Assembly (NCBI GenBank): GCA_963702005.1
Contig: OY969696.1
Span: 1,792,001 to 1,856,000, forward strand
Source of the DNA: Candidatus Aminicenantes bacterium
GTDB taxonomy: Bacteria > Acidobacteriota > Aminicenantia > Aminicenantales > JAFGBC01
Length of the DNA: 64,000 bases
Direction of reading: 5' to 3'
In this document: piece by piece, positions 1-64,000 of the stretch
Layout of the letters: each line of letters opens with the position of its first letter
How positions within the stretch are numbered: the stretch's first letter is position 1
Translations under genes and position numbers: made by a program
The notes under the pieces: model-generated
Databases searched by the model: none
The model's input: the letters and a program-made list of their open reading frames with translations, nothing else
What the model was told of the DNA's origin: nothing

Positions 1-44
1 TTCGGGAGATTGATTAATTTACGATTTTGCTATTAGCGATGCGA

Positions 45-93
45 GGTGGTTCTCAGCCATCAGACCGGGGTTCGAATCCCCGTAGCGCTGCCA
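45..93 (+). pseudogene. 3' fragment of tRNA-Glu(CTC), att-like scar
   Basis: Anticodon arm GGTGG-TTCTCAG-CCATC, T-arm CGGGGTTCGAATCCCCG, acceptor 3' strand TAGCGCT-G-CCA. No matching 5' acceptor strand or D-arm upstream. Confidence 0.8.
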
Positions 94-569
94 GCCTTAA
101 AACTGCGCTTTCCCCTGATTTTCAATGGTATTTTTGTTTTCCTTGTTTAAGCACCCTTAGCCTAGATTAAGCGAGATTAGGCAGTTATTGTTACACCGGC
201 GTGACACGGGGAGAGGTCTGTAAGCCATCAGACTAGCAGGGAATGAGCACCCAGACTCCCCCAACGGAGAGTTAGAAGTTGAATAATCCCCTTAAATATC
301 CATGATACTGAAACAAAGCATATCACGTCTAAAATAGTGAGGCGAAAATACGCGAAGAGCGTCAAGTTACCCAATGGGGCCATAGGCGCTGCCTGGCTTT
401 ATTGCTATAGATAGGAAGAAAAAAGCTTCTTAGTTGGCTGTTTGATCGCCGTACCCATTAAGGCTCCATTCTCGCATGTTTTTCTAATTTACGTGGACCG
501 ACTTATGGAAGGCAGATCACATCCCAGGCGCGGAACAGCCTGTAGTAACTCATTGAATCTAGACGATGC

Positions 570-609
570 GCGCCCGTAGCTCAGTGGATAGAGCAATGGA
601 CTTCGAATC
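570..609 (+). pseudogene. 5' half of tRNA-Arg(TCG)
   Basis: GCGCCCGTAGCTCAGTGGATAGAGCAATGGACTTCGAATC gives acceptor 5' strand, D-arm and anticodon loop. No T-arm or CCA follows. Confidence 0.8.
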
Positions 610-951
610 TGATCCGGCCGGTTTCCCTAGCCTCCTCAAAACAAAGTAATCGTCAGTCTTATCTACGATTTATGAATTATTTCTAGGTATATGGAGGTAT
701 ACCAAATTATCTGGAAATATACTGGGGATAGTCATAATTTGGTCACAGTCTTGACTGAGAGCCTTGTCGGCCGGAAATACCCGTACTCCCGCTCGAACCG
801 GCTCTCGTTTTCGGCTCCGAAGCGGTCGAAATGATAGAACAGCATCGGTTTGCGGCAAAAAAATTGAAAATGTGAAACCCAAGTTTCTTGCTTTCCCGTT
901 CATAATGGGATTATTCGGCGGCCAGCCGGGGCTTATCAACGCGGCCCGGAG

Positions 952-1587
952 CTATTTCACTTTGATGATGAAATTTACGGCCGCGTTCTTGGGCCGGGAT
1001 TCCTCACCTGCATTGACGCGCGATTTGGTGTTAAATTTGATGACTCCCAGAATGTTCGCTTTCCCTAAGCCGGTGTTGTCCGCGTTCGCGACGGGACTGC
1101 TGCTGGCCCAGTAAGGATCCTCGACGCTAATGGCCGGTCTTATTGTAGAGCTATGGAGATGGATAGAATGCGAATGAGGTTGCTGGTCATGCGTATGATT
1201 CTGCAACGCGTCTTCTTGCGCCGAGCCCACGCCCGTTGCGTTGCCGCCGGGATTGGATGGCTTGCGCTTGTTGGCGTCGGGATCCCGCCCCGTCCCGGCA
1301 TCGTCACCCCGGAGGAACCTTCCCCTCAGATCGGGCAGGTTGAATTTGTCTCCGGCGCTTCCCCACGAGGTCCCGATGGCCGCAAAGAGTTCTTTATAGA
1401 CCGCTTTGCTCAGCGCGCTGCCGTTGCACAACATCCAGTTCGTCGGAACGGTGCTTGATCCGCCTCCCCAGGCGATGATGGTCCCCACCGGAAGCGAATC
1501 GTCGGTCGCCCTTGTCGGAGCCATGATGCCCACGGTCCCCACAACCGACAATGTTGACAAAACGCCAGCCAATACTAAGTTCTTCAT
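952..1587 (-). CDS. Phage tail-collar domain protein with N-terminal signal-like segment
   Basis: PVGTIIAWGG..PTNWMLCNGS..YKELFAAIG..FNLPDLRGRFLRG and C-terminal ESRPKNAAVNFIIK; AGGAGG RBS. Confidence 0.85.
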   Translation of the reverse strand: MKNLVLAGVLSTLSVVGTVGIMAPTRATDDSLPVGTIIAWGGGSSTVPTNWMLCNGSALSKAVYKELFAAIGTSWGSAGDKFNLPDLRGRFLRGDDAGTGRDPDANKRKPSNPGGNATGVGSAQEDALQNHTHDQQPHSHSIHLHSSTIRPAISVEDPYWASSSPVANADNTGLGKANILGVIKFNTKSRVNAGEESRPKNAAVNFIIKVK

Positions 1588-1763
1588 AACTATCCCTCCT
1601 TATAAATATTGGATAAGCCGGATGAGGATTCCCTTTTCGACGGCATCCGCCCCCAAACCGTAATTCAGGTCGATTTCCCATCTTGCTACTTGGAACAAAG
1701 ATAAATCCCTGTCCTGGATATGTCAAGGACGGTGGGATGATGGGTCGCGAGGGCTCGGCGGCC

Positions 1764-1797
1764 GCACTCATGGAAGCCATGAGTACCGCAAGGCCGC
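1764..1797 (-). repeat. Stand-alone REP-like hairpin unit, also nested in the element at 56961-56994
   Basis: GCACTCATGGAAGCCATGAGTACCGCAAGGCCGC; reverse complement matches 56961-56994 at 30/34. Confidence 0.75.
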
Positions 1798-1863
1798 CGG
1801 GGGAGGCCGAAGAGCCGGGAATCCCATCATTTTCAATAAATTTAAGAATGGGGCGGATGAACA

Positions 1864-1917
1864 AGCATCGGACTGTGGATCCGAAGGTTGGGGGTTCGAG
1901 ACCCCTCACTCACCCCA
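1864..1917 (+). pseudogene. 3' fragment of tRNA-His(GTG), att-like scar
   Basis: TCGGA-CTGTGGA-TCCGA anticodon arm, GGGGGTTCGAGACCCCT T-arm, CACTCACCCCA end. 5' part absent; TGTGACAT direct repeats follow at about 2003-2021. Confidence 0.8.
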
Positions 1918-2470
1918 CCTTATTTGCCAGTAAATTCAATCACTTGCCCTGTTTCTTCCTTTCCGCTCCAATACCGTAGTTTACCCGCTCTTCAACCGAA
2001 TCTGTGACATATTTGTGACATGGGGCGGAGTCTAGATTTCGATAGATCTGTGGACTTCGAATCCGATTTAACCTGAAAGCCGTCTTGGCCTGTTTTTCCC
2101 TGAAAATAGCCTTAACTCATTGAATATCAGAGCGTTGACCCGTCTTAAATATTCTTAGGCAATTCCGTTTGAACACGTCACTAATCCCGTCAATATTTTC
2201 TGCACAAGTGTTGGTCACTTGCTGCTCCGTTTCATTTTTACAAACGGTAATATTTTTGAATCTGCATTGAATCACTACTTGAACGGGACGCGATGAATTC
2301 TCACCCGAGATTTCGGGCTGACCGGCTGTGTTCCTCATAAAAATCATGGCGGATTATTCCGATTATATGAATGAAATTGGGATGGTCGGCGCGAATAAAA
2401 CCGGGTCGGCCGGTCACAATTTAGCCACAGCGCCGCGGCCGGCATCGGGCTCGATGAGGACGGGATCGGA

Positions 2471-2713
2471 ATGAACGAGTTTATCATCCCGCCCGAGAAG
2501 CGCGGCCTATGCGAGGAGGATCCTGATGTCCGCTGCGGAGTCGCCCGACCCTTCTGGGTCAGGATGGTTCTGCGGGCCTATAAGACCGTCGGCCCGCGCC
2601 TCCGGATTGTTTGCCGTATGCCAAAAGAGCTGGCGATGAGCTACCAGCCGATCACGGCACTCCGGGAGTGGAAGACGCTCGGGGTCTTCGACGATATCAC
2701 GAAGCAGGTCTGA
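2471..2713 (+). CDS. Small hypothetical protein
   Basis: 80-aa ATG ORF, no recognisable motif. Confidence 0.35.
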   Translation: MNEFIIPPEKRGLCEEDPDVRCGVARPFWVRMVLRAYKTVGPRLRIVCRMPKELAMSYQPITALREWKTLGVFDDITKQV

Positions 2714-2727
2714 GCGCGTTCAGGCGA

Positions 2728-2757
2728 TTGACATCGCCTCGATGATGACGATACAAT
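2728..2757 (+). promoter_or_regulatory. sigma70-like promoter
   Basis: TTGACA-18 nt-TACAAT upstream of the 2928 CDS. Confidence 0.55.
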
Positions 2758-2927
2758 AAAAACTTAAGGAGTAGGGGAGATTCAGCGCCGCGAGCGGGCA
2801 TTCATTGCTTCACGAAAAAAACAACTTTTTCTATCTCAAGCCGACCAGCTGGGCGCAATTTAATGTGGCTCAGCCGGGGTCCCGGGGAATTGAATCACCC
2901 CAATTTTCTTCAAATAAGGAGGGGACG

Positions 2928-5722
2928 ATGAAGCCGTTGAGAATGATCCTCATGGGGAGCCTGATTGTCCTGCTCCTTTTCTCGGGGATTGCCTATGGAG
3001 CGGCTTGGGTGACCAAGAGGCTTACGACAACCTCGGGCGATTCGGGGAGCCCGAAGATCGCCGTCGACGGCTCGGCGGTCTATGTCGTCTGGACGGACGA
3101 TACGCCGGGAAATGGCGAAATCTACTTCCGGAAATCGTCCGATGGGGGAGTCGGCTGGCAAGCGGCGCAAAGACTCACCACCAATGTCGGTGACTCCGAG
3201 TCTCCGGCGATAGCCGTCGACGGCTTGAACGTCTATGTCGTCTGGGAGGATTCGACGCCGGGGATCGCCCAGATCTATTTCATGAAGTCCCAGGATGGAG
3301 GAAATCACTGGAAGGCCGCACGCGCCCTGACGGAAAATAAGACGGCGAAAGCGGGAAAGCCGGCCATCGCCGTCGTCGGCGCGAATATCTATGTGGCCTG
3401 GCAGAATGACGAGAGCGCCAAGGGAGGAAATTGCGGGGTCGCCTTGACGAAATCCGCCGACCGAGGAGCCGGTTGGCAGGCCGCTAAAACGCTCTCCGGG
3501 AATACGGGGTCTGCCGACGCCAAAAACCCGGCCGTCGCCGCCGCCGACTCGGGCGTCTATGTCGCCTGGGAAGAGAACACGGCCGGAAACAACGAGATCT
3601 ACTTCAGGAAATCGACGAGCGGAGGCGCCGCCTGGGAAGCTCCCAAGAGACTCACCACGAATTCGGGTTCCTCCAATTCTCCGGCCGTCGCCGCCATGGG
3701 CTCAACGGTCTATATCGCCTGGAGCGACGCCACGCCGGGGAATCCTGAGATCTATTTCCGGGAATCCGCCGATCAAGGAGCCACCTGGCAGCCCGGTTTG
3801 AGGCTCACCAATAATTCAGGCCGCTCCGAGGCTCCGGCCCTGGCCGTCAATGACTCAAGCCTCGATGTCGTCTGGAACGACGACACGCCGGGAAACATGG
3901 AGATCTACCATCGGCAGTCGACGAACGGGGGAGGCGCCTGGCGGGAAATCGAAAGGCTCACGAATAATTCCAGCACTTCCCGCGGCCAATTCCTGGGGGT
4001 CGGGGGCTCACAAATCTTCGTCGTCTGGCAGGATCTGACCCCGGGCAACAATGAAATTTACATCATGCATAAGAAGCCGGATATGAGTCCGATCTCCATA
4101 ATTTTACCGAACGCCTCCTCGGTCTGGGTCATGGGCACGACGGAGAAGATCAAATGGAAGATCCCCGAGGGCCTCGCCGGTCAAATCCATGTGGCGTCCT
4201 CGACGGATGTCCCGGCTATCGATAACGTGAAAATAGATTTGTATAAGGGGTCCACTCTGATCAAACCGATCGTCGCGGAAACAAACGCCGGCGCGGGGGC
4301 ATATTCATGGATGGTCCCGGCCGGCCTGGCGGACGGAACGGATTACATGGTTCGAATCTCGAACTCGACGGACGGCAAGGTCTATGAGGACAGCCCGCTG
4401 TTCGAAATCAGCGGCACGCCGCTCCCGGACCTGATCGTGTACAGCCTGACGCACAGCCCGGCAAACCCGACGATTTTGAATACGATCACGATAACCGCCG
4501 TTGTCAAGAATGTCGGCACGGCTCAGGCCGGCGCCTCGACCCTGCGTCTGAGTGTCGCCTCAGTTGATACGACCCCCACTATTCCCCTGCTTGCGGCGGG
4601 CGCCACAGCAACCGCAACTCGGACCGTGGGGCCTTTGGCGGTCGGAACCTATACGGTGACGGCGGGGGCGGACGACAGCCAGGTGGTTACGGAGTCGCGC
4701 GAAACGAATAATACCGCCGAGGATAGCTTCGTAGTGACCGGGCCGGACCTGATCGTGTATAGCCTGACGCACAGCCCGGCGAACCCAACGACTTTGGATC
4801 AGATCACGGTGACCGCTATCGTTAAGAATATCGGCACGGTTCAGGCTGGCAATTCAACTCTGCTTCTGAGCATCGGTGGCAGTGGTGGCTCGCCTAACTA
4901 TACTCCCGCGCTTGCGGCGGGCGCCAGCGCGACGGTAACCCGGACCGTGGGGCCTTTTTTACCGGTCGGGACCTATCCCGTAACGGCATGGGCTGATGGT
5001 ACCCATGTGATCGCGGAGTCGGACGAAACGAACAACTCCTTGGAGGACAGCTTCTTAGTGATCGTGCCGCCGGACTTAATTATTCAAAGCCTGACGCACA
5101 GCCCGGCGAACGCGACGATGGCGGATAAGAACACGGTCACCGCCGTGGTCAGGAATGCGGGAGGGTCAACCGCCGGCGCCTCGACTTTGCTATTAAGCGT
5201 GGGCGACCTGAAATCGAAAATGGACGTCTCTAAGCTCGCGGCTGGCACAACGTCGACCGTAAATTGGAACGTAGGGCAGTTGTGGACCGGCACGTACACG
5301 ATCTCAGCGACAGCGGACGTCGCTAACGTGGTTGCGGAGTCGGTCGAAAACAACAATACAAAAATTATCTCCGCCTGGATCGCGCCTGCTCCGGACTTGG
5401 CGCCGTCGCTGAGCTACTATATAATCAATGCCAATGGAACAAATTGGTTCATAATAAGTCGGGTGGTAAACAACTACGGGCCCGGGGACGCCCCCTCGTC
5501 ACGGCTCGAATGGTGGAACGAAGACCCTAAGGGAGGATCATATGGGGGAGGGGGGGAGACTATGAGATCGGTCCCGTGGCGGCAGGCAAGCTCTATTACT
5601 TTTATCAATATTTGCTTTTTGATCAAATGGCGCCCGGAACTTGGGTTTTCACCTTGCATTCGCACGGAGTGTCCGAATGGAAATATACTAACAATACGGC
5701 CACATTGACATATATCAAATGA
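2928..5722 (+). CDS. Secreted BNR/Asp-box repeat + CARDB multidomain protein, frameshifted in a G7 tract near the 3' end
   Basis: Signal peptide after AAGGAGG RBS; repeated IYFRKSxDxGxxW; three PDL...E.NN CARDB repeats. The fourth continues in another frame after G5550-5556, ending at TGA 5720-5722. Confidence 0.85.
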
Positions 5723-5786
5723 GGATCGTCCTTCTACGGATAAAGAACAGATCTGCGCTTCGATAAAAAGTAGGAGTGGGGTCAAG

Positions 5787-5843
5787 CCTACACTTTGGCA
5801 CTAAGTGCAAATTGTCATTTTGTACGTTTTGCCAAGGTGTAGG
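5787..5843. repeat. Inverted repeat between convergent genes (REP doublet or terminator-like)
   Basis: CCTACACTTTGGCA ... TGCCAAGGTGTAGG, 13/14 complementary, 29-nt spacer. Confidence 0.55.
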
Positions 5844-5873
5844 GGCGAGCCGAACCTCAAAGCGCTTATCGAC

Positions 5874-7994
5874 TTAACGAGCGTCCTTAGGTTTCGCCGA
5901 TTTTGAGGGCGGTGAAACTTTCGCGACAATAGCATCAAAACCGCCGCGATTCGTTTTTTGAAAAGCATCTTTGGTCGGGAAATTGACGCTCTTAGTGCCC
6001 CCCGTCAGATAGGCTGCGCCGCCGCCGTCCAGAGCCACTTTCGTGCCGTAATCATCGGCCGTCCCGCCCAGATAAGTCGAATAGACAAGACCTTTTCCGG
6101 TCGGGGATAGGTTCGTTATGAATAGGTCATATTTTCCCCGATTCGTTTTCTGATAGGCGTCCTTGAGGGGGAAATTCTTGCTGCTGGTGCCGCCCGTCAC
6201 CCAGGCTGCTCCCGTGCCGTCGACGGCGATGCCGCCGCCAAAATCCTCGCCGGTCCCACCTAGAAAAGTGGAATATTCAAGAGTTTGACCGGTCGAGGAG
6301 AGCTTGGTGACAAAAGTATCGACATTGCCACGATTCGTTTTCTGAAAGGGAGTCTTGGTCGGGAAATCGGTGCTCCCGGTAGCGCCCGTCACGTAGGCCG
6401 CGCCGCTGTTATCGACGGCGATACTATAGGCAAAATCCATATCCTCCCCTCCCAGATAGGTTGAAAAGACAAGGCCTGTGCCGCTCGCGGAGAGCTTTGT
6501 GACAAATGCGTCAGCCCCCCCTTGCCCCGAGACGTTCTGATAAGCATTCTTGACGGGGAAATTCTTGCTGCTGGTGCTGCCTGTCACATAGGCCATCTTC
6601 TTAAGATCTACGGCGATTCCGAAGCCGACATCATTGTCGGCCCCGCCCAAAAAGGTGGAATAAACGAGCGCTTGGCCGGTCGGGGCGAGCTTCGTTACAA
6701 AGGCATCGAGTTTTCCGTGATTTTTTTTCTGGCAAGCTACCTGGGTGGGAAAATCGGTGCTCCAGGTTTCACCTGTGACATAGGCCGCTCCATCGCTGTC
6801 GACAGCTATGGAATTGGAGGTATCCGAATTGGCCCCGCCCAAATAGGTGGAATAGTCGATGGCCTGTCCGGACGGGGCGAGCTTCGTCACGAATCCATCG
6901 CCTCCGCCGCGATTCGAATTCTGAAAGGCATTCTTAACCGGAAAATTGGGGCTTAAGGTCGATCCCGTAACGTAGGCCGCCCCGTCGCCGTCTACGGCTA
7001 TGCCCTCGCCGTCCTCATTGTAGCGCCCGCCTAGGTAGGTGGAATAGACAAGGCTTTTGCCGCTCGGGGACAGCTTGGTGATGAAGATGTCATGCGTGCC
7101 GCCGTTCGTTTTCTGGCAGGCTGTCTTCATGGGAAAGTTCGTGCTGTCGGTTTCGCCCGTAACGTAAACCGCTCCAAGGCTATCCGCGGCGATCGCCCCG
7201 ACAATTTCGTAATAAGAACCGCCGAAGTAATCGTTCCCCGACCCGCCCAGGTAAGTGGAATAGACCAGGACGACGGGGTCGATGATTAAATCATAAGCGG
7301 GATTGAAATCCTTAACGCCGAATCCATATTCATCTTGTCCTATCCGTTTAAAAGCGGCTTCGACCTCAACACGTTTGCCCCCCATCGTCTGATAGCCTGT
7401 CGGCTTGCGATGCCTGAGCTCGCCAAATGTGCCCTCAACGATCAAATCTCCTTCTTTATCTATCCTCGTCGCTTTCAGGCCGCTGTATTTAAGGCGGAGG
7501 CTGTCAAGCTTTCCGCCGGGCTTAATGATCCAGTCATATTCAATCTGTCTTTCCAGGCCATAGACCTCGAGGTCGATATTCCTGTAGATATTTTTATACA
7601 AGACCGCGTTCGATGCCGGGATGCCTGTCCGCCATTGAGAGGGGTCGTTGCCGATAAAATAGCTCACCCGGCATTCCGTCGGCTGATAGGGCACAAGTTC
7701 GACATCTTTATTGGCGTTCAGGAAGACCAGGCTTGATATATCCCGCTCGAATTCCGCTTCTCTCTTTATGGCATCAAAAACCAGTCCCTCTTTCGTCATC
7801 CATAGCGTATACCCTGAAGCCTTGGCATAAAACAGCGCTTCGCTGTCTGCTTGTCCCTGGTTGGGTATAAAATAGAGCGGGATGTTCCCATAATCGGGTT
7901 CGGGTATCTTCCCGCTTTGCCTTATTTCACCCGCCATGGAAACAAGGAAAAGGCCAAACGTCAGCAACCCCAAGCCTACCATAAATCTTTTCAT
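5874..7994 (-). CDS. SBBP (beta-propeller) repeat secreted protein
   Basis: Signal peptide, FIPNQGQ N-domain, repeated YSTYLGG..D.G.GIAVD..G.AYVTG.T.S.NFP. Confidence 0.9.
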   Translation of the reverse strand: MKRFMVGLGLLTFGLFLVSMAGEIRQSGKIPEPDYGNIPLYFIPNQGQADSEALFYAKASGYTLWMTKEGLVFDAIKREAEFERDISSLVFLNANKDVELVPYQPTECRVSYFIGNDPSQWRTGIPASNAVLYKNIYRNIDLEVYGLERQIEYDWIIKPGGKLDSLRLKYSGLKATRIDKEGDLIVEGTFGELRHRKPTGYQTMGGKRVEVEAAFKRIGQDEYGFGVKDFNPAYDLIIDPVVLVYSTYLGGSGNDYFGGSYYEIVGAIAADSLGAVYVTGETDSTNFPMKTACQKTNGGTHDIFITKLSPSGKSLVYSTYLGGRYNEDGEGIAVDGDGAAYVTGSTLSPNFPVKNAFQNSNRGGGDGFVTKLAPSGQAIDYSTYLGGANSDTSNSIAVDSDGAAYVTGETWSTDFPTQVACQKKNHGKLDAFVTKLAPTGQALVYSTFLGGADNDVGFGIAVDLKKMAYVTGSTSSKNFPVKNAYQNVSGQGGADAFVTKLSASGTGLVFSTYLGGEDMDFAYSIAVDNSGAAYVTGATGSTDFPTKTPFQKTNRGNVDTFVTKLSSTGQTLEYSTFLGGTGEDFGGGIAVDGTGAAWVTGGTSSKNFPLKDAYQKTNRGKYDLFITNLSPTGKGLVYSTYLGGTADDYGTKVALDGGGAAYLTGGTKSVNFPTKDAFQKTNRGGFDAIVAKVSPPSKSAKPKDAR

Positions 7995-8320
7995 CGATCT
8001 TTCCTCTCCTCAGAAAGTTTAGCGTTTTTGTTGTTGGAAAACCTCGATTTATTTATAAATATTCGCTCCGCTCAATAATGTCAAGGAATTATTGGCTGTC
8101 GATCGATCAAGGGCCTTTCCTGATCCGGCGGAACCCACTAGACTGGCCGGGATGACAAACGGCGTCCTAAAATCCCCACGCCTAATCTGCCGCTCCACGG
8201 GGGCGCCCTTCTGCGTCATCAATCTGTTACCGATAGCACGCGGGAAAAAGTGTGCCTACTCAATCGTTTGATTTTCTGCCTCAACCTCTGCTATAAGTTA
8301 AAGCGCTGGCCGGGGATGAG

Positions 8321-10102
8321 ATGAAACCAGCCAAGAGGGTTTCAACCGCTTCGAGCAAAGATGCTCCCGGTTCTTTTTTAGGAAAACTAAGAAAGCGGAA
8401 GATCATTGAAACCTTGGCCGCTTTTATCGGCGGCGGTTGGCTGACATACGAAATCGTCCATTGGATTCTGGTGGTTCACTTTCATCTTCCGGAAAAGCTT
8501 CTGGACATTACTCTCATCACGCTGTTGGGCGCTCTCCTTTGCACTCTGGTCTGGCGCTGGTTTGGGGGGAGAGACAAGCCGGCCAAATTCAAGCCGGAAG
8601 TGATCCTTGTTCCTCTGGCCATCTTGGTTACGGTCATTCTGGATTTGAATCTTGTCCTCCACCTTAAAAGCCCCGAATCAGAGACATTTCCCGCCAGCAA
8701 ATGGACCAAGTCGATCGCCGTCCTTCCTTTCATCGACATGAGCGAACAGAAAGATCAAGACTACTTCTGCGACGGCATGACAGAGGAACTCATCAACCGA
8801 CTGAGCCATATCGAGGAACTTAAAGTCCCGGCCAGAACCTCGGCCTTTATGTTCAAAGGAAAAGCCGAGGATATCCGCGATATCGGCCGCAAGCTCGATG
8901 TCCGGACGGCGCTTGAGGGAAGTATCAGAAAAGCGGGGAACCGGCTTCGAGTCACGGCTCAACTCGTTAATATTGCCGACGGCTATCATCTCTGGTCGGA
9001 GACTTACGACCGTGAACTGAAAGATGTGTTCGCTGTTCAGGATGAGATTTCTTTAGCGATCGTAAACGCCTTGAAGCTGAAACTTGACACTGATGAAGGC
9101 CGCAGAATGTCTGAACGGCCCATTGACAATGTTGCGGCCTATGAATGCTACCTGAAAGCAAACGCTGAAATGGGGCGGCAATCCGAGGACGGCTTAGATC
9201 GCGCCGTACAATATCTTCAGAAAGGCCTTGAGATCGCCGGTGACAATGCCCTTCTCTATTCAGAACTGGCACGGGCCTATCGTTACTATGTCGACTTAGG
9301 TTTCAGACAAGAGGAGTACATTAAAAGTGCCGAAGGATACGCTAATAAGGCATTAGCGCTGGATCCTGATTTCCCTGAAGCTCATGTTGTTATCGGGACT
9401 ATTCAAAGCTGGTTTCATGGAAATCAGCAAGAGGCAGTTCGTCAATTCAAGAGGGCATTGGCCTTGAACCCGAATGAACCGGGGGCGCTGCGGCAGCTTG
9501 CGCTTATTTATATATTGGTCGGACAAATCCCTGCCGCCCTTCCGTTGTTAGATAGATATAATAAAGTCGATCCGCTGCCGCTGAGCAGCCACTATTCGAT
9601 CCGAATCCATTTATACTTCTGGGATGGTCGCTATGGACTTGCCCTTGAGCCGTCCCGCCAGTGGTACCAATCGGAACCCCTAAGTCCAAGGGCTCAGGCT
9701 GCCTATGCATGGACGCTGGCCCTCAATAATAAGCTTGATGAGGCCTTTCAGATCATCGATCAAAATGCGAAGCTGGCTCCAAACAGTGTACTGACCAAGC
9801 TTGGTCTTTTGTTGAAGTATGGGTTGCTCAAAGAAAACGAGAAAGCATTCCAGGTAATGACTCCGGATTTCGTGAGGACGTGCAAAAGGGATCCATCTTG
9901 GTCACATATTGTTGTGCTCGCCCTAGCCCTGCTCGACGCTAAGAAGGAAGCCATAGACTGGCTTGAGAACTCTGTCAATCAAGGGTTTTTAAATTACCCG
10001 GCGCTGGAGCGGAATCCGTGTTTTGAAAACTTACGCGGCGAGGTGCGGTTCAAGAATCTAATGGAACGGGTCAAGAAAGAATGGGAGCATTTTAAGGTGT
10101 GA
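8321..10102 (+). CDS. Membrane-anchored TolB-like N-domain/TPR protein
   Basis: Three TM helices, SIAVLPF.DMS...DYFCDGMTEELIN.LS, GSIRKAGNRLRVTAQL, TPR C-terminus. Confidence 0.9.
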   Translation: MKPAKRVSTASSKDAPGSFLGKLRKRKIIETLAAFIGGGWLTYEIVHWILVVHFHLPEKLLDITLITLLGALLCTLVWRWFGGRDKPAKFKPEVILVPLAILVTVILDLNLVLHLKSPESETFPASKWTKSIAVLPFIDMSEQKDQDYFCDGMTEELINRLSHIEELKVPARTSAFMFKGKAEDIRDIGRKLDVRTALEGSIRKAGNRLRVTAQLVNIADGYHLWSETYDRELKDVFAVQDEISLAIVNALKLKLDTDEGRRMSERPIDNVAAYECYLKANAEMGRQSEDGLDRAVQYLQKGLEIAGDNALLYSELARAYRYYVDLGFRQEEYIKSAEGYANKALALDPDFPEAHVVIGTIQSWFHGNQQEAVRQFKRALALNPNEPGALRQLALIYILVGQIPAALPLLDRYNKVDPLPLSSHYSIRIHLYFWDGRYGLALEPSRQWYQSEPLSPRAQAAYAWTLALNNKLDEAFQIIDQNAKLAPNSVLTKLGLLLKYGLLKENEKAFQVMTPDFVRTCKRDPSWSHIVVLALALLDAKKEAIDWLENSVNQGFLNYPALERNPCFENLRGEVRFKNLMERVKKEWEHFKV

Positions 10103-10109
10103 GGGCGGC

Positions 10110-11828
10110 ATGAACAGCGGTTTCAGGTCCTTCTTCTCAAATTTAAGGAAGAAGAGAATCATCGAAATCCTGGCCGCGTTCATCGCTGGCGGATGGCTCA
10201 TTATAGAGTTTGTCCACTTCATTTTGATAGGTCACTATCACTTTCCCGATAAAACTCTGGATGTAACGTTTATCACGCTTATCGGTGTCCTCCTGTGCAC
10301 GCTCATCTGGCGGTGGTTTTCAGGCCGCCGGAAGCCGAGAAAACTCAAGCTGGAGCTCATCCTTATCCCTCTGGTGCTCCTGATCATGGTTTTGTTGGAT
10401 ATCAATCTCCTTCTCCACTTGAAGGAACCCGAATCAGCGGCCATCCCCGCCCCCCAATGGAAGAACTCGATCGCCGTGCTTCCTTTCGTTGACACGAGCC
10501 CCCAGAAGGACCAGGACTGGTTCTGCGACGGCATCACCGATGAAATCATCACCCGGCTGAGCAATATCAGCGAGCTCAAGGTCGCGGCCAGGACCTCGGC
10601 CTTTTTCTTCAAAGGCAAAGAACAGGATATTCGAGAAATCGGGAAGAAGCTGGGCGTGACCACGGTGCTTGAGGGCAGTATTCAGAAGGTCGAATCGAGG
10701 CTTCGCGCCAGAGTGCAGCTGATCAACATTGCGGATGGCTTCCATCTCTGGTCGGAAGAATATGATCGTGAGCTGAAAGACATTTTTGCCATTCAGGATG
10801 ACATCGCCCAGAAGATCATGGACGTTCTTAAAATAAGGCTTCTGGGGGAAATGCGAACGCGACTGGTGAAACACTATACGGAAAACCGCGAGGTCTACAG
10901 CCTTTATCTAAAAGGGCGCTACTTTTGGAACAAAAGAGAAAAGGACGACAATTTAAGATCCATTGAATACTTCCAGGGCGCGATCGACAGAGATCCATCT
11001 TACGCGCTTGGCTATTCAGGCATGAGCTTGGCTTATGTTACGCTTGGATCCAATGATCATGTCCGTCCAAAAGAGGTTTTTCCAAAGGCAAAAGTGGCGG
11101 CCCTAAAAGCTTTGGCGATTGACCAAGAGTTGGATGAGGCTCATGTCGCCCTGGGTGGAGAATTGATGTGGTACGAGCGAGATTTTTCCAGAGCCGAGAA
11201 GGAATTCACAAGGGCCATTGATTTAAACCCTAACAATGGGGATGCTCATCACTGGTATGCATGGCTATTAATGAATATAGGCCGGAGTGAAGAAGCCATA
11301 AAGGAAGCGTTATTGGCTCGGGATCTGGATCCGTTTGCGCCTCGAATAAACGCTGATACGGCGTTCATGTTCTATTATACACGAGACTATCCCCGGGCGG
11401 TTGAAGAGCTTGAAAGGTCGATAGAGATGTTTCCTGAACATCTGGGTAATTATTTCAGGATAGCTCGGGTCTATTTAAAGATGGCCAAATATAAAGACGC
11501 CATCGAATCAATTATACGTTTTGCTGAGCAGCCAAATTTCGCTCCTACACTTGCTTATGCTTATGCTTTATCAGGAGAAAAAGATAAGGCCCAGGAGATT
11601 TTGAACAAAATATTAGAAAATCTCGGTCAACAATGGTATTCGCATGTCCAAATAGCCGAAGTTTATACGGCCCTGGGAGATAAAGAGCAGGCCTTTTCTT
11701 GGCTGGAAAGAGCTTTTGCTGAAAGCGATATGGCCTTACCCTATTTAAAGATAAAACCTGAGTTCGATCCCCTTCGCTCAGACCCGCGCTTCACCGAACT
11801 TCTTAGGAGAGCCGGCCTTGAAAAATAA
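10110..11828 (+). CDS. Paralogous TolB-like/TPR protein
   Basis: Same architecture as the upstream gene; ends with FDPLRSDPRF.ELLRR.GL. Confidence 0.9.
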   Translation: MNSGFRSFFSNLRKKRIIEILAAFIAGGWLIIEFVHFILIGHYHFPDKTLDVTFITLIGVLLCTLIWRWFSGRRKPRKLKLELILIPLVLLIMVLLDINLLLHLKEPESAAIPAPQWKNSIAVLPFVDTSPQKDQDWFCDGITDEIITRLSNISELKVAARTSAFFFKGKEQDIREIGKKLGVTTVLEGSIQKVESRLRARVQLINIADGFHLWSEEYDRELKDIFAIQDDIAQKIMDVLKIRLLGEMRTRLVKHYTENREVYSLYLKGRYFWNKREKDDNLRSIEYFQGAIDRDPSYALGYSGMSLAYVTLGSNDHVRPKEVFPKAKVAALKALAIDQELDEAHVALGGELMWYERDFSRAEKEFTRAIDLNPNNGDAHHWYAWLLMNIGRSEEAIKEALLARDLDPFAPRINADTAFMFYYTRDYPRAVEELERSIEMFPEHLGNYFRIARVYLKMAKYKDAIESIIRFAEQPNFAPTLAYAYALSGEKDKAQEILNKILENLGQQWYSHVQIAEVYTALGDKEQAFSWLERAFAESDMALPYLKIKPEFDPLRSDPRFTELLRRAGLEK

Positions 11829-11865
11829 CCCGTGGTTCTCGGCCATCAGATTTTGTTACGCATTT

Positions 11866-11977
11866 GTGACCCGTTCGCCGACGCCAAGCCCCGCCTTTCA
11901 AGGCGGGGATGAGAGCGAGGCTCAGGGTTAATCATAAACAAGCCCCGGCCTTCAGGCCGGGGAGTCGATGATTTGAC
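11866..11977 (+). mobile_element. Non-coding TGAC-bounded hairpin element, copy A
   Basis: GTGAC|CCGTTCGCCGACGC-CAAG-CCCCGCCTTTCAAGGCGGGG...GAGGCTCAGGGTTA...CAAG-CCCCGGCCTTCAGGCCGGGG-AGTCGATGATTTGAC; homologous to four other copies. Confidence 0.75.
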
Positions 11978-12055
11978 ACGGGGATGGGTTTATGCAAAAA
12001 ATATCGAAAGCCATATATATTGATTAATGAAAATAAAAAGTGAGATAAAAAGGGC

Positions 12056-12796
12056 ATGAGAAATGAAAACCAACCCGATCCTGCTATTTTAAAGAAAAAA
12101 CTGGATATCAAGCTTCCGCTCATCGGATTTTATGATGCGCCCGATCCGGCCATATTCGAACCCCTCGTCACGCCCAAGAAAAACGACTGCGTCTTCTCAT
12201 TCTACAAGAACTGGCTTCAAGGCGAGACTCTCTCCAGCACCAGGGAGAGTTACGGCTGCGGCGGCGCCGGCAGTTGCTTATGGGGAATCCAGGCCAGGTC
12301 GAGAAAGGAGTTCATCAAGTTCCTTGCCGATGATGAAGGTCTCAAGGTCTCGGGCGAGCTTATGGAGAGATTCATCGATTCGACAACGTCCTACCGAGCC
12401 GAGAACGCCCACATTTTCATCGGGCCGCTCAAGGAGGAAGGCTGGCCATACGTCAAGACAATCACTTTTCTTGTCAACCCTGATCAGCTAAGCGCTTTGA
12501 TGATCGGCGCGCAGTATCACAGCGCCCCCGAGGACCCGCCTCCAGTATTAGCGCCCTTTGGCTCAGGCTGTCGCGAGCTCATCCCTTTCAAGGACTTCAA
12601 TGGGCCTCAGGCTTCGATCGGCGCGACTGACATCGCCATGCGTCAACACTTACCACCTGACATCCTCGCATTTACCGTCACCAAGCCGATGCTCAGCCGG
12701 CTCTGTAAACTCGACGAAAGAAGCTTCCTCTACAAGCCTTTTCTGCTACGTCTCCAGAAAGCTCGCGGCGCCACGCTCTTTCGCGATCCAACGTAA
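12056..12796 (+). CDS. DUF169-like protein
   Basis: Cys motifs (DCVF, YGCGGA, FGSGC), VNPDQLSAL, IGATDIAMR. Confidence 0.7.
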   Translation: MRNENQPDPAILKKKLDIKLPLIGFYDAPDPAIFEPLVTPKKNDCVFSFYKNWLQGETLSSTRESYGCGGAGSCLWGIQARSRKEFIKFLADDEGLKVSGELMERFIDSTTSYRAENAHIFIGPLKEEGWPYVKTITFLVNPDQLSALMIGAQYHSAPEDPPPVLAPFGSGCRELIPFKDFNGPQASIGATDIAMRQHLPPDILAFTVTKPMLSRLCKLDERSFLYKPFLLRLQKARGATLFRDPT

Positions 12797-13012
12797 GGCT
12801 CGCCTCCCGCTGTTTTTAGCTCGAGTTGACTTCCTCTGTTCTTATAATCTATTATCCATGACGATGAGACGTAGCAAAATCAGCGCCTAAATTATCACTT
12901 AGCCAGCGCAGAGGAAAAGGAATTTTCTCTAAATCGGATCAGTAAGAACCAGGCGATTCAGCGCCGGTTTCCCCTCAAGGAGGGGGGAGGGCGCGGTCCG
13001 AAAGGAGGGACC

Positions 13013-13798
13013 ATGAACGGGAAAGCTTCTTTTGGTTGGGCATTGGGGTGCGGTATCTTGATGCTCTCGGCCCTGGCGGCCGGCGCGACCACCACGGCCA
13101 AGCCGGACCTGACCATCTCCTCCATATCGGCAGAGCAGCTGGAGACCACGCTCGTGCCGCTCCGCTTCAAGGTCACCGTGGAGGTCAAAAACCAGGGTCA
13201 AGCCTACGCCCAGCATTTCAACTGCCGCCTGTTCTACCGTCTCTCCAGCTCCGCTCCCTGGCAGGAACTCGACACCTGGCACCGGGACGGGCTGAACCTC
13301 AGCCAGACCTTCAGCCACGTGACCCAGAGGGACGTCACGGCGGGCGGCACCTATTACTTTAAGGCCGAGGCGGACTGCGACCAGGAGCTGAGCGAGAGCT
13401 CCGAAGGCAATAACATCCGATACTATTCCAAGAGCTTCACGGCCGGCACGCCGGACCTGACCGTGGAGAACCTGACCGCCTCGACGGTCAACGTTTATTC
13501 CAGCGGAAGCTGGGCCGTCAAATCCGAATGGGATGTGAAGAATATCGGCGACGGCAAGGCCTCCAGTTCCTTCGTCGTCCTCCTTCGGGTGTATAAAGAT
13601 AGCGACTCGGCGGGGGCCGACCTACAAAGCTACACTCGCTACAGCCTGGACAAAGGTGCAAGTATCCATTTTTCAAGGACGACGACGTTCTCCAACATCA
13701 ACGCGGTGCATTTTAAGGTGATCGCCGATTCAACCGGCAAGATCTATGAAAAATCGGAGAGCAATAACAGCGCGACCTCTAACACGCTTACAAAGTAG
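13013..13798 (+). CDS. Secreted protein with two CARDB domains
   Basis: Signal peptide; two PDLT...V.N.G...ES.E.NN repeats. Confidence 0.8.
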   Translation: MNGKASFGWALGCGILMLSALAAGATTTAKPDLTISSISAEQLETTLVPLRFKVTVEVKNQGQAYAQHFNCRLFYRLSSSAPWQELDTWHRDGLNLSQTFSHVTQRDVTAGGTYYFKAEADCDQELSESSEGNNIRYYSKSFTAGTPDLTVENLTASTVNVYSSGSWAVKSEWDVKNIGDGKASSSFVVLLRVYKDSDSAGADLQSYTRYSLDKGASIHFSRTTTFSNINAVHFKVIADSTGKIYEKSESNNSATSNTLTK

Positions 13799-14025
13799 AA
13801 GGGCGGGCGTCTGACCTCCCGTCGGGGGTCGTTCCGATTATTGCGAGACAGGACACTAGAAAGATTCTAGATGGTGCCCCGGCCGATCCTCCTAAAATGC
13901 GATGGCTTTTTGGCGAAAACCCTGATATACATACCCTCGGTAATTATCCGCCGGCAGGGAAGAGAAAGCTCTGCATAATCTTTGAGTTGCCGGAGAAAGA
14001 CGACTGAATCGGAGAGGAGGAAGAA

Positions 14026-14463
14026 ATGGGATTAAAGCGGAAGCAGATGCTAATGCGGCAAAAGGTATATTTCGAACAAGAACTGCAAAATCGGCTGTCT
14101 TTCCTATCCGGGAAGGGGATCGTGTCTCCCAAGGCCGATAAAGATACTCTCGTTAGAAAACTGCAGGCCAATATCCGGGCCATGAATAGAAGGCTGAGGC
14201 TGATTGCCGACAACGAAAAGAGAACGGAAGAAATAGCGAAGATTAAGGCGGAAAGGGCGGCAGCCCCCCTGAAAAAACAGGAAGGCGATAAAGCCGAGAA
14301 GCCTAAGAAAGCCCCCGAAGAGGGCAAGGAAAAAAGGATAAAGGCGGAAAAGAAAGCAGTCCCTCCGAAAGTGCAGGAAGGCGGCAAAGACCAGAAGACG
14401 ACGGAATCCCCCGAAGCAGGCAAGGCGACAACGAAAAAGAAAAGAGAAGAAACGAAGTCATAG
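14026..14463 (+). CDS. Lys/Glu-rich hypothetical protein
   Basis: GAGGAGG RBS; 145-aa charged ORF. Confidence 0.65.
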   Translation: MGLKRKQMLMRQKVYFEQELQNRLSFLSGKGIVSPKADKDTLVRKLQANIRAMNRRLRLIADNEKRTEEIAKIKAERAAAPLKKQEGDKAEKPKKAPEEGKEKRIKAEKKAVPPKVQEGGKDQKTTESPEAGKATTKKKREETKS

Positions 14464-14967
14464 CTCTCCCTTTTTATCCCCCCGCTGTGTAGATTAAACT
14501 TTGGGCTTCCTTGAGCAGCTTGCTTTGCGGTTCTACGGTGTTATGCTTGATGTGGGTTATAAATTTATATATTAAGCGCCGCCATGCCTAATATTGCTGA
14601 TGCTTGACAATATCAAAAACACTCATAAATAATATAAATATTGAAAGGGTGGTTAAGATAGTTAAGTCTAGGTTTTTCTTGACGCTTTTTTGGACTTTTT
14701 CAATTGGCCTGTTCGTCACGGTCGCTTTCAACATTTCATTGGGCTCTCAGATTAAAAGAACCTCACTGGCAGGCGTTGTTCGTTTCCCGAATGAGGAGTA
14801 TAGCGCGTGGCTAAAAGTACAGATGAATTCTTCTGCTACGAATGCCGACAAAGTCGCTTGTACGATTAATACTTTTTTCAACATAAAATACAAGAGTTGG
14901 GTGAGGTTGGAATTGCTGGATTTTGGATTTCTTTCGCGAACGCACTAAAAAGGGTTTTCATTTTCGC

Positions 14968-15006
14968 TTGACATTCAATTAAGATTCCTTACAATATAGG
15001 TAAGGA
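14968..15006 (+). promoter_or_regulatory. TA operon promoter with palindromic operator
   Basis: TTGACA-16 nt-TACAAT overlapped by the inverted repeat TCCTTAC-N7-GTAAGGA. Confidence 0.65.
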
Positions 15007-15024
15007 GTCGAATTGTTACATAAC

Positions 15025-15252
15025 ATGGATACCGCAAAGATCACATCTAAGGGCCAGATTACGATTCCCAAGAAAATCAGGGACAGGCTCGGCGTTGCCG
15101 AAGGGGAGAGGGTTTATTTTGTGGAAAAAGGCGGCCAGATGATCATAAAAAAAGCGGTGCCGAAGTCTCCCTTCGATCAATGGGTCGGGTATCTCAAGGC
15201 CAAAAAGGGACAGAAATCCGATGCGATCGTCGATGCGCTGAGGGGGAAATGA
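15025..15252 (+). CDS. AbrB/MazE/SpoVT-family antitoxin
   Basis: AKITSKGQITIPKKIRDRLG; ATGA overlap with the toxin gene. Confidence 0.9.
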   Translation: MDTAKITSKGQITIPKKIRDRLGVAEGERVYFVEKGGQMIIKKAVPKSPFDQWVGYLKAKKGQKSDAIVDALRGK

Positions 15253-15716
15253 TCGCGGCCGTCGATACCAATGTCCTGCTCGATATTCTCATCCCGGACG
15301 AGGAGCATGGGCCCGAATCGAAAGCCGTGCTAAACCGCTACAACGAGCAAGGCAGGCTCGTAATCTGCGAATCGGTTTTCGCCGAGTTGTCTTCTCAGTT
15401 TCCCAGTGAAGACGAGCTGCTTAGATTTCTCTCTCAGACGGGGATCAAGTTTATCCGGTCCGAGGAGAGGGCTTTGACTCGGGCCGGGAAGGCCTGGAAA
15501 GAATATTCAGCGCGGCGTCCGGATTCGCTGCTTTGCTCCTCATGCGGCAATCCGATTGTTGCTTCCTGCACTCGGTGCCGAACCCGTTTTAAACCGAGAC
15601 AACATATCATAAGCGATTTTCTTATCGGCGCTCATGCGCTCGTCCATGCGGAGATTCTCCTGACCCGAGATCGAGGATTCTATCGTACCTATTTCAAGGA
15701 CCTTAAAATCGGCTGA
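15249..15716 (+). CDS. PIN-domain (VapC-like) toxin with CxxC..CxxC insert
   Basis: VDTNVLLD, E, DFLIGAHA, LLTRD; CSSC-N6-CTRC. Confidence 0.9.
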   Translation: MIAAVDTNVLLDILIPDEEHGPESKAVLNRYNEQGRLVICESVFAELSSQFPSEDELLRFLSQTGIKFIRSEERALTRAGKAWKEYSARRPDSLLCSSCGNPIVASCTRCRTRFKPRQHIISDFLIGAHALVHAEILLTRDRGFYRTYFKDLKIG

Positions 15717-15829
15717 AGGTCGAAATGATCGCGCCGATGCCGATCCCGTTCCTTGATTCGTAATCCCGGCCGTGGTATAAAGTCTCCAGCGGAAGCTAAG
15801 GTTATCTCTCGACCTAAGGAGGATCGGCC

Positions 15830-16849
15830 ATGTTTAAAAACGGCATGGCCGACATGAGGACTGCCATTACCCTCAAGCCGCTCCGGATAGGCCCGGTTGA
15901 GGTCGAATTCCCGGTCATGCTGGCCAGCCTGGCCGGCTACAGCGATCTGCCCTACCGTTTGATTTGCCGTTCGACGGGGGCGCCTTTCTGTACGACCGAG
16001 GCCATGCTGGACAGGCAGGCCATTATCGAGGCCAGGCTCCGCCGAGGGATCATCAAGCGGGATCCGGCCGACCGCCCCTTAGCGGGGCAGATCATGGGGA
16101 GCGATCCCAAGGTCATGGCCGAGGCCGCCGTTGCGCTTCGGGACATGGATTTCGACGTCATCGACCTCAACTTCGCCTGCCCGGTCAAGAAGGTCCTGAG
16201 CCGGAAGCGGGGAGGGTATCTGATGGGGGAGCCGTATCTCGCCGTCGAAATCGTCGAGGCCGTCCTGGCCGCCGTTCCGGACCGTCCGGTCACGGTCAAG
16301 TTAAGGCGGTCGTTCAAGGAGACGGATAAGGACAATCAGGCCTTTTGGACGATCGCCCGGGCCGCCTTCGAAGCCGGAGCGGCCGGCATCTGCGTCCATG
16401 CCCGGAGCGTCGATCAGAAATACCAGGGGCGGGCGGATTGGGCTTTCTTGTCCGAGGTCAAGCGCGAGTTCTCGGACAGGACGGTCATCGGGTCTGGGGA
16501 TATCCTGGTCGCGGAGGACGCGCTGCGGATGCTCGAGGAAACGGGCGTCGATGGGGTTACGGCCGCGCGGGGCGCGATCGGAAATCCCTGGATCTTCCGC
16601 CAGGTCCGCGATCTGGCCGCCGGCCGAGCCCCTTTTCATCCCTCGCTCGTCGAACAGCGGGAGCTCATCGAACGCCACTTCCGGCTGGCTTCGGAAACGT
16701 TCGGTCCGGATCGGGCCCTCAGGATCATGCGCTACTTCGGGATCCGCTATTCGCGGATGCACACCCATCCGGCTAAAGTCCGGAACGCCTTCGTCGTCGT
16801 CAAATCCGCGCGGGATTGGCAATCCGTCGTTGATACGTTCTATAGTTGA
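15830..16849 (+). CDS. dusB: tRNA-dihydrouridine synthase (DusB-like)
   Basis: LAGYSD.PYR, IDLNFACP, VHARS, GSGDI, ARGAIGNPWIF. Confidence 0.85.
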   Translation: MFKNGMADMRTAITLKPLRIGPVEVEFPVMLASLAGYSDLPYRLICRSTGAPFCTTEAMLDRQAIIEARLRRGIIKRDPADRPLAGQIMGSDPKVMAEAAVALRDMDFDVIDLNFACPVKKVLSRKRGGYLMGEPYLAVEIVEAVLAAVPDRPVTVKLRRSFKETDKDNQAFWTIARAAFEAGAAGICVHARSVDQKYQGRADWAFLSEVKREFSDRTVIGSGDILVAEDALRMLEETGVDGVTAARGAIGNPWIFRQVRDLAAGRAPFHPSLVEQRELIERHFRLASETFGPDRALRIMRYFGIRYSRMHTHPAKVRNAFVVVKSARDWQSVVDTFYS

Positions 16850-17005
16850 GCGGGCACCTTAATATCGAGGACGGCTCGGCACCAGGCCGTGAAGAGAGTC
16901 GTATGAGAGCCCGAGCGTATAAAGATGTTTATGGGGGAACAGGCGAAGTTGATGGGGTGGAGAAGGCCGTCGAAGGGTCGAGCGGGCGTCGAAATCAAAC
17001 CGGGT

Positions 17006-17161
17006 AAGGGCTCGGGATAGTCGATGAAGAAGGCCGTATGAGAGGCGGAGCGGGCAGGGTCCGCAGAGCGAAGCGACCGCGGGAGCGGAGCCTCGAATCG
17101 AGTGAAGCTTTCCTCGCTGGGGAAAGCGAACGCGCCTTCGAATCGACTATCCCGAGCCCTT
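17006..17161. repeat. 156-bp element with perfect 20-bp terminal inverted repeats
   Basis: AAGGGCTCGGGATAGTCGAT (17006-17025) / ATCGACTATCCCGAGCCCTT (17142-17161), plus internal hairpins. Confidence 0.75.
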
Positions 17162-17167
17162 GCTCCT

Positions 17168-18490
17168 TTAAGCGCCGGAGACCACGACGTCCTTGAATAC
17201 TAAGCTGGGGAACTTCTGTCCGGAGTAGGGATAGGGGTCGTTGGCGACCTCGACCAGCCGCTGCCAGATCTTGAGGTGGTTGTCGGCGATGTTCATCTCG
17301 GACACGGCCTGGACCGGGATGCCGTTCTCGAAGAGCCGGCCGACAATCCCGATCGAGGTGTCGCCCGTCGTCGAGTTCGAGTTGCCGCCGATGAACCCCG
17401 TGATCAGGATCCCGCGGCCGAGGTCCTTCATGATCTCGGCGACCGAGCGCTTGCCGGGCGGGATGAGCAGGTTCGAGGGGCCGCCCGTGGTCGGCTCCCA
17501 GCCCAGCTTCCGGCTGTAGTACCAGTCGAGGTAGAACTCTTTGAGGACGCCCGCTTCGAGCATGACCCGCTTTTTGGCGGCGAAGCCGTCGCCGTCGAAC
17601 AAACGGCTCGATAGCCCTCTCTTGATCAAGGGATCGTCGACGAGAGTCAGAAGTCCGCTCGCCACTTTCTGGCCCTTCTTGTCGGCCAGGAACGACTGCT
17701 TTTGCTGGATGGCGCGGCCGAACATGGCCTGGAGGAATCCCCCCCCGAACCGGCCGACGGACCGGTTTTCGATGATGACCGGGAGCGTCTCGGTCTTGAG
17801 CTTCTTCCCCCCGAACAGGGCCAGCGTCCGGAGGGCCGCCTCAGCCCCGATCTCCTCGGGCTTGGGGAGATCCCGGCGATGAAGGGCCACGGCCGCGGCG
17901 TATTCGGCCGGCCTACGGTCCCCCTCGTCCCGGCCCGTCATCTCGGCCGTGCCCACGAAATAAGTGGCTTCCGAATAACCGTCGAAGCCGTTCGAAGTCA
18001 TGAGGACGGACTCGCTGTAGCCGTCGGTCGATCCGGCGGTGACCGATATGACCTTTTCCCCGCCCTTGGCCAGGCAGGCGTCCTCGATCGCTTTGACGAA
18101 GGCGTGCCGCGATTCCGGCGTCCAATTCTTGTAGCTCGGATCGACGAACTCCAGGTCGAGATCCTGCCGTCCCTGGTAGTATTTCGGATCGGGAAGGGTT
18201 CGGAAGGGGTCCTCGGCCAGGAGCTTGGTCTGGGCGACGGCCCGGCCGATGAAGTCCTTAAGGGCGTCCTTTCTCAAGTCCGATGTGCTCATGCTCGAAT
18301 AGCGGCCGTTGACGAAGATCTCGAGGGAGAGCGATTTCGTCGAGGCCTCCTTGATGTTCTCGGGCTTGCGCTCCCGGTAGCTGATCTCAACCGTCCGTTC
18401 GCCATCGATCCCGATCCGGCAGGCGTCCGCCCCGGCCGCCTTGGCCGTCTGGATTCCCCAGCCCGCGAGGTCGTACAACTCCTGTTTCAT
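17168..18490 (-). CDS. pmbA: PmbA/TldE family protein
   Basis: FDGDG motif, GGNSNSTTGD.S, adjacent to tldD, no HExxxH. Confidence 0.85.
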   Translation of the reverse strand: MKQELYDLAGWGIQTAKAAGADACRIGIDGERTVEISYRERKPENIKEASTKSLSLEIFVNGRYSSMSTSDLRKDALKDFIGRAVAQTKLLAEDPFRTLPDPKYYQGRQDLDLEFVDPSYKNWTPESRHAFVKAIEDACLAKGGEKVISVTAGSTDGYSESVLMTSNGFDGYSEATYFVGTAEMTGRDEGDRRPAEYAAAVALHRRDLPKPEEIGAEAALRTLALFGGKKLKTETLPVIIENRSVGRFGGGFLQAMFGRAIQQKQSFLADKKGQKVASGLLTLVDDPLIKRGLSSRLFDGDGFAAKKRVMLEAGVLKEFYLDWYYSRKLGWEPTTGGPSNLLIPPGKRSVAEIMKDLGRGILITGFIGGNSNSTTGDTSIGIVGRLFENGIPVQAVSEMNIADNHLKIWQRLVEVANDPYPYSGQKFPSLVFKDVVVSGA

Positions 18491-18506
18491 CGTCCTTCTC
18501 CTTTCC

Positions 18507-20039
18507 TCAACCCCGGGTCCCGCCGACGGTCAGCGATTTGATCAGGCAGGTCGGCTGGCCGAAACCGACGGGCGCGGCCTGTCCGTCCTTGCCGCAGGCG
18601 CCGGTTCCGCCCCGGTGGAGTTCGAAGTCGTTGGCGACCATGATCGTATTCGCCAGCATCTTGGGCCCGTTCCCCATGATGTTGATGTCCTTGATCGGGG
18701 CGCCCAGCTTTCCATTTTCGATCATCCGGCCCTGGGAGACGTAAAAGGCGAAGTCGCCCTCTCCGATCTTGACCTGGCCGTTGCTGACGTCCTGGACGTA
18801 GATCCCGTTGCCGGCGGCCTTGATAACTTCTGCGGGCGTCGCCGGCCCCGCCAGCATATAGGTGTTTCTCATGCGCGGGATGGGATAATACTGGTAACTC
18901 TGGCGGCGGCCGTTCCCGGTCGGCTTGACGCCGTAAAACTTGGCCGAGATCTTGTCGTGAATATAGCTGGTCAGGATGCCTTTGTCGACGAGGACGGTCT
19001 TCTGTCCGGGCGTGCCTTCGTCGTCGACGTTGATCGAGCCGAGCAGGTTGGGCAGGGTTCCGTCGTCGACGATGGTCACGAACGGCTCGGCGACCTTCTT
19101 CCCGATCATCGTGCTGAAGGTCGAGATATTCTTCCGGTTGAAGTCGGCCTCCATGCCGTGCCCGATCGCCTCGTGGAGGAGGATGCCGGTGATGCCGGGG
19201 CCGAGGACGACCGGCATTTCGCCGGCCGGCGGTTGGACGGCGTCGAACAGGACCAGGGTCCGATCGGTGGCCGTCTTGGCGATCTCATCGACGATGGCGG
19301 GCGTGAAATAAGAGAAGTCCCGGCGGCCGCCGAAGTTCCAGCCGGCCCGCTCGCGCTTGCCGTTTTTCTCGGCGACAACGCCCGCGGCCAGATAGGTTCG
19401 GGGCAGGAGGTCCTCGGCCTTGACGCCGTCGCTGGTGACGATGAGGATGCGCTTCTGCTGGTCATGGAACTGGGCGGTGACCTTGACGACGAGCGGGGAG
19501 AGAGCGAAGCAGCGATCGTTGACGGTCTGGACGAGGGGGAGCTTGCGCTCGATCGGGATGGCCGTGAACAGGGTTTTAAGCGGGTAATAGTCGGCCGTCT
19601 TGAGCTGGGTGTAGTCCCGGGCCGGGTTTTTAGCGGCCCCGCTGGCGATGGTCGCGGCGGTTGCGGCCGCGGCCAGCATCGACTTTTCCCCGAGTTCTTG
19701 GGTGAAGCCGTAGCCGACCTGGTCGCCCTTGACGGTCCGGATGCCCACGCCCAGGGCGATGTCGCTGTAGGCCCGGTTGACCTTGCCGTCCTCGAGGATC
19801 AGATAATTGCTGATGGTATGCTCGAAATAGAGGTCGGCATAGTCGCCGCCCTTGGCGAGGGCTTCGGCCAGGACCTTGCGGCAGACGGCGTCCGTGATGC
19901 CGAATTCCCGCTCGAAATAGCCTGGTGCGTCCGCCCCGGCTAAGGCATGCCAGCGCTTGTTGAGCACGGGGGCCGCGACCGATACGGCGGCCGCCGTGGC
20001 GCCGGTCTTTAGAAAAGAGCGCCGGCTGATCGTTTTCAT
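18507..20039 (-). CDS. tldD: TldD metalloprotease with Tat signal
   Basis: SRRSFLK; LLHEAIGHGMEAD; DDEG; PRMRNT; CGKDGQ. Confidence 0.92.
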   Translation of the reverse strand: MKTISRRSFLKTGATAAAVSVAAPVLNKRWHALAGADAPGYFEREFGITDAVCRKVLAEALAKGGDYADLYFEHTISNYLILEDGKVNRAYSDIALGVGIRTVKGDQVGYGFTQELGEKSMLAAAATAATIASGAAKNPARDYTQLKTADYYPLKTLFTAIPIERKLPLVQTVNDRCFALSPLVVKVTAQFHDQQKRILIVTSDGVKAEDLLPRTYLAAGVVAEKNGKRERAGWNFGGRRDFSYFTPAIVDEIAKTATDRTLVLFDAVQPPAGEMPVVLGPGITGILLHEAIGHGMEADFNRKNISTFSTMIGKKVAEPFVTIVDDGTLPNLLGSINVDDEGTPGQKTVLVDKGILTSYIHDKISAKFYGVKPTGNGRRQSYQYYPIPRMRNTYMLAGPATPAEVIKAAGNGIYVQDVSNGQVKIGEGDFAFYVSQGRMIENGKLGAPIKDINIMGNGPKMLANTIMVANDFELHRGGTGACGKDGQAAPVGFGQPTCLIKSLTVGGTRG

Positions 20040-20256
20040 GGATCCCTCCTAAAGGCGATAAAAATTAGGATTGGGGTACAGGGTGGAAAAAACTGGAATG
20101 CGCAAAATCATCCCCACATTAAGGGATACGATCAGGACGGGATAAAAGTTGCTCGCGCAGCGAAAAAAACCCCCTAAAAAGAAACCGGCCCGTCTCTCTC
20201 CGACCCCCTGTCGTCGAGAGACGGGCCGATCCGGCCCGAATACCATGACCCTCGAA

Positions 20257-20829
20257 TTATTTGGCTCGAGCCTTGTTAATTGAGCTCATGTTGTTGGCCA
20301 CGACGTAGGACAGCGCGAAGTTGGAGGCGATCGAGATAATCCAAGCCGTGGTCTTGCTTTTTTTATAGAGGCCCTTGAGGCCGTAATAGGACAGGGCCGT
20401 GAAGCCGGCCTTGACGGCGGCGAAAACATAAGCGTTCTTGACGAAGGGCTTCATAATCGGATTGCCCTCGGCCAGCCCGGGCGTCCGGAGCGCCTGGCGG
20501 GTGGTGACATAGTCGGCCACGTTGAGGGCAACCTGAGTCAGGAGGGAGGTCGTGAACATGGAGCGCTCGAAACGGTTTTCCCCAAACATGCCCTTGAGGT
20601 ACTGAGAGGCGTCGGTCGGAGCGGATACCTCGGGGACAGCGGCCAAGGAAAGGGAGGGGCCGGCGGCTTCGGGCGAAGCCGCCGGCGCAACTAAATAAGG
20701 GACAAAGGAGGGGGTATAGGGGGTCAAAGCTGTGTTGACGATCTCGCCTTCGCTGTCGGCAGCCGAAAGCGGCGCCAAGAAGAACATGGCCATAACGGCC
20801 AGGATGATTGCGAACTTCTTGCCTCTCAT
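20257..20829 (-). CDS. Exported/membrane hypothetical protein (DUF5658-like C-terminus)
   Basis: Signal peptide; D..TT......G..EGNP.M motif and TM segments. Confidence 0.65.
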   Translation of the reverse strand: MRGKKFAIILAVMAMFFLAPLSAADSEGEIVNTALTPYTPSFVPYLVAPAASPEAAGPSLSLAAVPEVSAPTDASQYLKGMFGENRFERSMFTTSLLTQVALNVADYVTTRQALRTPGLAEGNPIMKPFVKNAYVFAAVKAGFTALSYYGLKGLYKKSKTTAWIISIASNFALSYVVANNMSSINKARAK

Positions 20830-20889
20830 TTTTTTCTCCCCGTTGTCCCTGTTTCTCATTTGTTTTTCCTTACGGTCGGCTAATTCATT

Positions 20890-20905
20890 TGCAAGATGGA
20901 TGCCA
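20890..20905 (-). promoter_or_regulatory. sigma54 -24/-12 promoter
   Basis: Minus strand TGGCAT-CCATC-TTGCA about 60 nt upstream of the 20829 start; AT-rich region further upstream. Confidence 0.65.
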
Positions 20906-21358
20906 AGGAGGAAAAATGGGCTTAAATCATTAAAATAGAATAAGTTACATATTTTAGATATATAGATATTCTGTGGTTTGTATGTTCATTTATTGAACAC
21001 GCAAGTCAGGGAATGACAGCTAATTTTAACTATAATAACAACTTATGAATAATTCCCCGATGTGTTCAAATATTGGTCATAATGACACGCCCTTCTTGGA
21101 TCTCCCGGCGATCGTATCCGATCGCCATGAAGAGGGTCATTTGAGCGCCGGAATATACAGAGACGCTTACGGGAGAACAGGCGAAGCTGATGGAGTGGAG
21201 AAGGCCGTTGGGCCTGCCCGAGGAAGTCGGGAGTTTCGGGCACCGTTGACTTGTCTTATTGCCTTCTGGTACAGTTCAAATAGCATGGTTAGGCGAGACG
21301 CTGTCGTCGTCGATCCAGTGTGCATAGTCGGGCGGGAGGGAAAAGGAGGAGGGCGGGC

Positions 21359-23482
21359 ATGAACGCAATCGGCACAACCAGCACGCGGAAAAGAATAGGC
21401 GAACTCCTGGTCGAATCCGGCGTCATAACGCTCGAACAGCTCGAGAACTCCCTTCTCCTCCAAAAAGGGAAAAACAAGCGACTCGGCAAGATTCTGGTCG
21501 AGCTCGGCTACATCACGGAGGATCAAGTCGCCGAGACTCTCTCCCGCCAGCTGGCCCTCCCTCTCGTCGATTGCGCGAACTTCAAGCCCACGAAGGAGAT
21601 CATCTCGCTGGTTTCCAAGGGTACGGCCGAGAAGAAGCTCGTCTTTCCGCTCGAGGTCAAGGAGCGGCGCCTTTCTCTGGCCATGGCCAACCCCCTCGAC
21701 TGGCAGACCGTCGATGAGCTGGCCTTTTCGACCGGGATGAATATTGCGGTTGCGGTCGCCTCGGAGAGCTCAATCATGAACGCGATCGAGGAGCATTACT
21801 CTTCCGGCGAAGATCTCCTCAAGTTCCTCAAGGACGTCCCGATCAACGAGAAGGTCGAATTTATCCGGGGGATCGCCCCCGAGCGGACGGACGAGGGGCG
21901 AGGCCGGGGGAGCGGCGGTCCGACCCGCGAAATCAGCGAAGACGCGCCGATCGTGAAGTTCGTGGCCATGGTCTTGCTCGACGCCGCCAAGTCCCGAGCC
22001 AGCGACATTCACATCGAGCCGGGCGAGAAGGACATCCAGGTCCGCTACCGGATCGACGGCGAACTCAAGAACATGCTCAAGTATCCCGGCCCGCTTCACG
22101 ACTCGGTCGTGACCCGGATAAAAATCATCTCCGACCTCGACATCACCAACCGGCGGCTCCCCCAGGACGGCCGGATGCTCCTCCGGGTCGAGGGCAAGGA
22201 TATCGATATCCGGATCTCGACGCTTCCATCCGTCTACGGGGAGAAGCTCGTGCTTCGGCTCCTCGACCACGCTACGGGCCTCGTCCCGCTGGCCAAGCTG
22301 GGGATACCCCAAACGACCCTGAAACCCATCCTGACCATGATCAGCCAGCCCCAGGGGATGATCCTGGTCACCGGGCCGACGGGAAGCGGGAAGACGACGT
22401 CCCTCTACGCACTTCTCCAGCAACTGAGGGCCGAAACCAAGAACATCATCACGATCGAGGACCCGGTCGAATACCGGGTTCCGGGCACGACCCAGGTCGG
22501 GATCAACGAGCCGATCGGGCTGTCCTTTCCGAACATCCTCCGCTCCGTCCTCCGCCAGGACCCGGACATCATCATGATCGGCGAGGTCCGGGACCTAGAC
22601 ACGGCCGAGATCGCGACCAGGGCCGCCCTGACCGGCCATCTCGTCCTGAGCACGCTCCACACCAACGACACGGTTGCGACGATCACCAGGCTCATCGACA
22701 TCGGACTCGAACCCTACTTGGTTTCTTCGGCCGTCACGGGTATCATCGCCCAGCGGCTCGTCCGCCGGATCTGCCCGAAATGCAAAGTCGAGATCGGCCC
22801 CCCCGAAGAAGTGGCCGATTTGGAGCTTCCTCCCATCAAAAAAGCTTTCAAGGGGACGGGCTGCAAGGACTGTCAGTTTACCGGATTCATGGGCCGCGTC
22901 GGAGCTTACGAGCTTCTGATCCTGAACGTAAGCCTCAAGCGGCTCATCGCCAAAGGGGCCCCCGAGGGCACGATCCGGGAGGTGGCCATAAAAAGCGGCA
23001 TGGTGACCCTTTTCGAAGATGCCTGGTCCAAAGTCGTCCAAGGGATTACGACTGTGGACGAGGTTCTGTCCAAGGTGCCTTTGAGCAAGATGGAGCCGGA
23101 AACGAGGGCCGCGTTGGACGCCGGCCAGTTCCGCCAAGCCCTTCTCGTCAACGTCCCGGAGGAAGACGGCCTGGTCGTACGGAGCGTCCTGGAGCAGGCT
23201 GGGTTTGATGTCAAGGACTGCCGAGGAAGGGACGCTTTCGAGGAGGCCCTGGCCCGCGCCGTCGACTTGTGCGTCGTTTTCGCGGACGAGAAGTTGCCCG
23301 GCGTCATGGAGCGGCTGAGGAAGAACGTCCGGCATATGTCCGTCCCCGTCCTCATCCTGACCGATACCGTCTCCGAGCAGCTCGTCAACTTGGGTGCCCG
23401 CTGGGGGATCCGGGGCGTCTCGCAAAGGCCGGTTCAAGCCGTGCAGTTCACGTCCCTTATCAGGGAAGCCCTCAAGGATTGA
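21359..23482 (+). CDS. GspE/PilB-family ATPase with MshEN N-terminus and degenerate receiver-like C-terminal domain
   Basis: RIGELLV..G / RLGKILV..G repeats, GPTGSGKTT, LRQDPD.IMIGEVRD, CxxC..CxxC. Confidence 0.9.
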   Translation: MNAIGTTSTRKRIGELLVESGVITLEQLENSLLLQKGKNKRLGKILVELGYITEDQVAETLSRQLALPLVDCANFKPTKEIISLVSKGTAEKKLVFPLEVKERRLSLAMANPLDWQTVDELAFSTGMNIAVAVASESSIMNAIEEHYSSGEDLLKFLKDVPINEKVEFIRGIAPERTDEGRGRGSGGPTREISEDAPIVKFVAMVLLDAAKSRASDIHIEPGEKDIQVRYRIDGELKNMLKYPGPLHDSVVTRIKIISDLDITNRRLPQDGRMLLRVEGKDIDIRISTLPSVYGEKLVLRLLDHATGLVPLAKLGIPQTTLKPILTMISQPQGMILVTGPTGSGKTTSLYALLQQLRAETKNIITIEDPVEYRVPGTTQVGINEPIGLSFPNILRSVLRQDPDIIMIGEVRDLDTAEIATRAALTGHLVLSTLHTNDTVATITRLIDIGLEPYLVSSAVTGIIAQRLVRRICPKCKVEIGPPEEVADLELPPIKKAFKGTGCKDCQFTGFMGRVGAYELLILNVSLKRLIAKGAPEGTIREVAIKSGMVTLFEDAWSKVVQGITTVDEVLSKVPLSKMEPETRAALDAGQFRQALLVNVPEEDGLVVRSVLEQAGFDVKDCRGRDAFEEALARAVDLCVVFADEKLPGVMERLRKNVRHMSVPVLILTDTVSEQLVNLGARWGIRGVSQRPVQAVQFTSLIREALKD

Positions 23483-23571
23483 CGCGCCGCCGGCCCGTTT
23501 ACGTCATTTTCTATCATCGAACCGATTGGAAAAAAAAGACCGCCGGGAAACCGGGGAAGGAGGTCCGAACC

Positions 23572-24960
23572 ATGAACGCATCTCAAATCCGCGCCGCGCG
23601 AGGAGTCCTTATCGCCGGGGCGGTCTTGGCTGTTTGCGCCATCCTCGCCATGTCCGGGCCGGGCGACGACGAGGAGATCAAGGCCGCATCCTTCAATTCG
23701 AACGGCCCCTTGTTCGAAGGCTGGCAGTGGCTCATGGACACGGAGCACGGCCAGACGGCCGAATGGAGATTCGACCGCATCCCCATGGAACAGGACATCA
23801 CCGTCAGGCTCGAAGTCCAAGCCCGTTCGAATATACGCTTGGCCGCCGGCGTCAACGCCGAATTTTTCCTCTCCTACGGCGCCGCGGCTCCCGAACAGAA
23901 AGAGGCTTTGTTCTTCGGCCGGGTCAAGGTGACGCTGCCGAACGTCACGACCCCCGACAACCCGGGCGGCATTCTTTGCCGGGGAACGATCGTCATTCCG
24001 CGCAAGGAGCTCCAGGGGAGCCAGACGCTTGTCCTCAAGGCGAGCCGCAGCGACGTCCTCGGGCAATATCCGCCGGTCGATCTCCTCATCGCCGTCCGGG
24101 CCGAGAGCGCCGTCCTCATCGCCCGCAGCTTCCCCGAACCCGGGCCCAGGCCCAAACCGAAAACGATCCCCCAGCCGGAGCCCGAACCCAAGGCGCAGCC
24201 CCTGCCGTTGCCCAAGCCCGAACCCGAGCCCAAGCTCCGCCCCTTCAGGGGAGACCATCTCCCCGAGACCGACCTCCGCGATGAGGCCTACCTGTTGGGG
24301 CCGGGCGAATATTTTGGCGAGCTCGGACACGAACGCGAAAACGGAGCGCACGACAACGTCGATTGGTACGCCGTGAACCTCCGCAAGGGGGAGATCGTCA
24401 AAATCAGCCTCGACATGAACGAGGGCCGGAACTTCAACCTGGCCCTGATCAGTCCCGGCGGGAATCCCCTCGAAACTTCGACCAGGAAATTGGACGCGGC
24501 CGACGTCGTCGAATGGGCGGCCAGTCTGGACGGACCCGAGTTCATCAAGATCAACCGGGCCGCCGGCCAGGGCCGCTATACCCTGGGCGTCGATATCAGC
24601 CACCAGGACGACGGAGGAAGCGTCCGCGACGCCGGGAACGATCAGAGCGGCGCCGTCCCTATCTATCCCGCCGTCGAACCCGTCGACGGACAGCTTCTGC
24701 CCGACGACAACATCGACTTCTACAGCATTGCCCTCGAAAAGGGCTGGACGATTTTTGTTAAGCTCATGGTCCAGAGCGGCCAGAACTTCAACCTGGCCCT
24801 GTTCAGGCCCGACGGGACCATCTTGGAGGCTTCGAAGCGGGGGGTCGGCGAATCCGACTCGATCGAGTTCAAAGCGCCGGCGGCCAAGTCTTATTTCATC
24901 CGGGTCATCCGGAAATCCGGGGAAGGACACTACAAGCTTCAGCTCTCAATTCATAAATGA
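23572..24960 (+). CDS. Exported protein with Pro-rich linker and two PPC-like domains
   Basis: N-terminal hydrophobic segment, PEPEPK linker, two D..D.Y....KG....NFNLAL..P.G repeats. Confidence 0.75.
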   Translation: MNASQIRAARGVLIAGAVLAVCAILAMSGPGDDEEIKAASFNSNGPLFEGWQWLMDTEHGQTAEWRFDRIPMEQDITVRLEVQARSNIRLAAGVNAEFFLSYGAAAPEQKEALFFGRVKVTLPNVTTPDNPGGILCRGTIVIPRKELQGSQTLVLKASRSDVLGQYPPVDLLIAVRAESAVLIARSFPEPGPRPKPKTIPQPEPEPKAQPLPLPKPEPEPKLRPFRGDHLPETDLRDEAYLLGPGEYFGELGHERENGAHDNVDWYAVNLRKGEIVKISLDMNEGRNFNLALISPGGNPLETSTRKLDAADVVEWAASLDGPEFIKINRAAGQGRYTLGVDISHQDDGGSVRDAGNDQSGAVPIYPAVEPVDGQLLPDDNIDFYSIALEKGWTIFVKLMVQSGQNFNLALFRPDGTILEASKRGVGESDSIEFKAPAAKSYFIRVIRKSGEGHYKLQLSIHK

Positions 24961-24968
24961 TCTAGGGC

Positions 24969-26099
24969 TTAGCGGCCCCATTCCTCGGCCGCCCCGGCCA
25001 GGACCTGGAGGTTCCGGCGCGGCGTGTGGGGAGCCACCGAGCAAGCCGTGCTGAGGATGTAACCGCCGCCGGGTTTTCCCGTCTCGAGGCAGCGGCGGGC
25101 TTCCCGCTCGACCTCCGCTTCCGTCCCGTGCAGGAGGACGTGGACCGGATCCAGGTTCCCCTTGATGAAGAGCCGGCCGCCGATGCGGCGCTTGGCGTCC
25201 GCGAGATCGACCGTGCCCAACGGAGGCGGGTCGAGACATTCGATTCCCGAGACGCCCGCCTCGGCCATCAGCTCGAGGCGGTCGTGGACGGCGCCGCAGG
25301 TATGGGTGTAGACAAAAATCCCCTGTTCCCGCGCGGCCGCCGCGATCCGGGCCTCGAAGGGGAGGACGAACTCCCGGTAGCAGGCGGGCGAGATGAATCC
25401 CGCGCCCGCGAAGGGAGAGGAAATCTTGAGGGCGTCCAGGCCGCGCCCGGACAGGCCGCGAGTGAGCCGGACGAGACCTTCGCTGAAGCGGGCCAGGATA
25501 TCCTTGGAGCGTGATGGGTTATCGAGGAGGGCCAGGAAGCCTTCCCGGAAGCCGATGAGGTTCAGGAAGTAATCAAAGGGCGATGTCACTTCGCCGTGGA
25601 TAGAAAACGCGTCGCCGGCCCTGGCCCGGACGATGTCGATGGCGTCGAAGAGGTGGTCCGGGTCGAACCGGAATTCGAGGCCCTGGGAGACCGGGATAAA
25701 CTCGATCCCGTCCGGGAGCGAGGCCGGATCGAAGGAGGCGATGTCGGGCCTGGGCTTGTCCCGGGCCGGGAGGTGAAGGGGAAGGTCGTCGGCCGGGAAA
25801 ACCGTCCGGTCGCCGTTCTTCCAGCGGACGCGCTCGCCCTCGTCGTCCCGCTCAATGGACAGGACCTCGCGGGACCAGCCGGGCGGATGGCCGTGGAGGG
25901 AGACCAGGATTCCATCGAAGCCGTAGAGCTCGCGGAGGCGGATGAGGCCTTCGGCGAAGATTTCGGCCGAGAACCAAAATTCGCTGGGGGGGAACCCGGT
26001 TTGGAGGAGCATGTGCCCGATGCTCATTTGGCACATGACCGGGACCCGGTCCGGGCGGCGGACGGCCATGGCCTCGATCATGCGCTGTTTCGGTGTCAT
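24969..26099 (-). CDS. Uroporphyrinogen decarboxylase/MtaA-CmuA family protein
   Basis: PDRVPV, YTHTCG, KGNLDP, GGYILSTAC. Confidence 0.85.
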   Translation of the reverse strand: MTPKQRMIEAMAVRRPDRVPVMCQMSIGHMLLQTGFPPSEFWFSAEIFAEGLIRLRELYGFDGILVSLHGHPPGWSREVLSIERDDEGERVRWKNGDRTVFPADDLPLHLPARDKPRPDIASFDPASLPDGIEFIPVSQGLEFRFDPDHLFDAIDIVRARAGDAFSIHGEVTSPFDYFLNLIGFREGFLALLDNPSRSKDILARFSEGLVRLTRGLSGRGLDALKISSPFAGAGFISPACYREFVLPFEARIAAAAREQGIFVYTHTCGAVHDRLELMAEAGVSGIECLDPPPLGTVDLADAKRRIGGRLFIKGNLDPVHVLLHGTEAEVEREARRCLETGKPGGGYILSTACSVAPHTPRRNLQVLAGAAEEWGR

Positions 26100-26120
26100 A
26101 CGTCTATTATAACGTTAAAC

Positions 26121-26209
26121 AATGAATTCTGGGGACACACGACTTAATTCCGCGTTTGTCAAAATTAAAAGAGCTTATGGAATTAAGTCGTGTGTCCCCA
26201 GAATTTATT
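26121..26209. repeat. REPIN-like long inverted repeat
   Basis: AATTCTGGGGACACACGACTTAATTCC / GGAATTAAGTCGTGTGTCCCCAGAATT, 27 bp perfect, 27-nt spacer. Confidence 0.8.
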
Positions 26210-26264
26210 CTTGAGTCGCCGGGAGGAAAGATGCTACAATGCCAGGGGAGAAGGGAGGAGTGAC

Positions 26265-27359
26265 ATGACGTTCCTGGCCCTGCTTAAGCTCCTCGTGGAA
26301 CGCCAGGGATCGGATCTCCATCTCCTGGCCGGGCTCCATCCCGCCCTTCGCGTCCACGGCGAACTTGTCCCCTTGACCGAACTCGAGCGGCTGACGCCGG
26401 AGACGTCTAAGGCCCTCATCTACGAAATCCTAAGCGAGCGTCAGAAAGCCCTCTTCGAAAACGGGTCCGACACGCAGCACGAGCTCGATTTCGGACACGG
26501 CATCCCAGGCTTGGGGCGGTTTCGCATCAATGTTCATATGCAGCGGGGGACGGTCGCGACTGCCGTCCGGGCCCTGTCGAGTGTCATTCCCGATTTCGAC
26601 GGATTGGGCCTTCCCCCTTCGGTCCGGGCTTTTACCCAGGCTAAGCGGGGGCTCGTCCTCGTCACCGGGCCGACCGGGTGCGGCAAATCGACGACCCTGG
26701 CAGCCCTGATCGACGTCATCAATCGGACCCGCTCGGACCACATCCTGACCATCGAGGACCCGATCGAGTACCTCCACAAGTCCCAAAAATCCTACGTAAC
26801 CCAGCGCGAGGTCGGCCCCTCCGGAGATACGCTCTCATTTAAAAACGCCCTCAAGTACGCCCTCCGCCAGGACCCGGACGTCATCCTGATCGGGGAGATG
26901 CGGGATGCCGAGACGATCGGGATCGCCATTACCTCGGCCGAGACCGGACACCTCGTTTTCGGGACCCTCCATACCGCGAGCGCGGCCCAGACGGTCAGCC
27001 GGATCATCGACGTCTTCCCGGCCGACCAGCAGCCCCAGATCCAGAGCCAGCTCGCCACGAACATCCTCGGCGTCATTTCCCAGATCTTACTGCCCCGGGT
27101 CGACAAACCGGGACGCGTCCTGGCCTGCGAGGTCATGATCGCCAGCGCCGCGGTCCGGAACAACGTCCGGATCGGCAAGGTCGAGACGCTCTTCCAGGTC
27201 ATGCAGACTTCGGCCGGGGAGGGCATGCAGACGATGGACCAGTCCCTCATCCATCATTGCAAAACCGGGGCCATCGACTACGATACGGCCAAACCGTTCA
27301 TCTACGATAAAGGGACGCACGACGTCCTGAAATCATTCCGCCGGCCGGGAAAGGCCTGA
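26265..27359 (+). CDS. pilT: Type IV pilus retraction ATPase
   Basis: GSDLHL, GPTGCGKSTTLAA, TIEDPIE, ALRQDPD, AVRNNVR, GMQTMDQ. Confidence 0.9.
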   Translation: MTFLALLKLLVERQGSDLHLLAGLHPALRVHGELVPLTELERLTPETSKALIYEILSERQKALFENGSDTQHELDFGHGIPGLGRFRINVHMQRGTVATAVRALSSVIPDFDGLGLPPSVRAFTQAKRGLVLVTGPTGCGKSTTLAALIDVINRTRSDHILTIEDPIEYLHKSQKSYVTQREVGPSGDTLSFKNALKYALRQDPDVILIGEMRDAETIGIAITSAETGHLVFGTLHTASAAQTVSRIIDVFPADQQPQIQSQLATNILGVISQILLPRVDKPGRVLACEVMIASAAVRNNVRIGKVETLFQVMQTSAGEGMQTMDQSLIHHCKTGAIDYDTAKPFIYDKGTHDVLKSFRRPGKA

Positions 27360-27403
27360 GGGTAAGAGGGCGAGACCGGACGGCGACGGAGAGGAGAGAG
27401 GCG

Positions 27404-27937
27404 ATGCCTGTCGAGTCAAAAAAAGAAAAAGCGATATTCCAAAAAGCCCTCCGCTCGTTCGAGCTGGTCGTCAAGTCGGCTCAAACCTTCCGGGCCTTCC
27501 TGAGCGACGACCACCCGGCCCAATCGCCGGACTATTATCTGGCCCGGAATTTCTTGCGCGACGCCGAAACGCTCTATGAGGAGGCCATGGCCGAAGCCAA
27601 GAAGCTCCTCGGGCCGCTCCCCGGCTATGTCTCGTCCCAAGTCGCCAGTTCCAAGAAGGCGATGCTGGAGGCCATGAGCGTCGTCGCCAAGAGCGCGGAC
27701 ATGACGAACCTTCAATCCGAGCTCGAGCGGGACGAGTTCATCGCCAGCATGTTCAAGTCCGACGAGATCGCCCTCTACATCCGGGCCAATTTCGAGAGCC
27801 AGCGCAAAGGAAAACGGAAGCTTCCCAACATCAAAGCCCGGATGACCCTCGACAAGCTCGCCCGCAAGCTCGCCCAAGCCTGCGAGCTCCGGGAGCGGGC
27901 CCAGCAGAAGCACCAGGCGCCGCCGGCCTCCTCTTAA
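27404..27937 (+). CDS. Hypothetical helical protein
   Basis: RBS, host-like codon usage, follows pilT. Confidence 0.65.
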   Translation: MPVESKKEKAIFQKALRSFELVVKSAQTFRAFLSDDHPAQSPDYYLARNFLRDAETLYEEAMAEAKKLLGPLPGYVSSQVASSKKAMLEAMSVVAKSADMTNLQSELERDEFIASMFKSDEIALYIRANFESQRKGKRKLPNIKARMTLDKLARKLAQACELRERAQQKHQAPPASS

Positions 27938-30294
27938 GGCCTCCGGCCTTTTCCTTCGACCTCGTCCCTCCAATAGCGGAGCTTTCCGCTGCCGGCCTGG
28001 TCCGGCGCGGCGTCAAAAGCGAGCCCGAAGAGCGACGGCTTCACTTCGACGAGGACGGCGTCCTTGTAGACGGCCTTGGTCAGGTTGACGATCGTATAGG
28101 CGAGCTTGCCGGCGCCGAGCCGCCCGAAGACGAAATCGCCGTCCGTCTCGAAATCGCCGACCTTGAGCCGCCCCGCGTCGTAGGTGTAGCGGGGCCGGCG
28201 CGAATCCCTGGCCATGTCTCGCCGCAGGTCGGACTTGACGCCGATCAGGATGTCTTGGGCCGGGGTTTTAAGGGAAACGGCCAGGGCGGCGGCGGCCGGC
28301 TCGACCGGAACGAGCTGGATCCCGGCGACCAGATCCTTCGCCGGGACATCCGCCCCGTGAGGGATAAGGACGGTAACCAGCCCCGTCGTCTCGCCGAGCT
28401 CGAAGTGCTGGGCGGCCGTCTGATGGATCAGAATCTCGTCCTGATAGTGGCGCTTCTCGGGTTCAACCCCCTCGATCCGGAAATGAGTGAGCGGGAAGAG
28501 GATGAGCAGGCGCTTGGCGGAGGGAAGCTCCTCGGCCTGGATCCGGTCGTAGCCCGTGTCGTACCAATGGGGGCCCTGTTCGAAGATCTTACGGGTGTGC
28601 CACAGCCCGGCCAGAGTGAAGAACTCCTCGCGCCGCGCCTTGAAGACGTCGAAGACGACCAACGCCTCGGGCTCATGGACGTAGACGACGATCCGGTCCC
28701 ACTCGTAGCCCCAGCCTTCGTCAATGAGGCGGGTCCGGCTGTAATCGAAATCGGGAAAAGCCAGGACATCGACCTTCTGGGTTCGGACCCGGCGGTAAGA
28801 GCCCGCGTTATGCAGGAAGTCGAGGACCTGCTGGCCCGGGACGGCGTCCCGGATGCTGTAGCGGGACTCGCCCGCGGCTTGGCCCATCCAGATTTTCTCG
28901 GGCCGGACGCAGAGGCGGTTGTGAAAGTAATCCTGGCGATAGGCCCCGTAGGGACCCGACGGCATGTAGTCCCGGTAGCCGGCGTCGTTGAGGAGGACCG
29001 AACCGCCGCTCATGAGAAGGGCGAGGCCGTTTTCGTCGGCGTGGCCGTGGGTCATCTTTTCCTCCTCGACCGGAATCGTATCCCGGAGGTAGTCGCGGAA
29101 GGCCAGCCCGCCGTCGCCTTCATCGCGATAGTTGAGGAGGAGGTAGGTCGAGAGCGCGTCCCATCCGTTCCGGAAGACGACCTTTTTCCCGACGAGGTCC
29201 TCCAGAACCTCCCCGGACAGCGCGGAGGGCGGCCGGGCCGGGATCCCGTCCGCTCCCCAACGGGCGCAGTCGAGGAGGATGATCCCGAGGCCCACGTTGT
29301 CCGTCTTGGAAAAATCGACGAAGCGGCGGGCGATCGTCGCGGCCGCCCACTTGAGCTCGGGATCCCGGGACTGGCCGGCCGCCGCCTCGAAGAAGACTAA
29401 AAAATGCGTCCAGTTCGAATAACGGTGGGCGTCGCCGAAGTCGGGGATCGTTCCGGCCGGGTCCATCAGGCGCAGATAATAGCGGGCGTAATAATACATG
29501 ATGGGAGTCCGGAGCAACTCGGGAACTTTGTTGAGAGCGTCGGCGTAGCCGAGGAGGGAGTAGAGCCAGACGCCGTTGTAGACCGTCGCGTCCTCGATCT
29601 GCCAGGAGCCCCAATTGTCGTTGCCCAGAGCCCGGCGCTGCATCTCCCATTTCGGGGCGTCGGGGTGGCCGGGGAGGGCCCGGACGGCCCAGGCCAGAGA
29701 CTCGGCCCGGAGCGCGGACCTGTTCATGGGCCCCCACTCCTGGGTTCGGAGCAGATAGGCCAGGCTGTGCGCGATGATGTCTTCGATCCGTTTCCGTTCG
29801 GCGCTGCCCAGGATGGCGGAGGAACGGACGGCGTCATAGGCCCGGATAAAGCGCATGACCGTGAAGAAATCCGGCAGGGCGGGTATGCCGTCTGCGTAGT
29901 CGGGCCGGCGCTTGACCGACGATTCGGGGTAGATCGACCGGAAATCACCGTAGCTGAGGAGGATTTGAACGACGCGGCGTCCGTATTCGGGCTTCCCTTC
30001 GGTCTGGAAAAAATACCCGTAGATGACGGCCGTTTCGAGAAGCCCTCCCGGCGGCCGGTAGCCGAAGATATTGTCCGGATCGAAGCCTTTTTTCCAGTTC
30101 GCGATGAGATCGTCCTTATGGGCGAAGGCCCAGTCGGCCGAGGCTTTGGCGTAGGCCAGGTACCGGGCGCGCGGCACGGGTTCCGGGGACGCCTGGGCCG
30201 GACCGGGACCGGCGGACCCGGACGGGATGAGAAGCGTTGAGAGGAAGAAGAAGAGGAAGAAGAAAGAGATGAGGCGGTTGCGAATGATGGCCAT
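27934..30294 (-). CDS. Secreted protein, heparinase II/III-like
   Basis: Signal peptide; PDFGD, HGHADEN, D.GY, HN motifs. Confidence 0.65.
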   Translation of the reverse strand: MAIIRNRLISFFFLFFFLSTLLIPSGSAGPGPAQASPEPVPRARYLAYAKASADWAFAHKDDLIANWKKGFDPDNIFGYRPPGGLLETAVIYGYFFQTEGKPEYGRRVVQILLSYGDFRSIYPESSVKRRPDYADGIPALPDFFTVMRFIRAYDAVRSSAILGSAERKRIEDIIAHSLAYLLRTQEWGPMNRSALRAESLAWAVRALPGHPDAPKWEMQRRALGNDNWGSWQIEDATVYNGVWLYSLLGYADALNKVPELLRTPIMYYYARYYLRLMDPAGTIPDFGDAHRYSNWTHFLVFFEAAAGQSRDPELKWAAATIARRFVDFSKTDNVGLGIILLDCARWGADGIPARPPSALSGEVLEDLVGKKVVFRNGWDALSTYLLLNYRDEGDGGLAFRDYLRDTIPVEEEKMTHGHADENGLALLMSGGSVLLNDAGYRDYMPSGPYGAYRQDYFHNRLCVRPEKIWMGQAAGESRYSIRDAVPGQQVLDFLHNAGSYRRVRTQKVDVLAFPDFDYSRTRLIDEGWGYEWDRIVVYVHEPEALVVFDVFKARREEFFTLAGLWHTRKIFEQGPHWYDTGYDRIQAEELPSAKRLLILFPLTHFRIEGVEPEKRHYQDEILIHQTAAQHFELGETTGLVTVLIPHGADVPAKDLVAGIQLVPVEPAAAALAVSLKTPAQDILIGVKSDLRRDMARDSRRPRYTYDAGRLKVGDFETDGDFVFGRLGAGKLAYTIVNLTKAVYKDAVLVEVKPSLFGLAFDAAPDQAGSGKLRYWRDEVEGKGRRP

Positions 30295-30351
30295 GTGACC
30301 CTCCGCCGCTATTATATTGATTTTTGGGAATATGATAAAATCGAATCGACA

Positions 30352-31263
30352 ATGTCCAAACGATTCCTAATCGTTTTAATGATCGGCGCGGCTTTCCTCG
30401 CTTCCTGCGCCGTAGAAACCCGCGTCTCCGACCTTATAGAAATGCTGCCCGGTCCGGCCGACTCGGACGCCTGGGTCCGAAAAGGGGAGCCCCAGGTCTT
30501 CGCCGGCCGGGAGCTGTTCACCTACGTTGACGGCGGCGCCGATATCTACCTCGAATACGGATTCCGGAAGGTCCTTGTCCAGGACTACGAGAGCCGGGCC
30601 GGCAAGACCATCTCGGCCGAAATTTTCGAGATGGCGGATCCGGGCGCCGCTTTCGGGATGTACGCGTTCAAGAAAGGCAGCAAGGGCCGCGAGCTGGGGA
30701 GCGAAGGGCGCGGTCAGCTCGAGGATTATTATCTCAACTTTTGGAAAGGGCGCTATCTGGTCACCTTGACCGGCTTCGATTCCGACGGGGAGACGCTCGT
30801 CGGGCTCGAGACGCTGGCGCGCGCGGCCGAAGCCCGGATCGAGGGCGCCGGGCGTAGGCCTCGTTTCCTGGATACGCTTCCGGTCCGGGACATGATCAAG
30901 CCGAGCTTGAGCTACTTTCGCGGACCGCTCGGCCTGAACGCGGTCTATACGCGGATTTCGAGCGAGGTTCTGGGATTCAAGGAAGGGGCGGCGGCCGACT
31001 ATGACACCGGGATAAGCTTCATCGTCCTCCGCTACCCAAACGGACGGACCTCGCGGGCGGCGTTCGAGCGGCTGCGAGCGGCCTTGTCCGATCCGGCCAG
31101 GTTCTTTGAATTTCAGGATCTGGCGGACGATCTGGCGGCCGCCTCCGACGGAAAGGGGGCTTCTCTCTACACGATGCCGCGCGGCGATCGCCTCTGGATC
31201 GTGAGAGGCGGTTCCCCCAAAATAATCCGGTCGTTCCTGGCCGGCCTCCGGAACACTCGTTGA
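30352..31263 (+). CDS. Putative lipoprotein (DUF6599-like)
   Basis: LASC lipobox; LFTYVDGGADIYLEYGF; EIFEM..P..AFGMY. Confidence 0.7.
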   Translation: MSKRFLIVLMIGAAFLASCAVETRVSDLIEMLPGPADSDAWVRKGEPQVFAGRELFTYVDGGADIYLEYGFRKVLVQDYESRAGKTISAEIFEMADPGAAFGMYAFKKGSKGRELGSEGRGQLEDYYLNFWKGRYLVTLTGFDSDGETLVGLETLARAAEARIEGAGRRPRFLDTLPVRDMIKPSLSYFRGPLGLNAVYTRISSEVLGFKEGAAADYDTGISFIVLRYPNGRTSRAAFERLRAALSDPARFFEFQDLADDLAAASDGKGASLYTMPRGDRLWIVRGGSPKIIRSFLAGLRNTR

Positions 31264-31402
31264 CCCGTTCGCCGACGCTACCCCGCCCTAGAAGGCGGGG
31301 CTAAAAATCGGAGCCCCGCCTTTCAAGGCGGGGATGAGAGCGAGGCTCAGGGTTAATCATGAACAAGCCCCGGCCTTCAGGCCGGGGAGTCGATGATTTG
31401 AC
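31260..31402 (+). mobile_element. TGAC-bounded hairpin element, copy B
   Basis: TTGAC at both ends; as copy A plus an extra hairpin CCCCGCCCTAGAAGGCGGGG. The terminal TTGACA is 17 nt from TATCCT. Confidence 0.8.
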
Positions 31403-31449
31403 AGGTTTCCCGCCCTCGCATATCCTGGTTTCAGGAAGGAGACCCCCTG

Positions 31450-32508
31450 ATGATGAAGCGCAATTGGTCCCGACGTGATTTTTTAGCGGCTGGCGGCGGC
31501 TTCGTCGGCCTGGTCGGTTCCCTCCAAGCCTCACGGGTCCAGGGCCGGCGCATCGAACCGGAAGCGCCGCGCGCCGGCGGACTTCCATCATCCTCGGGAC
31601 GGGCCGCGTCCGGTGAGACGGCCACGATCGTCTTGGTCAAAGCCGACAGCCGCGGCGAGGGCGTCCGGAAATCGCTGGCCGTCCTCGGCATCAACCCGGT
31701 CCAGGGAAAGCGCACCCTCGTCAAGCCGAATTTCAACACATCCGACCCGACTCCGGGATCGACTCACAATGATACCCTGCGCGAGCTCCTGGCGGCGCTC
31801 AAAGCCATGGGCGCCGCGTCCCTCGCCGTCGGCGACCGGAGCGGGCCCGAGGAGTCCGAGCAAGTCCTGGCCAAGAAAGGAATCCGCGAGCTGGCCGCCG
31901 AGTTCGGCGCCGCGGTCCTCAATTTCGACGAGCTCGGATCCGACGGCTATGTCAAGTTCGCGCCGCACCGTTCCCATTGGCCCGACGGCTTCCTGGTCGC
32001 CAAGCCCGTCGTCGAGGCCGAGGCCGTCGTCTCGACCTGCTGCCTCAAGACCCACGGCTATGGCGGCATTTTTACGATGTCCCTCAAGAACTCGGTCGGC
32101 GTCGTTCCCCGCAAGGGCCATCCCTTCATGCGGCAGCTCCACAATTCGCCCCACCAGCGGCGGATGATCGCCGAAATCAATGGTGCTTATCGCCCCGCCC
32201 TGATCGTCGTGGACGGAATGGAAGTCTTCACGGACGGCGGCCCGATGACCGGAACCCTCAAGGCGGCGAACGTCTTCCTGGCCGGAACGGACCGGGTCGC
32301 GATCGACGCCGTCGGGGTCGCAATTCTCAAGGAGCTGGGCAGCAACAAAGCGATCATGGGGACGAAGATCTTCGCCCAGGAGCAGATCGCCCGCGCCGTC
32401 GAGCTCGGCCTGGGCGCCGGATCGGCCGACCGGATCGTCATCAAGACCGAGGACAAGGCGAGCGAAGATTACGCGGCAAAAATCCGGACCATCCTGGCCG
32501 AGGGCTGA
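31450..32508 (+). CDS. DUF362 family protein, Tat signal
   Basis: SRRDFL; VKPNFN; LKTH..FTMSLKN; DRVAIDAVG. Confidence 0.85.
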   Translation: MMKRNWSRRDFLAAGGGFVGLVGSLQASRVQGRRIEPEAPRAGGLPSSSGRAASGETATIVLVKADSRGEGVRKSLAVLGINPVQGKRTLVKPNFNTSDPTPGSTHNDTLRELLAALKAMGAASLAVGDRSGPEESEQVLAKKGIRELAAEFGAAVLNFDELGSDGYVKFAPHRSHWPDGFLVAKPVVEAEAVVSTCCLKTHGYGGIFTMSLKNSVGVVPRKGHPFMRQLHNSPHQRRMIAEINGAYRPALIVVDGMEVFTDGGPMTGTLKAANVFLAGTDRVAIDAVGVAILKELGSNKAIMGTKIFAQEQIARAVELGLGAGSADRIVIKTEDKASEDYAAKIRTILAEG

Positions 32509-32530
32509 TTCGTAACGAGGGGGGATTGAT

Positions 32531-34642
32531 ATGAACAAAGTAATCGCCGGATTGGCGGCGGCGGGATGCCTTCTGGCCGCGGGCCTCTGGGGGCCGGTTT
32601 GCGGTGGGGCGGCCTCGGTTCCGGCCGCGGGGCGTGCAGGGGATACAGGTTTCGGGGACATCCCCCTTTACTTCATCCCCAAAGCGGGACAGGCTGACGG
32701 CCGGGCGCTTTTCTACGCAAGGACGCCCCGCTACACCCTCTGGTTGTCTTCGAGCGGCCTCATCTTCGATGCCCTGAGGAAGGAGCGGAAGGAGGGACCT
32801 GGGGTCTTCAAGCGGGACGTCTCGGAGATCGTCTTCAAGGCTTCCCGTGAAGAGGTCCGGGCCGAAGCCCTCGACCCGTCTCCTTACATCGTCAGCCGTT
32901 TTGAGGGGAACGATGAGTCCCTCTGGACGACGGGCATCCCCTCCTCCCGGGCGGTATTGTACAGGGACCTCTATCCGGGGATCGACCTCAAGGTCTACGG
33001 CGTCGATCGCCAAGTCGAATATGATTGGATTGTCCGGCCCGGCGCGAACCCGGCCGCCATCCGCCTGGAATTCCGGGGCGTCCGGAAACCGAGGATTTGC
33101 GCCGATGGGACCCTTATCGTCAAGACGGCTTTCGGCAACATCCGGCATCGGAGGCCCGTAGCCTATCAGGAAGCCGGGGGACGGCGCGTCACCATCGAGG
33201 CGGGGTTCAAGGCGTTGGACGGGAATGAATTCGGTTTCGAGCTCGGTCCTTACGATCCTCGCCTCCCGCTCGTCATCGATCCGGTCGTCCTGACCTACGC
33301 GACCTATCTCGGCGGCGACGATCTCGATGAGATCACGGCGATCGCGGCCGATTCCAGCGGCGCCATCTACTGCGCTGGCATCAGCTTCAGCGCCGATTTC
33401 CCGGCGGCATCTTCGGGCTCCAACGCCCTTGGCTATGCCCGTGTGGACAACTTCGTGACGAAGCTCTCGGCGGATGGCCGCAGCCTGGTTTATACGGCCT
33501 TCTTTCCCATCGGCCAATACATGGAGGGGATACGCATTCCGGACCTTGCCGTCGACGGGCGCGGCTCGGCCTATCTGGTCGGTTCGACCACCACCAAGTC
33601 CTTCCCGGTTAAAAACGCCATCCAGAAAACATTCGGCGGAGGTCCCGTGGACGGGTTTGTTCTCAAGCTCGCCCCGAGCGGCCGAAGCCTCGTTTATTCC
33701 AGTTACCTCGGCGGCGGGGGCTGGGATGCGACCCTCGGTATCGCGGTCGACGGCCAGGGGGAGGCTTTCGTCGCCGGCCTGACGGGCAGCGATGATATCC
33801 CGATTAAAAAGGCCTATCAGCCTAAGCGGAAAGGCGATCTCGATATTTTTGTCAGCAAGCTCTCCGCCGACGGCCGGAGTCTCGTCTTCTCGACATTTCT
33901 CGGGGGGTCCGACACGGAGGCGCCCTGCGACATCGGCATCGACGGAAGCGGCGCTGCTTATGTGTTTGGAAGCTCGGACAGCTCCGACTTTCCCCTCAAG
34001 TCCGCGGTCCAGAAGGCCAGGGCCGGTAGGGAAGATTTCGTGCTGACCAAATTCTCTCCGGACGGCCGGAGTCTCGTCTATTCAACTTTCCTGGGCGGCG
34101 TTCAATCGGATATCCCCGAAACCCTGGCCGTGGACGCCTCCGGAGCCGCCGTCGTCGTGGGCTATACCTCCAGCCAATTTCCGGTCAAGAACGCCTTTCA
34201 ACCGGCCCGGAAAGGGGCGCGTGAAGGGGTCGTGGCCAAGTTCGCCCCGGACGGCAAGAGCCTCATCTTTTCCACGTTTCTGGGCGGGACGGGCGATGAT
34301 TCCTGTCTTGGAGTCGCGGCGGACGCCGACGGCCGGATCTTCGTCTCGGGATTCACCGAGAGCCGTAATTTTCCCAAGAAGAAAGCCATACAGTCCGTCC
34401 TGAAAGGCAGAAGAGACGGTTTCCTGGCCGAATTCGACGCGACCGGCCGCAGCCTTCTTTTTTCCACTTACTTGGGCGGATCCTACAGAGACCAGGCTAC
34501 TAGAGTCTGCCTCGATTCTGTGGGCCGGGTCTATCTGGCGGGAATAACGAACAGCCTTGACTTCCCGGTTCAAGCGCCTTTCCAAGGGACCTTCGGCGGG
34601 GGCTTATGGGACGCGTTCATCGCTAGGATTGAAATCAAGTAA
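32531..34642 (+). CDS. SBBP repeat secreted protein (paralog of 5874-7994)
   Basis: Same N-domain and STFLGG repeats. Confidence 0.9.
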   Translation: MNKVIAGLAAAGCLLAAGLWGPVCGGAASVPAAGRAGDTGFGDIPLYFIPKAGQADGRALFYARTPRYTLWLSSSGLIFDALRKERKEGPGVFKRDVSEIVFKASREEVRAEALDPSPYIVSRFEGNDESLWTTGIPSSRAVLYRDLYPGIDLKVYGVDRQVEYDWIVRPGANPAAIRLEFRGVRKPRICADGTLIVKTAFGNIRHRRPVAYQEAGGRRVTIEAGFKALDGNEFGFELGPYDPRLPLVIDPVVLTYATYLGGDDLDEITAIAADSSGAIYCAGISFSADFPAASSGSNALGYARVDNFVTKLSADGRSLVYTAFFPIGQYMEGIRIPDLAVDGRGSAYLVGSTTTKSFPVKNAIQKTFGGGPVDGFVLKLAPSGRSLVYSSYLGGGGWDATLGIAVDGQGEAFVAGLTGSDDIPIKKAYQPKRKGDLDIFVSKLSADGRSLVFSTFLGGSDTEAPCDIGIDGSGAAYVFGSSDSSDFPLKSAVQKARAGREDFVLTKFSPDGRSLVYSTFLGGVQSDIPETLAVDASGAAVVVGYTSSQFPVKNAFQPARKGAREGVVAKFAPDGKSLIFSTFLGGTGDDSCLGVAADADGRIFVSGFTESRNFPKKKAIQSVLKGRRDGFLAEFDATGRSLLFSTYLGGSYRDQATRVCLDSVGRVYLAGITNSLDFPVQAPFQGTFGGGLWDAFIARIEIK

Positions 34643-34713
34643 GCGGCGGGGAGGGCCGGCCTTTTCGGGACACTCCTGGCGGCGCGCGGGCCATTTATGT
34701 ATAATGTCCGCTC

Positions 34714-36525
34714 ATGTTTCCAACGGATAGCGGCGCGGGCGATCACGTCACGACTCTGAGCCGGATCTTTCTTCAAACCTGCCGAATCTATCCCAAACCG
34801 GACCTGTTGATGGTAAAGCGGGACGGCTTCTACCGGCCCATCTCGACCTCGGAATTCGAAAACAAGGTCCGGGACCTGTCTCTCGGCCTCCGGGAGCTGG
34901 GGCTTCGTCCCGGCGACAAGGTCGTCATCCTATCCGAAAACCGGCCGGAATGGGTCATCGCGGATTTCGCCGTCCTGTGCGCCGGCGGGGTCACGGTCCC
35001 CGTTTATACGTCCCTGATGCCCGAGCAGATTCGCTATATCATCTCCGATTCGGAGGCCAAGATCGGCATCTGTTCAAACCGGGATCTCTGGCTCAAGGTC
35101 GAGGCCGTCCGCGAGAAGCTCCCCCTCCTCGAGCACGCCGTCCTGATCGAGGAGGAAGCGCCCCGGGGCGTCTGGAGCTTTTCCGAGGTCATGGCCAAAG
35201 GGCGGCGGGCGGCCGCCCCGGAGGCCGGTCTTTTCGAACGCGGCGCCGAAGAGGTCCGGCCCGACGACCTGGCTTCGATCATTTATACCTCGGGGACGAC
35301 CGGGACGCCCCGCGGCGTCATGCTCAGCCACGCCAATTTCGTCAGCAACATCGAATCCCTGGACCGGATCATTTCCTTCAGAGATACCGACACGGCCCTC
35401 TCGTTCCTGCCCTTGTCTCACGTTCTGGAGAGGACGGGGACCTTTTTCCTCCTCTCCAAGGGCGCCTCGATCGCCTACGCGGAAAAGGTCGAGACCGTGG
35501 CCGAGAACATGCTCGAGGTCCGGCCGACAATCATCATCGGCGTCCCCCGCTTCTTCGAGAAGATCTACGCAAAGGTCATGGACCAGGTCCTGTCCAGTCC
35601 CCCCTTGCGGCGCCGGATTTTTTTCTGGGCCGTCAAGGTCGGAAAATCGTGCGCGGCCAAGACCGTCGCCGGACGGCCCATCCCCAAGCGATTGGCGTTT
35701 GCCCGGGCCCTGGCCCGCCGGCTCGTCTATGCCAAGATCGTCTCCAAAACGGGCGGGCGAGTCCGATTCTTCATCTGCGGCGGGGCGCCGCTGTCCGAGG
35801 ACATCGCCGAGTTCTTCTATGCCATGGATCTCTTCATCCTCCCCGGCTACGGATTGACCGAGACCTCGCCCGTCCTGTCGGCCAACGTCCTGACCGGCTA
35901 TCGATTCGGGACGGTCGGCAAGCCCATCCCCGGGGTCGAGATCCGGATCGAGCCCGACGGCGAGATCCTGGCCCGCGGTCCCAACATCATGATCGGCTAC
36001 TACAAGAACGAGGCCGAGACGAAGGCGGTTCTCGAGGACGGTTGGCTGCGCACCGGCGATATCGGCTTCCTGGACGCCGACGGCTACCTGGTCATTACCG
36101 ACCGTAAGAAGGACCTGATCGTGACCTCGGGCGGAAAGAACGTCGCCCCCCAGCCGATCGAGATCCTCCTCCAGTCGAATCCCTACATCCAGAGCGCCGT
36201 CGTAGTCGGGGCGGCCCGCAAGTTCATCTCGGCCCTGATCGTCCCCGCTTTCGAGAAGCTTGAAGCCTATGCCCGGGCCAACGCAATCCCCTTCCTGAGC
36301 CGGAGCGAGCTCTGCCGGCGCGAGGATGTCGTCGCCTTCCTTCTGGCTGAAGTCCAACGGGCGACGCCGGGCCTGGCCTCCTACGAACGGGTCAAGCGGA
36401 TCGCTCTCCTCGACCGGGACTTCGAGATCGAGGCCGGCGAGGTCACGCCGACCCTCAAGATCCGGCGCGCCATCGTCGAGGAGAAATACCGGCCTTTGAT
36501 CGACGCCCTATATGAGGGCAGCTGA
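34714..36525 (+). CDS. Long-chain fatty acid-CoA ligase
   Basis: IIYTSGTTGTPRG, GYGLTET, GWLRTGDIG, DRKKD, TPTLK. Confidence 0.92.
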   Translation: MFPTDSGAGDHVTTLSRIFLQTCRIYPKPDLLMVKRDGFYRPISTSEFENKVRDLSLGLRELGLRPGDKVVILSENRPEWVIADFAVLCAGGVTVPVYTSLMPEQIRYIISDSEAKIGICSNRDLWLKVEAVREKLPLLEHAVLIEEEAPRGVWSFSEVMAKGRRAAAPEAGLFERGAEEVRPDDLASIIYTSGTTGTPRGVMLSHANFVSNIESLDRIISFRDTDTALSFLPLSHVLERTGTFFLLSKGASIAYAEKVETVAENMLEVRPTIIIGVPRFFEKIYAKVMDQVLSSPPLRRRIFFWAVKVGKSCAAKTVAGRPIPKRLAFARALARRLVYAKIVSKTGGRVRFFICGGAPLSEDIAEFFYAMDLFILPGYGLTETSPVLSANVLTGYRFGTVGKPIPGVEIRIEPDGEILARGPNIMIGYYKNEAETKAVLEDGWLRTGDIGFLDADGYLVITDRKKDLIVTSGGKNVAPQPIEILLQSNPYIQSAVVVGAARKFISALIVPAFEKLEAYARANAIPFLSRSELCRREDVVAFLLAEVQRATPGLASYERVKRIALLDRDFEIEAGEVTPTLKIRRAIVEEKYRPLIDALYEGS

Positions 36526-36610
36526 GGCCGGTCCGCACGATATCCCATGAGGTCTTGACACACTAGAATATTTATTTGATATTACAATCAGGCGGGGGAT
36601 AGATGAAGAC

Positions 36611-38719
36611 ATGAAAAAAATCTTCTATCCGATCCTGGCTGGGTTAAGCCTCTGTCTCATAGGCGCGTCCCCGGCCGTCGGTTCTCGTTTTAGCCGGACG
36701 CTAGACAAGAAGGATCAGACTCCTCTTCAACATGAAGTCACCGTAACGCTCAAGCTGGTCCAGGTTCAGGTCGTGGATAAACGCGGGCAACCCGTAACCG
36801 ACCTGGAAAAATCGGATTTCGCGCTCAAGGACAACGGGAAACCGAGAGTTATCACGGATTTCGAAAAGCACATCTCGCCCGAGGCGGCCATGCCGCCTGA
36901 ACCGCAAAGCCCGGCTTCCTCCGGAGTTTCTTCAGGATTGAATAGAAAGTTCATGTTCTTCTTTGATTTCGCCTTCAACACTCCGTCCGGAGTTAAAAAA
37001 GCCAAAGAAGCGGCTCTGGATTTTATAGACACCCGGATCAGTCCCGATGATGAGATCGGGATCGTTTCATATTCCGCCCGGATGGGCTTGAAGCTCCACG
37101 AATTCTTAACGCGAGACCACGCCAAGGTGCGCCAACTCGTCGCTGGCCTGGGCGGAGCACAGGCCATGGGAAGGGCGATCGACCTGGGAGACCGCTATTT
37201 GGCCGACATGAAATCGCTAGAGGAAGCCCTGTCGGTCGGAGGACGAGGTGAGTTTGTAAATTCTAGTGAAATTACAAGTAAAATTAATCAAATCAACTAT
37301 GAAGGTTCCGTGACTGATTTCGCAACTCAAGTCAAGGATCTAGCCTCATCCCTCCGCTATGTTCCGGGTCAGAAGAATATTATTTTCTTCTCGTCCGGAA
37401 TTGCCAATTTTGTCCTATACGGAAAGCGCCTTGAAGGAACCTCGGGCTATTATGTATCCTTAAGCAATAACTGGGGAAACTCAGCTTTACGGGAAGCCTT
37501 TTCAGATATGAGTAAAGCGCTGGCCTCCTCCAACTGCATCATTTACACGGTCAATGTCCTAGGTCAACCATCCGGCCGCTTCGATGATAGGATGTTATTT
37601 CAAGGGTCCGGTCCCTACGATGATAAAAACCTGTCTGGCGATTTGTCGCTTAAGCAATTGGCGAGCGAGACGGGCGGCCGCTATTTCGACAACGTCAAAA
37701 ACTATGAGACGATCAACGAGGAAATCCAAAGATCGACCGGTTCCTATTATGTCTTAGGCTATTACATCGACGACAAAATAGACGGCAAGTATCATAAGAT
37801 CGGGGTCGAGGTCAAACGAAAGGGCTGCCGGGTTTATGGACAAAAAGGATATTTCGATCCAAAGCCGTTTTCCGAATACACAACGAACGAAAAGCTCCTT
37901 CAGCTGATCGACCTGGCCCTGAGCGATCGTCCTTATCTCCAGGATGCCGTCAATTTTCCGCTGATCGTCCTGCCCTATGCCCTTGGAGCCAAAGCCGGAC
38001 TCGCCCTCCTGGCCAAGGTCCCGGCGGGGAAAATCTTTCAGGCGGCGGGGCAGAGAGTGGAAGCCCTGACGCTCGTCTTCGATCAAAAACGGGATGTTGT
38101 AGCATTCAAGAGGGAAGAGGTCGCCGGGTGGCCCGGGTCGGAGGAGGACGCGTTCGTTTCGTCCCTGATCTCTCTTGATCCCGGCGAATACCAATGCCGG
38201 GTGGTTCTGAGAAATATGGAAACCGGAATGGGAGCCCGAGGCTCCTGCCGTGTCTCCGTTCCCGAGGGTCAGAGTTCGAGATTCATGCTGCTCGCGCCGC
38301 TCATCCTCAGGCCGGGGAAAGGAACCGTATTTTTGAACGGCGCGACAGCGACGGCTAAGAATCCGGCCCGAGTTCTTTTCACCGATATCTATCCTTTCGA
38401 CACGGAGCGATATTGCCCCATTACGAAGCCGCTCGAAAAAACGAATACGGAGCTCTCGGTTGTTGTCCGTTGCCAGGGATCCGGCCTCCGGAATCCGGAC
38501 TTGGTCTTTTCCGCCCAGCTCGTCGCCGCTTCCTCGGGGGAGATCGTCCCGGTTTCGACCTCGGTCGTCAAACAATCGGAAAACGGCCAGGCGTTCGTGT
38601 CCGAACTGCGGCTCATAACGGGAGAGCTCAAGCCGGGCGAATACACCCTGACCTTGTTCGCGGGCGAGAAGAATTCGGGGCAGAGCTCGACGGCGACAAG
38701 CAACTTCAAAGTCGACTGA
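36611..38719 (+). CDS. VWFA-related (Acidobacteria-type) domain protein
   Basis: V.V.VVDKRG.PV.DL...DF, LASETGGR, YYVLGY, GKYHKI.V.V. Confidence 0.85.
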   Translation: MKKIFYPILAGLSLCLIGASPAVGSRFSRTLDKKDQTPLQHEVTVTLKLVQVQVVDKRGQPVTDLEKSDFALKDNGKPRVITDFEKHISPEAAMPPEPQSPASSGVSSGLNRKFMFFFDFAFNTPSGVKKAKEAALDFIDTRISPDDEIGIVSYSARMGLKLHEFLTRDHAKVRQLVAGLGGAQAMGRAIDLGDRYLADMKSLEEALSVGGRGEFVNSSEITSKINQINYEGSVTDFATQVKDLASSLRYVPGQKNIIFFSSGIANFVLYGKRLEGTSGYYVSLSNNWGNSALREAFSDMSKALASSNCIIYTVNVLGQPSGRFDDRMLFQGSGPYDDKNLSGDLSLKQLASETGGRYFDNVKNYETINEEIQRSTGSYYVLGYYIDDKIDGKYHKIGVEVKRKGCRVYGQKGYFDPKPFSEYTTNEKLLQLIDLALSDRPYLQDAVNFPLIVLPYALGAKAGLALLAKVPAGKIFQAAGQRVEALTLVFDQKRDVVAFKREEVAGWPGSEEDAFVSSLISLDPGEYQCRVVLRNMETGMGARGSCRVSVPEGQSSRFMLLAPLILRPGKGTVFLNGATATAKNPARVLFTDIYPFDTERYCPITKPLEKTNTELSVVVRCQGSGLRNPDLVFSAQLVAASSGEIVPVSTSVVKQSENGQAFVSELRLITGELKPGEYTLTLFAGEKNSGQSSTATSNFKVD

Positions 38720-38841
38720 CGAATATTTTTCTATGCCGTAAGTATCATGTTCTAATCCGAGGCTCCAGCCCTTGACAAGGCCTGACCCGATCGCTATTAT
38801 CCCTATATTGTTAGTGTAATTAAGGAAAGGAGACAAAGACA

Positions 38842-39864
38842 ATGAATCAACTCAAAAGATTGAGCGCGCTGGCCGCCGTCCTTCTAGTCCTGGCCGCTCC
38901 CATGCTGGCCGGCGTCGTCAAGAAGTCGAAGTCCCAAGTGACCTTCAAGGGCTTCGGGACGCTGAGCCTGGAGCAGAGCGAGCGGTTGACGGCCGAGAAG
39001 AAGGCGTCCGATTCCAAGACCGACTTCAAGGGCAAGGGGCTCCTGGGAAAAACCCTGGGCTCGGCCTTGCTCCGTTCGGGCAGCGGCGGCGAGATCGTCG
39101 ATCTCCCGGCCATGACCGTGACCAGCTTCGACAACAAGAAGAAGGAGTATTCGACGCGCCCGCTCGAGAAGATCAAGCTGGAGCAGCCGTCCGGCCAGGC
39201 CGAAGCCGGCCAGCAGGCCGAGGCCAAGCCCGTCAACGAAAGCGACATTAAGATCATCCGCAGCGAGTTCAAGGTCGAGGACACCGGCGAGACCCAGACC
39301 TTCAACCAGTTCCCCTGCAAGAAGTACGCCGTCAACTGGGAAGCCGAGTGGGAAAACGTCAAGACCAAGGCCAAGGGCACGGACAAGATGACGACACTGG
39401 TCTGGACGACCCCGATGAGCGGCGAGCTTCAGGCCGCTCAGGCCGAGGAGCTGAAATTCTCCCGGGCCTACCTCAAGGCGATCGGCCTTGACGCGGACGT
39501 CCTCAAGCGGGACGTCCTGGGCGGGCAGTGGGTCCAGCTCCTGAGCTCGATGAACCCGGCCAACCCGAGCCCCTCCCCCAAGGGCCAGCAGGTCGCGAAC
39601 GAGCTCAAGAAGATCGAGGGCTACCCCATCGTCATCGACGGCAAGTACTTCGCCATCCGGCCCGAGGGCGAGAAGAAGGCCGATGAGGAAGGGGGCGGCG
39701 GGCTGTCCTTGGGCAAGCTGGCTATGGGCGCTCTCAAGAAGAAGCCCAAGCCCGGCGAGGATCAGGAGCCGGCCATCTCCTATTACATCGAGATCCAGCA
39801 GCTCGCCTCCGCCCAGCTTGACGAGACGGCCTTCCAAGTGCCGGCGGGCTACAAGCAAAAGTAG
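38842..39864 (+). CDS. Secreted hypothetical protein (DUF4412-like)
   Basis: Signal peptide, TGET......CKKY, C-terminal FQVPAGYK. Confidence 0.7.
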   Translation: MNQLKRLSALAAVLLVLAAPMLAGVVKKSKSQVTFKGFGTLSLEQSERLTAEKKASDSKTDFKGKGLLGKTLGSALLRSGSGGEIVDLPAMTVTSFDNKKKEYSTRPLEKIKLEQPSGQAEAGQQAEAKPVNESDIKIIRSEFKVEDTGETQTFNQFPCKKYAVNWEAEWENVKTKAKGTDKMTTLVWTTPMSGELQAAQAEELKFSRAYLKAIGLDADVLKRDVLGGQWVQLLSSMNPANPSPSPKGQQVANELKKIEGYPIVIDGKYFAIRPEGEKKADEEGGGGLSLGKLAMGALKKKPKPGEDQEPAISYYIEIQQLASAQLDETAFQVPAGYKQK

Positions 39865-40323
39865 CGCTTCGCAGCGATCGACGTTCCGGGCCGGGCGCCG
39901 CTCTTGAGGCGGCCCCGGCCTTTCTTTTTCGCGGGGCAGGGGATGGAAAAATTCTTTCCATGCCTGTAAAAAAATAGGGGACATGTTCGTCCCCCGCCGC
40001 GATTCCCGATAATCCTTGCCTGTCCGCGGCCGATTCCCTGCCCGGCGCCCTGGTATGATTCTTGCCTATCCAAGGGTGATCGGAATCCTCATGGCATCGA
40101 GTCCAATATTTTGGAATCAAGAAGCGAGGAGGTCCCATTGAAAAAAGCGTGCGTTTTGTTTATGGCACTGGCTCTGGCCATGGCCGCGCCGTTCGCCGTC
40201 GCCTCGATTCAAGACCTCTCGAAAGCTTTCGAGAACGGCGAAATCGATAAGATCCTCAAGATGCTCGACGATGACCCGCAATTGCTGAAGGCCGACATGG
40301 GCGCGGGCATGACGCCCTTGCAC

Positions 40324-40929
40324 GAAAGCTTTACAGGCTGCCCCGTGGCTTGCCACGGGGTGGAATGTATGCCTTGCCGAGGGGGTGATAAGGGGGACCG
40401 GAAAGTCCCCCTTATCCACAAAGGCCCTTGCTCGGGAGTGTGGTAAAGTATATGGGTGACGCTGAAACGGACGAGTCATTCGGTCTACGACACGTCCTAC
40501 CATCTGGTCTGGTGTCCGAAGTACCGGAAGAAGATATTCGAGCGGGTGGAAGTCCGGGAACGAGCGAAACAGATCGTGGGAGAGATTTGCGAATCGTACG
40601 ATATTGAAATCATCGAGATGGAAATTACCGAAGATCATATTCATTTGCTAGTATCATTTCCGCCATCGCGATCGATCGGGGAGGTCGTCAGGATCATAAA
40701 GAGCATGAGTGGGAGGGGGTTGTTTCGCGAGTTTGCGGGCTTGAAAAAGAAGCTGTGGGGCGGGGAAGTGTGGGAGGACGGATATTTCGCAAGGACGGTC
40801 GGAGACCGGATGACGAGGGATGTGATCGCGAAGTACATCGTCAGTCACCGAGAACTGGAGCAAGGGCCTGCGCAGCTGGCCTTGAAGCTGCGCTCCTAAT
40901 GCCCCGCGGCTTGCCGCGGGGATCTTTAC
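40324..40929 (+). mobile_element. IS200/IS605-family IS (tnpA only), 606 bp, copy 1
   Basis: Subterminal hairpins CCCCGTGGCTTGCCACGGGG and CCCCGCGGCTTGCCGCGGGG; inserted after TGCAC, ends TTAC, no target duplication. Confidence 0.95.
40456..40899 (+). CDS. tnpA: Y1 HUH transposase
   Basis: YHLVWCPKYR, DHIH, WEDGYF..TVG, IAKYI. Confidence 0.95.
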   Translation: MTLKRTSHSVYDTSYHLVWCPKYRKKIFERVEVRERAKQIVGEICESYDIEIIEMEITEDHIHLLVSFPPSRSIGEVVRIIKSMSGRGLFREFAGLKKKLWGGEVWEDGYFARTVGDRMTRDVIAKYIVSHRELEQGPAQLALKLRS

Positions 40930-42607
40930 TTCGGCGTCTACTACGGCTATGTCCCGGTCGTGGATTACGCCCTCAAGAACGGCTTCGACCTCAACGTCAA
41001 GGACCGCAGGGGCCTGACGCCCGTCTGGTTCTCGGTCTCGGGGAGCCGGCCGGCCATGTTGAGAAAGCTGATCGCGCTCGGGGCCGACCTTTCGATCAAG
41101 AATCCCCAGGGCGATAACATGTTGTTCCGCGCCGTCAGCGCGGGCAACGCTGAGGTCGTCGGCATCCTTCTCGATAACGGCTTCCAATCCCAAATCCAAG
41201 CCAAGAACGGCTGGGGGGCGACCCCGATCGTCTATGCCGCGCGCGCCGACGCCGTGGACGTCATGAAGCTCCTGGCGGCGCGCGGGGTGGACCTCAGGGC
41301 TTCCTCGGAACCCGGCTTCTCGCTCGTCCACCATGCCGTTCTTTCCGGAAAGGCGGACGCCGTCCATTATCTGCTGGACTACGGCTTCGACGTCGACGCC
41401 AAGGGCGAGGGGGGAGCGACGCCTCTCATGCTCGCGGTCGATTTCGGCAACAGGGATGGGGCGCGGGCCCTGGCCATGAGGGGAGCCGACGTCAACGCGG
41501 CCGACGGCAGCGGCGTCACGCCCTTCCTTCTCGCCGTCAAGAAGGGGGACAAGGATCTCGTCGAATTGTTCCTGAAAAAGGGAGCGAACCTGGGCGCGGT
41601 CGATCCGAGGTCAGGCAAGACCGTGCTCCACGAAGCGACCCTCCGGGGATATGCGGGCGTCGTTGAAACGCTGTTGGCCCGCGGCATCCAGAAAAACGCC
41701 AAGGACAAGGACGGCTACACCGCGTTATCCTATGCGCTGAAATACGGGAATAAGACCGCGGCCGACCTGCTCCGCAAAAGCGGCGTCGAAGATGTCCCCT
41801 GGGAGACGAACCTCAACGACTCCGCGATCCTGAACAAGCCGCTGAAAAAAGGCGAAGCTACCATCTGGTATCTCAAACACTCCGGGTGGGCGATTAAGAC
41901 CAAGTCCGCGGTCCTCGTCTTCGACTACTGGGACAACGACCCGGCTCCGGACGAGAAGCTCCTGGCCAACGGCCATATCCGTCCGGAAGAGCTGAAGGGC
42001 TATCCCGTCTACGTTTTCGTCAGCCATGACCACGGCGATCATTTCGATCCCCAGATCCTCGACTGGAAGCGGACCATCCCTAACATCACCTATATCTTTG
42101 GGTTCGAGCCTGAATCCAAGGAGGGGATCATCTCGCTCGCCCCGCGCGTCCAAAAGACGATCGGCCCCCTGACCGTGACGACGATCAAGTCCAACGACGC
42201 GGGCGTCGGGTTCGCCGTTCAGCTGGACGGCCTGACCATCTTCCACGCCGGCGACCACTCCAACAACACGCTCGAGACGGCCGGCAACGACTTCTTCCCG
42301 GAGATCGATTTCCTGGCCGCGAAGGGGATCCGGCCCGATATCGCGTTCTTCCTCAATATGTACGGATGCGGCTCCACGAACCCCGAGGCCTTCCAGAAGG
42401 GCATCTTCTACGCCGTCGATAAGCTGAAAATTAAGTCCGTCCTCCCCATGCACGGCGCCAACAAGGAATGGGTCTACGGGAACCTGGTCGAGGGCGTCGC
42501 CAAGAATAACGTCAAAGTCCAGGTCGGAGCGGCCGTCAACCAGGGAGATCGCTTCTTCTTCCAGAAAGGGATGTTGAAGAAATAGCGGGCCGCCGCCCCC
42601 CTTGTCC

Positions 42608-42681
42608 TTGACCCATTCGCCGAGGCTCAGGGTTACCCCTATACAAGCCCCCGCTTGATAACCGGGTGTCGAGGGGTTGAC
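42608..42681 (+). mobile_element. TGAC-bounded hairpin element, copy C (shortest)
   Basis: TTGAC|CCATTCGCCGAGGCTCAGGGTTA...CAAGCCCC...GTCGAGGGGTTGAC; terminal TTGACA-18 nt-TATTAT. Confidence 0.7.
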
Positions 42682-42754
42682 ATCGAACCGGCACCGGTCC
42701 TATTATTTTAAGTCGAGGGGCGGTATCAATTATCAAGAGAATCGAGGTGTAACA

Positions 42755-43525
42755 ATGTCGTTGTTGCTTAAGAAGGGGGACATGGGAACGGGAGTCGCGG
42801 AACTCCAGATGCTTCTCATCGAGCGCGGATATCCCGTGGCCATTGATGGAACTTTCCTGTCGGATACGTACCGGGCCGTAAGGGCCTTCCAGGCGCAAAA
42901 CCTGGATCAACACGGCCAGCCCCTGGTCGTGGATGGAGTCGTGGGCCCGCTCACCTGGTGGAGCCTGACGCACCCCAAGCCGATTATCGAAACGCCGAGC
43001 GCGATAGATTTTCAATCGATGCCGGCCGCGGGAATGGGGGGAAGCGCTCTGGGCCGCGCCGCCCTGGCCGCCGCCATTGGAGAATTGAATGCCGGAGCCG
43101 GCGAGGTCGGCGGGGACAACCGGGGTCCTTGGGTGAAGAAGTATCTGGAACCGGCGGGGCTGGAAGAAGGCCAATCATGGTGCGCGTCGTTCGTGAGCTG
43201 GTGCTATCTTCAGGCCTGCGCCGGCGACCCGGCCAAGATGCCGTTCGCCTATACGCCCGGCGCCAGGGCTTTGCTGAGTAAGTTCAAGAAAAAGGGTTGG
43301 GCTTATAAGCCCAACAGCGGCTATCAGCCCTCTCCGGGCGATATCGTGGTCTGGTGGCGGGAAAAGCTCGAAGGCTGGCTGGGGCATGTCGGGTTTGTCC
43401 ATCAACTCAAGGACGGTATGCTCTATACGATCGAAGGGAATAAAAGCCCTCAGGTCCGGGGATTCTCCTACGTGATGAGCCGTATCGAAAACCTGTTGGG
43501 TTTCGGACACGTGCCCGAGGTTTGA
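42755..43525 (+). CDS. Peptidoglycan-binding + CHAP-type amidase
   Basis: AVRAFQ..DGVVGPLTW; WCASFVSW; GDIVVW..GHVGFV..TIEGN. Confidence 0.9.
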   Translation: MSLLLKKGDMGTGVAELQMLLIERGYPVAIDGTFLSDTYRAVRAFQAQNLDQHGQPLVVDGVVGPLTWWSLTHPKPIIETPSAIDFQSMPAAGMGGSALGRAALAAAIGELNAGAGEVGGDNRGPWVKKYLEPAGLEEGQSWCASFVSWCYLQACAGDPAKMPFAYTPGARALLSKFKKKGWAYKPNSGYQPSPGDIVVWWREKLEGWLGHVGFVHQLKDGMLYTIEGNKSPQVRGFSYVMSRIENLLGFGHVPEV

Positions 43526-43554
43526 TCCCATCATCCGCGGATTCGCGGGCCGTT

Positions 43555-45045
43555 TCAGTCGAGAGTTTGGTAAACGAAGTCGTCTATCTTCAGGACGCCG
43601 GCGCCCCGGGCGTAGATCCCCAGCTTCAAGTGCGAGAATCCTCCAAGTATGTTCTGGTGGTAGCCGGAGACTTCGAGTGAATAGGGGTAGGGCGTCCAGC
43701 GCCGTCCGTCATCGCTATAGGCCGTCGACAGGTCGAACTCGTTCATCCGGATCCTGAGATATTTGAACTCGGGCGCCTTGATTTTCTCGCCGGAGATCTG
43801 CCCCTTGGCGAGGGCGTAGACTTCCCCGCCTTTGATCCCGATCCCGGCGAAAGCGCCGTCATCGTAGTAGGCGATAAGCCCCGTTTCCACGTCTCCTTCG
43901 GTTTCCAAACGCACCGACGCCTCGTAGCCGTGGTCGCCGACCGTGGCGTGCAGGACGCGGAGCCTGTCGGGCCTGGATTCGATTTCCAGCCGGCCGTCCT
44001 TGATCCTCTGATCGCTTAGGGAGTCGAGCCCCGAGAATTGCCACTGGAGCTTGAGCTCCTTCCCGGAGAAGTCGTCCGGTTCGATAACGACGTTAGGGAA
44101 CCTTTGGGTCGGGCCTTCGTGCCGCGCGTCTCGGACGGTCTTGAACCATCCCTCTCCGGTCCATTCGATGGGCTCGATGAGCGTGTTCCGGCCCAGCGGA
44201 TAATAGCCGTTTTCATAGGCATGGTAGACGATATACCAGCGGCCGGCTGCGTCGGAGAAGATCGTGCCGTGTCCTTTGGACCACCACCGCTCCGACCGGC
44301 TCCAGGTGTGGACGACCGGGTTGTAGGGGCTGTTCTCCCAGGGGCCGAGCGGGCTCTTCGACCTGGCCGAGACGGCCATGTGTCCCGTCGAGGGGCCGGC
44401 CGTCCCTCCCTGGGCCGTCGTCAGATAGTAGAAGCCGTCCCGGAAGGCCAGCTTGGGCGATTCGAGATAAAAGCCTTCCACGACCCAATCCTTAGGATAG
44501 GCCCAGCCTTCGTAGACGCGCTTCGGCTCCCCGCGCACCGAAAGGCCGTCCGGGGCGAGCTCCACGACCCTTCCGCTATCCAGGTAGAGGTAGCGTTTGC
44601 CGTCGGGAGTGGAGACATGGCCCGGGTCGATGCCTCTGACCGTAAGGTCCACCGGTTCGCTCCACGGTCCGCGGGGCGAGTCGGCCGTGACCACCCAGTT
44701 TGTCCCTCCGGCCGGGAAGTAGATGTAGAACTTATTTCCACATCCGGCCAAATCGGGCGCCCAGACGTCGCCCACGTTTCGATGAAGGGCGTAACCTACT
44801 CGCTCCCACCGCTTCAGGTCCTTCGAGTGCCAGACAAGAAGGCCCGGGAGATAGCGGTAGGAGGAGTGGGTCATGTAGAAATCGTCTCCCACTCGCAGGA
44901 TCGAAGGGTCGGCGTGGTCGCCGGTCAGCACGACGAGGATTTCGCCCTTATCCCGACTATCGCCGGATCGAGACGGCAAAACGAATCCTAAGAAGATAGA
45001 TGTCAGAAAAATGATAGCGGCCGAAACGGTCGCCTGTGATTTCAT
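43555..45045 (-). CDS. GH43 glycoside hydrolase (xylosidase/arabinosidase-like)
   Basis: ADPSILRVG, WAPD, IDP, ESPKL, GHG. Confidence 0.9.
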   Translation of the reverse strand: MKSQATVSAAIIFLTSIFLGFVLPSRSGDSRDKGEILVVLTGDHADPSILRVGDDFYMTHSSYRYLPGLLVWHSKDLKRWERVGYALHRNVGDVWAPDLAGCGNKFYIYFPAGGTNWVVTADSPRGPWSEPVDLTVRGIDPGHVSTPDGKRYLYLDSGRVVELAPDGLSVRGEPKRVYEGWAYPKDWVVEGFYLESPKLAFRDGFYYLTTAQGGTAGPSTGHMAVSARSKSPLGPWENSPYNPVVHTWSRSERWWSKGHGTIFSDAAGRWYIVYHAYENGYYPLGRNTLIEPIEWTGEGWFKTVRDARHEGPTQRFPNVVIEPDDFSGKELKLQWQFSGLDSLSDQRIKDGRLEIESRPDRLRVLHATVGDHGYEASVRLETEGDVETGLIAYYDDGAFAGIGIKGGEVYALAKGQISGEKIKAPEFKYLRIRMNEFDLSTAYSDDGRRWTPYPYSLEVSGYHQNILGGFSHLKLGIYARGAGVLKIDDFVYQTLD

Positions 45046-45169
45046 GCTAGATATCTTATCACCGCGCACGCGGGAAAAACAGCGGCCCGGCGGGCTTGAC
45101 ACGCCGGGCTTCGGAAGGATATGTTCGGGGTGCTCGGGGCGGGAAAGCTCCGGCCGAAAGGAGAGATCC

Positions 45170-46771
45170 ATGAAGCCCATGGGCCGAAAAGGGAAGGACA
45201 ATCCGAGAATCGATGCGGCCGGAGGCTGTCCCATGCGCGGCGTCAGCCGGCGCGAATTTCTGACCGGATGCGCGGCCTGCGCGGGCGCGGCCGGCTTGAT
45301 GGGCGCTCCATCTTGGCTCAGGGCCGTTCCGGGGGGTTCGGGCCGCGATAAGCTCCGCATCCGCGTCATCTACGCCCTTCACACCGGAGTCCAAGACCGG
45401 CCCGACTGGCCCAACCTCGGGTTCGACTTCCGCCCGGTCATGGAGCGGACAACCTCGGAGCTCGTCAAGCGGCTTCCCGAGTTCGAGTTCCTGCCGGCGA
45501 CGGCGACCGGCCCCGAAGAAGCCCAGAAGCTTCTCGAGGCCGATAAGGCCGCTCCCGCCGACGGATTCCTCGTCATGCAGCTCAACTGCTGGAACCAGGT
45601 CGCCCAGACGTTCGCGGCCTCGGGCCGGCCCGTTCTCTACGCCGACTTCAAATACGCCGGAAGCGGGGGTTTCCTCGTCTACACGGCCGGGTTCCTGCGC
45701 GCCGGCGTCAAGAACGTCGGCTTTGTAGCTTCGTCCAGGATCGAGGATCTCGCCGCGGCGGCCCGATGTTTCAAGGACGCAGCGTCGGGCGGCCCCGGAT
45801 ACGATTTCGACTCGGCGACGGCCCGCGTCAGGATCGCGGCGACGCCCCGGCCCGGAGATCTTGCCTGCTTGCCCGACCCCGTCAAGACCCTCTCGCCCCA
45901 GGAGACGGTCCGCCGGATGAAGGCCTCGAAAATTCTAGCCGTCCGGGATGACAAGACGGGACCCGAAACGACTCTCATGGGCATTCCCATCGTCCAGATT
46001 CCCTTCTCCGTAGTCAACGAGGCCTGGGCGGCTGCGGACAAGGATGAGGCGCGGGCGATCGCCGACCGCTGGCTGAAGACGGCGGCCCGGGTCGAGGGCG
46101 TCAGCCGCGAGGAACTCATCAACTCGGCGGCCATGTACCTCGGCGAGAAAGCTGTCCTGAAAAAATACGGCGCCAACGCCATCACCGTTAATTGCCTGGG
46201 CGGATTCTATGGCGGGCACATCCACGCCTATCCCTGCCTCGGCTTCCACGAGCTCAACAACGAGGGTTCGGTCGGCGGCTGCGAATGCGACGTTCCGTCG
46301 GCCTCGGCCATGGTCGCCGTCGGGATCCTGAGCCAGGGGCGGCCGGGGTACATCTCCGACCCGGTCATGGACACGGCGAACCGACGGATCATTTACGCCC
46401 ACTGCGTGGCTTCCAATAAAGCTTTCGGGCCGCGCGGCGCAACGAACCCGTTTGAGATTCTGACCCATTCCGAGGATCGGCAAGGCGCCGCGGTCCGCTC
46501 GCTCCTTCCGGCCGGTTACATGACGACATCGGTCGAAGTGTCCGAAGCCCGCAAAGAGATACTTCTCCACCGGGCCAAGGCCGTCGGGAACGACCCCGAC
46601 GACCGGGCCTGCCGGACCAAGCTCGTCGCCGAACCCGTCGGAGATTTCGAGAAGATGTTCCGGATGTGGGACGTCTGGGGCTGGCACCGGGTCACGTTCT
46701 ACGGCGACCTCGAAGGGCCTATTCGCGGTCTGGCTGATGCGCTAGGCTGGACGGTCGTCGCCGAGGCCTAA
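45170..46771 (+). CDS. Tat-exported protein with L-fucose/arabinose isomerase-like C-terminus
   Basis: SRREFL; PCLGF..LN..G..GGCECD; YAHC; CRTKL; WHRV.FYGD. Start uncertain. Confidence 0.7.
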   Translation: MKPMGRKGKDNPRIDAAGGCPMRGVSRREFLTGCAACAGAAGLMGAPSWLRAVPGGSGRDKLRIRVIYALHTGVQDRPDWPNLGFDFRPVMERTTSELVKRLPEFEFLPATATGPEEAQKLLEADKAAPADGFLVMQLNCWNQVAQTFAASGRPVLYADFKYAGSGGFLVYTAGFLRAGVKNVGFVASSRIEDLAAAARCFKDAASGGPGYDFDSATARVRIAATPRPGDLACLPDPVKTLSPQETVRRMKASKILAVRDDKTGPETTLMGIPIVQIPFSVVNEAWAAADKDEARAIADRWLKTAARVEGVSREELINSAAMYLGEKAVLKKYGANAITVNCLGGFYGGHIHAYPCLGFHELNNEGSVGGCECDVPSASAMVAVGILSQGRPGYISDPVMDTANRRIIYAHCVASNKAFGPRGATNPFEILTHSEDRQGAAVRSLLPAGYMTTSVEVSEARKEILLHRAKAVGNDPDDRACRTKLVAEPVGDFEKMFRMWDVWGWHRVTFYGDLEGPIRGLADALGWTVVAEA

Positions 46772-47174
46772 TCGCTGATCCAATTCATGCGCTGAAGCCA
46801 TTTTTCCCCACATAAAAATTGATTAGCTTCATCCTCAATAGAGGTATTCTCATAGGTAATTTTCTTAAGTGATCATTTCTAGCCCTCAAAAAGTCCATTT
46901 AGAGTTTTATTGAGGCCACTAGACTTAGTTAACTACTTCCTATTAAATAAGATGCCCAGGTCCGACCCCATGATAACAAGATAATCAAACAGGCGGCCGG
47001 GATTATCGCTCACCGGCGAATTGAATTATCCCCATAATGCTGCAATAATAAACGAATTATGAACGCCCGCATCCGTCGACCGAGAAGAAGGGAGAGCTGG
47101 CGAAAGGGGATTCTTAAGCCCCCGCCTTCACCCCTCTGAATGGGAGGTTCAGAATGCCCGCAGACTCTAAATTT

Positions 47175-48677
47175 ATGACCGCGCAGATCACGGTCCATCC
47201 TCGCCCCCATTTCGGCCTATTCGCGAGGCTTGCAAGCGCGGCCCTGGCCCTGGCCTTCCTGGCCGCGTGCGCCACCATGGGCGACATCACCAAAAGGACC
47301 GCGGATTCGCCCTCGCATCCCTGGGTGCCGCCCCCTAAAGACGTGAAGCCGCCAGCGCCCCTTCCTGCCCCCATCGTTCCCGCCGAACTTCAAACCGCGG
47401 GGCGGGCCTGGACGCTGAATGATATTGTCGACGTGGGCCTGGCCAATAACCCTCAGACGCGGGCGGCATGGAATACCGCCCGGGCTGCTTCAGCAATCAT
47501 GAGCATTTCCCTGGGCGCATACCTTCCCCAGATCAACATGACTCTCCCCGCCACCAAGCAGAAGATGGCCTTCGCGGGCGGCCGGTTTATCGTCGACCAG
47601 ATGACCTTGACCCCGACGGCCAGCCTGAACCTCCTGCTCTTTGACTTCGGGGGACGGGAGGCCGGCGTCCAATCGGCGCGCTGGGCCTTGGAAGCGGCCA
47701 ATTGGACTCAGAACGCCGTTCTCCAAAACGTCATCCTCCAGATCGAGAGCGCCTATTACCAATACCTTGCCGCGCGGGCCCTGCTCGAGGCCCAGGAGGC
47801 AAACCGCAAGGGCGCCCAGGCCAATTATGAGGCCGCGAAAGCCCGTCACCAAGCCGGATTAGCCACCATCGCTGACGTCCTTCAGGCTAAAACCGCCCTC
47901 TCCTCGATCGAACTCCAGATCGTGACGACGCGCGGGCTCATCCAGACGTTCCACGGAGCCTTGGCCAGCTCGATGGGGTTCCCGGCCGACGCGGGATTCG
48001 TCGTATCCGACGAGCTTCCCGAGAGCATCCCGTTCGAGGCCGTATCCAAGCAGGTGGAACTTTGCATCAAGGACGCGGAGGCCAGGCGGCCTGATCTGGC
48101 AGCCTCGCGAGCGCGGGTCCTCGAGGCCGAGGCCGGTGTCCGGAAAGCCCGGTCGACTTTTTTCCCGAACTTCTCGCTGAGCGGCAACATCGGCCGTATC
48201 TATTATCAGGGCAATCCCGTTTCGAACCCCTTCTACGCGATCTCCATTTCGGTCAACCTGCCTTTCCTTTTCGGCTTGCAGGAATACCAGGTCCTGGCGG
48301 CCAAGGCCCAGGCCGAAGCGGCCAAGGACCAGATGACGGAGCTCGGCCGCGGGATCGAACTTCAAGTCTGGACGAGCTATTACGGCATCAAGACCGCGGA
48401 GCAGAAAATCCTGACCGCCCGAGACCTCCTGGAGAGCGCCCAAGCTTCCTACGACGTCGCCTTCGGCCGTTATAAAGAAGGCGTCGGCAGCATCCTCGAC
48501 CTGTTGGCGGCCCAGGCCGTCCTCGAAAGCGGCCGTGTTCAGCTCGTCCAGGCCGAGGCCGACTGGTTCCTGGCCCTCGTCCAATTCACGCATGATACCG
48601 GAGCCCTGGAGCCGCCCTCGGCGCCGGCCAAGTCCGGCCCCCAGCCGAGTTTCGAGAAAGGAGATCACAAGCCATGA
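47175..48677 (+). CDS. TolC-family outer membrane efflux lipoprotein
   Basis: LAAC lipobox, NP/RPD repeats, RYKEGVGSILDLL. Confidence 0.9.
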   Translation: MTAQITVHPRPHFGLFARLASAALALAFLAACATMGDITKRTADSPSHPWVPPPKDVKPPAPLPAPIVPAELQTAGRAWTLNDIVDVGLANNPQTRAAWNTARAASAIMSISLGAYLPQINMTLPATKQKMAFAGGRFIVDQMTLTPTASLNLLLFDFGGREAGVQSARWALEAANWTQNAVLQNVILQIESAYYQYLAARALLEAQEANRKGAQANYEAAKARHQAGLATIADVLQAKTALSSIELQIVTTRGLIQTFHGALASSMGFPADAGFVVSDELPESIPFEAVSKQVELCIKDAEARRPDLAASRARVLEAEAGVRKARSTFFPNFSLSGNIGRIYYQGNPVSNPFYAISISVNLPFLFGLQEYQVLAAKAQAEAAKDQMTELGRGIELQVWTSYYGIKTAEQKILTARDLLESAQASYDVAFGRYKEGVGSILDLLAAQAVLESGRVQLVQAEADWFLALVQFTHDTGALEPPSAPAKSGPQPSFEKGDHKP

Positions 48678-49801
48678 AGACTCCCCTTGACAAGTTCATC
48701 AGACTGGCATCGTCAGCGGCGGCGGTCGCGGCGATCCTTTGGGCCGGGGCCTGCTCGTCCTCCGGGAAAAAAGCGTCCGGAAGGGCCACCGCCGGAAGCC
48801 CCGTGTCCGTAGTCCCCGTCCTTCAAAAGGACGTACCGCTCGAGATCGCCTCCGTCGGCCGGGTCGAGGCCATAACGACGGTATCCGTCAAGGCCCAGGT
48901 CAGCGGAGAGGTCACGGGCGTCTATTTCAAGGAAGGCCAGGCCGTCAGGAAAGGAGACCGGCTGCTCGCGATCGACCCGCGGCCTTTCGAGATCGCCCTG
49001 AAACAGGCTGAATCCCTGCTCGAAAAGGACCGGGCGCTCCTCCGGAATGCCCAGGCCGACGTCGCTCGCTACGCGGACCTCGTCCAGAAAGATTACGTGA
49101 CCAAGCAGCAGTACGATGCACTGGTGGCCAATCGGGACGTTCTCACCGCCGCGATCAAAGCCGACGAAGCGAACGTCGCCAACGTCCGCCTGCAGCTTGA
49201 TTATTCGACCGTCCGGTCGCCGATCGACGGCCGGACCGGAAGCCTCCTGATCGACGTGGGCAATATCATTAGGGCCAACGACGTGAGCCCGGCCGTCGTG
49301 ATTTACCAGACGACGCCCATCTATGTCACGTTTTCGGTCCCCGAACAGCACCTGCCCCGGATCAAGGAGTTCATGGCTAAGGAGCCGCTGAAGACGGCGG
49401 CCATTCCGGCCGCGAATGGAGAGCCGTCCCTATCGGGAATATTGACCTTCATCGACAACGCCATCGACCAGGCCACGGGGACGATCATGCTCAAGGCGAC
49501 CTTCGACAATCGGGATGGAGCTCTCTGGCCCGGCCAGTTCCTCAACGTCCGCCTGACCCTGGCCACGGAAAAGGGCGCCGTCGTCGTCCCCTCCCAGGCC
49601 GTCCAGACCGGGCAGGCCGGCCAGTACGTGTACGTCGTTAAAGACGACCTGACCGCCGAAATGAGGCCGGTCAAGGTCGCCCGGGCCTACGGCGAGGAAT
49701 CCGTCATCTCTGAAGGCCTGAAGCCCGGAGAACGCGTGGTGACGGACGGGCAGCTTCGCCTCGTTCCCGGGGCGCGGGTCGAGGTCAAGACCGGCCGCTA
49801 G
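48674..49801 (+). CDS. RND periplasmic adaptor (MdtA-like)
   Basis: EGQ.V.KGD.L..IDPRPF, SPIDGRTG, LWPGQF. Confidence 0.92.
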   Translation: MKTPLDKFIRLASSAAAVAAILWAGACSSSGKKASGRATAGSPVSVVPVLQKDVPLEIASVGRVEAITTVSVKAQVSGEVTGVYFKEGQAVRKGDRLLAIDPRPFEIALKQAESLLEKDRALLRNAQADVARYADLVQKDYVTKQQYDALVANRDVLTAAIKADEANVANVRLQLDYSTVRSPIDGRTGSLLIDVGNIIRANDVSPAVVIYQTTPIYVTFSVPEQHLPRIKEFMAKEPLKTAAIPAANGEPSLSGILTFIDNAIDQATGTIMLKATFDNRDGALWPGQFLNVRLTLATEKGAVVVPSQAVQTGQAGQYVYVVKDDLTAEMRPVKVARAYGEESVISEGLKPGERVVTDGQLRLVPGARVEVKTGR

Positions 49802-49814
49802 GAGGGAAGGCGCC

Positions 49815-52800
49815 ATGAATTTTTCGGAAACCTTCGTCCGCCGTCCCGTGATGACGACGCTGTTGATGTCGGCGCTCCTCATTTTCGGGATCCTGGGCTA
49901 CCGACTCCTCCCGGTGAGCGACCTCCCCAACGTCGATTTCCCGACCATCCTGGTCATCGCCGGCCTGCCCGGAGCAAGCCCCGAAACCATGGCCGCGACG
50001 GTCGCGACACCTCTCGAGAAGCAGTTCTCGACGATCCAGGGCCTGGACTCCATGACCTCGTCCAACCAGCTCGGCCTGACCATGATCACGCTCCAGTTCG
50101 CCCTGAGCCGCAACCTGGACGCAGCGGCTCAGGACGTCCAGGAAATGATGACCTTCGCCTCCCGCTATCTTCCCCAGAACATGCCCATGCCGCCGTATTA
50201 CCAGAAGGTCAATCCGGCCAACACGCCGATTCTCTTCATGCTCCTCAAGTCTGAGGCCCTGCCTCTCTCGACGATCGATGAGTACGCCCAGACGATGATC
50301 GCTCAGCGTATCTCGATGGTCCCCGGTGTCGCCCAGGTGGCCGTCTACGGCTCGCAAACTTACGCCGTCCGGGTCCAGCTCAACCCCGACGCCCTAGCTT
50401 CGCGAGGCATCGGGATCGACCAGGTCAGCCGCGCGGTCCAGACCGGAAACGTGAACCTGCCGACGGGAACCCTCTACGGTCCCAACCGGGCTTTCACGGT
50501 CCAGTCCAACGGCCAGCTCAACAACGCCGCCGAGTACCGGGACCTCGTTGTGACCTACCGGAACGGCTCCCCGGTCCGGCTGAAAGACCTGGGCCGGGTC
50601 ATCGACAGCGTTCAGAACGACAAGGTCGCGGCCTGGGCCTATAAGGGTGGGTCGCACGAACGGGCGGTCATGCTCGCGATCCAACGGCAGCCGGGGACGA
50701 ACACGGTCGCCGTGGCCGGCGCCGTCAAGAAACTCCTGCCCCTATTCCGCTCCCAGCTCCCGGCATCCGTCGACTTCCAGGTCCTCTTCGACAGGTCCGA
50801 GTCCATCCAGGCCTCGGTCAACGACGTCAAGACCGCGCTCATCATCGCCCTGATCCTCGTGGTCTTTGTCATCTTCTTCTTCCTGAGGAGCGTCCGGGCG
50901 ACGATCATCCCCAGCCTGGCCCTGCCGTTCTCGATCATCGGGACGTTCGCGGTGATGCAGATCCTCGGCTACAGCCTCGACAACCTGTCCCTGATGGCGC
51001 TCACTCTGTCGATCGGTTTCCTCGTTGACGACGCCATCGTCATGCTGGAGAATATCGTCCGCCACCAGGAGATGGGCGAGCAGGCCTTCGCGGCGACGCT
51101 CAAAGGCTCCAAGGAGATCGGATTTACGATCGTATCCATGACCCTCTCGCTGGCCGCGGTCTTCATCCCGATCATGTTTATGGGCGGGATTCTGGGCCGA
51201 CTGTTCCATGAGTTCGCCATCACCATCGCCGCCGCGGTCCTTTTTTCCGGGTTCGTCTCCCTGACCCTGACCCCGGCCATGGCCAGCCGCGTTCTCCGGG
51301 CGCCCGGCCAGGAAAAGCACGGGGCCCTGTATGTCGCGGCCGAAAAAGCTATCCAGGCCGCGCTCAATTTCTACCGGGTCACCCTGGCCTGGGTGTTGAG
51401 GCGCCGGCGCGCGACGCTGGCCTTCTCCGCGGTCATTCTCATCCTGACCGTCGTCCTCTTCATGAAGATCCCGAAGGGCTTCATCCCGAGCGAGGATTCG
51501 GGTCTGCTTATGGGCGTCACAGAGGCCGCCCAGGGCATATCCTTCCAGGCGATGACGGAGCATCAGGCCGCTGTGGCGAAAATCGTCCAGGACGACCCCA
51601 ACGTCGAGTCCTTCGCATCGTCCATCGGCGGCATGGGAGCCAGCAATGCGGGCCGGATGTTCATCCGCCTGAAGCCGCGCGGCCAGAGGCCGCTCAAAGC
51701 GGACGCGGTCGTCGAGAGCCTTCGACCGAAGCTTTTCGGCATCACCGGCATCAATTCCTTTCTCCAGAATCCGCCGCCCATCACGGTCGGCGGGCGTTTC
51801 ACGAAGAGCCTCTACCAGTTCACCCTCCAGAGCCCCGAGGTCGACACCCTCTACAGCAGCGCCGCCCAATTCGAATCCCGGATGCGCGCCCTGCCGCTCC
51901 TCCAGGATGTGACAAGCGATATGCAGCTCCAGAATCCCGAGGTCACGGTCGAGATCGACCGGGACAAGGCCCTGGCCCTGGGGGTCACGCCCTACCAAAT
52001 TGAAGACGCCCTCTATTACAGCTACGGCTCCCGGCAGGTTTCGACGATCTACGCCGCCACGAACCAGTACTACGTGATCATGGAGCTCGAACCCCAGTAC
52101 CAGAACGACCCCTCCCAGCTCTCCAAACTCTATATCCAGTCGTCGACGGGGAGGCTCGTGCCCCTCGATTCCGTGGCGCGCCTGGTCCCGACGGTCGGCC
52201 CCCTGACGGTCAACCATTCGGGTCAAATCCCTTCGGTTACGGTCTCGTTCAACCTCAAGCCGGGCGTTTCGCTCGGCCCGGCCGTGGCCGAGATCGCGGG
52301 CCTCGCCAAGGAGAACCTGCCGACCTCGGTCAGCACGTCATTCCAGGGCTCGGCCCAGGCCTTCCGGTCCTCGATGAGCGGGCTGGGCTTCCTGCTCCTG
52401 ATGACGATTGTCGTCATTTACTTGATCCTGGGCATCCTCTACGAGAGTTTCATCCATCCGCTGACGATCCTTTCGGCCCTGCCGTTCGCGGGTTTCGGCG
52501 CCCTGGTGACGCTCTTTCTCTTCCGCACCGAGCTCAGCATCTACGCCTTTGTCGGCGTCATCATGCTGGTCGGGTTGGTCAAAAAGAACGGCATCATGAT
52601 GGTTGATTTCGCCCTGGCCGCCGAACGCGGGGAGGGCAAGAAGGCCGAGGACGCCATCTTCGAGGCCTGTCTCATCCGGTTCCGGCCGATCATGATGACC
52701 ACGATGGCCGCCCTGTTCGGGACGCTGCCCATCGCCATCGGTTTCGGCGCCGGGGCCGAATCGCGGCGCCCGCTCGGGCTGGCGGTTGTCGGCGGGTTGC

Positions 52801-52922
52801 TGTTCTCGCAGCTCGTCACGCTCTACGTGACGCCGGTCATTTACGTCACCTTCGACAATCTCAGGAAAAGGTGGCGGAAGGGGAAGGGCGTACAGGTAGC
52901 GGCTAATCCTCGAAAGACCTGA
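49815..52922 (+). CDS. RND permease (MdtB/C-like)
   Basis: RRPVMTTLL, VDDAIVMLENI, GLVKKNGIMMVDFA, RFRPIMMTT. Confidence 0.95.
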   Translation: MNFSETFVRRPVMTTLLMSALLIFGILGYRLLPVSDLPNVDFPTILVIAGLPGASPETMAATVATPLEKQFSTIQGLDSMTSSNQLGLTMITLQFALSRNLDAAAQDVQEMMTFASRYLPQNMPMPPYYQKVNPANTPILFMLLKSEALPLSTIDEYAQTMIAQRISMVPGVAQVAVYGSQTYAVRVQLNPDALASRGIGIDQVSRAVQTGNVNLPTGTLYGPNRAFTVQSNGQLNNAAEYRDLVVTYRNGSPVRLKDLGRVIDSVQNDKVAAWAYKGGSHERAVMLAIQRQPGTNTVAVAGAVKKLLPLFRSQLPASVDFQVLFDRSESIQASVNDVKTALIIALILVVFVIFFFLRSVRATIIPSLALPFSIIGTFAVMQILGYSLDNLSLMALTLSIGFLVDDAIVMLENIVRHQEMGEQAFAATLKGSKEIGFTIVSMTLSLAAVFIPIMFMGGILGRLFHEFAITIAAAVLFSGFVSLTLTPAMASRVLRAPGQEKHGALYVAAEKAIQAALNFYRVTLAWVLRRRRATLAFSAVILILTVVLFMKIPKGFIPSEDSGLLMGVTEAAQGISFQAMTEHQAAVAKIVQDDPNVESFASSIGGMGASNAGRMFIRLKPRGQRPLKADAVVESLRPKLFGITGINSFLQNPPPITVGGRFTKSLYQFTLQSPEVDTLYSSAAQFESRMRALPLLQDVTSDMQLQNPEVTVEIDRDKALALGVTPYQIEDALYYSYGSRQVSTIYAATNQYYVIMELEPQYQNDPSQLSKLYIQSSTGRLVPLDSVARLVPTVGPLTVNHSGQIPSVTVSFNLKPGVSLGPAVAEIAGLAKENLPTSVSTSFQGSAQAFRSSMSGLGFLLLMTIVVIYLILGILYESFIHPLTILSALPFAGFGALVTLFLFRTELSIYAFVGVIMLVGLVKKNGIMMVDFALAAERGEGKKAEDAIFEACLIRFRPIMMTTMAALFGTLPIAIGFGAGAESRRPLGLAVVGGLLFSQLVTLYVTPVIYVTFDNLRKRWRKGKGVQVAANPRKT

Positions 52923-53323
52923 TAGCCAAGAAGGAATAATGAATCAACGCTGTAGGCGATAGGTTATTAAGCGAACAGCTTCCGGTCTGCGCAACGCAGA
53001 TCGCTCTCGTCATAGTAGGGATCGGCCCAGTTGCCATCGCTGGATAAGAACCAGCCCGCGGCTTCCGCCTGCTCCTGCTTTGAAGGAGATGCGGTTTTAG
53101 CGGACTTGGCTTTTTTGGCCATCGTTGACTGGCGATCGAGAAAATCGAAGTGGTCCACGAGGGCAATGGCTTCTATGGCGAATACAGTGGCAATATCATT
53201 GTCGTGGATCGCAATGAGATTATCCCCGTTTTTTTGTTCTCCCAAGAGGGCCAGGTTGGATGAGCCGCAATAAACCACTGGGTCCTGGCCGCTGAACCCG
53301 CATACGACGAACTTATGATGCAC

Positions 53324-53929
53324 GAAAGCTTTACAGGCTGCCCCGTGGCTTGCCACGGGGTGGAATGTATGCCTTGCCGAGGGGGTGATAAGGGGGACCG
53401 GAAAGTCCCCCTTATCCACAAAGGCCCTTGCTCGGGAGTGTGGTAAAGTATATGGGTGACGCTGAAACGGACGAGTCATTCGGTCTACGACACGTCCTAC
53501 CATCTGGTCTGGTGTCCGAAGTACCGGAAGAAGATTTTCGAGCGGGTGGAAGTCCGGGAACGAGCGAAACAGATCGTGGGAGAGATTTGCGAATCGTACG
53601 ATATTGAAATCATCGAGATGGAAATTACCGAAGATCATATTCATTTGCTAGTATCATTTCCGCCATCGCGATCGATCGGGGAGGTCGTCAGGATCATAAA
53701 GAGCATGAGTGGGAGGGGGTTGTTTCGCGAGTTTGCGGGCTTGAAAAAGAAGCTGTGGGGCGGGGAAGTGTGGGAGGACGGATATTTCGCAAGGACGGTC
53801 GGAGACCGGATGACGAGGGATGTGATCGCGAAGTACATCGTCAGTCACCGAGAACTGGAGCAAGGGCCTGCGCAGCTGGCCTTGAAGCTGCGCTCCTAAT
53901 GCCCCGCGGCTTGCCGCGGGGATCTTTAC
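53324..53929 (+). mobile_element. IS200/IS605-family IS, copy 2
   Basis: Matches copy 1; the only difference I saw is synonymous A40536/T53536. Inserted after TGCAC. Confidence 0.95.
53456..53899 (+). CDS. tnpA: Y1 HUH transposase
   Basis: Protein identical to copy 1. Confidence 0.95.
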   Translation: MTLKRTSHSVYDTSYHLVWCPKYRKKIFERVEVRERAKQIVGEICESYDIEIIEMEITEDHIHLLVSFPPSRSIGEVVRIIKSMSGRGLFREFAGLKKKLWGGEVWEDGYFARTVGDRMTRDVIAKYIVSHRELEQGPAQLALKLRS

Positions 53930-55484
53930 CTGGTGCCCAAGACCAAGCCCCGGCACTTGGTTGAATGGGGGCGGCAGTTTCGTTTTGGTCGGCTTGCCGG
54001 TGACCAGCACGCCGGTCTTCCTCCGCCGCGTATAAAGAAAGATACCGTCCGGCGTGTCGGAGATTCCGTAGCTGAATATGTTTTGATTGGAATGAAGTTT
54101 ATTCAGGGCGGGAATAATCGGTCCGGTGCTTTTCTTGTCGAGCCCCATTACCGCAAACAGCACACTGCCCTGGCTGTCGTTTTCCTCCTTCGCGATGCGC
54201 GCCGCCGCATTGCCCAAGGTTTCCTTGGCGAACTTCTCATCGTGGGGCGAAAATGTGATCTCGATCTGGGGGAGTTCGGCCGAAGAGAAAGAAAAAATAT
54301 TTCCGGCCGCCGGAGTCTTGATGAACTTCGCCGCCGATACGTTGTCGTTCCAGGCATTAGCGAAGACCTGCGCGTAGGCGGCCGCCACGTCCTTGTCGTT
54401 GAAGATCAGCACGTGGTTGGAGTTCACATAGAGACCGGTGACGGAGAAGTTGGTAGAGCCCGTCAGCACTTTCAGTGGGCCGCTTGCGTCCGAGACGATC
54501 AGGACCTTATCGTGAGAATAACGGCCGAATTTCCCGCGCATGATCGCTTTCGGCGTCTTGGCCGCTTGGCTGAAGAGGTTTTCAAATTCGTCTTCAGGCT
54601 TGGGCTTCTTCGCGTCATGGTGCAGACCGGCATTGTCGAGAATGACACGGATGCGGTGGTCTTTAGCCAACGCCAGAAACGCCTTCATGATGTCCGGTTC
54701 GTTGAGATCATAAGCGAACACGTCCAGCCGAAGATTCTTATCCTTAAGGACTTCATCGGCGATCCCGAGAATCTTGTCCCGAGCGGTGAAACCCAGCCAG
54801 GCATACTCCTCCGCAAAGGTGTAGCTCTTCCCCGCGTCGTTCTTTCCGGAAACCTTCGACGTATCGAATAGCAATTCCTTGGATTTGGGGCGGAAGACGG
54901 CCGTTTTGCTGAAGTGACGCACAAAGGCCTGCGATTGTGTAAAGCCCCGCGTAAAGCCCGCCTCGATCTTCCCCTTCGAGAACGGCTCCACGTTCAGGAT
55001 CACCGATACCGACAGCGCGGGATCGAGGGTCTTGAGCGAATTGTTCCCGTCGAAGTATCTCGGCGTAACCGTGTAGGTGTAAGGGCCGAAAACCGGCTTT
55101 GTCCCCTGGTGCGCCGATCCCGGCACATGCACCCATCGAAATTTATGGATCGGCGCGTTAATGCTGGAATAGGCCGGTTCCGTGGCATCCTGCGCGTGCT
55201 GGGCGGGGTTCTTGAAGCTCAGGTTGTTGAACAGGTAGTAGGCCTGCTTTCCATCAGGACGACATTGGATGGTAAAACCCGCAAGGTTTTTAGCCTTTTC
55301 CTTCTGCAGGTTGAAAGCCAGGAGTGTCCTGGCGTCCCCTTGATACGCTTTCAGGGAGAAGCCGTCTTTTTGTGCCGTGATATTCATCGCGGCCTCCTTG
55401 TGAATAATGGAGGGGACTGAAATTTCGACTGCTTCAACCCCCTCCCCATTACAATAAAATTATATTGCCGTCCGCCCGGCGATG

Positions 55485-56173
55485 TCAATGACCTCTGCCG
55501 ATCCAACCCTGGTAAATCATCTCCTGATCCGGGCTCGGGTTCGGAATCCTCTTGATGCGGTATCCGGGATCTATCTTTTTCGCCAGGACGACCGAGACCT
55601 CTTTTTCCTCGCCGCCCCTGGAAAAGCGGACGGTGACCGTATCCCCGGGCTTTTTGGAATCGATGATCTTCTTCATGGCCGCGGCATCGACCGTGACGCC
55701 GTCCAGAGCTAAGATCACGTCCCGGGGGGCGATGCCAGCGCGCCCCGCCGCGGAATGACCACCCGCGCTCCAGACGAAAAGCTTGCCGTCCCGCTCCCGG
55801 ACCGTCGCTCCCAGGTCGGCCTCGTCAAGTTCCTTGGGCAACTCGACCTCCAACCCGGCATAGCCGAGATATTTGAGATAGCGGTTTTCTTCCACTTCAG
55901 CGGATTCCCCGATCCGTCGATAGCCCTAAAATCCTGGACGTTCCCGGCATAATCGATGATTTCGTAATAGCCCGGCATCCAGACCGGCATCTTGAAATCC
56001 CGCGTCTCGCCCTTCAATCCTTCGCAGCGAAGGACGACATGGAACAGGTGCGAGGCCGGTTCGTCCATGGAGACCGTGAAGGCCATGGTGCTGTTCGGCG
56101 GTGCCGCGAAGGCCGAGGCGGCCGCGACGAGCCAAATCATAAAGAACGCGAATGCCCTGGGCCGAGTCTTCAT
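55485..56173 (-). pseudogene. M61-type aminopeptidase remnant: N-terminus joined out of frame to the PDZ C-terminus
   Basis: Signal peptide and MPVWMPGYY N-domain, then near 55880 a switch to the frame YLKYLGYAG..AGRAGI..RDVILALDG; no HEXXH. Confidence 0.75.
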
Positions 56174-56197
56174 TCCATGATCTCCATTGCGCTAACC

Positions 56198-56294
56198 TTA
56201 ACCCGTTCGCCGACGCTACCCCGCCTTTCAATACACATGAGCCGTTTCCGGTTCATGAGTGCCGGCATTCATGCCGTGGAGTCGAGGGTTTGAC
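56198..56294 (+). mobile_element. TGAC-bounded hairpin element, copy D
   Basis: TTAAC|CCGTTCGCCGACGCTACCCCGCC...GTCGAGGGTTTGAC; shares an internal unit with copy E. Confidence 0.7.
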
Positions 56295-56545
56295 TCCGTA
56301 TAGATTTTTCCGACATAGGCAGCCGCCAGCAAGCACAAGTTGAAGACGGGCACGCTTTCACAAAAAGTTTCGATCTGCTTACGCCTTTTGGCGCCGAGTA
56401 CCCCCGCATACAGCTCGAATACGGTTATGGCTGTTACAGCCAGGCGCCCTTCCTGCAGCAGATATGTCAGGGCTTGAGCAAAGGGCGGAGTATCAGTGAA
56501 GAAATCGAGTACGACATCTGTATCCGTGATCACTAAATGCGCCAA
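56295..56545 (-). pseudogene. 3'-truncated PIN/VapC toxin
   Basis: ITDTDVVLD, TAITVFEL..G; similarity stops at copy D, and the D.LIA/T.N motifs are missing. Confidence 0.75.
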
Positions 56546-56673
56546 TTCTTCCGGATCTCCCCAAGCCCCTTTTTCGTCTCAGCAGCCTCTTCGGCATTCC
56601 AGCTTCCTCTCAACTTCATCAAGACGCTCAGGGAGAGGTCTCTTGGCCGTCTCTCCGCTCTCTCCAGCCGCCC
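56533..56673 (-). pseudogene. 5'-truncated putative antitoxin
   Basis: Frame RLERAERRPRDLSLSVLMKLRGSWNAEEAAETKKGLGEIRKNWRI* overlaps the PIN start and begins at copy E. Confidence 0.5.
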
Positions 56674-57006
56674 TTGACCCGTTCGCCGACGCTACCCCGC
56701 CCTTAAAGGCGGGGCTTAAAATCGGAGCCCCGCCTTTCAAGGCGGGGACGAGAAGCGACACTTTTGTACTCAGCCCCTTTAGAGGAGATGGGGCTGAGTG
56801 GGCTCAAGGTTAACCCCGAACAAGCCCCGGCCTTGCAGTACTCATACTAAGCCGGAAACGGCTTAGTATGTGTGCCGGCATTCATGCACTCATGAACCGT
56901 TTCCGGTTCATGAGTACTGGCGCTCCAATGAGCATTAGTCCGTGGAGCTTCGGCCGGGGAGCAGCCTTGCAGCACTCATGGCTTCCATGAGTGTCGAGGG
57001 GTTGAC
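56674..57006 (+). mobile_element. TGAC-bounded hairpin element, copy E (longest, multiply nested)
   Basis: Copy B scaffold with at least four extra G(T/C)ACTCA-initiated hairpins; terminal TTGACA-17 nt-TATATT. Confidence 0.8.
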
Positions 57007-57210
57007 ATGCTCCGAGCTTCGATTTATATTTCCGGAAAGTGACGAGATGGGATTATTGATGCGAGAAGCCGCCATATTATCCCATTTCAAAGAGAGGATT
57101 TCATTTCTCCTTATTCCGGGGACCTCATGCCTGATAAATGGACCAAATCAGGGGGCAGGTCACCGAGCGCCATGATTTACTATCGCTTTCATTAGGGAAG
57201 GAGGGATAAG

Positions 57211-58371
57211 ATGTTCAACAGATCCAAATTTCCGAGGACTTTTCTCTCGATGTTTCTCGTCGTCATGTTTTTTAGCGCCGTTTCGCTTTGTCCTGCGGAA
57301 ACGTATCCAATCCCAAAATCCGCGAGTCCCTTGAAGGAAGTTCCCATACCCGTCATCCATGTCAAGGGCAGCCATTATGAGGTCGGGCGTCAGATCGGGA
57401 CCCAGCTCAAGAATAACCTTATCCAAGAAGTCGCGGAGATGAAGAAGAATAAAGACTGGGAAAAGATCAAATCGGAAGCGGGACTCTTTCTTCAATATTC
57501 CAGGAAATACGTGCCCGAGTATGTGATGGAGGTTCAGGGCGCGGCCGACGCCGCCGGGTTGGCATTGGAGGATCTTTTTCCCTCCGTTTGTGAAGAAATT
57601 GGGTCCTACGGATATGAATATACAAATGGCTGCAGCGATCTCATCGCCTCCAACGATGTCACCGAAGACGGATCCGTCCTCGCGGCGCATAACAATGACA
57701 CGTCTGTTTCCACTCAAGAGCATGTCACCATCATTCACTACCAGGTGGACGGCGAGCCTGAGATCGTCGCCGTCGGTTATGGGGGATTGGGGATCAGCGT
57801 CGGCTACAATTCGGCGGGCATAAGTCTGACGGGCAATCAGGTCGACTCCAACGATATGAGAGTCGGAGTTCCCCGGTTCCTCCTCGTTCGCAAGATCCTG
57901 GCCGCTCAAAGGATCGGTCAGGCGATCGATGCGGCCATCTTAAGACAAAGGGCCTCCGATTATAATCAGGTGATCGCAGACTCGAACGGGGAGATCTACA
58001 GCATCGAAGGCTCAGCCACCGACTACGCGCCGCTCTACGCGACGGATGGCTATCTTGTTCATACCAATCATTTTATCGCTCCGTGGATGAGAAAGTTCGA
58101 GCTTGACCCGAACGCGATCACCTCTTCTATTGTCCGCTACAACCGCGGGATCAGATTGATCAAAAACAACCTGCATAAGCTGAATGCCGAGAGGATGAAA
58201 GAATTTTTATCGGACCATGTGAATTATCCCAATTCCATCTGTTCGCACGGGGAAAAAGTGAAAACCACGTTTTCGGTCATCATCAACCTCAATACGCTCA
58301 CGATGCTTTTGGCCAAAGGCAACCCGTGTGAGGTCAAATACAACGAGTACAAACTCATTTCCAAACGATAA
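57211..58371 (+). CDS. Peptidase C45 (Ntn-hydrolase, acyltransferase-like), exported
   Basis: Signal peptide, G|CS cleavage motif, AHNND, HTNHF. Confidence 0.85.
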   Translation: MFNRSKFPRTFLSMFLVVMFFSAVSLCPAETYPIPKSASPLKEVPIPVIHVKGSHYEVGRQIGTQLKNNLIQEVAEMKKNKDWEKIKSEAGLFLQYSRKYVPEYVMEVQGAADAAGLALEDLFPSVCEEIGSYGYEYTNGCSDLIASNDVTEDGSVLAAHNNDTSVSTQEHVTIIHYQVDGEPEIVAVGYGGLGISVGYNSAGISLTGNQVDSNDMRVGVPRFLLVRKILAAQRIGQAIDAAILRQRASDYNQVIADSNGEIYSIEGSATDYAPLYATDGYLVHTNHFIAPWMRKFELDPNAITSSIVRYNRGIRLIKNNLHKLNAERMKEFLSDHVNYPNSICSHGEKVKTTFSVIINLNTLTMLLAKGNPCEVKYNEYKLISKR

Positions 58372-58402
58372 AAAGCTCTCAAACGATGGCTCTCCTTCCG
58401 GC

Positions 58403-58431
58403 TTGACAATGCGAAAGTGATTTTATATTAT
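58403..58431 (+). promoter_or_regulatory. sigma70-like promoter
   Basis: TTGACA-17 nt-TATTAT. Confidence 0.6.
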
Positions 58432-58580
58432 AACCCCAACTCTAAGAGGTTTGTTTCAGATCGCGGCAATAAGAGATCTTATGCCAACGTTCGATGAGAG
58501 CACGCAGGGAGACGGGGAGAAGCCGAAAAACCGCCGAGCCGATATTGCCATGGGCAAATTAATAGAATAAGGAGGGGACA

Positions 58581-61274
58581 TTGAAGAACAAGAAGGTTTT
58601 CAATCTGGTCTTTGTGAGCCTTGTTTTCATGCTTCTGTTGGTCCATCAAGGATTCGCCCAGAAACGGACAGGAACGATCAGGGGCACGGTCAAGGACGAG
58701 ACGGGGGAGGCTCTCCCCGGAGTCACCGTGGAATTGAAAGGTCCGGCTTTGATGGGCTCCAGATCGATCCCGACCGACGCCGCGGGAGCATTCAGGTTCT
58801 TTGCCCTCCCCGTCGGCGCGGAATATGAAGTTGCGTTTTCGCTGCAGGGGTTTCAGCCTGTGGTGCACAAAAACCTACCAGTTACGATCGGGGGGACCAT
58901 TGTCCTCGACATCGTTCTCAAGCCCGTTTCCATCGAGGCGGAAGTGACGGTGACCGCGCTGGCCCCCCTTGTGGATACCAAAAAATCAAGCTTCTCCTCC
59001 AACTACGATTCCAAGACGTTGGATACTCTGCCAACCAGGCGGTTCACATTCTTCGACATGGTTCAAGCCTCCCCGGGCGTTACGACGTCGGATCCTGAAT
59101 ATTCTCGTGCCAGTGCCTTTGGGGGCGAGGAAAAGTCGAATGCCTATTACATTAATGGGATCGACATTTCCGCTCCCTCAACAGGCGCGGCCTGGCCCTG
59201 GCCCATGCCTGATATCATCGAGGAAATGGAGATCACCGGAATAGGCGCTCCGGCTGAATACGGCAATTTCGAGGGAGCCGTCATCAATGTGGTCAGCAAG
59301 TCCGGTTCCAATACCTTCCACGGCGACGCGAAGTATTTCCTCCAGCCTAAATTTCTGACAGGCAATAACACTCCCAAGGAGAAATGGCCTTTTAACCGCG
59401 ACCGCTGGCATGATGCCATCTTCACGCTTGGCGGACCGATCATCAAGGACAAACTGTGGTTCTTCGCCGCCGTTCAGCATCAAGTGAACAGCTTTTCAGG
59501 GGTGGGAGCGGACCCCCAATATCCGGTAGAGTCCAGGATGACGCCCACGGGGGATATCAAGATCGACTACCAGCTCAACAAAAAGGATAAATTGAGCCTT
59601 TTTGCCCACTACGAAAATTATAAATTCCCTGGAATACCCACTCAATTCAAGCCCGTTGAAACGATCAACTCTGAATCTGCGCCGGCCGTTGCACCCAGTT
59701 TTGAATGGCTCCATATGATGAACGATAATACCTACTTCGAGATCAAGTACGGCGGCTTTTATACTTATGATAAATGGGAGCCGGTCCAAGGGGATTTGAC
59801 GACCCCGGGGCACACGGACTGGGGGACCGGGTATGACTCCGTCAACGCAAAGACTTATTACCACTGGAAGACCAACCGAACCCAAGTCAACGGAAACATC
59901 TCCCATTACGCGGATAATTTTTTAAAAGGACATCACGAGTTCAAGGCCGGCGTCCAATACAGCCATGGTTATTCCGATCTGATCTGGGGATATAATGGAG
60001 GCGTGGAATACTACGACTGGATGAATGAGCCTTATATGGCTTATTTTCGCAACCCCTCCCACTACGGCGGCATGACGGATCAGCTGGGGTTTTTTGTCGA
60101 CGACTCCTGGCAGGTATCGGACAGGCTGACCGCCAATCTGGGACTGCGTTTTGATTACAACCATGCATCTATCCCCGCCTTCGATGAGCTCGACAGGTTT
60201 GAGAAGCCTACAGGGAATAAGATTGCCGGGATCCCTGATGTGGCGAATTGGAAACAGATCTCACCAAGAATCGGGATAAACTACCAGTTGACATCGGACA
60301 GAAAGACGCTTCTTCGTGCGTCCTATGGCCGCTACACTAAGGGCCTGATCATCGGAGACATCGAAGGATCGACTCCCGCCCTATCGACCCTCTACGTCAA
60401 TATGTATAATCCTGATACGCATGCTTACGACATCCCTATCTATAGCTGGAGTCCCCTGACAGATACCGGAATCGATAAAAAACTGAAGGCGCCCTATACT
60501 CAGCAGTTCTCCGCCGCTCTAGAAAGGGAAGTTTTTCAGGATTTCTCGCTTTCGGCCACATTCATCTACAAGATCAATAAAAACAGAATCGATAGGCTCA
60601 ATACGGCCGCTCAGTATGAGCAGATACCTTTCATCGATGCCAGCACCGGGAATACGATCATGGTCTACAACCAGATCGAGCCCCTTCAGAATCTCTATCT
60701 CATCACAAATCCAGGAGATAAAATAACCTATCGGGCTCTCATGCTAGTGGCCAACAAGCGCTTTTCCCATAACTTCCAGCTTTATGCCTCGTTCACCTGG
60801 TCGAGGGCTTGGTGGACGCCCAAAGGCTATAAAGACAAAAACGAACTCATCAATTCCGAAGGTCCTATGAGCATCCTGCACGCCGTCGACAGGAGGTGGA
60901 TGTGCAAGTTCGGCGGCGTTTACATGGCTCCTTTCGGCTTTGTTCTTGGAACGAACGTCATCTACCAACAGGGTGCACCTTGGGAGAGGACGGTTCTCGT
61001 CCCGGGTCTCAACCAAGGGCCGAAATTCATCAAGGCTGAGCCGCGAGGGAGCCGCCGGCTCCCTAACGAGCTCTATGCCGACGTTAAAATTGAGAAAACG
61101 TTCAAAATAGCGCAAAAGTACTCGGTGGAGTTCTCGTGCGACATCATCAACGTTTTTAACGAAGATACCAATCTGAGCTATGTCAGCACACAGGTGGAGA
61201 GCCCGAGCTGGATGATTCCCACGAACATCATATTGCCAAGGAGAGCCCTCATCGGGGTGAAGTTCGTCTTTTGA
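58581..61274 (+). CDS. TonB-dependent receptor with carboxypeptidase-regulatory-like N-domain
   Basis: G.I.GTVKD..G..LPGVTV, AEYG...GAVINVVSKSGSN.FHG, C-terminal Phe. Confidence 0.9.
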   Translation: MKNKKVFNLVFVSLVFMLLLVHQGFAQKRTGTIRGTVKDETGEALPGVTVELKGPALMGSRSIPTDAAGAFRFFALPVGAEYEVAFSLQGFQPVVHKNLPVTIGGTIVLDIVLKPVSIEAEVTVTALAPLVDTKKSSFSSNYDSKTLDTLPTRRFTFFDMVQASPGVTTSDPEYSRASAFGGEEKSNAYYINGIDISAPSTGAAWPWPMPDIIEEMEITGIGAPAEYGNFEGAVINVVSKSGSNTFHGDAKYFLQPKFLTGNNTPKEKWPFNRDRWHDAIFTLGGPIIKDKLWFFAAVQHQVNSFSGVGADPQYPVESRMTPTGDIKIDYQLNKKDKLSLFAHYENYKFPGIPTQFKPVETINSESAPAVAPSFEWLHMMNDNTYFEIKYGGFYTYDKWEPVQGDLTTPGHTDWGTGYDSVNAKTYYHWKTNRTQVNGNISHYADNFLKGHHEFKAGVQYSHGYSDLIWGYNGGVEYYDWMNEPYMAYFRNPSHYGGMTDQLGFFVDDSWQVSDRLTANLGLRFDYNHASIPAFDELDRFEKPTGNKIAGIPDVANWKQISPRIGINYQLTSDRKTLLRASYGRYTKGLIIGDIEGSTPALSTLYVNMYNPDTHAYDIPIYSWSPLTDTGIDKKLKAPYTQQFSAALEREVFQDFSLSATFIYKINKNRIDRLNTAAQYEQIPFIDASTGNTIMVYNQIEPLQNLYLITNPGDKITYRALMLVANKRFSHNFQLYASFTWSRAWWTPKGYKDKNELINSEGPMSILHAVDRRWMCKFGGVYMAPFGFVLGTNVIYQQGAPWERTVLVPGLNQGPKFIKAEPRGSRRLPNELYADVKIEKTFKIAQKYSVEFSCDIINVFNEDTNLSYVSTQVESPSWMIPTNIILPRRALIGVKFVF

Positions 61275-63360
61275 GGACTTTCGTCAAGACCTCTTCGAGT
61301 GTCCGGTCGGCCCGGCCGATGGCCTGAGCCAGAAGGGAGATCTGCTCTTTAGCCCGGACCCAATTTTTTTCTTCGACAGCCTCCGTCACCCCGGGAAGGA
61401 CTTCCGGGTCATAAGTGAACTTGCAGGCGTAGATAAGGTGCTTGAACCAGGGGCGCTTGGGGATACCCTGGGGGGATCCAAAATCTCTTTCCGTTTGCAT
61501 CAAAGCGGCATTTATGGCCTGAAGAGTTTCGGATGAAGCCTTGCTCTCTTGAGAGAGGAGCCGTTCGATATGTCGGTTCAGCTCCCGGGCGGTTTTTTGA
61601 AAACCCTCGATTCGGCCGACCAGGAGGCTGAGGTCGGGAGAGATCGATTTTTCTCCTAAGCTTAAAACTTCCTTCACATAGGAACCGATCTCTCCGGCAT
61701 AGGCTTCATAATCGAAAGGATAAATTTGGGCATTGGCCAGCCTTAATGTCGTCATTCCCCAGAGTGTTGCCAGAGTCGCGTGATAGCGGAATTGGGGGTC
61801 GCCGAAATGCGACATCCAGTAAAAATCGTCATACTGGGAATGGTAGACTCCGAAAGGGCCCTCGAAGCCCATTTCCAGGACCGGCATGCAGACGAAATTC
61901 AGAAAAGCCGTATGGTCGCTGCCGCTTCCGACCCGAGTCTCGAGCTTTTTCATGGCTTCATAGATCGTTTTCCCGGTGGTGGGATCCAGAACTTCCTTAG
62001 TGATCTGCAGCATGAAATCGCCGAGCGAAGGCACGGCGACCGCCACAAATTCAGGTCCGCTCACGGCGGAATCGACGTTGATATACACAACGCCGTCCTT
62101 CTTCAGTTTGTCCGCGTACTGCTCCGCCCATTCCGTCGAACCGGTCAGGGTGTTCTCCTCGGCGTCCCAGCTGCAAAAAACAATGCTCCTCTTTGGCCGG
62201 AATCCGTCCTTCACCAGCTGTCCCAGGTTTTGGGCGAGACCGAGCTGAGCCGCCGTGCCGCTGCTCGGGTCGACGGCCCCATAAACCCAGGCATCGCGGT
62301 GGTTCCCGATGACGATCCATTTTTCAGGCTCTTCCCGTCCCTTGATTTTGCCGACCACGTTCCATATGGAGCCGACGGAATTATCCATTTCCACCTTGAG
62401 ATGGACTTTGGCCGGGCCCGGCCCGACGTGGTAGGAAAAAGGCAGCCCTCCCTGCCACTCCGGCGGGACGGCCGGGCCGGCCAGATTCTCCAAAAGCGGC
62501 CGTGTTTCTTTATGAGAGAGGGGAACAGCCATGATTTTGGGCAGGATTTCCGACTCCTCCGGCTTCAGACGCCTGGCTCCGGGGATCGAGGCCCAGCCGG
62601 GAGTCAACGGGTCCCCGGGAACGATGAAATCAAAAGGGATTCCGCCCCGTTGAATGTGGCTTTCCGGCCCCCAAGGTCCGTCGGGAAAAACATCGCCGCG
62701 CATATATCCGTCATCCTTGGGATCGGAATAGATCAGCAGGCCGGCGGCTCCCCTCCGCTGGGCCGTTAGGGCTTTGAAGCCTCTATAACTGTAGGGCTCT
62801 GAGTACCGGACCAGGGCGATCTTACCTTTGATGTCGATTCCCATCTCCAGCAGTCTGTCATAATCTTCCGGATTCCCGCCGTGGGCATAGACCACGGGAG
62901 CCGTGACTTCGCCGGAGGCCGAATAGGCATTAAATCCGATACTCACTTGACCGTTGAAAGAATCCTTGTCGACGGGATAGCCGTCTTCCCTCAAAGTGGC
63001 CTTGAAAGGAGCAGGTTCGACCATTTCCACGATGATATCTTTGGGATAGGAAAGGAGGACCTGATACTCGACGAGTTCCACGTCCTCGAGGCCGAATTCC
63101 TTGAATTTATCCCTGACATAAATGGCGAGTTCATAGTTCCGCTCGCTGCCCGCGATGTGAGGCTCTTCCGTCAAAAATCTCAAATGCTTCTCATAAACCT
63201 TGGGGTCGGCCAGCTTTTTGAGCGCGGCTTCTACTTGACGCTCCTCTTTTGAGCTGTTCCCAGTGAATCCTTTGATCCTATCTTCGCTCCATTTTCCTTG
63301 GGTCGGCAGAAAAAGAAGGATCATGAGGCGCATGAAAATTCCCCATTTGAAATTCTTCAT
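61249..63360 (-). CDS. M28 glutamate carboxypeptidase II/transferrin-receptor-like peptidase
   Basis: GNHRDAW..GAVDP.SG, WDAEE, GSGSDHTAF, YHS.YD, PA domain. Confidence 0.92.
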   Translation of the reverse strand: MKNFKWGIFMRLMILLFLPTQGKWSEDRIKGFTGNSSKEERQVEAALKKLADPKVYEKHLRFLTEEPHIAGSERNYELAIYVRDKFKEFGLEDVELVEYQVLLSYPKDIIVEMVEPAPFKATLREDGYPVDKDSFNGQVSIGFNAYSASGEVTAPVVYAHGGNPEDYDRLLEMGIDIKGKIALVRYSEPYSYRGFKALTAQRRGAAGLLIYSDPKDDGYMRGDVFPDGPWGPESHIQRGGIPFDFIVPGDPLTPGWASIPGARRLKPEESEILPKIMAVPLSHKETRPLLENLAGPAVPPEWQGGLPFSYHVGPGPAKVHLKVEMDNSVGSIWNVVGKIKGREEPEKWIVIGNHRDAWVYGAVDPSSGTAAQLGLAQNLGQLVKDGFRPKRSIVFCSWDAEENTLTGSTEWAEQYADKLKKDGVVYINVDSAVSGPEFVAVAVPSLGDFMLQITKEVLDPTTGKTIYEAMKKLETRVGSGSDHTAFLNFVCMPVLEMGFEGPFGVYHSQYDDFYWMSHFGDPQFRYHATLATLWGMTTLRLANAQIYPFDYEAYAGEIGSYVKEVLSLGEKSISPDLSLLVGRIEGFQKTARELNRHIERLLSQESKASSETLQAINAALMQTERDFGSPQGIPKRPWFKHLIYACKFTYDPEVLPGVTEAVEEKNWVRAKEQISLLAQAIGRADRTLEEVLTKVLKRRTSPR

Positions 63361-64000
63361 CGTCCGTCCTCTAATGAAAAGATCTTTTCTTCGGCCGCCG
63401 TCGCCTTCCCTCCCACCTGCACACCCGTGATCTCATTATTCCCGACCTCGAGGCGAACGAGGATTTCCGAAGGCCTTCTCATGCCATAACCCTGTTCAAA
63501 AACCAGCCTCCGAGCCAGCTCTTCAGTTATCTTGCCTTGCTTGAACAAATAGCAGGCGAGCGCGCCGGACGAGGTTCCCGTCGCCGCTTCTTCCGGGATC
63601 CCATATAAGGGGGCGAAATTTCTGCAATAAGCCGTGGATTTGTGTTTCGTCTCCAAACTGAACGCATGATAACCCACGGCTCCATGTTTTTGGCTGATAG
63701 CGGCGATTCTATCGAGATCGGGTTCGAGGCTTGAAAGCGCCCGAAGCGAAATGATGGGAACGATGATGTCGCGGAGCCCGGTGGAGACGATTTGAACCGG
63801 CATATCCGGGGCGAGAGAATCGGGCCCTAGTCCCAGGGATCCGGCAACTTCTCCACGATCGATCGCGTCTTCGAAGAAAGGCAAAGTCTGTTCCATGAAA
63901 ACGGTCCCGTCCGCTTGGACCTCGACTCCAAGAATACCTGCTTTTGTTTCTTGGCTGTGTTTTCCCGCCGCTATTCGTCGAAGTCCAAAAAGGAGAGAAA
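63357..64000 (-). CDS. PhzF-family isomerase (5' end outside the window)
   Basis: STG, RNFAPLYGIPEEAATGT, EQG..M.RPS.I. Confidence 0.85.
   Translation of the reverse strand, partial: SLLFGLRRIAAGKHSQETKAGILGVEVQADGTVFMEQTLPFFEDAIDRGEVAGSLGLGPDSLAPDMPVQIVSTGLRDIIVPIISLRALSSLEPDLDRIAAISQKHGAVGYHAFSLETKHKSTAYCRNFAPLYGIPEEAATGTSSGALACYLFKQGKITEELARRLVFEQGYGMRRPSEILVRLEVGNNEITGVQVGGKATAAEEKIFSLEDGR

Follow-up and report, generated by a model that had tools for sequence, protein, structure and literature searches.

The 64-kb window analysed here, a stretch of the genome of Candidatus Aminicenantes bacterium, contains five copies of a small, gene-less, mobile DNA element of which about 113 paired copies are spread across the genome. 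An initial annotation of the window had listed five + strand copies, and all five were found again at its coordinates. Their right ends all read GTCGA-N4-TTGAC, as it had described, and the next base is indeed A in four copies, with T following copy 4. The copies, their target 5-mers and the adjacent promoter-like sites are listed below.

11866–11870, + strand: left target 5-mer of copy 1, GTGAC, off-consensus
11871–11977, + strand: copy 1, 107 nt, young TGAT subfamily
31260–31264, + strand: left target of copy 2, TTGAC; exactly one TTGAC is kept in empty alleles
31265–31402, + strand: copy 2, 138 nt, with three hairpins and the box; absent in relatives
31398–31426, + strand: promoter-like site of copy 2, TTGACA, 17 nt, TATCCT; promoter scan score 10/12
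42608–42681, + strand: copy 3, TTGAC target (42608–42612) and 69-nt minimal element
42677–42706, + strand: promoter-like site adjoining copy 3, TTGACA, 18 nt, TATTAT; scan score 11/12
56198–56294, + strand: copy 4, left 5-mer TTAAC and 92-nt element with odd internal modules
56674–57006, + strand: copy 5, TTGAC target (56674–56678) and 328-nt element with many nested hairpin modules
57002–57030, + strand: promoter-like site of copy 5, TTGACA, 17 nt, TATATT; the gene at 57211–58371 lies downstream

Copy 1 comprises the left-end motif, two GC hairpins, a central GGCTCAGGGTTAA box and the right end GTCGATGATTTGAC, and no −10 is present at 16–18 nt past its end. Copy 3 is made up of a left end, the box, a decayed hairpin and a right end, and carries CCATTCGCCGA, while copy 4 adjoins the 3′ part of a minus-strand PIN-like gene. 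Recounting gave the same three −10-like hexamers and spacers as the initial annotation, and a promoter scan independently lists the first two. At the 31398 site, the last five bases of copy 2 form the −35 core, and a co-oriented gene starts near 31451. On the minus strand of copy 2, the promoter/terminator scan also detected two terminator-like hairpins.

Form and census of the element family

Genome-wide pairing of left and right ends, which carried out the collection of copies proposed at the outset, yielded 123 pairs. Ten were removed (one 20-nt pair and nine judged by eye as chance matches in GC-rich, coding-like DNA), leaving 113 copies of 63–356 nt. Each begins with CCGTTCGCCGA directly after a TTGAC-like word and ends directly after the second TTGAC, in GTCGA-N4-TTGAC. 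The genome has 132 exact matches to the left motif, 86 of them directly behind TTGAC, and the 14-mer GACCCGTTCGCCGA occurs 98 times, compared with 0 for the same pattern read backwards; the recurrence of the element is far beyond chance. Within the window, the criteria used for the genome revealed no copies beyond the five. The element is also present in other Aminicenantes genomes, with 118 left-end matches in G001 and 64 in G106.

Copies occur singly or in head-to-tail tandems, inverted pairs not being the arrangement, and every copy has one fixed orientation relative to its asymmetric target. Some subfamily members are near-identical to one another, as are 15 copies that each measure exactly 107 nt. 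Terminal inverted repeats were not found between the ends CCGTTCGCCGA and GTCGA-N4-TTGAC, where subterminal complementarity spans only 4–5 nt (CGAC/GTCG). The element is non-autonomous, as no copy of 63–356 nt is long enough for a gene, a transposase gene included.

Folding of single-strand DNA identified subterminal hairpins stronger than those of shuffled sequences in copy 1 (z = −4.6) and copy 2 (z = −6.0), both of which have GC hairpins near both ends; copies 3 and 4 folded no better than shuffles (copy 3, z = −0.3). In the minimal copies of 63–70 nt, the sole remaining hairpin lies beside the right end. The terminal TTGAC is complementary, with one G–T pair, to two stretches: the central GGGTTAA box and, 4 nt upstream of TTGAC, the invariant GTCGA. 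The box is missing in 42/113 copies; in 62 of the 71 copies that bear it, the right-end N4 is a perfect complement of the 4 nt following GGGTTA, with seven pair types represented.

Empty alleles, target word and strand bias

Comparison with a same-genus genome identified twelve empty alleles, each holding one 5-mer. For nine insertions in G001 (cases 1, 4, 16, 19, 24, 25, 32, 38 and 47), the G000 allele is empty, with a single 5-mer between conserved flanks; in cases 1 and 25, an indel adjoins the junction. Three further insertions are empty in G001, namely copy 2 (contig C52), copy 5 (contig C481) and the copy at G000:913482. In contig C481, both flanks of copy 5 are contiguous around one TTGAC. 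For copy 2, metagenome contigs from runs X3 and X4 pass straight from 31259 to 31398, an exact 138-nt skip. Orthologous flanks of copies 1 and 3 were not found in G001 or G002. At the locus of copy 4, G001 has TTCAAA before the right flank and a non-homologous left flank, so that this locus is rearranged and does not represent a simple insertion.

The left 5-mer is TTGAC in 84/113 copies and a variant in 29/113, including GTGAC in 3/113, and many copies are preceded by stop-codon-like NTGAC 5-mers. The right end is TTGAC in 106/113 copies, with variants in 7/113. Among the 108 non-tandem copies, 77 have TTGAC on both sides and 26 have left and right 5-mers unlike each other. Four of the empty sites belong to copies with a left 5-mer other than TTGAC; the left/empty pairs are ATGAC/ATGAC, GAGAC/GAGAC, GTGAC/GTGAT and CTGAC/TAGAC, with the right end still TTGAC. 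Because the empty site matches or resembles the left 5-mer in these cases, the right TTGAC is part of the element and nothing is duplicated. The single TTGAC-like 5-mer of the empty alleles thus bears out the initial proposal that the element inserts 3′ of such a word without duplication.

The target is wider than five bases and reads TTGAC(W). A or T follows the element in 98/108 copies, and in a flank logo conservation at insertion sites is limited to positions −5 to +1. Even among copies lacking a −10, 48/57 have A or T next, as compared with 322/948 control sites.

The strand carrying TTGAC is the lagging-strand template in 94/113 copies versus 54% of genes (p = 1.4e-10), with genes taken from our own calls and GC skew alone used to locate the replication origin and terminus. 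For comparison, 187/361 unoccupied promoter-like TTGAC sites lie on the lagging-strand template, and in the youngest class of copies, defined by a nearest neighbour at least 98% identical, the proportion is 18/19. These data directly demonstrate the boundaries of the element, the absence of duplication, its fixed orientation and its strand bias. Left ends of IS200/IS605 elements are described as inserting 3′ of a specific tetra- or pentanucleotide with a preference for the lagging-strand template (PMC5027513). Because of this bias, which is typical of single-strand transposition and supports the IS200/IS605-type mechanism put forward in the initial annotation, a gene-less single-strand transposon resembling IS200/IS605, of the PATE kind, is the best reading.

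Promoter association

TANNNT peaks 17–18 nt past the terminal TTGACN, with counts of 7, 27 and 21 at spacers of 16, 17 and 18 nt and of 0–4 at other spacers. A properly spaced −10 follows 51/108 copies and is lacking in 57/108. The same peak is seen in G001 (14/46) and in other Aminicenantes records (28/61). A −10 follows 48/79 copies with left TTGAC, compared with 3/29 copies with another left 5-mer, indicating that new promoters are rarely created. The empty G001 allele of copy 2 already has the same promoter-like site, and that of copy 5 reads TTGACA, 17 nt, TATGCT, so that both alleles keep TTGACA-N17-TATNNT, which shows that at these two copies the −35 preceded the insertion. Together with the left-TTGAC bias of the −10, these alleles support the earlier view that the −35 was there before insertion and that its core is regenerated by the right-end TTGAC.

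In hybrid promoters, formed where an insertion sequence carries an outward-facing −35 at its tip, and in the Correia elements of Neisseria, terminal bases are known to supply the −35 for a flanking −10. The present element is similar in that the last bases of mobile DNA act as a −35, but differs in replacing a −35 that already existed.

Occupied intergenic sites have a −10 more often than unoccupied ones (37/73 vs 361/1309, 28%; odds ratio 2.7), as do sites with a co-oriented gene start within 300 nt (30/51 vs 296/765, 39%). There may thus be some promoter preference at insertion. Around one in ten intergenic TTGAC-N16-18-TANNNT motifs adjoins a copy (37/398 with our own gene map, a crude ORF and GC3 call; 51/412 when copies mapped as genic are included). 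In contrast, a −10 follows only 4/19 of the youngest copies, near the 28% of unoccupied intergenic TTGAC sites, versus 47/89 of the others (p = 0.02; small classes). Between G001 and G000, the four shared insertions are all promoter-like, whereas 0/9 polymorphic ones lie on promoter-like sites, a set biased against promoters since clean empty sites are easier to spot in conserved, coding flanks. Targeting of −35 boxes as such is unsupported, given the 57/108 copies that lack a −10, the youngest class and the polymorphic insertions. Because the youngest copies (4/19) compare with 28–39% of unoccupied sites, the target is best taken as TTGAC(W) anywhere, with promoter copies apparently mainly retained.

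We also considered that the element might home to active sigma-70 promoters, for instance through single-stranded DNA exposed at the −35 region or in the transcription bubble, and be kept as an upstream insulator or terminator. The excess of −10 sequences at occupied sites, the one in ten promoter-like motifs that adjoin a copy, the promoter-like nature of all four shared insertions and the terminator-like hairpins of copy 2 would fit such homing. The baseline −10 frequency of the youngest copies, the polymorphic insertions away from promoters, the large share of copies without a −10, the many copies behind stop-codon-like NTGAC and an A/T preference that persists where no −10 follows all argue against it, and we regard it as unlikely.

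Origin, mechanism and known relatives

Based on these findings, the copies in the window are probably non-autonomous IS200/IS605-type elements (PATEs) that insert at TTGAC sites of any kind and persist at promoters. We propose that one strand would be excised and pasted 3′ of TTGAC, preferably before A or T and on the lagging-strand template, leaving the target unduplicated. A Y1 (HUH) transposase acting in trans probably catalyses the reaction. The pairing read from the sequence suggests that GTCGA or the GGGTTAA box may guide recognition of the cleavage site, in the manner of IS608. Since TTGAC(A/T) is the sigma-70 −35 hexamer, insertion into a promoter leaves a −35; the old upstream DNA would be moved 63–356 nt away, with the −35 kept at the right distance from the old −10. 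Fresh insertions would fall at any TTGAC, and copy age and polymorphism suggest that promoter copies last longer, which could explain why about half of the copies lie on promoter-like sites.

Alternatively, the element could have arisen as a miniature form of the resident IS110 family or travel as its passenger, or depend likewise on another site-specific recombinase, with TTGAC as the short core common to donor and target, an arrangement that would also place TTGAC on either side. Insertion of IS110-family elements has a single orientation and produces no duplication, and all four full-length IS110 copies in the genome sit inside copies of the element, either next to the right-end GTCGA-N4-TTGAC or at the mirror position of the hairpin. 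However, three near-identical IS110 copies reside in elements whose left parts differ, indicating that they entered ready-made elements independently. Bridge-RNA-guided IS110 recombination uses a long, specific target of more than 10 nt, for which the 5–6 bases conserved at the insertion sites are too few, and the lagging-template bias is a known mark of Y1 single-strand transposition. An IS110 origin is thus very improbable. A conventional MITE whose DDE transposase duplicates TTGAC as a 5-bp target would account for the TTGAC found on both sides of most non-tandem copies, but is close to refuted by the lack of terminal inverted repeats, the orientation fixed in every copy, the four empty sites that resemble a non-TTGAC left 5-mer and the greater frequency of variants on the left than on the right. 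Finally, an immobile, conserved upstream promoter module of the host, as the recurring position beside −35 boxes in several Aminicenantes genomes might suggest, is refuted by the empty alleles, with presence/absence polymorphism at exact boundaries; the half of copies off promoters and the near-identical subfamily copies also argue against it.

A transposase gene with ends matching those of the element was not found. The resident IS200 (11 copies) differs in its ends and flank, sharing only the CCCCG...CGGGG type of hairpin stem. In G106, we found no IS200-type TnpA, only three weaker Y1 matches. Two RAYT-like genes (rayt1 and rayt2) are each flanked by their own, different repeat family. The third, rayt3, has no flanking repeats and no ortholog in G001, despite the 118 left-end matches there, and has orthologs in element-free genomes. 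Two separate classical REP families are present in the genome.

PATEs, which derive from IS200/IS605-type elements but carry no genes, were defined in Haloquadratum walsbyi (PMC3119063), and PATE-like elements have been reported in Geobacillus stearothermophilus (PMC10055086). As described there, they share with our element a non-coding length, palindromes near the ends, the lack of terminal inverted repeats and of target duplication, and a heterogeneous, modular make-up with other small repeats and insertion sequences inside hairpins. Our element differs in having no resident IS200/IS605 partner with the same ends, in a target identical to its own last five bases and to the −35 core, TTGAC, and in its bacterial host lineage, Aminicenantes. 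The left end of IS608 inserts 3′ of TTAC (PMC5027513), and the target of ISDra2 is TTGAT (PMC12415229). Both resemble our element in the 4–5 nt word, single-strand mechanism, lagging-template preference and subterminal hairpins (PMC5027513). Unlike them, its copies carry no tnpA or tnpB, a TnpB gene was not found in the genome, and its proposed guide pairing would be ordinary base pairing over 5–8 nt. REP/BIME sequences with RAYT are likewise numerous, mosaic, intergenic hairpin repeats with a supposed Y1 enzyme in trans (PMC6006769), but our element flanks no RAYT-like gene and has neither inverted pairs nor a GTAG/CGTC tag. For one TnpB ortholog, TTGAC has been predicted to serve as an alternative TAM, taken to be the left cleavage site, with editing there undetected. 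A literature search found no description of a gene-less IS200/IS605-type element whose target and terminal word are both the −35 core; gene-less elements of this type are known, and this variant appears to be new.

It is also conceivable, though doubtful, that the element is more than a parasite that the host puts up with: by choosing TTGAC(A/T) and ending in that word, it would have become adapted to sit on sigma-70 −35 boxes while leaving them active, and the host would keep such copies because the upstream hairpins block read-through from the adjacent gene or displace regulator sites located upstream. If so, around one in ten consensus-like promoters would be insulated or rewired by one family of single-strand transposons, representing a new coexistence of mobile DNA and promoters, powered by a Y1 enzyme that has become separated from its element. 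The element exemplifies a transposon that sits on promoters without breaking them and lends itself to clean study of cleavage-site recognition by Y1 enzymes via DNA–DNA pairing, and copies 2 and 5 provide natural promoter pairs with and without hairpins (63–356 nt) in front. Annotators should note that, in these genomes, a repeat supplies the −35 of around one in ten consensus-like promoters. Metagenome contigs stop at copy 3, and the element thus explains contig breaks in Aminicenantes assemblies.

A gene-less family with a TTGAC right end

The gene-less TTGAC element lies directly after a left target 5-mer and closes with a right end GTCGA-N4-TTGAC. Re-reading of the window placed all five copies on the + strand at the positions first given. 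The ends described in the initial annotation were present in 5/5 copies, with a left start CC(G/A)TTCGCCGA right after a TTGAC-like 5-mer and a right end GTCGA-N4-TTGAC. The base following the element, claimed to be A in four copies, is indeed A in four, with T in copy 4. By count, the claimed -10-like hexamers hold in all three cases, spacers included, and a promoter scan also lists the sites at 31398 and 42677.

Copies of the TTGAC element in the window
11866-11977, + strand: copy 1, left 5-mer GTGAC
31260-31402, + strand: copy 2, left 5-mer TTGAC
42608-42681, + strand: copy 3, left 5-mer TTGAC
56198-56294, + strand: copy 4, left 5-mer TTAAC
56674-57006, + strand: copy 5, left 5-mer TTGAC

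The genome holding the window (G000; 4.31 Mb, 60.4% G+C, one contig; window at C1:1792001-1856000) contains 132 occurrences of the exact left motif on the two strands, 86 of them directly preceded by TTGAC, and 98 matches to a 14-base left-junction pattern versus 0 to the reversed pattern. Each left end was joined to the right end that follows it, which yielded 123 pairs; without a single 20-nt pair and nine apparent chance matches in coding-like DNA, 113 copies remain. Five of these run directly into another copy, giving n = 108 for right-flank analyses. Copies cluster at 63-81, 104-112 and 138-154 nt in length, and longer ones reach 356 nt. An Rfam search of the window returned no family at gathering score.

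The element is abundant in a genome of the same genus (G001, 118 left-end hits) and occurs in smaller numbers elsewhere in the order. At least one left-end hit was found in 39 of 201 genomes, one of which (G106) has 64, and the titles of public records with the left junction are mostly Candidatus Aminicenantes.

Empty alleles, target word and class of element

TTGAC is the left 5-mer of 84/113 copies, the remainder being mainly NTGAC, NTCAC or TTAAC, and forms the right end of 106/113. For G001, 60 of the 118 sites were fetched in list order, 49 elements were paired and their flanks were searched in G000; both flanks were colinear for 24, and the 17 with a gap below 300 nt were inspected. Nine of these 17 insertions are empty in G000, where a single 5-mer lies between conserved flanks.

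G001 insertions compared with G000
Case 1: empty, TTAAC, indel beside the junction
Case 4: empty, GTGAT
Case 16: empty, TAGAC
Case 19: empty, TGAAC
Case 24: empty, GAGAC
Case 25: empty, CTGAC, indel beside the junction
Case 32: empty, ATGAC
Case 38: empty, TTGAT
Case 47: empty, TTAAC
Cases 12, 21, 26, 42: element present in both genomes
Case 30: G000 and G001 copies at different places
Case 5: G000 without element and without a clear 5-mer
Cases 7, 28, 40: unclear

In the four empty cases with a non-TTGAC left 5-mer in G001, the G000 allele equals or resembles that 5-mer while the right end is still TTGAC; therefore the right TTGAC is part of the element, and the target is not duplicated. Insertion 3' of a short target without duplication, as the initial annotation had it, is thus borne out by empty alleles with a single 5-mer. 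The proposed search for empty sites in relatives and reads likewise found a single 5-mer, which is TTGAC at copies 2 and 5. Copy 2 is empty in G001, with one TTGAC followed by the same flank, as are copy 5 (contig C481) and the G000 copy at 913482 (case 30). Moreover, in two public wetland runs of a single study, contigs pass straight from 31259 to 31398 with 119-523 matching bases on each side; the omitted stretch is exactly as long as copy 2 (138 nt).

Copies 1 and 3 had no orthologous flanks in G001 or in a second compared genome (G002), and metagenome contigs break at copy 3. Copy 4 was rejected as a simple insertion: in G001 the sequence TTCAAA stands before its right flank and nothing corresponds to its left flank, indicating a rearranged locus. 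A reading frame judged by eye to be PIN-like (VapC-type; 56228-56545, - strand) enters copy 4 with its 3' end; its G001 homolog runs on into different sequence, and G001 carries ~330 nt extra between the gene pair at this locus and the site of copy 5. Elsewhere in the window, a 157-nt stretch at 37194-37352 is replaced by 163 other letters in contigs of three runs, a strain difference unrelated to the element.

Conservation does not reach beyond the 5-mer, apart from the base that follows the element: 98/108 copies have A or T there. The annotation had proposed a test for enrichment of A at this position; the preference is for A or T. Among copies without a -10 it still holds (48/57, versus 322/948 unoccupied intergenic TTGAC sites; p = 5e-14), and thus the target is TTGAC followed by A or T. 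One copy (G000:C1:596417-596440) was inserted after GTCAC within a unit of the second REP family, which accounts for one GTCAC among the three such left 5-mers.

Orientation relative to the asymmetric TTGAC is constant in all copies. With the origin (~0.50 Mb) and terminus (~2.76 Mb) placed by GC skew, the TTGAC strand is the lagging-strand template in 94/113 copies and in 18/19 of the youngest, compared with 54% of gene calls on a crude map and 187/361 unoccupied promoter-like TTGAC sites. PMC5027513 describes IS200/IS605 elements as inserting 3' of a fixed pentanucleotide without duplication, with hairpins near their ends and a lagging-template bias, and the TTGAC element matches that description in its fixed 5-mer target, lack of duplication, end hairpins and strand bias. 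A gene-less element with these features also fits the PATE definition of PMC3119063. The element is a real and abundant transposon of the single-strand type, gene-less and recently active. It targets TTGAC(W) and rebuilds the same word on insertion.

The gene-less IS200/IS605-type kind (PATE) is known, and the TTGAC element is a variant of it. A literature search found no account of an IS200 IS605 element linked to TTGAC and a promoter, and one on TTGAC target sites, non-autonomous elements, hairpins and the 35 box found nothing relevant. Searches on REPIN, RAYT, promoter and 35 box, and on Aminicenantes repeats and transposases, yielded none on such an element by title or abstract start. In PMC12415229, TTGAC is predicted as an alternative TAM (read as a left cleavage site) for one TnpB ortholog, with editing undetected.

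Association with promoter-like sites

The -10 enrichment proposed as a genome-wide check was found: after the terminal TTGACN, TANNNT occurs 7, 27 and 21 times at spacers of 16, 17 and 18 nt and 0-4 times at other spacers from 0 to 44; in all, 51/108 copies carry it at 16-18 nt. The peak is repeated in G001 (14/46) and in other public-record loci (28/61, a set retrieved with a pattern containing TTGAC and partly overlapping G001). A -10 follows 48/79 copies with left TTGAC versus 3/29 with another left 5-mer. The annotation had removed the element in silico and found the same TTGACA; real empty alleles of copies 2 and 5 do retain TTGACA, 17 nt and TATCCT or TATGCT. By both the -10 counts and the empty alleles, the predicted -35 predates element insertion.

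Promoter-like motifs abutting a copy number 37/398 in intergenic DNA on the crude gene map, or 51/412 when map-genic copies are added. The target TTGAC(W) and its rebuilding explain why the element can occupy about one in ten consensus-like promoters. The counts below rest on a gene map in which ORFs of 90 codons or more, picked by their length and by G+C at codon positions, give 3253 genes and span 89% of the genome.

TTGAC sites with TANNNT at 16-18 nt
Genic: unoccupied 224/8057; occupied not counted
Intergenic: unoccupied 361/1309 (28%); occupied 37/73
Intergenic, co-oriented gene start within 300 nt: unoccupied 296/765 (39%); occupied 30/51

The odds ratios between occupied and unoccupied sites are 2.7 (p = 5e-5, intergenic) and 2.3 (p = 0.007, gene start within 300 nt), and therefore most of the association comes from the target word and survival outside genes. 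When the nearest full-length relative shares 98% identity or more, 4/19 copies have a -10, versus 47/89 older ones (p = 0.02); the older classes give 15/28, 20/39 and 12/22. Promoter-like sites make up 0/9 polymorphic G001 insertions versus 4/4 shared between G000 and G001 (p = 0.001), in a polymorphic set biased by the greater ease of spotting clean empty sites in coding flanks; the polymorphic G000 copies that could be scored are at promoters in 3/3 cases. The rest of the promoter association seems to build up with time. Of the original proposal that the element targets -35 boxes, the excess of -10 motifs at occupied sites stands, whereas the youngest copies (4/19) and the polymorphic insertions (0/9) speak against targeting.

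Structure and candidate enzymes

Copies are modular: between a left end and a right end lie one or more hairpins and a central GGCTCAGGGTTAA box, the latter in 71/113 copies. Across copies, small hairpins are nested within loops of larger ones, recalling the PATE palindromes of Haloquadratum that are invaded by small repeats, as described in PMC3119063. Whole hairpin modules of 31-38 nt distinguish subfamilies (window 31278-31314; copies genome-wide). Single-stranded DNA folds are far better than shuffles for copies 1 (z = -4.6) and 2 (z = -6.0), and no better for copies 3 and 4. In 62/71 box-bearing copies, the N4 of the right end is the exact complement of the 4 nt following the GGGTTA box. 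This pairing is kept through seven pair types (TGAT with ATCA and GGGG with CCCC, for example) and therefore the helix is under selection; it extends as far as the TT at the start of the terminal TTGAC. By reading of the sequence, both GTCGA and GTTAA can pair with TTGAC along its full length if a single G-T pair is allowed; on the model of IS608 guide sequences, one of the two would serve as an internal guide that reads the target as well as the cleavage site.

Y1 hits in the genome number 14, comprising 11 IS200 and three RAYT-like genes, the latter scoring 61.1, 66.2 and 78.7 bits, below the NCBIfam cut-off of 80 for REP-associated tyrosine transposases.

RAYT-like genes of G000
G000:C1:2326423-2327076: flanked by inverted copies of its own repeat family
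G000:C1:713755-714693: flanked by inverted copies of its own repeat family
G000:C1:3854827-3855579: third gene (rayt3), without flanking repeat

The first two loci share the inverted flanking-repeat arrangement of classical REPtrons, and their repeat families (roughly 50-90 genomic hits each) are distinct from the element. Homologs of one RAYT-like gene, rayt2 (E up to 1e-30), occur in 13/17 genomes with at least two left-end hits and 55/184 others, by hand count among kin genomes. The rayt2-type gene is a lead for the partner; the G000 gene is flanked by its own repeat, and the co-occurrence is loose. No left and right end enclosing a Y1 gene was found in G000 or in 80 public-record loci, and around Y1 genes of five relatives one true left end lay nearby (G001 C140), within chance. 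No TnpB gene was found in the genome with either of two Pfam models, making an omega-RNA role unlikely.

Composites in the G000 search numbered only three, each enclosing an IS110-family gene. All four full-length IS110-family transposase genes of G000 sit within element copies (G000:C1 ~2353910, 3585181, 3157374 and 4077115), a location that raises the less likely alternative of an IS110 enzyme moving the element; the 5-6 nt target and the lagging-template bias argue against it. The genes lie at the foot of an ACTCAT...ATGAGT hairpin beside the right end, with one diverged copy at the mirror position on the other strand. Three near-identical IS110 copies occupy elements with differing left parts, and so entered existing elements independently. 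Some IS110-family members target REP sequences; the placement resembles theirs and, from this analysis, looks like hairpin-specific targeting.

The TnpA of the resident IS200 was not supported as partner, its ends and flank being unlike those of the element and G106, with 64 left-end hits, having no IS200-type TnpA. rayt3 was rejected on distribution, with no ortholog in G001 and orthologs in genomes without the element. The IS200-type element is 606 nt long, encodes a 147-aa Y1 transposase and has 11 genome copies, two of them in the window (40322-40927, and a second with tnpA at ~53480-53842). Contigs from each of the four metagenome runs lack exactly the copy at 40322-40927, which is therefore a recent insertion.

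Follow-up and report, generated by a model that had tools for sequence, protein, structure and literature searches.

A 107-nt gene-less repeat in a Candidatus Aminicenantes genome is likely to be a non-autonomous single-strand transposable element

The systems closest to the locus described here are the single-strand insertion sequences IS608 and ISDra2. In the excerpts of the IS608 literature drawn on here, the cleavage sites are TTAC and TCAA and the corresponding guides, AAAG and GAAT, lie 5' of the hairpin feet; the left site is 19 nt before the left hairpin, outside the insertion sequence (IS), and the right site is 10 nt past the right hairpin, inside the IS (PMC3201880, PMC5934647). A bias towards the lagging-strand template is reported for IS608, ISDra2 and their relatives in the excerpt available of a further study (PMC5027513). 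We compared with these systems a short repeat, copy A, in a 64,000-nt stretch of DNA (the window) from a Candidatus Aminicenantes genome made up of one contig of 4,309,361 bases (G000). A preliminary description, made from the letters of the window, had read copy A as a minimal IS605-type element whose CAAG guides predict TGAC cleavage sites. We consider it likely that copy A is a non-autonomous transposable element of the IS200/IS605 type (single-strand, or 'peel-and-paste'), for which an HUH/Y1-type enzyme acting in trans is the candidate mobilizing activity. The features of copy A are as follows.

11866..11870, + strand: left flanking pentamer GTGAC, the predicted target and left cleavage site, outside the mobile unit; the family consensus is TTGAC, and the pentamer is kept in the empty allele
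11867-11870, + strand: tetramer TGAC named in the preliminary description, part of GTGAC
11871..11977, + strand: body of copy A, 107 nt, the mobile unit, as bounded by empty-allele contigs and by 107-nt copies near the consensus
11871..11884, + strand: conserved left terminus CCGTTCGCCGACGC, common to all subfamilies
11885..11888, + strand: CAAG, candidate left guide, the four nucleotides that directly precede the foot of hairpin 1; its first base is body position 15, which co-varies with flank position -3
11889..11908, + strand: hairpin 1, CCCCGCCTTTCAAGGCGGGG, that is CCCCGCCT-TTCA-AGGCGGGG, from single-stranded DNA folding
11939..11942, + strand: CAAG, candidate right guide, directly 5' of hairpin 2
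11943..11962, + strand: hairpin 2, CCCCGGCCTTCAGGCCGGGG, that is CCCCGGCC-TTCA-GGCCGGGG, from single-stranded DNA folding
11963..11977, + strand: conserved right terminus AGTCGATGATTTGAC, from family conservation
11974-11977, + strand: TGAC, the last four bases of the right terminus and predicted right cleavage site, within the element, from family conservation

Each of the two CCCCG...CGGGG hairpins has CAAG directly on its 5' side, as had been noticed beforehand, and consists of an 8-bp stem and a 4-nt loop. Folded as single-stranded DNA, copy A reaches -31.9 kcal/mol (z = -4.0), a value equalled by 0 of 200 shuffled sequences; a search of Rfam gave zero matches across the window. The right hairpin lies 15 nt from the element end as compared with 8 nt in the IS200-like IS of the window, a discrepancy that had been entered as a caveat and that our coordinates bear out. 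The window holds four further copies of the family and two copies of the IS.

31265..31402, + strand: body of copy B, 138 nt; left flank TTGAC at 31260-31264
42613..42681, + strand: body of copy C, 69 nt, with one hairpin; left flank TTGAC at 42608-42612
56203..56294, + strand: body of copy D, 92 nt; left flank TTAAC at 56198-56202
56679..57006, + strand: body of copy E, 328 nt, with nested hairpin modules; left flank TTGAC at 56674-56678
40324..40929, + strand: IS200-like IS, copy 1, 606 bp, with TnpA at 40456-40899, after the target TGCAC at 40319-40323
53324..53929, + strand: IS200-like IS, copy 2, 606 bp, with TnpA at 53456-53899, after the target TGCAC at 53319-53323

Several points of the preliminary description could be seen directly in these copies: CAAG-CCCC is shared by copies B, C and E, the 69-nt copy C has no left hairpin, the element hairpins resemble those of the IS in having the CCCCG...CGGGG foot in common, and all seven elements (five family copies and both IS copies) have one orientation, on the + strand. 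The IS encodes a 147-aa Y1_Tnp protein (PF01797, E = 5e-40). For the motif CAAGCCCCG-N10-CGGGG, with up to two mismatches, the window has 12 matches where 1.73 would be expected; a count of 12 was reached in 0 of 100 shuffles.

A pattern search of G000 with the two termini found 121 cases in which a left and a right terminus are paired. Six of the 121, which had neither a family interior nor a TGAC flank, were dropped by eye, leaving 115 complete elements of 63-356 nt; the counts at flank positions were taken over all 121. From -5 to -1 the left flank reads T in 94, T in 116, G in 111, A in 114 and C in 120 of the 121 copies, conservation being absent upstream of position -5, and body positions 1-11 (CCGTTCGCCGA) are kept in 116-121 copies. 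The element ends in TTGAC in 106 of 121 (113-118 at each position), and the first base to its right is A in 46, T in 58, C in 15 and G in 2 copies. When all 170 matches to the left motif are taken, chance matches included, 97 have TTGAC as their left flank. Four tandem copies in this genome carry TTGAC|CCGTTCG or TTGAC|CCATTCG.

Between its ends the family is a mosaic of interchangeable hairpin modules, and the 14-16-nt termini are the sole part common to all forms. A perfect hairpin of at least 6 bp is missing in 14 of the 115 copies, and the forms of 63-81 nt have a single hairpin, often with other sequence. Abundant near-identical subfamilies have GCTA|CCCCGCC, or a different hairpin after TACT. 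Sixteen copies in the genome are 107 nt long; 14 of these differ from their consensus by 0-2 nt, and copy A differs by 1 nt. Judged from the sequences, the TTGAC family is one that moved recently. We also looked by eye for pairing between the conserved termini or across a circle junction and discarded the idea: the pairing is weak (GTCG/CGAC and GGG/CCC) and is lost in the GATGATTTGAC variant.

TTGAC stands on both sides of most copies, which is what an ordinary MITE, moved by a DDE transposase and framed by a 5-bp TTGAC target duplication, would show. The pentamers themselves tell against such a duplication: 29 of the 115 copies have a left pentamer other than TTGAC, 9 of the 115 have a variant right pentamer, and none of the 29 left variants is repeated at the right end (0/29), copy A itself reading GTGAC...TTGAC. 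Terminal inverted repeats are absent in copy A and in the family. In 350 kb of the congener G001 we found 22 elements, a few of which had both flanks matching adjacent places in G000, and obtained three clean pairs of filled and empty sites. In the first, G001 has CCTTAC|108 nt ending in TTGAC|TTCATCG and G000 has CCTTAC|TTCATCG; in the second, G001 has AAATTGAC|108 nt|AGAG... and G000 has CAAATTGAC|AGGGGAACCCGATTCGAGTATAAAAG; in the third, G001 has GTTAAC|element|TCCCATTCG and G000 has ATCAAC|TCTCACTCG. At the insertions into CTTAC and TCAAC/TTAAC the left junction retains the letters of the target and the right junction is TTGAC.

Copy A has an empty allele of its own. It was found on one contig per run in four of four wetland-metagenome runs from three studies, the evidence being assembled contigs in which position 11870 is joined to 11997, with the 17 letters between them a slightly altered form of 11978-11996. 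This allele reads GTGAC|ACGGGG... and lacks exactly 11871-11977; in two runs the bridging contigs agree with the window in all but 1-4 letters of the flanks that they cover. A search for the orthologous locus in G001 and G002 matched the repeat itself and not the flanking genes. The filled and empty pairs, together with the empty allele of copy A, show that the mobile unit is exactly CCGTTCG...TTGAC, inserted on the 3' side of a (T)TGAC that was there before and is left in place; the left TGAC therefore belongs to the target, and there is no duplication. Lacking both terminal inverted repeats and target duplication, with no variant pentamer mirrored and with the replichore bias described next, the family is not a DDE-type MITE in our judgement; we give the MITE reading next to no credence.

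We asked how the elements are oriented with respect to replication. We placed the origin at the minimum of the detrended cumulative GC skew, at 505 kb, close to which dnaA lies (504,097-504,579); the maximum of the skew is at 2755 kb. The written strand of the element is the lagging-strand template in 96 of 115 copies (p = 7e-14 against 0.5 and 2.5e-11 against 0.54), with 19 copies in the opposite orientation, so the single orientation in the window, which had been taken as consistent with strand-biased transposition, generalizes to a replichore bias. When the switch points are derived from the element orientations by themselves, they fall at 460 and 2640 kb and 99 of 115 copies agree; the figure of 96 is unchanged whichever pair of breakpoints is used. 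By rough gene calls from a simple codon-usage caller, 54% of genes are co-oriented with replication, and free intergenic TTGAC sites split 973:974 between the strands; the bias therefore does not come from gene or target orientation. It is seen in 79 of 91 copies with a co-oriented downstream gene and in 17 of 24 others, and 9 of 11 copies of the IS200-like element have the same polarity. G131, which belongs to another family of the order, has a contig (C5) with 18 of the 40 copies listed for that genome: all six listed up to 294 kb are on the - strand and all 12 listed from 514 kb to 1.92 Mb are on the + strand, an origin-type switch in orientation, and dnaA is at 631 kb.

These orientations bear on double-strand site-specific recombination, by a tyrosine, serine or IS110-type DEDD enzyme, between a TTGAC core in a circle and a TTGAC target. 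Such recombination would account for the same pentamer at both junctions, and IS110-family elements do occur in G000. We nevertheless hold it to be highly unlikely: free TTGAC sites are divided 50:50 and promoter-like sites 54:46 (182:153 for free TTGACW-N16-18-TANNNT), yet 83% of copies are strand-biased; the insertions at CTTAC and at TCAAC/TTAAC keep the target letters on the left and TTGAC on the right; and the IS110 copies that were found sit inside elements and have other ends.

In IS608, guide bases 1, 2 and 4 pair with site bases 2, 1 and 4, a map that fits both published pairs of guide and site. The resident IS agrees with this map at both ends; its borders had been settled independently, from 11 copies of identical length. 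On the left, the guide GCTG calls for GCxC, and 10 of 11 copies have TGCAC as their flank and 1 of 11 has AGCAC; on the right, the guide AATG calls for TTxC, and the last four bases of the IS are TTAC. For copy A, CAAG gives TGxC, which matches TGAC at both ends. In the family, a rule-conforming guide beside a perfect stem of at least 6 bp is present at 23 of 115 left ends (25 if G-T pairs are allowed) and at 33 of 115 right ends (37 with G-T), and the large GCTA|CCCCGCC and TACT|other-hairpin subfamilies break the rule. The guide rule put forward in the preliminary description thus fits copy A and the resident IS at both ends and, by this strict definition, about a quarter of the copies of the family. 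In the subfamily of copy A, by analogy with IS608, CAAG probably pairs with TGAC as a guide does.

We also looked at whether guide and flank vary together, a relation on which that description had made its reading depend, using tallies made by hand that include related genomes and perhaps some loci shared by descent. Elements with G at guide base 1 (GAAG; CGCGA...) have a TCAC flank in 6 of 13 cases and TGAC in 7 of 13; TCAC accompanies 4 of 5 such elements in G000 and 2 of 6 in G001, the single cases in G005 and G164 having TGAC. Among about 350 elements that are not of this type, about nine have a TCAC flank (Fisher p ~1e-6 for the table 6/7/7/318, which comes from a previous count for this comparison). 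Since a moving element leaves its left tetranucleotide behind, as is seen from the empty sites, the association of GAAG with TCAC must reflect target choice. Where guide base 1 is C, the flank has G in all but 1 of about 55 elements; where it is T, the flank has mostly G and also T (15+), A (8+) and C (6-7). Covariation is partial.

As to the enzyme, 14 proteins in G000 match PF01797 (Y1_Tnp): those of the 11 IS copies and three longer ones. For these three the best-scoring family is the REP-associated tyrosine transposase (NF047646), whose cut-off none of them reaches. Two of these RAYT-like genes are flanked by high-copy inverted-pair repeat families of their own and the third by private repeats; none of the three is flanked by the TTGAC family, and we rejected them as its owners. 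The ends of the IS (GAAAGCTTTAC...ATCTTTAC, target TGCAC) and those of the elements (CCGTTCGCC...TTGAC, target TGAC) are unrelated. An autonomous copy was not found among the fetched loci or in G000, where five pairs of termini lie 0.4-8 kb apart and three of the five were inspected; three are elements split by an IS110-family IS, and the two longest measure 5.9 and 7.2 kb.

Of 211 genomes of the order with a completeness of at least 80%, 14 contain the left-end 16-mer, all of them in two families. When named records were scanned, 63 of the 80 listed loci bore the title Candidatus Aminicenantes, Aminicenantia or Aminicenantales, and the other listed loci were mostly single matches in unrelated taxa. 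A search of 41 relatives for IS200-type TnpA with at least 82% identity gave G000, G001, G017 and G019; the enzyme is also found in G134, and was not found in G131, G145, G164, G184, G005, G013 or G025. The elements are absent from G017, which has six copies of the IS, and from G019. RAYT2-like genes are present in 22 of the 41 relatives, and RAYT3 was sought in G001 and not found there. None of IS200-type TnpA, the RAYT2-like genes, RAYT3 and Y2 tracks the elements in co-occurrence. The shared CCCCG...CGGGG foot and the simultaneous recent bursts of the IS and of the 107-nt form in G000 speak for IS200-type TnpA as the mobilizing enzyme. G131 speaks against that enzyme being the sole one: it has at least 40 element copies, of which the best 12 matches to one query differ from each other by 0-2 nt, and on its five contigs the sole Y1 matches are weak and RAYT-like.

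The 14-16-nt termini are invariant, which the IS608 model leaves unexplained. It may be that, with an identical outcome of insertion, another HUH enzyme reads these conserved termini rather than a hairpin and a guide, the likeliest candidate being an IS91-like Y2 rolling-circle transposase. IS91-like Y2 enzymes insert beside a fixed tetranucleotide and make no duplication. Invariant termini with variable hairpins would suit such an enzyme, as would the failure to find IS200-type TnpA in G131, and Y2_Tnp (PF04986) occurs in all three copy-rich genomes (one frame of 223 aa in G000, 12 matches in G001 and one match in G131) and in 0 of 14 control genomes. The frames are, however, short or fragmentary, fragments also occur in the element-free genomes G003 and G132, no Y2 gene was found between element ends, and the association of GAAG with TCAC is left unexplained. 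We know of no replichore bias in IS91, which also counts against this possibility, and on balance we regard it as unlikely.

The IS605-type reading of the preliminary description is partly supported: the insertion signature and the strand bias agree with it, a minority of copies follow the guide rule, and the ends of the elements are not shared with the IS. In the single-strand mechanism that we favour for copy A, an HUH/Y1-type enzyme supplied in trans would cut the top strand after the flanking TGAC and again after the terminal TGAC, a single-stranded circle with the junction ...TTGAC|CCGTTCG... would be released, and this circle would be re-inserted after another (T)TGAC exposed at a replication fork. 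Insertions in promoters would be tolerated and would accumulate upstream of genes.

TTGAC is the -35 consensus of sigma-70 promoters. Since the element also ends in TTGAC, an insertion in a promoter gives the -10 box a new TTGAC at the spacing that it had before. We examined 111 elements that have no other copy directly following and found that TANNNT starts at flank offsets 18, 19 and 20, which correspond to a spacer of 16-18 nt after TTGACW, in 7, 27 and 21 copies, or 55 of 111 together, as compared with 0-5 copies at other offsets between 1 and 49. Loci of other genomes in the named-record scan have it in 2, 18 and 13 of 74 at these three offsets, and a sample of 19 elements of G001 in 0, 3 and 0. 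One empty site is a textbook TTGACA-N17-TATAAA. Free intergenic TTGACW sites, counted such that a site may enter twice, have TANNNT at such a spacing in 335 of 914 cases, about a third; the link with promoters can therefore be put down to the target sequence and to the loss of insertions in genes, and calls for no extra preference. At copy A the insertion turned GTGACA into TTGACA; the empty allele has GTGACA-16-AAAAAT and the filled one TTGACA-18-AAAAAT. The resulting site, which precedes the DUF169 gene at 12056-12796, is the following.

11973..12002, + strand: promoter-like site TTGACA-18-AAAAAT, with 10 of 12 consensus matches; the -35 hexamer takes five bases from the element and one from the flank

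The element and the gene on its right share one orientation in 91 of 115 copies. This position would also be expected if the repeat were an immobile regulatory module upstream of promoters, spread by duplication or gene conversion. That account is extremely improbable, because presence and absence are exact to the base between near-identical strains and between congeners, near-identical copies stand at unrelated loci, and copies also lie within coding sequence (pairs e17 and e20 of G001 and G000). A different view keeps the elements mobile and places promoters at the centre: a gene-less family whose left target and right end both equal the -35 consensus would home into promoters and repair or improve the box that it splits, with an unrecognized HUH enzyme reading its termini. 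The enzyme is cast in this way because the termini are invariant, the hairpins exchangeable and G131 without a detected IS200-type TnpA. We put this view forward tentatively, as possible but doubtful; if it were true, the lineages with GAAG and TCAC would amount to a natural retargeting experiment.

A single-strand transposon whose target coincides with a core promoter element would, if the readings above are correct, be a natural case of such a coincidence, and self-repairing insertion would offer a simple reason why hundreds of gene-adjacent copies are tolerated. Promoter boxes in such genomes would then be partly transposon-borne. The guide variants CAAG, TAAG and GAAG, with their different target spectra, could serve to test the IS608 rule beyond two model elements, and in the annotation of these uncultured bacteria the repeats could mark promoters and the direction of replication.

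In insertion mode, the family matches IS200/IS605 on every feature that we tested. Like IS608 and ISDra2, it has no inverted repeats, makes no duplication, has its right cleavage site inside the element and inserts 3' of a fixed tetra- or pentanucleotide that is left in the flank; copy A likewise has subterminal hairpins, each with a candidate guide of 4 nt before its foot, and many members of the family lack a conforming guide. The distance from the left site to the hairpin foot is 18 nt in copy A, compared with 17 nt for the resident IS and 19 nt for IS608, and a preference at position +1 is common to both systems in the excerpts cited (PMC3201880, PMC5934647), as is the bias towards the lagging-strand template in the excerpt that treats it (PMC5027513). 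The ISDra2 target TTGAT|G and TTGAC|W differ by one base. Unlike IS608 and ISDra2, the TTGAC family has no transposase gene, the left and right cleavage sites of copy A are identical, as are its two guides, and the termini of the family, which lie between cleavage site and hairpin, are strongly conserved while the hairpins are exchangeable, with the right hairpin 15 nt from the end.

PATEs, the gene-less derivatives of IS200/IS605 elements, share their ends with an autonomous IS of the same genome. They are, in the partial accounts that we consulted, likewise short, hairpin-bearing and presumed to be moved in trans. The ends of the TTGAC family differ from those of the sole IS200-type IS, and no parent was found in G000 or among the fetched loci; the family is therefore not a PATE in the strict sense. 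REP, BIME and REPIN sequences with their RAYTs are also high-copy extragenic hairpin elements linked to Y1 enzymes, and G000 has three RAYT-like genes. We rejected this assignment too: its copies do not form inverted pairs, its ends are asymmetric and, like its target, fixed, and it is found beside none of the RAYT-like genes. Outward-facing -35 boxes at IS ends form hybrid promoters in which the element end likewise supplies the -35 hexamer of a working-looking promoter; there the promoter is created by chance, whereas in the TTGAC family the -35 sequence is also the target and an existing box is replaced (pair e0). The portions of the literature on such insertion sequences, on MITEs and on Aminicenantes repeats that we covered yielded no description of the TTGAC family. 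Set against those portions, two features are new: the left target, the right end and the -35 consensus are one and the same, which makes insertion in a promoter self-repairing, and the termini are dominant over the hairpins.

We compared the filled and empty alleles of copy A, a gene-less TTGAC element probably of the IS200/IS605 type, the empty allele being represented by metagenome contigs that lack the element body. The outer flanks of the two alleles are nearly identical, and directly to the right of the element the empty allele carries a 17-base variant in place of the 19 bases at window 11978-11996. The filled allele reads TTGACA with an 18-nt spacer, whereas the empty allele reads GTGACA with a 16-nt spacer. 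Two insertions of TTGAC elements in a congeneric genome, at loci L019 (G000 3630157-3630158, G000 being the genome studied here) and L017 (G000 about 3204340), both look to be within coding sequences, so the family is not restricted to promoters. At one of these sites the insertion point lies between CCTTAC and TTCATCG, and at the other it is directly 3' of the start codon region.

The CCCCG hairpins of copy E (56679-57006), copy D (56203-56294) and many copies across the genome contain small hairpin modules in their loops or arms, for example ACTCATGAACCGGAAACGGTTCATGAGT and CAGCCTTGCAGYACTCAT...ATGRGTG. Short forms of the family look like deletions between two such nested modules. One of the nested modules is also the insertion point of an IS110-family IS of roughly 1.3 kb, encoding a 343-aa protein with PF01548 and PF02371, which splits three TTGAC elements (genome 2353910, + strand; 3585181, - strand; 3157374, - strand).

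The resident IS200-like IS occurs twice in the window, listed here with its target, and in nine further copies elsewhere in the genome.

40319-40929: IS200-like IS (606 bp) with target
53319-53929: IS200-like IS (606 bp) with target

(T)GCAC lies directly 5' of every one of the 11 genome copies, and the first base after the IS is T in 10 of them. In five to six copies the target is hosted by another repeat, with the insertion point between TTGCAC and TTTGTGACAAAGTGTAGGTT. The start positions of the two copies in the window differ by exactly 13,000 bases, a spacing that looks like coincidence.

Matches to Y2_Tnp (IS91-like) number 12 in the congener and one in G131, a copy-rich genome from another family of the order; in the present genome we found:

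Genome 4152795-4153148, - strand: 223-aa frame with two Y2_Tnp matches separated by a profile gap

Two long tandem-repeat reading frames in the window probably encode repeat-domain surface proteins:

2805-5708, + strand: periods of 153/321 nt
5874-7994, - strand: period of 192 nt

A repeat family separate from the TTGAC family, TGCACTTTGTGACAAAGTGTAGGTTTGACCCC, has a member on the - strand at roughly 5750-5810 of the window (genome 1797796) and recurs at about 70 other sites, mostly in inverted pairs and with no replichore bias. Its repeats lie on either side of a RAYT-like gene (genome 713755-714726). Within the repeat, GGTTTGACCC is similar to the junction between two TTGAC elements. A second RAYT-like gene, at genome 2326423-2327082, is likewise flanked by an inverted-pair repeat family of its own, GAATTAAGTCGTGTGTCCCCAGAATT, with 85 further sites in the genome.
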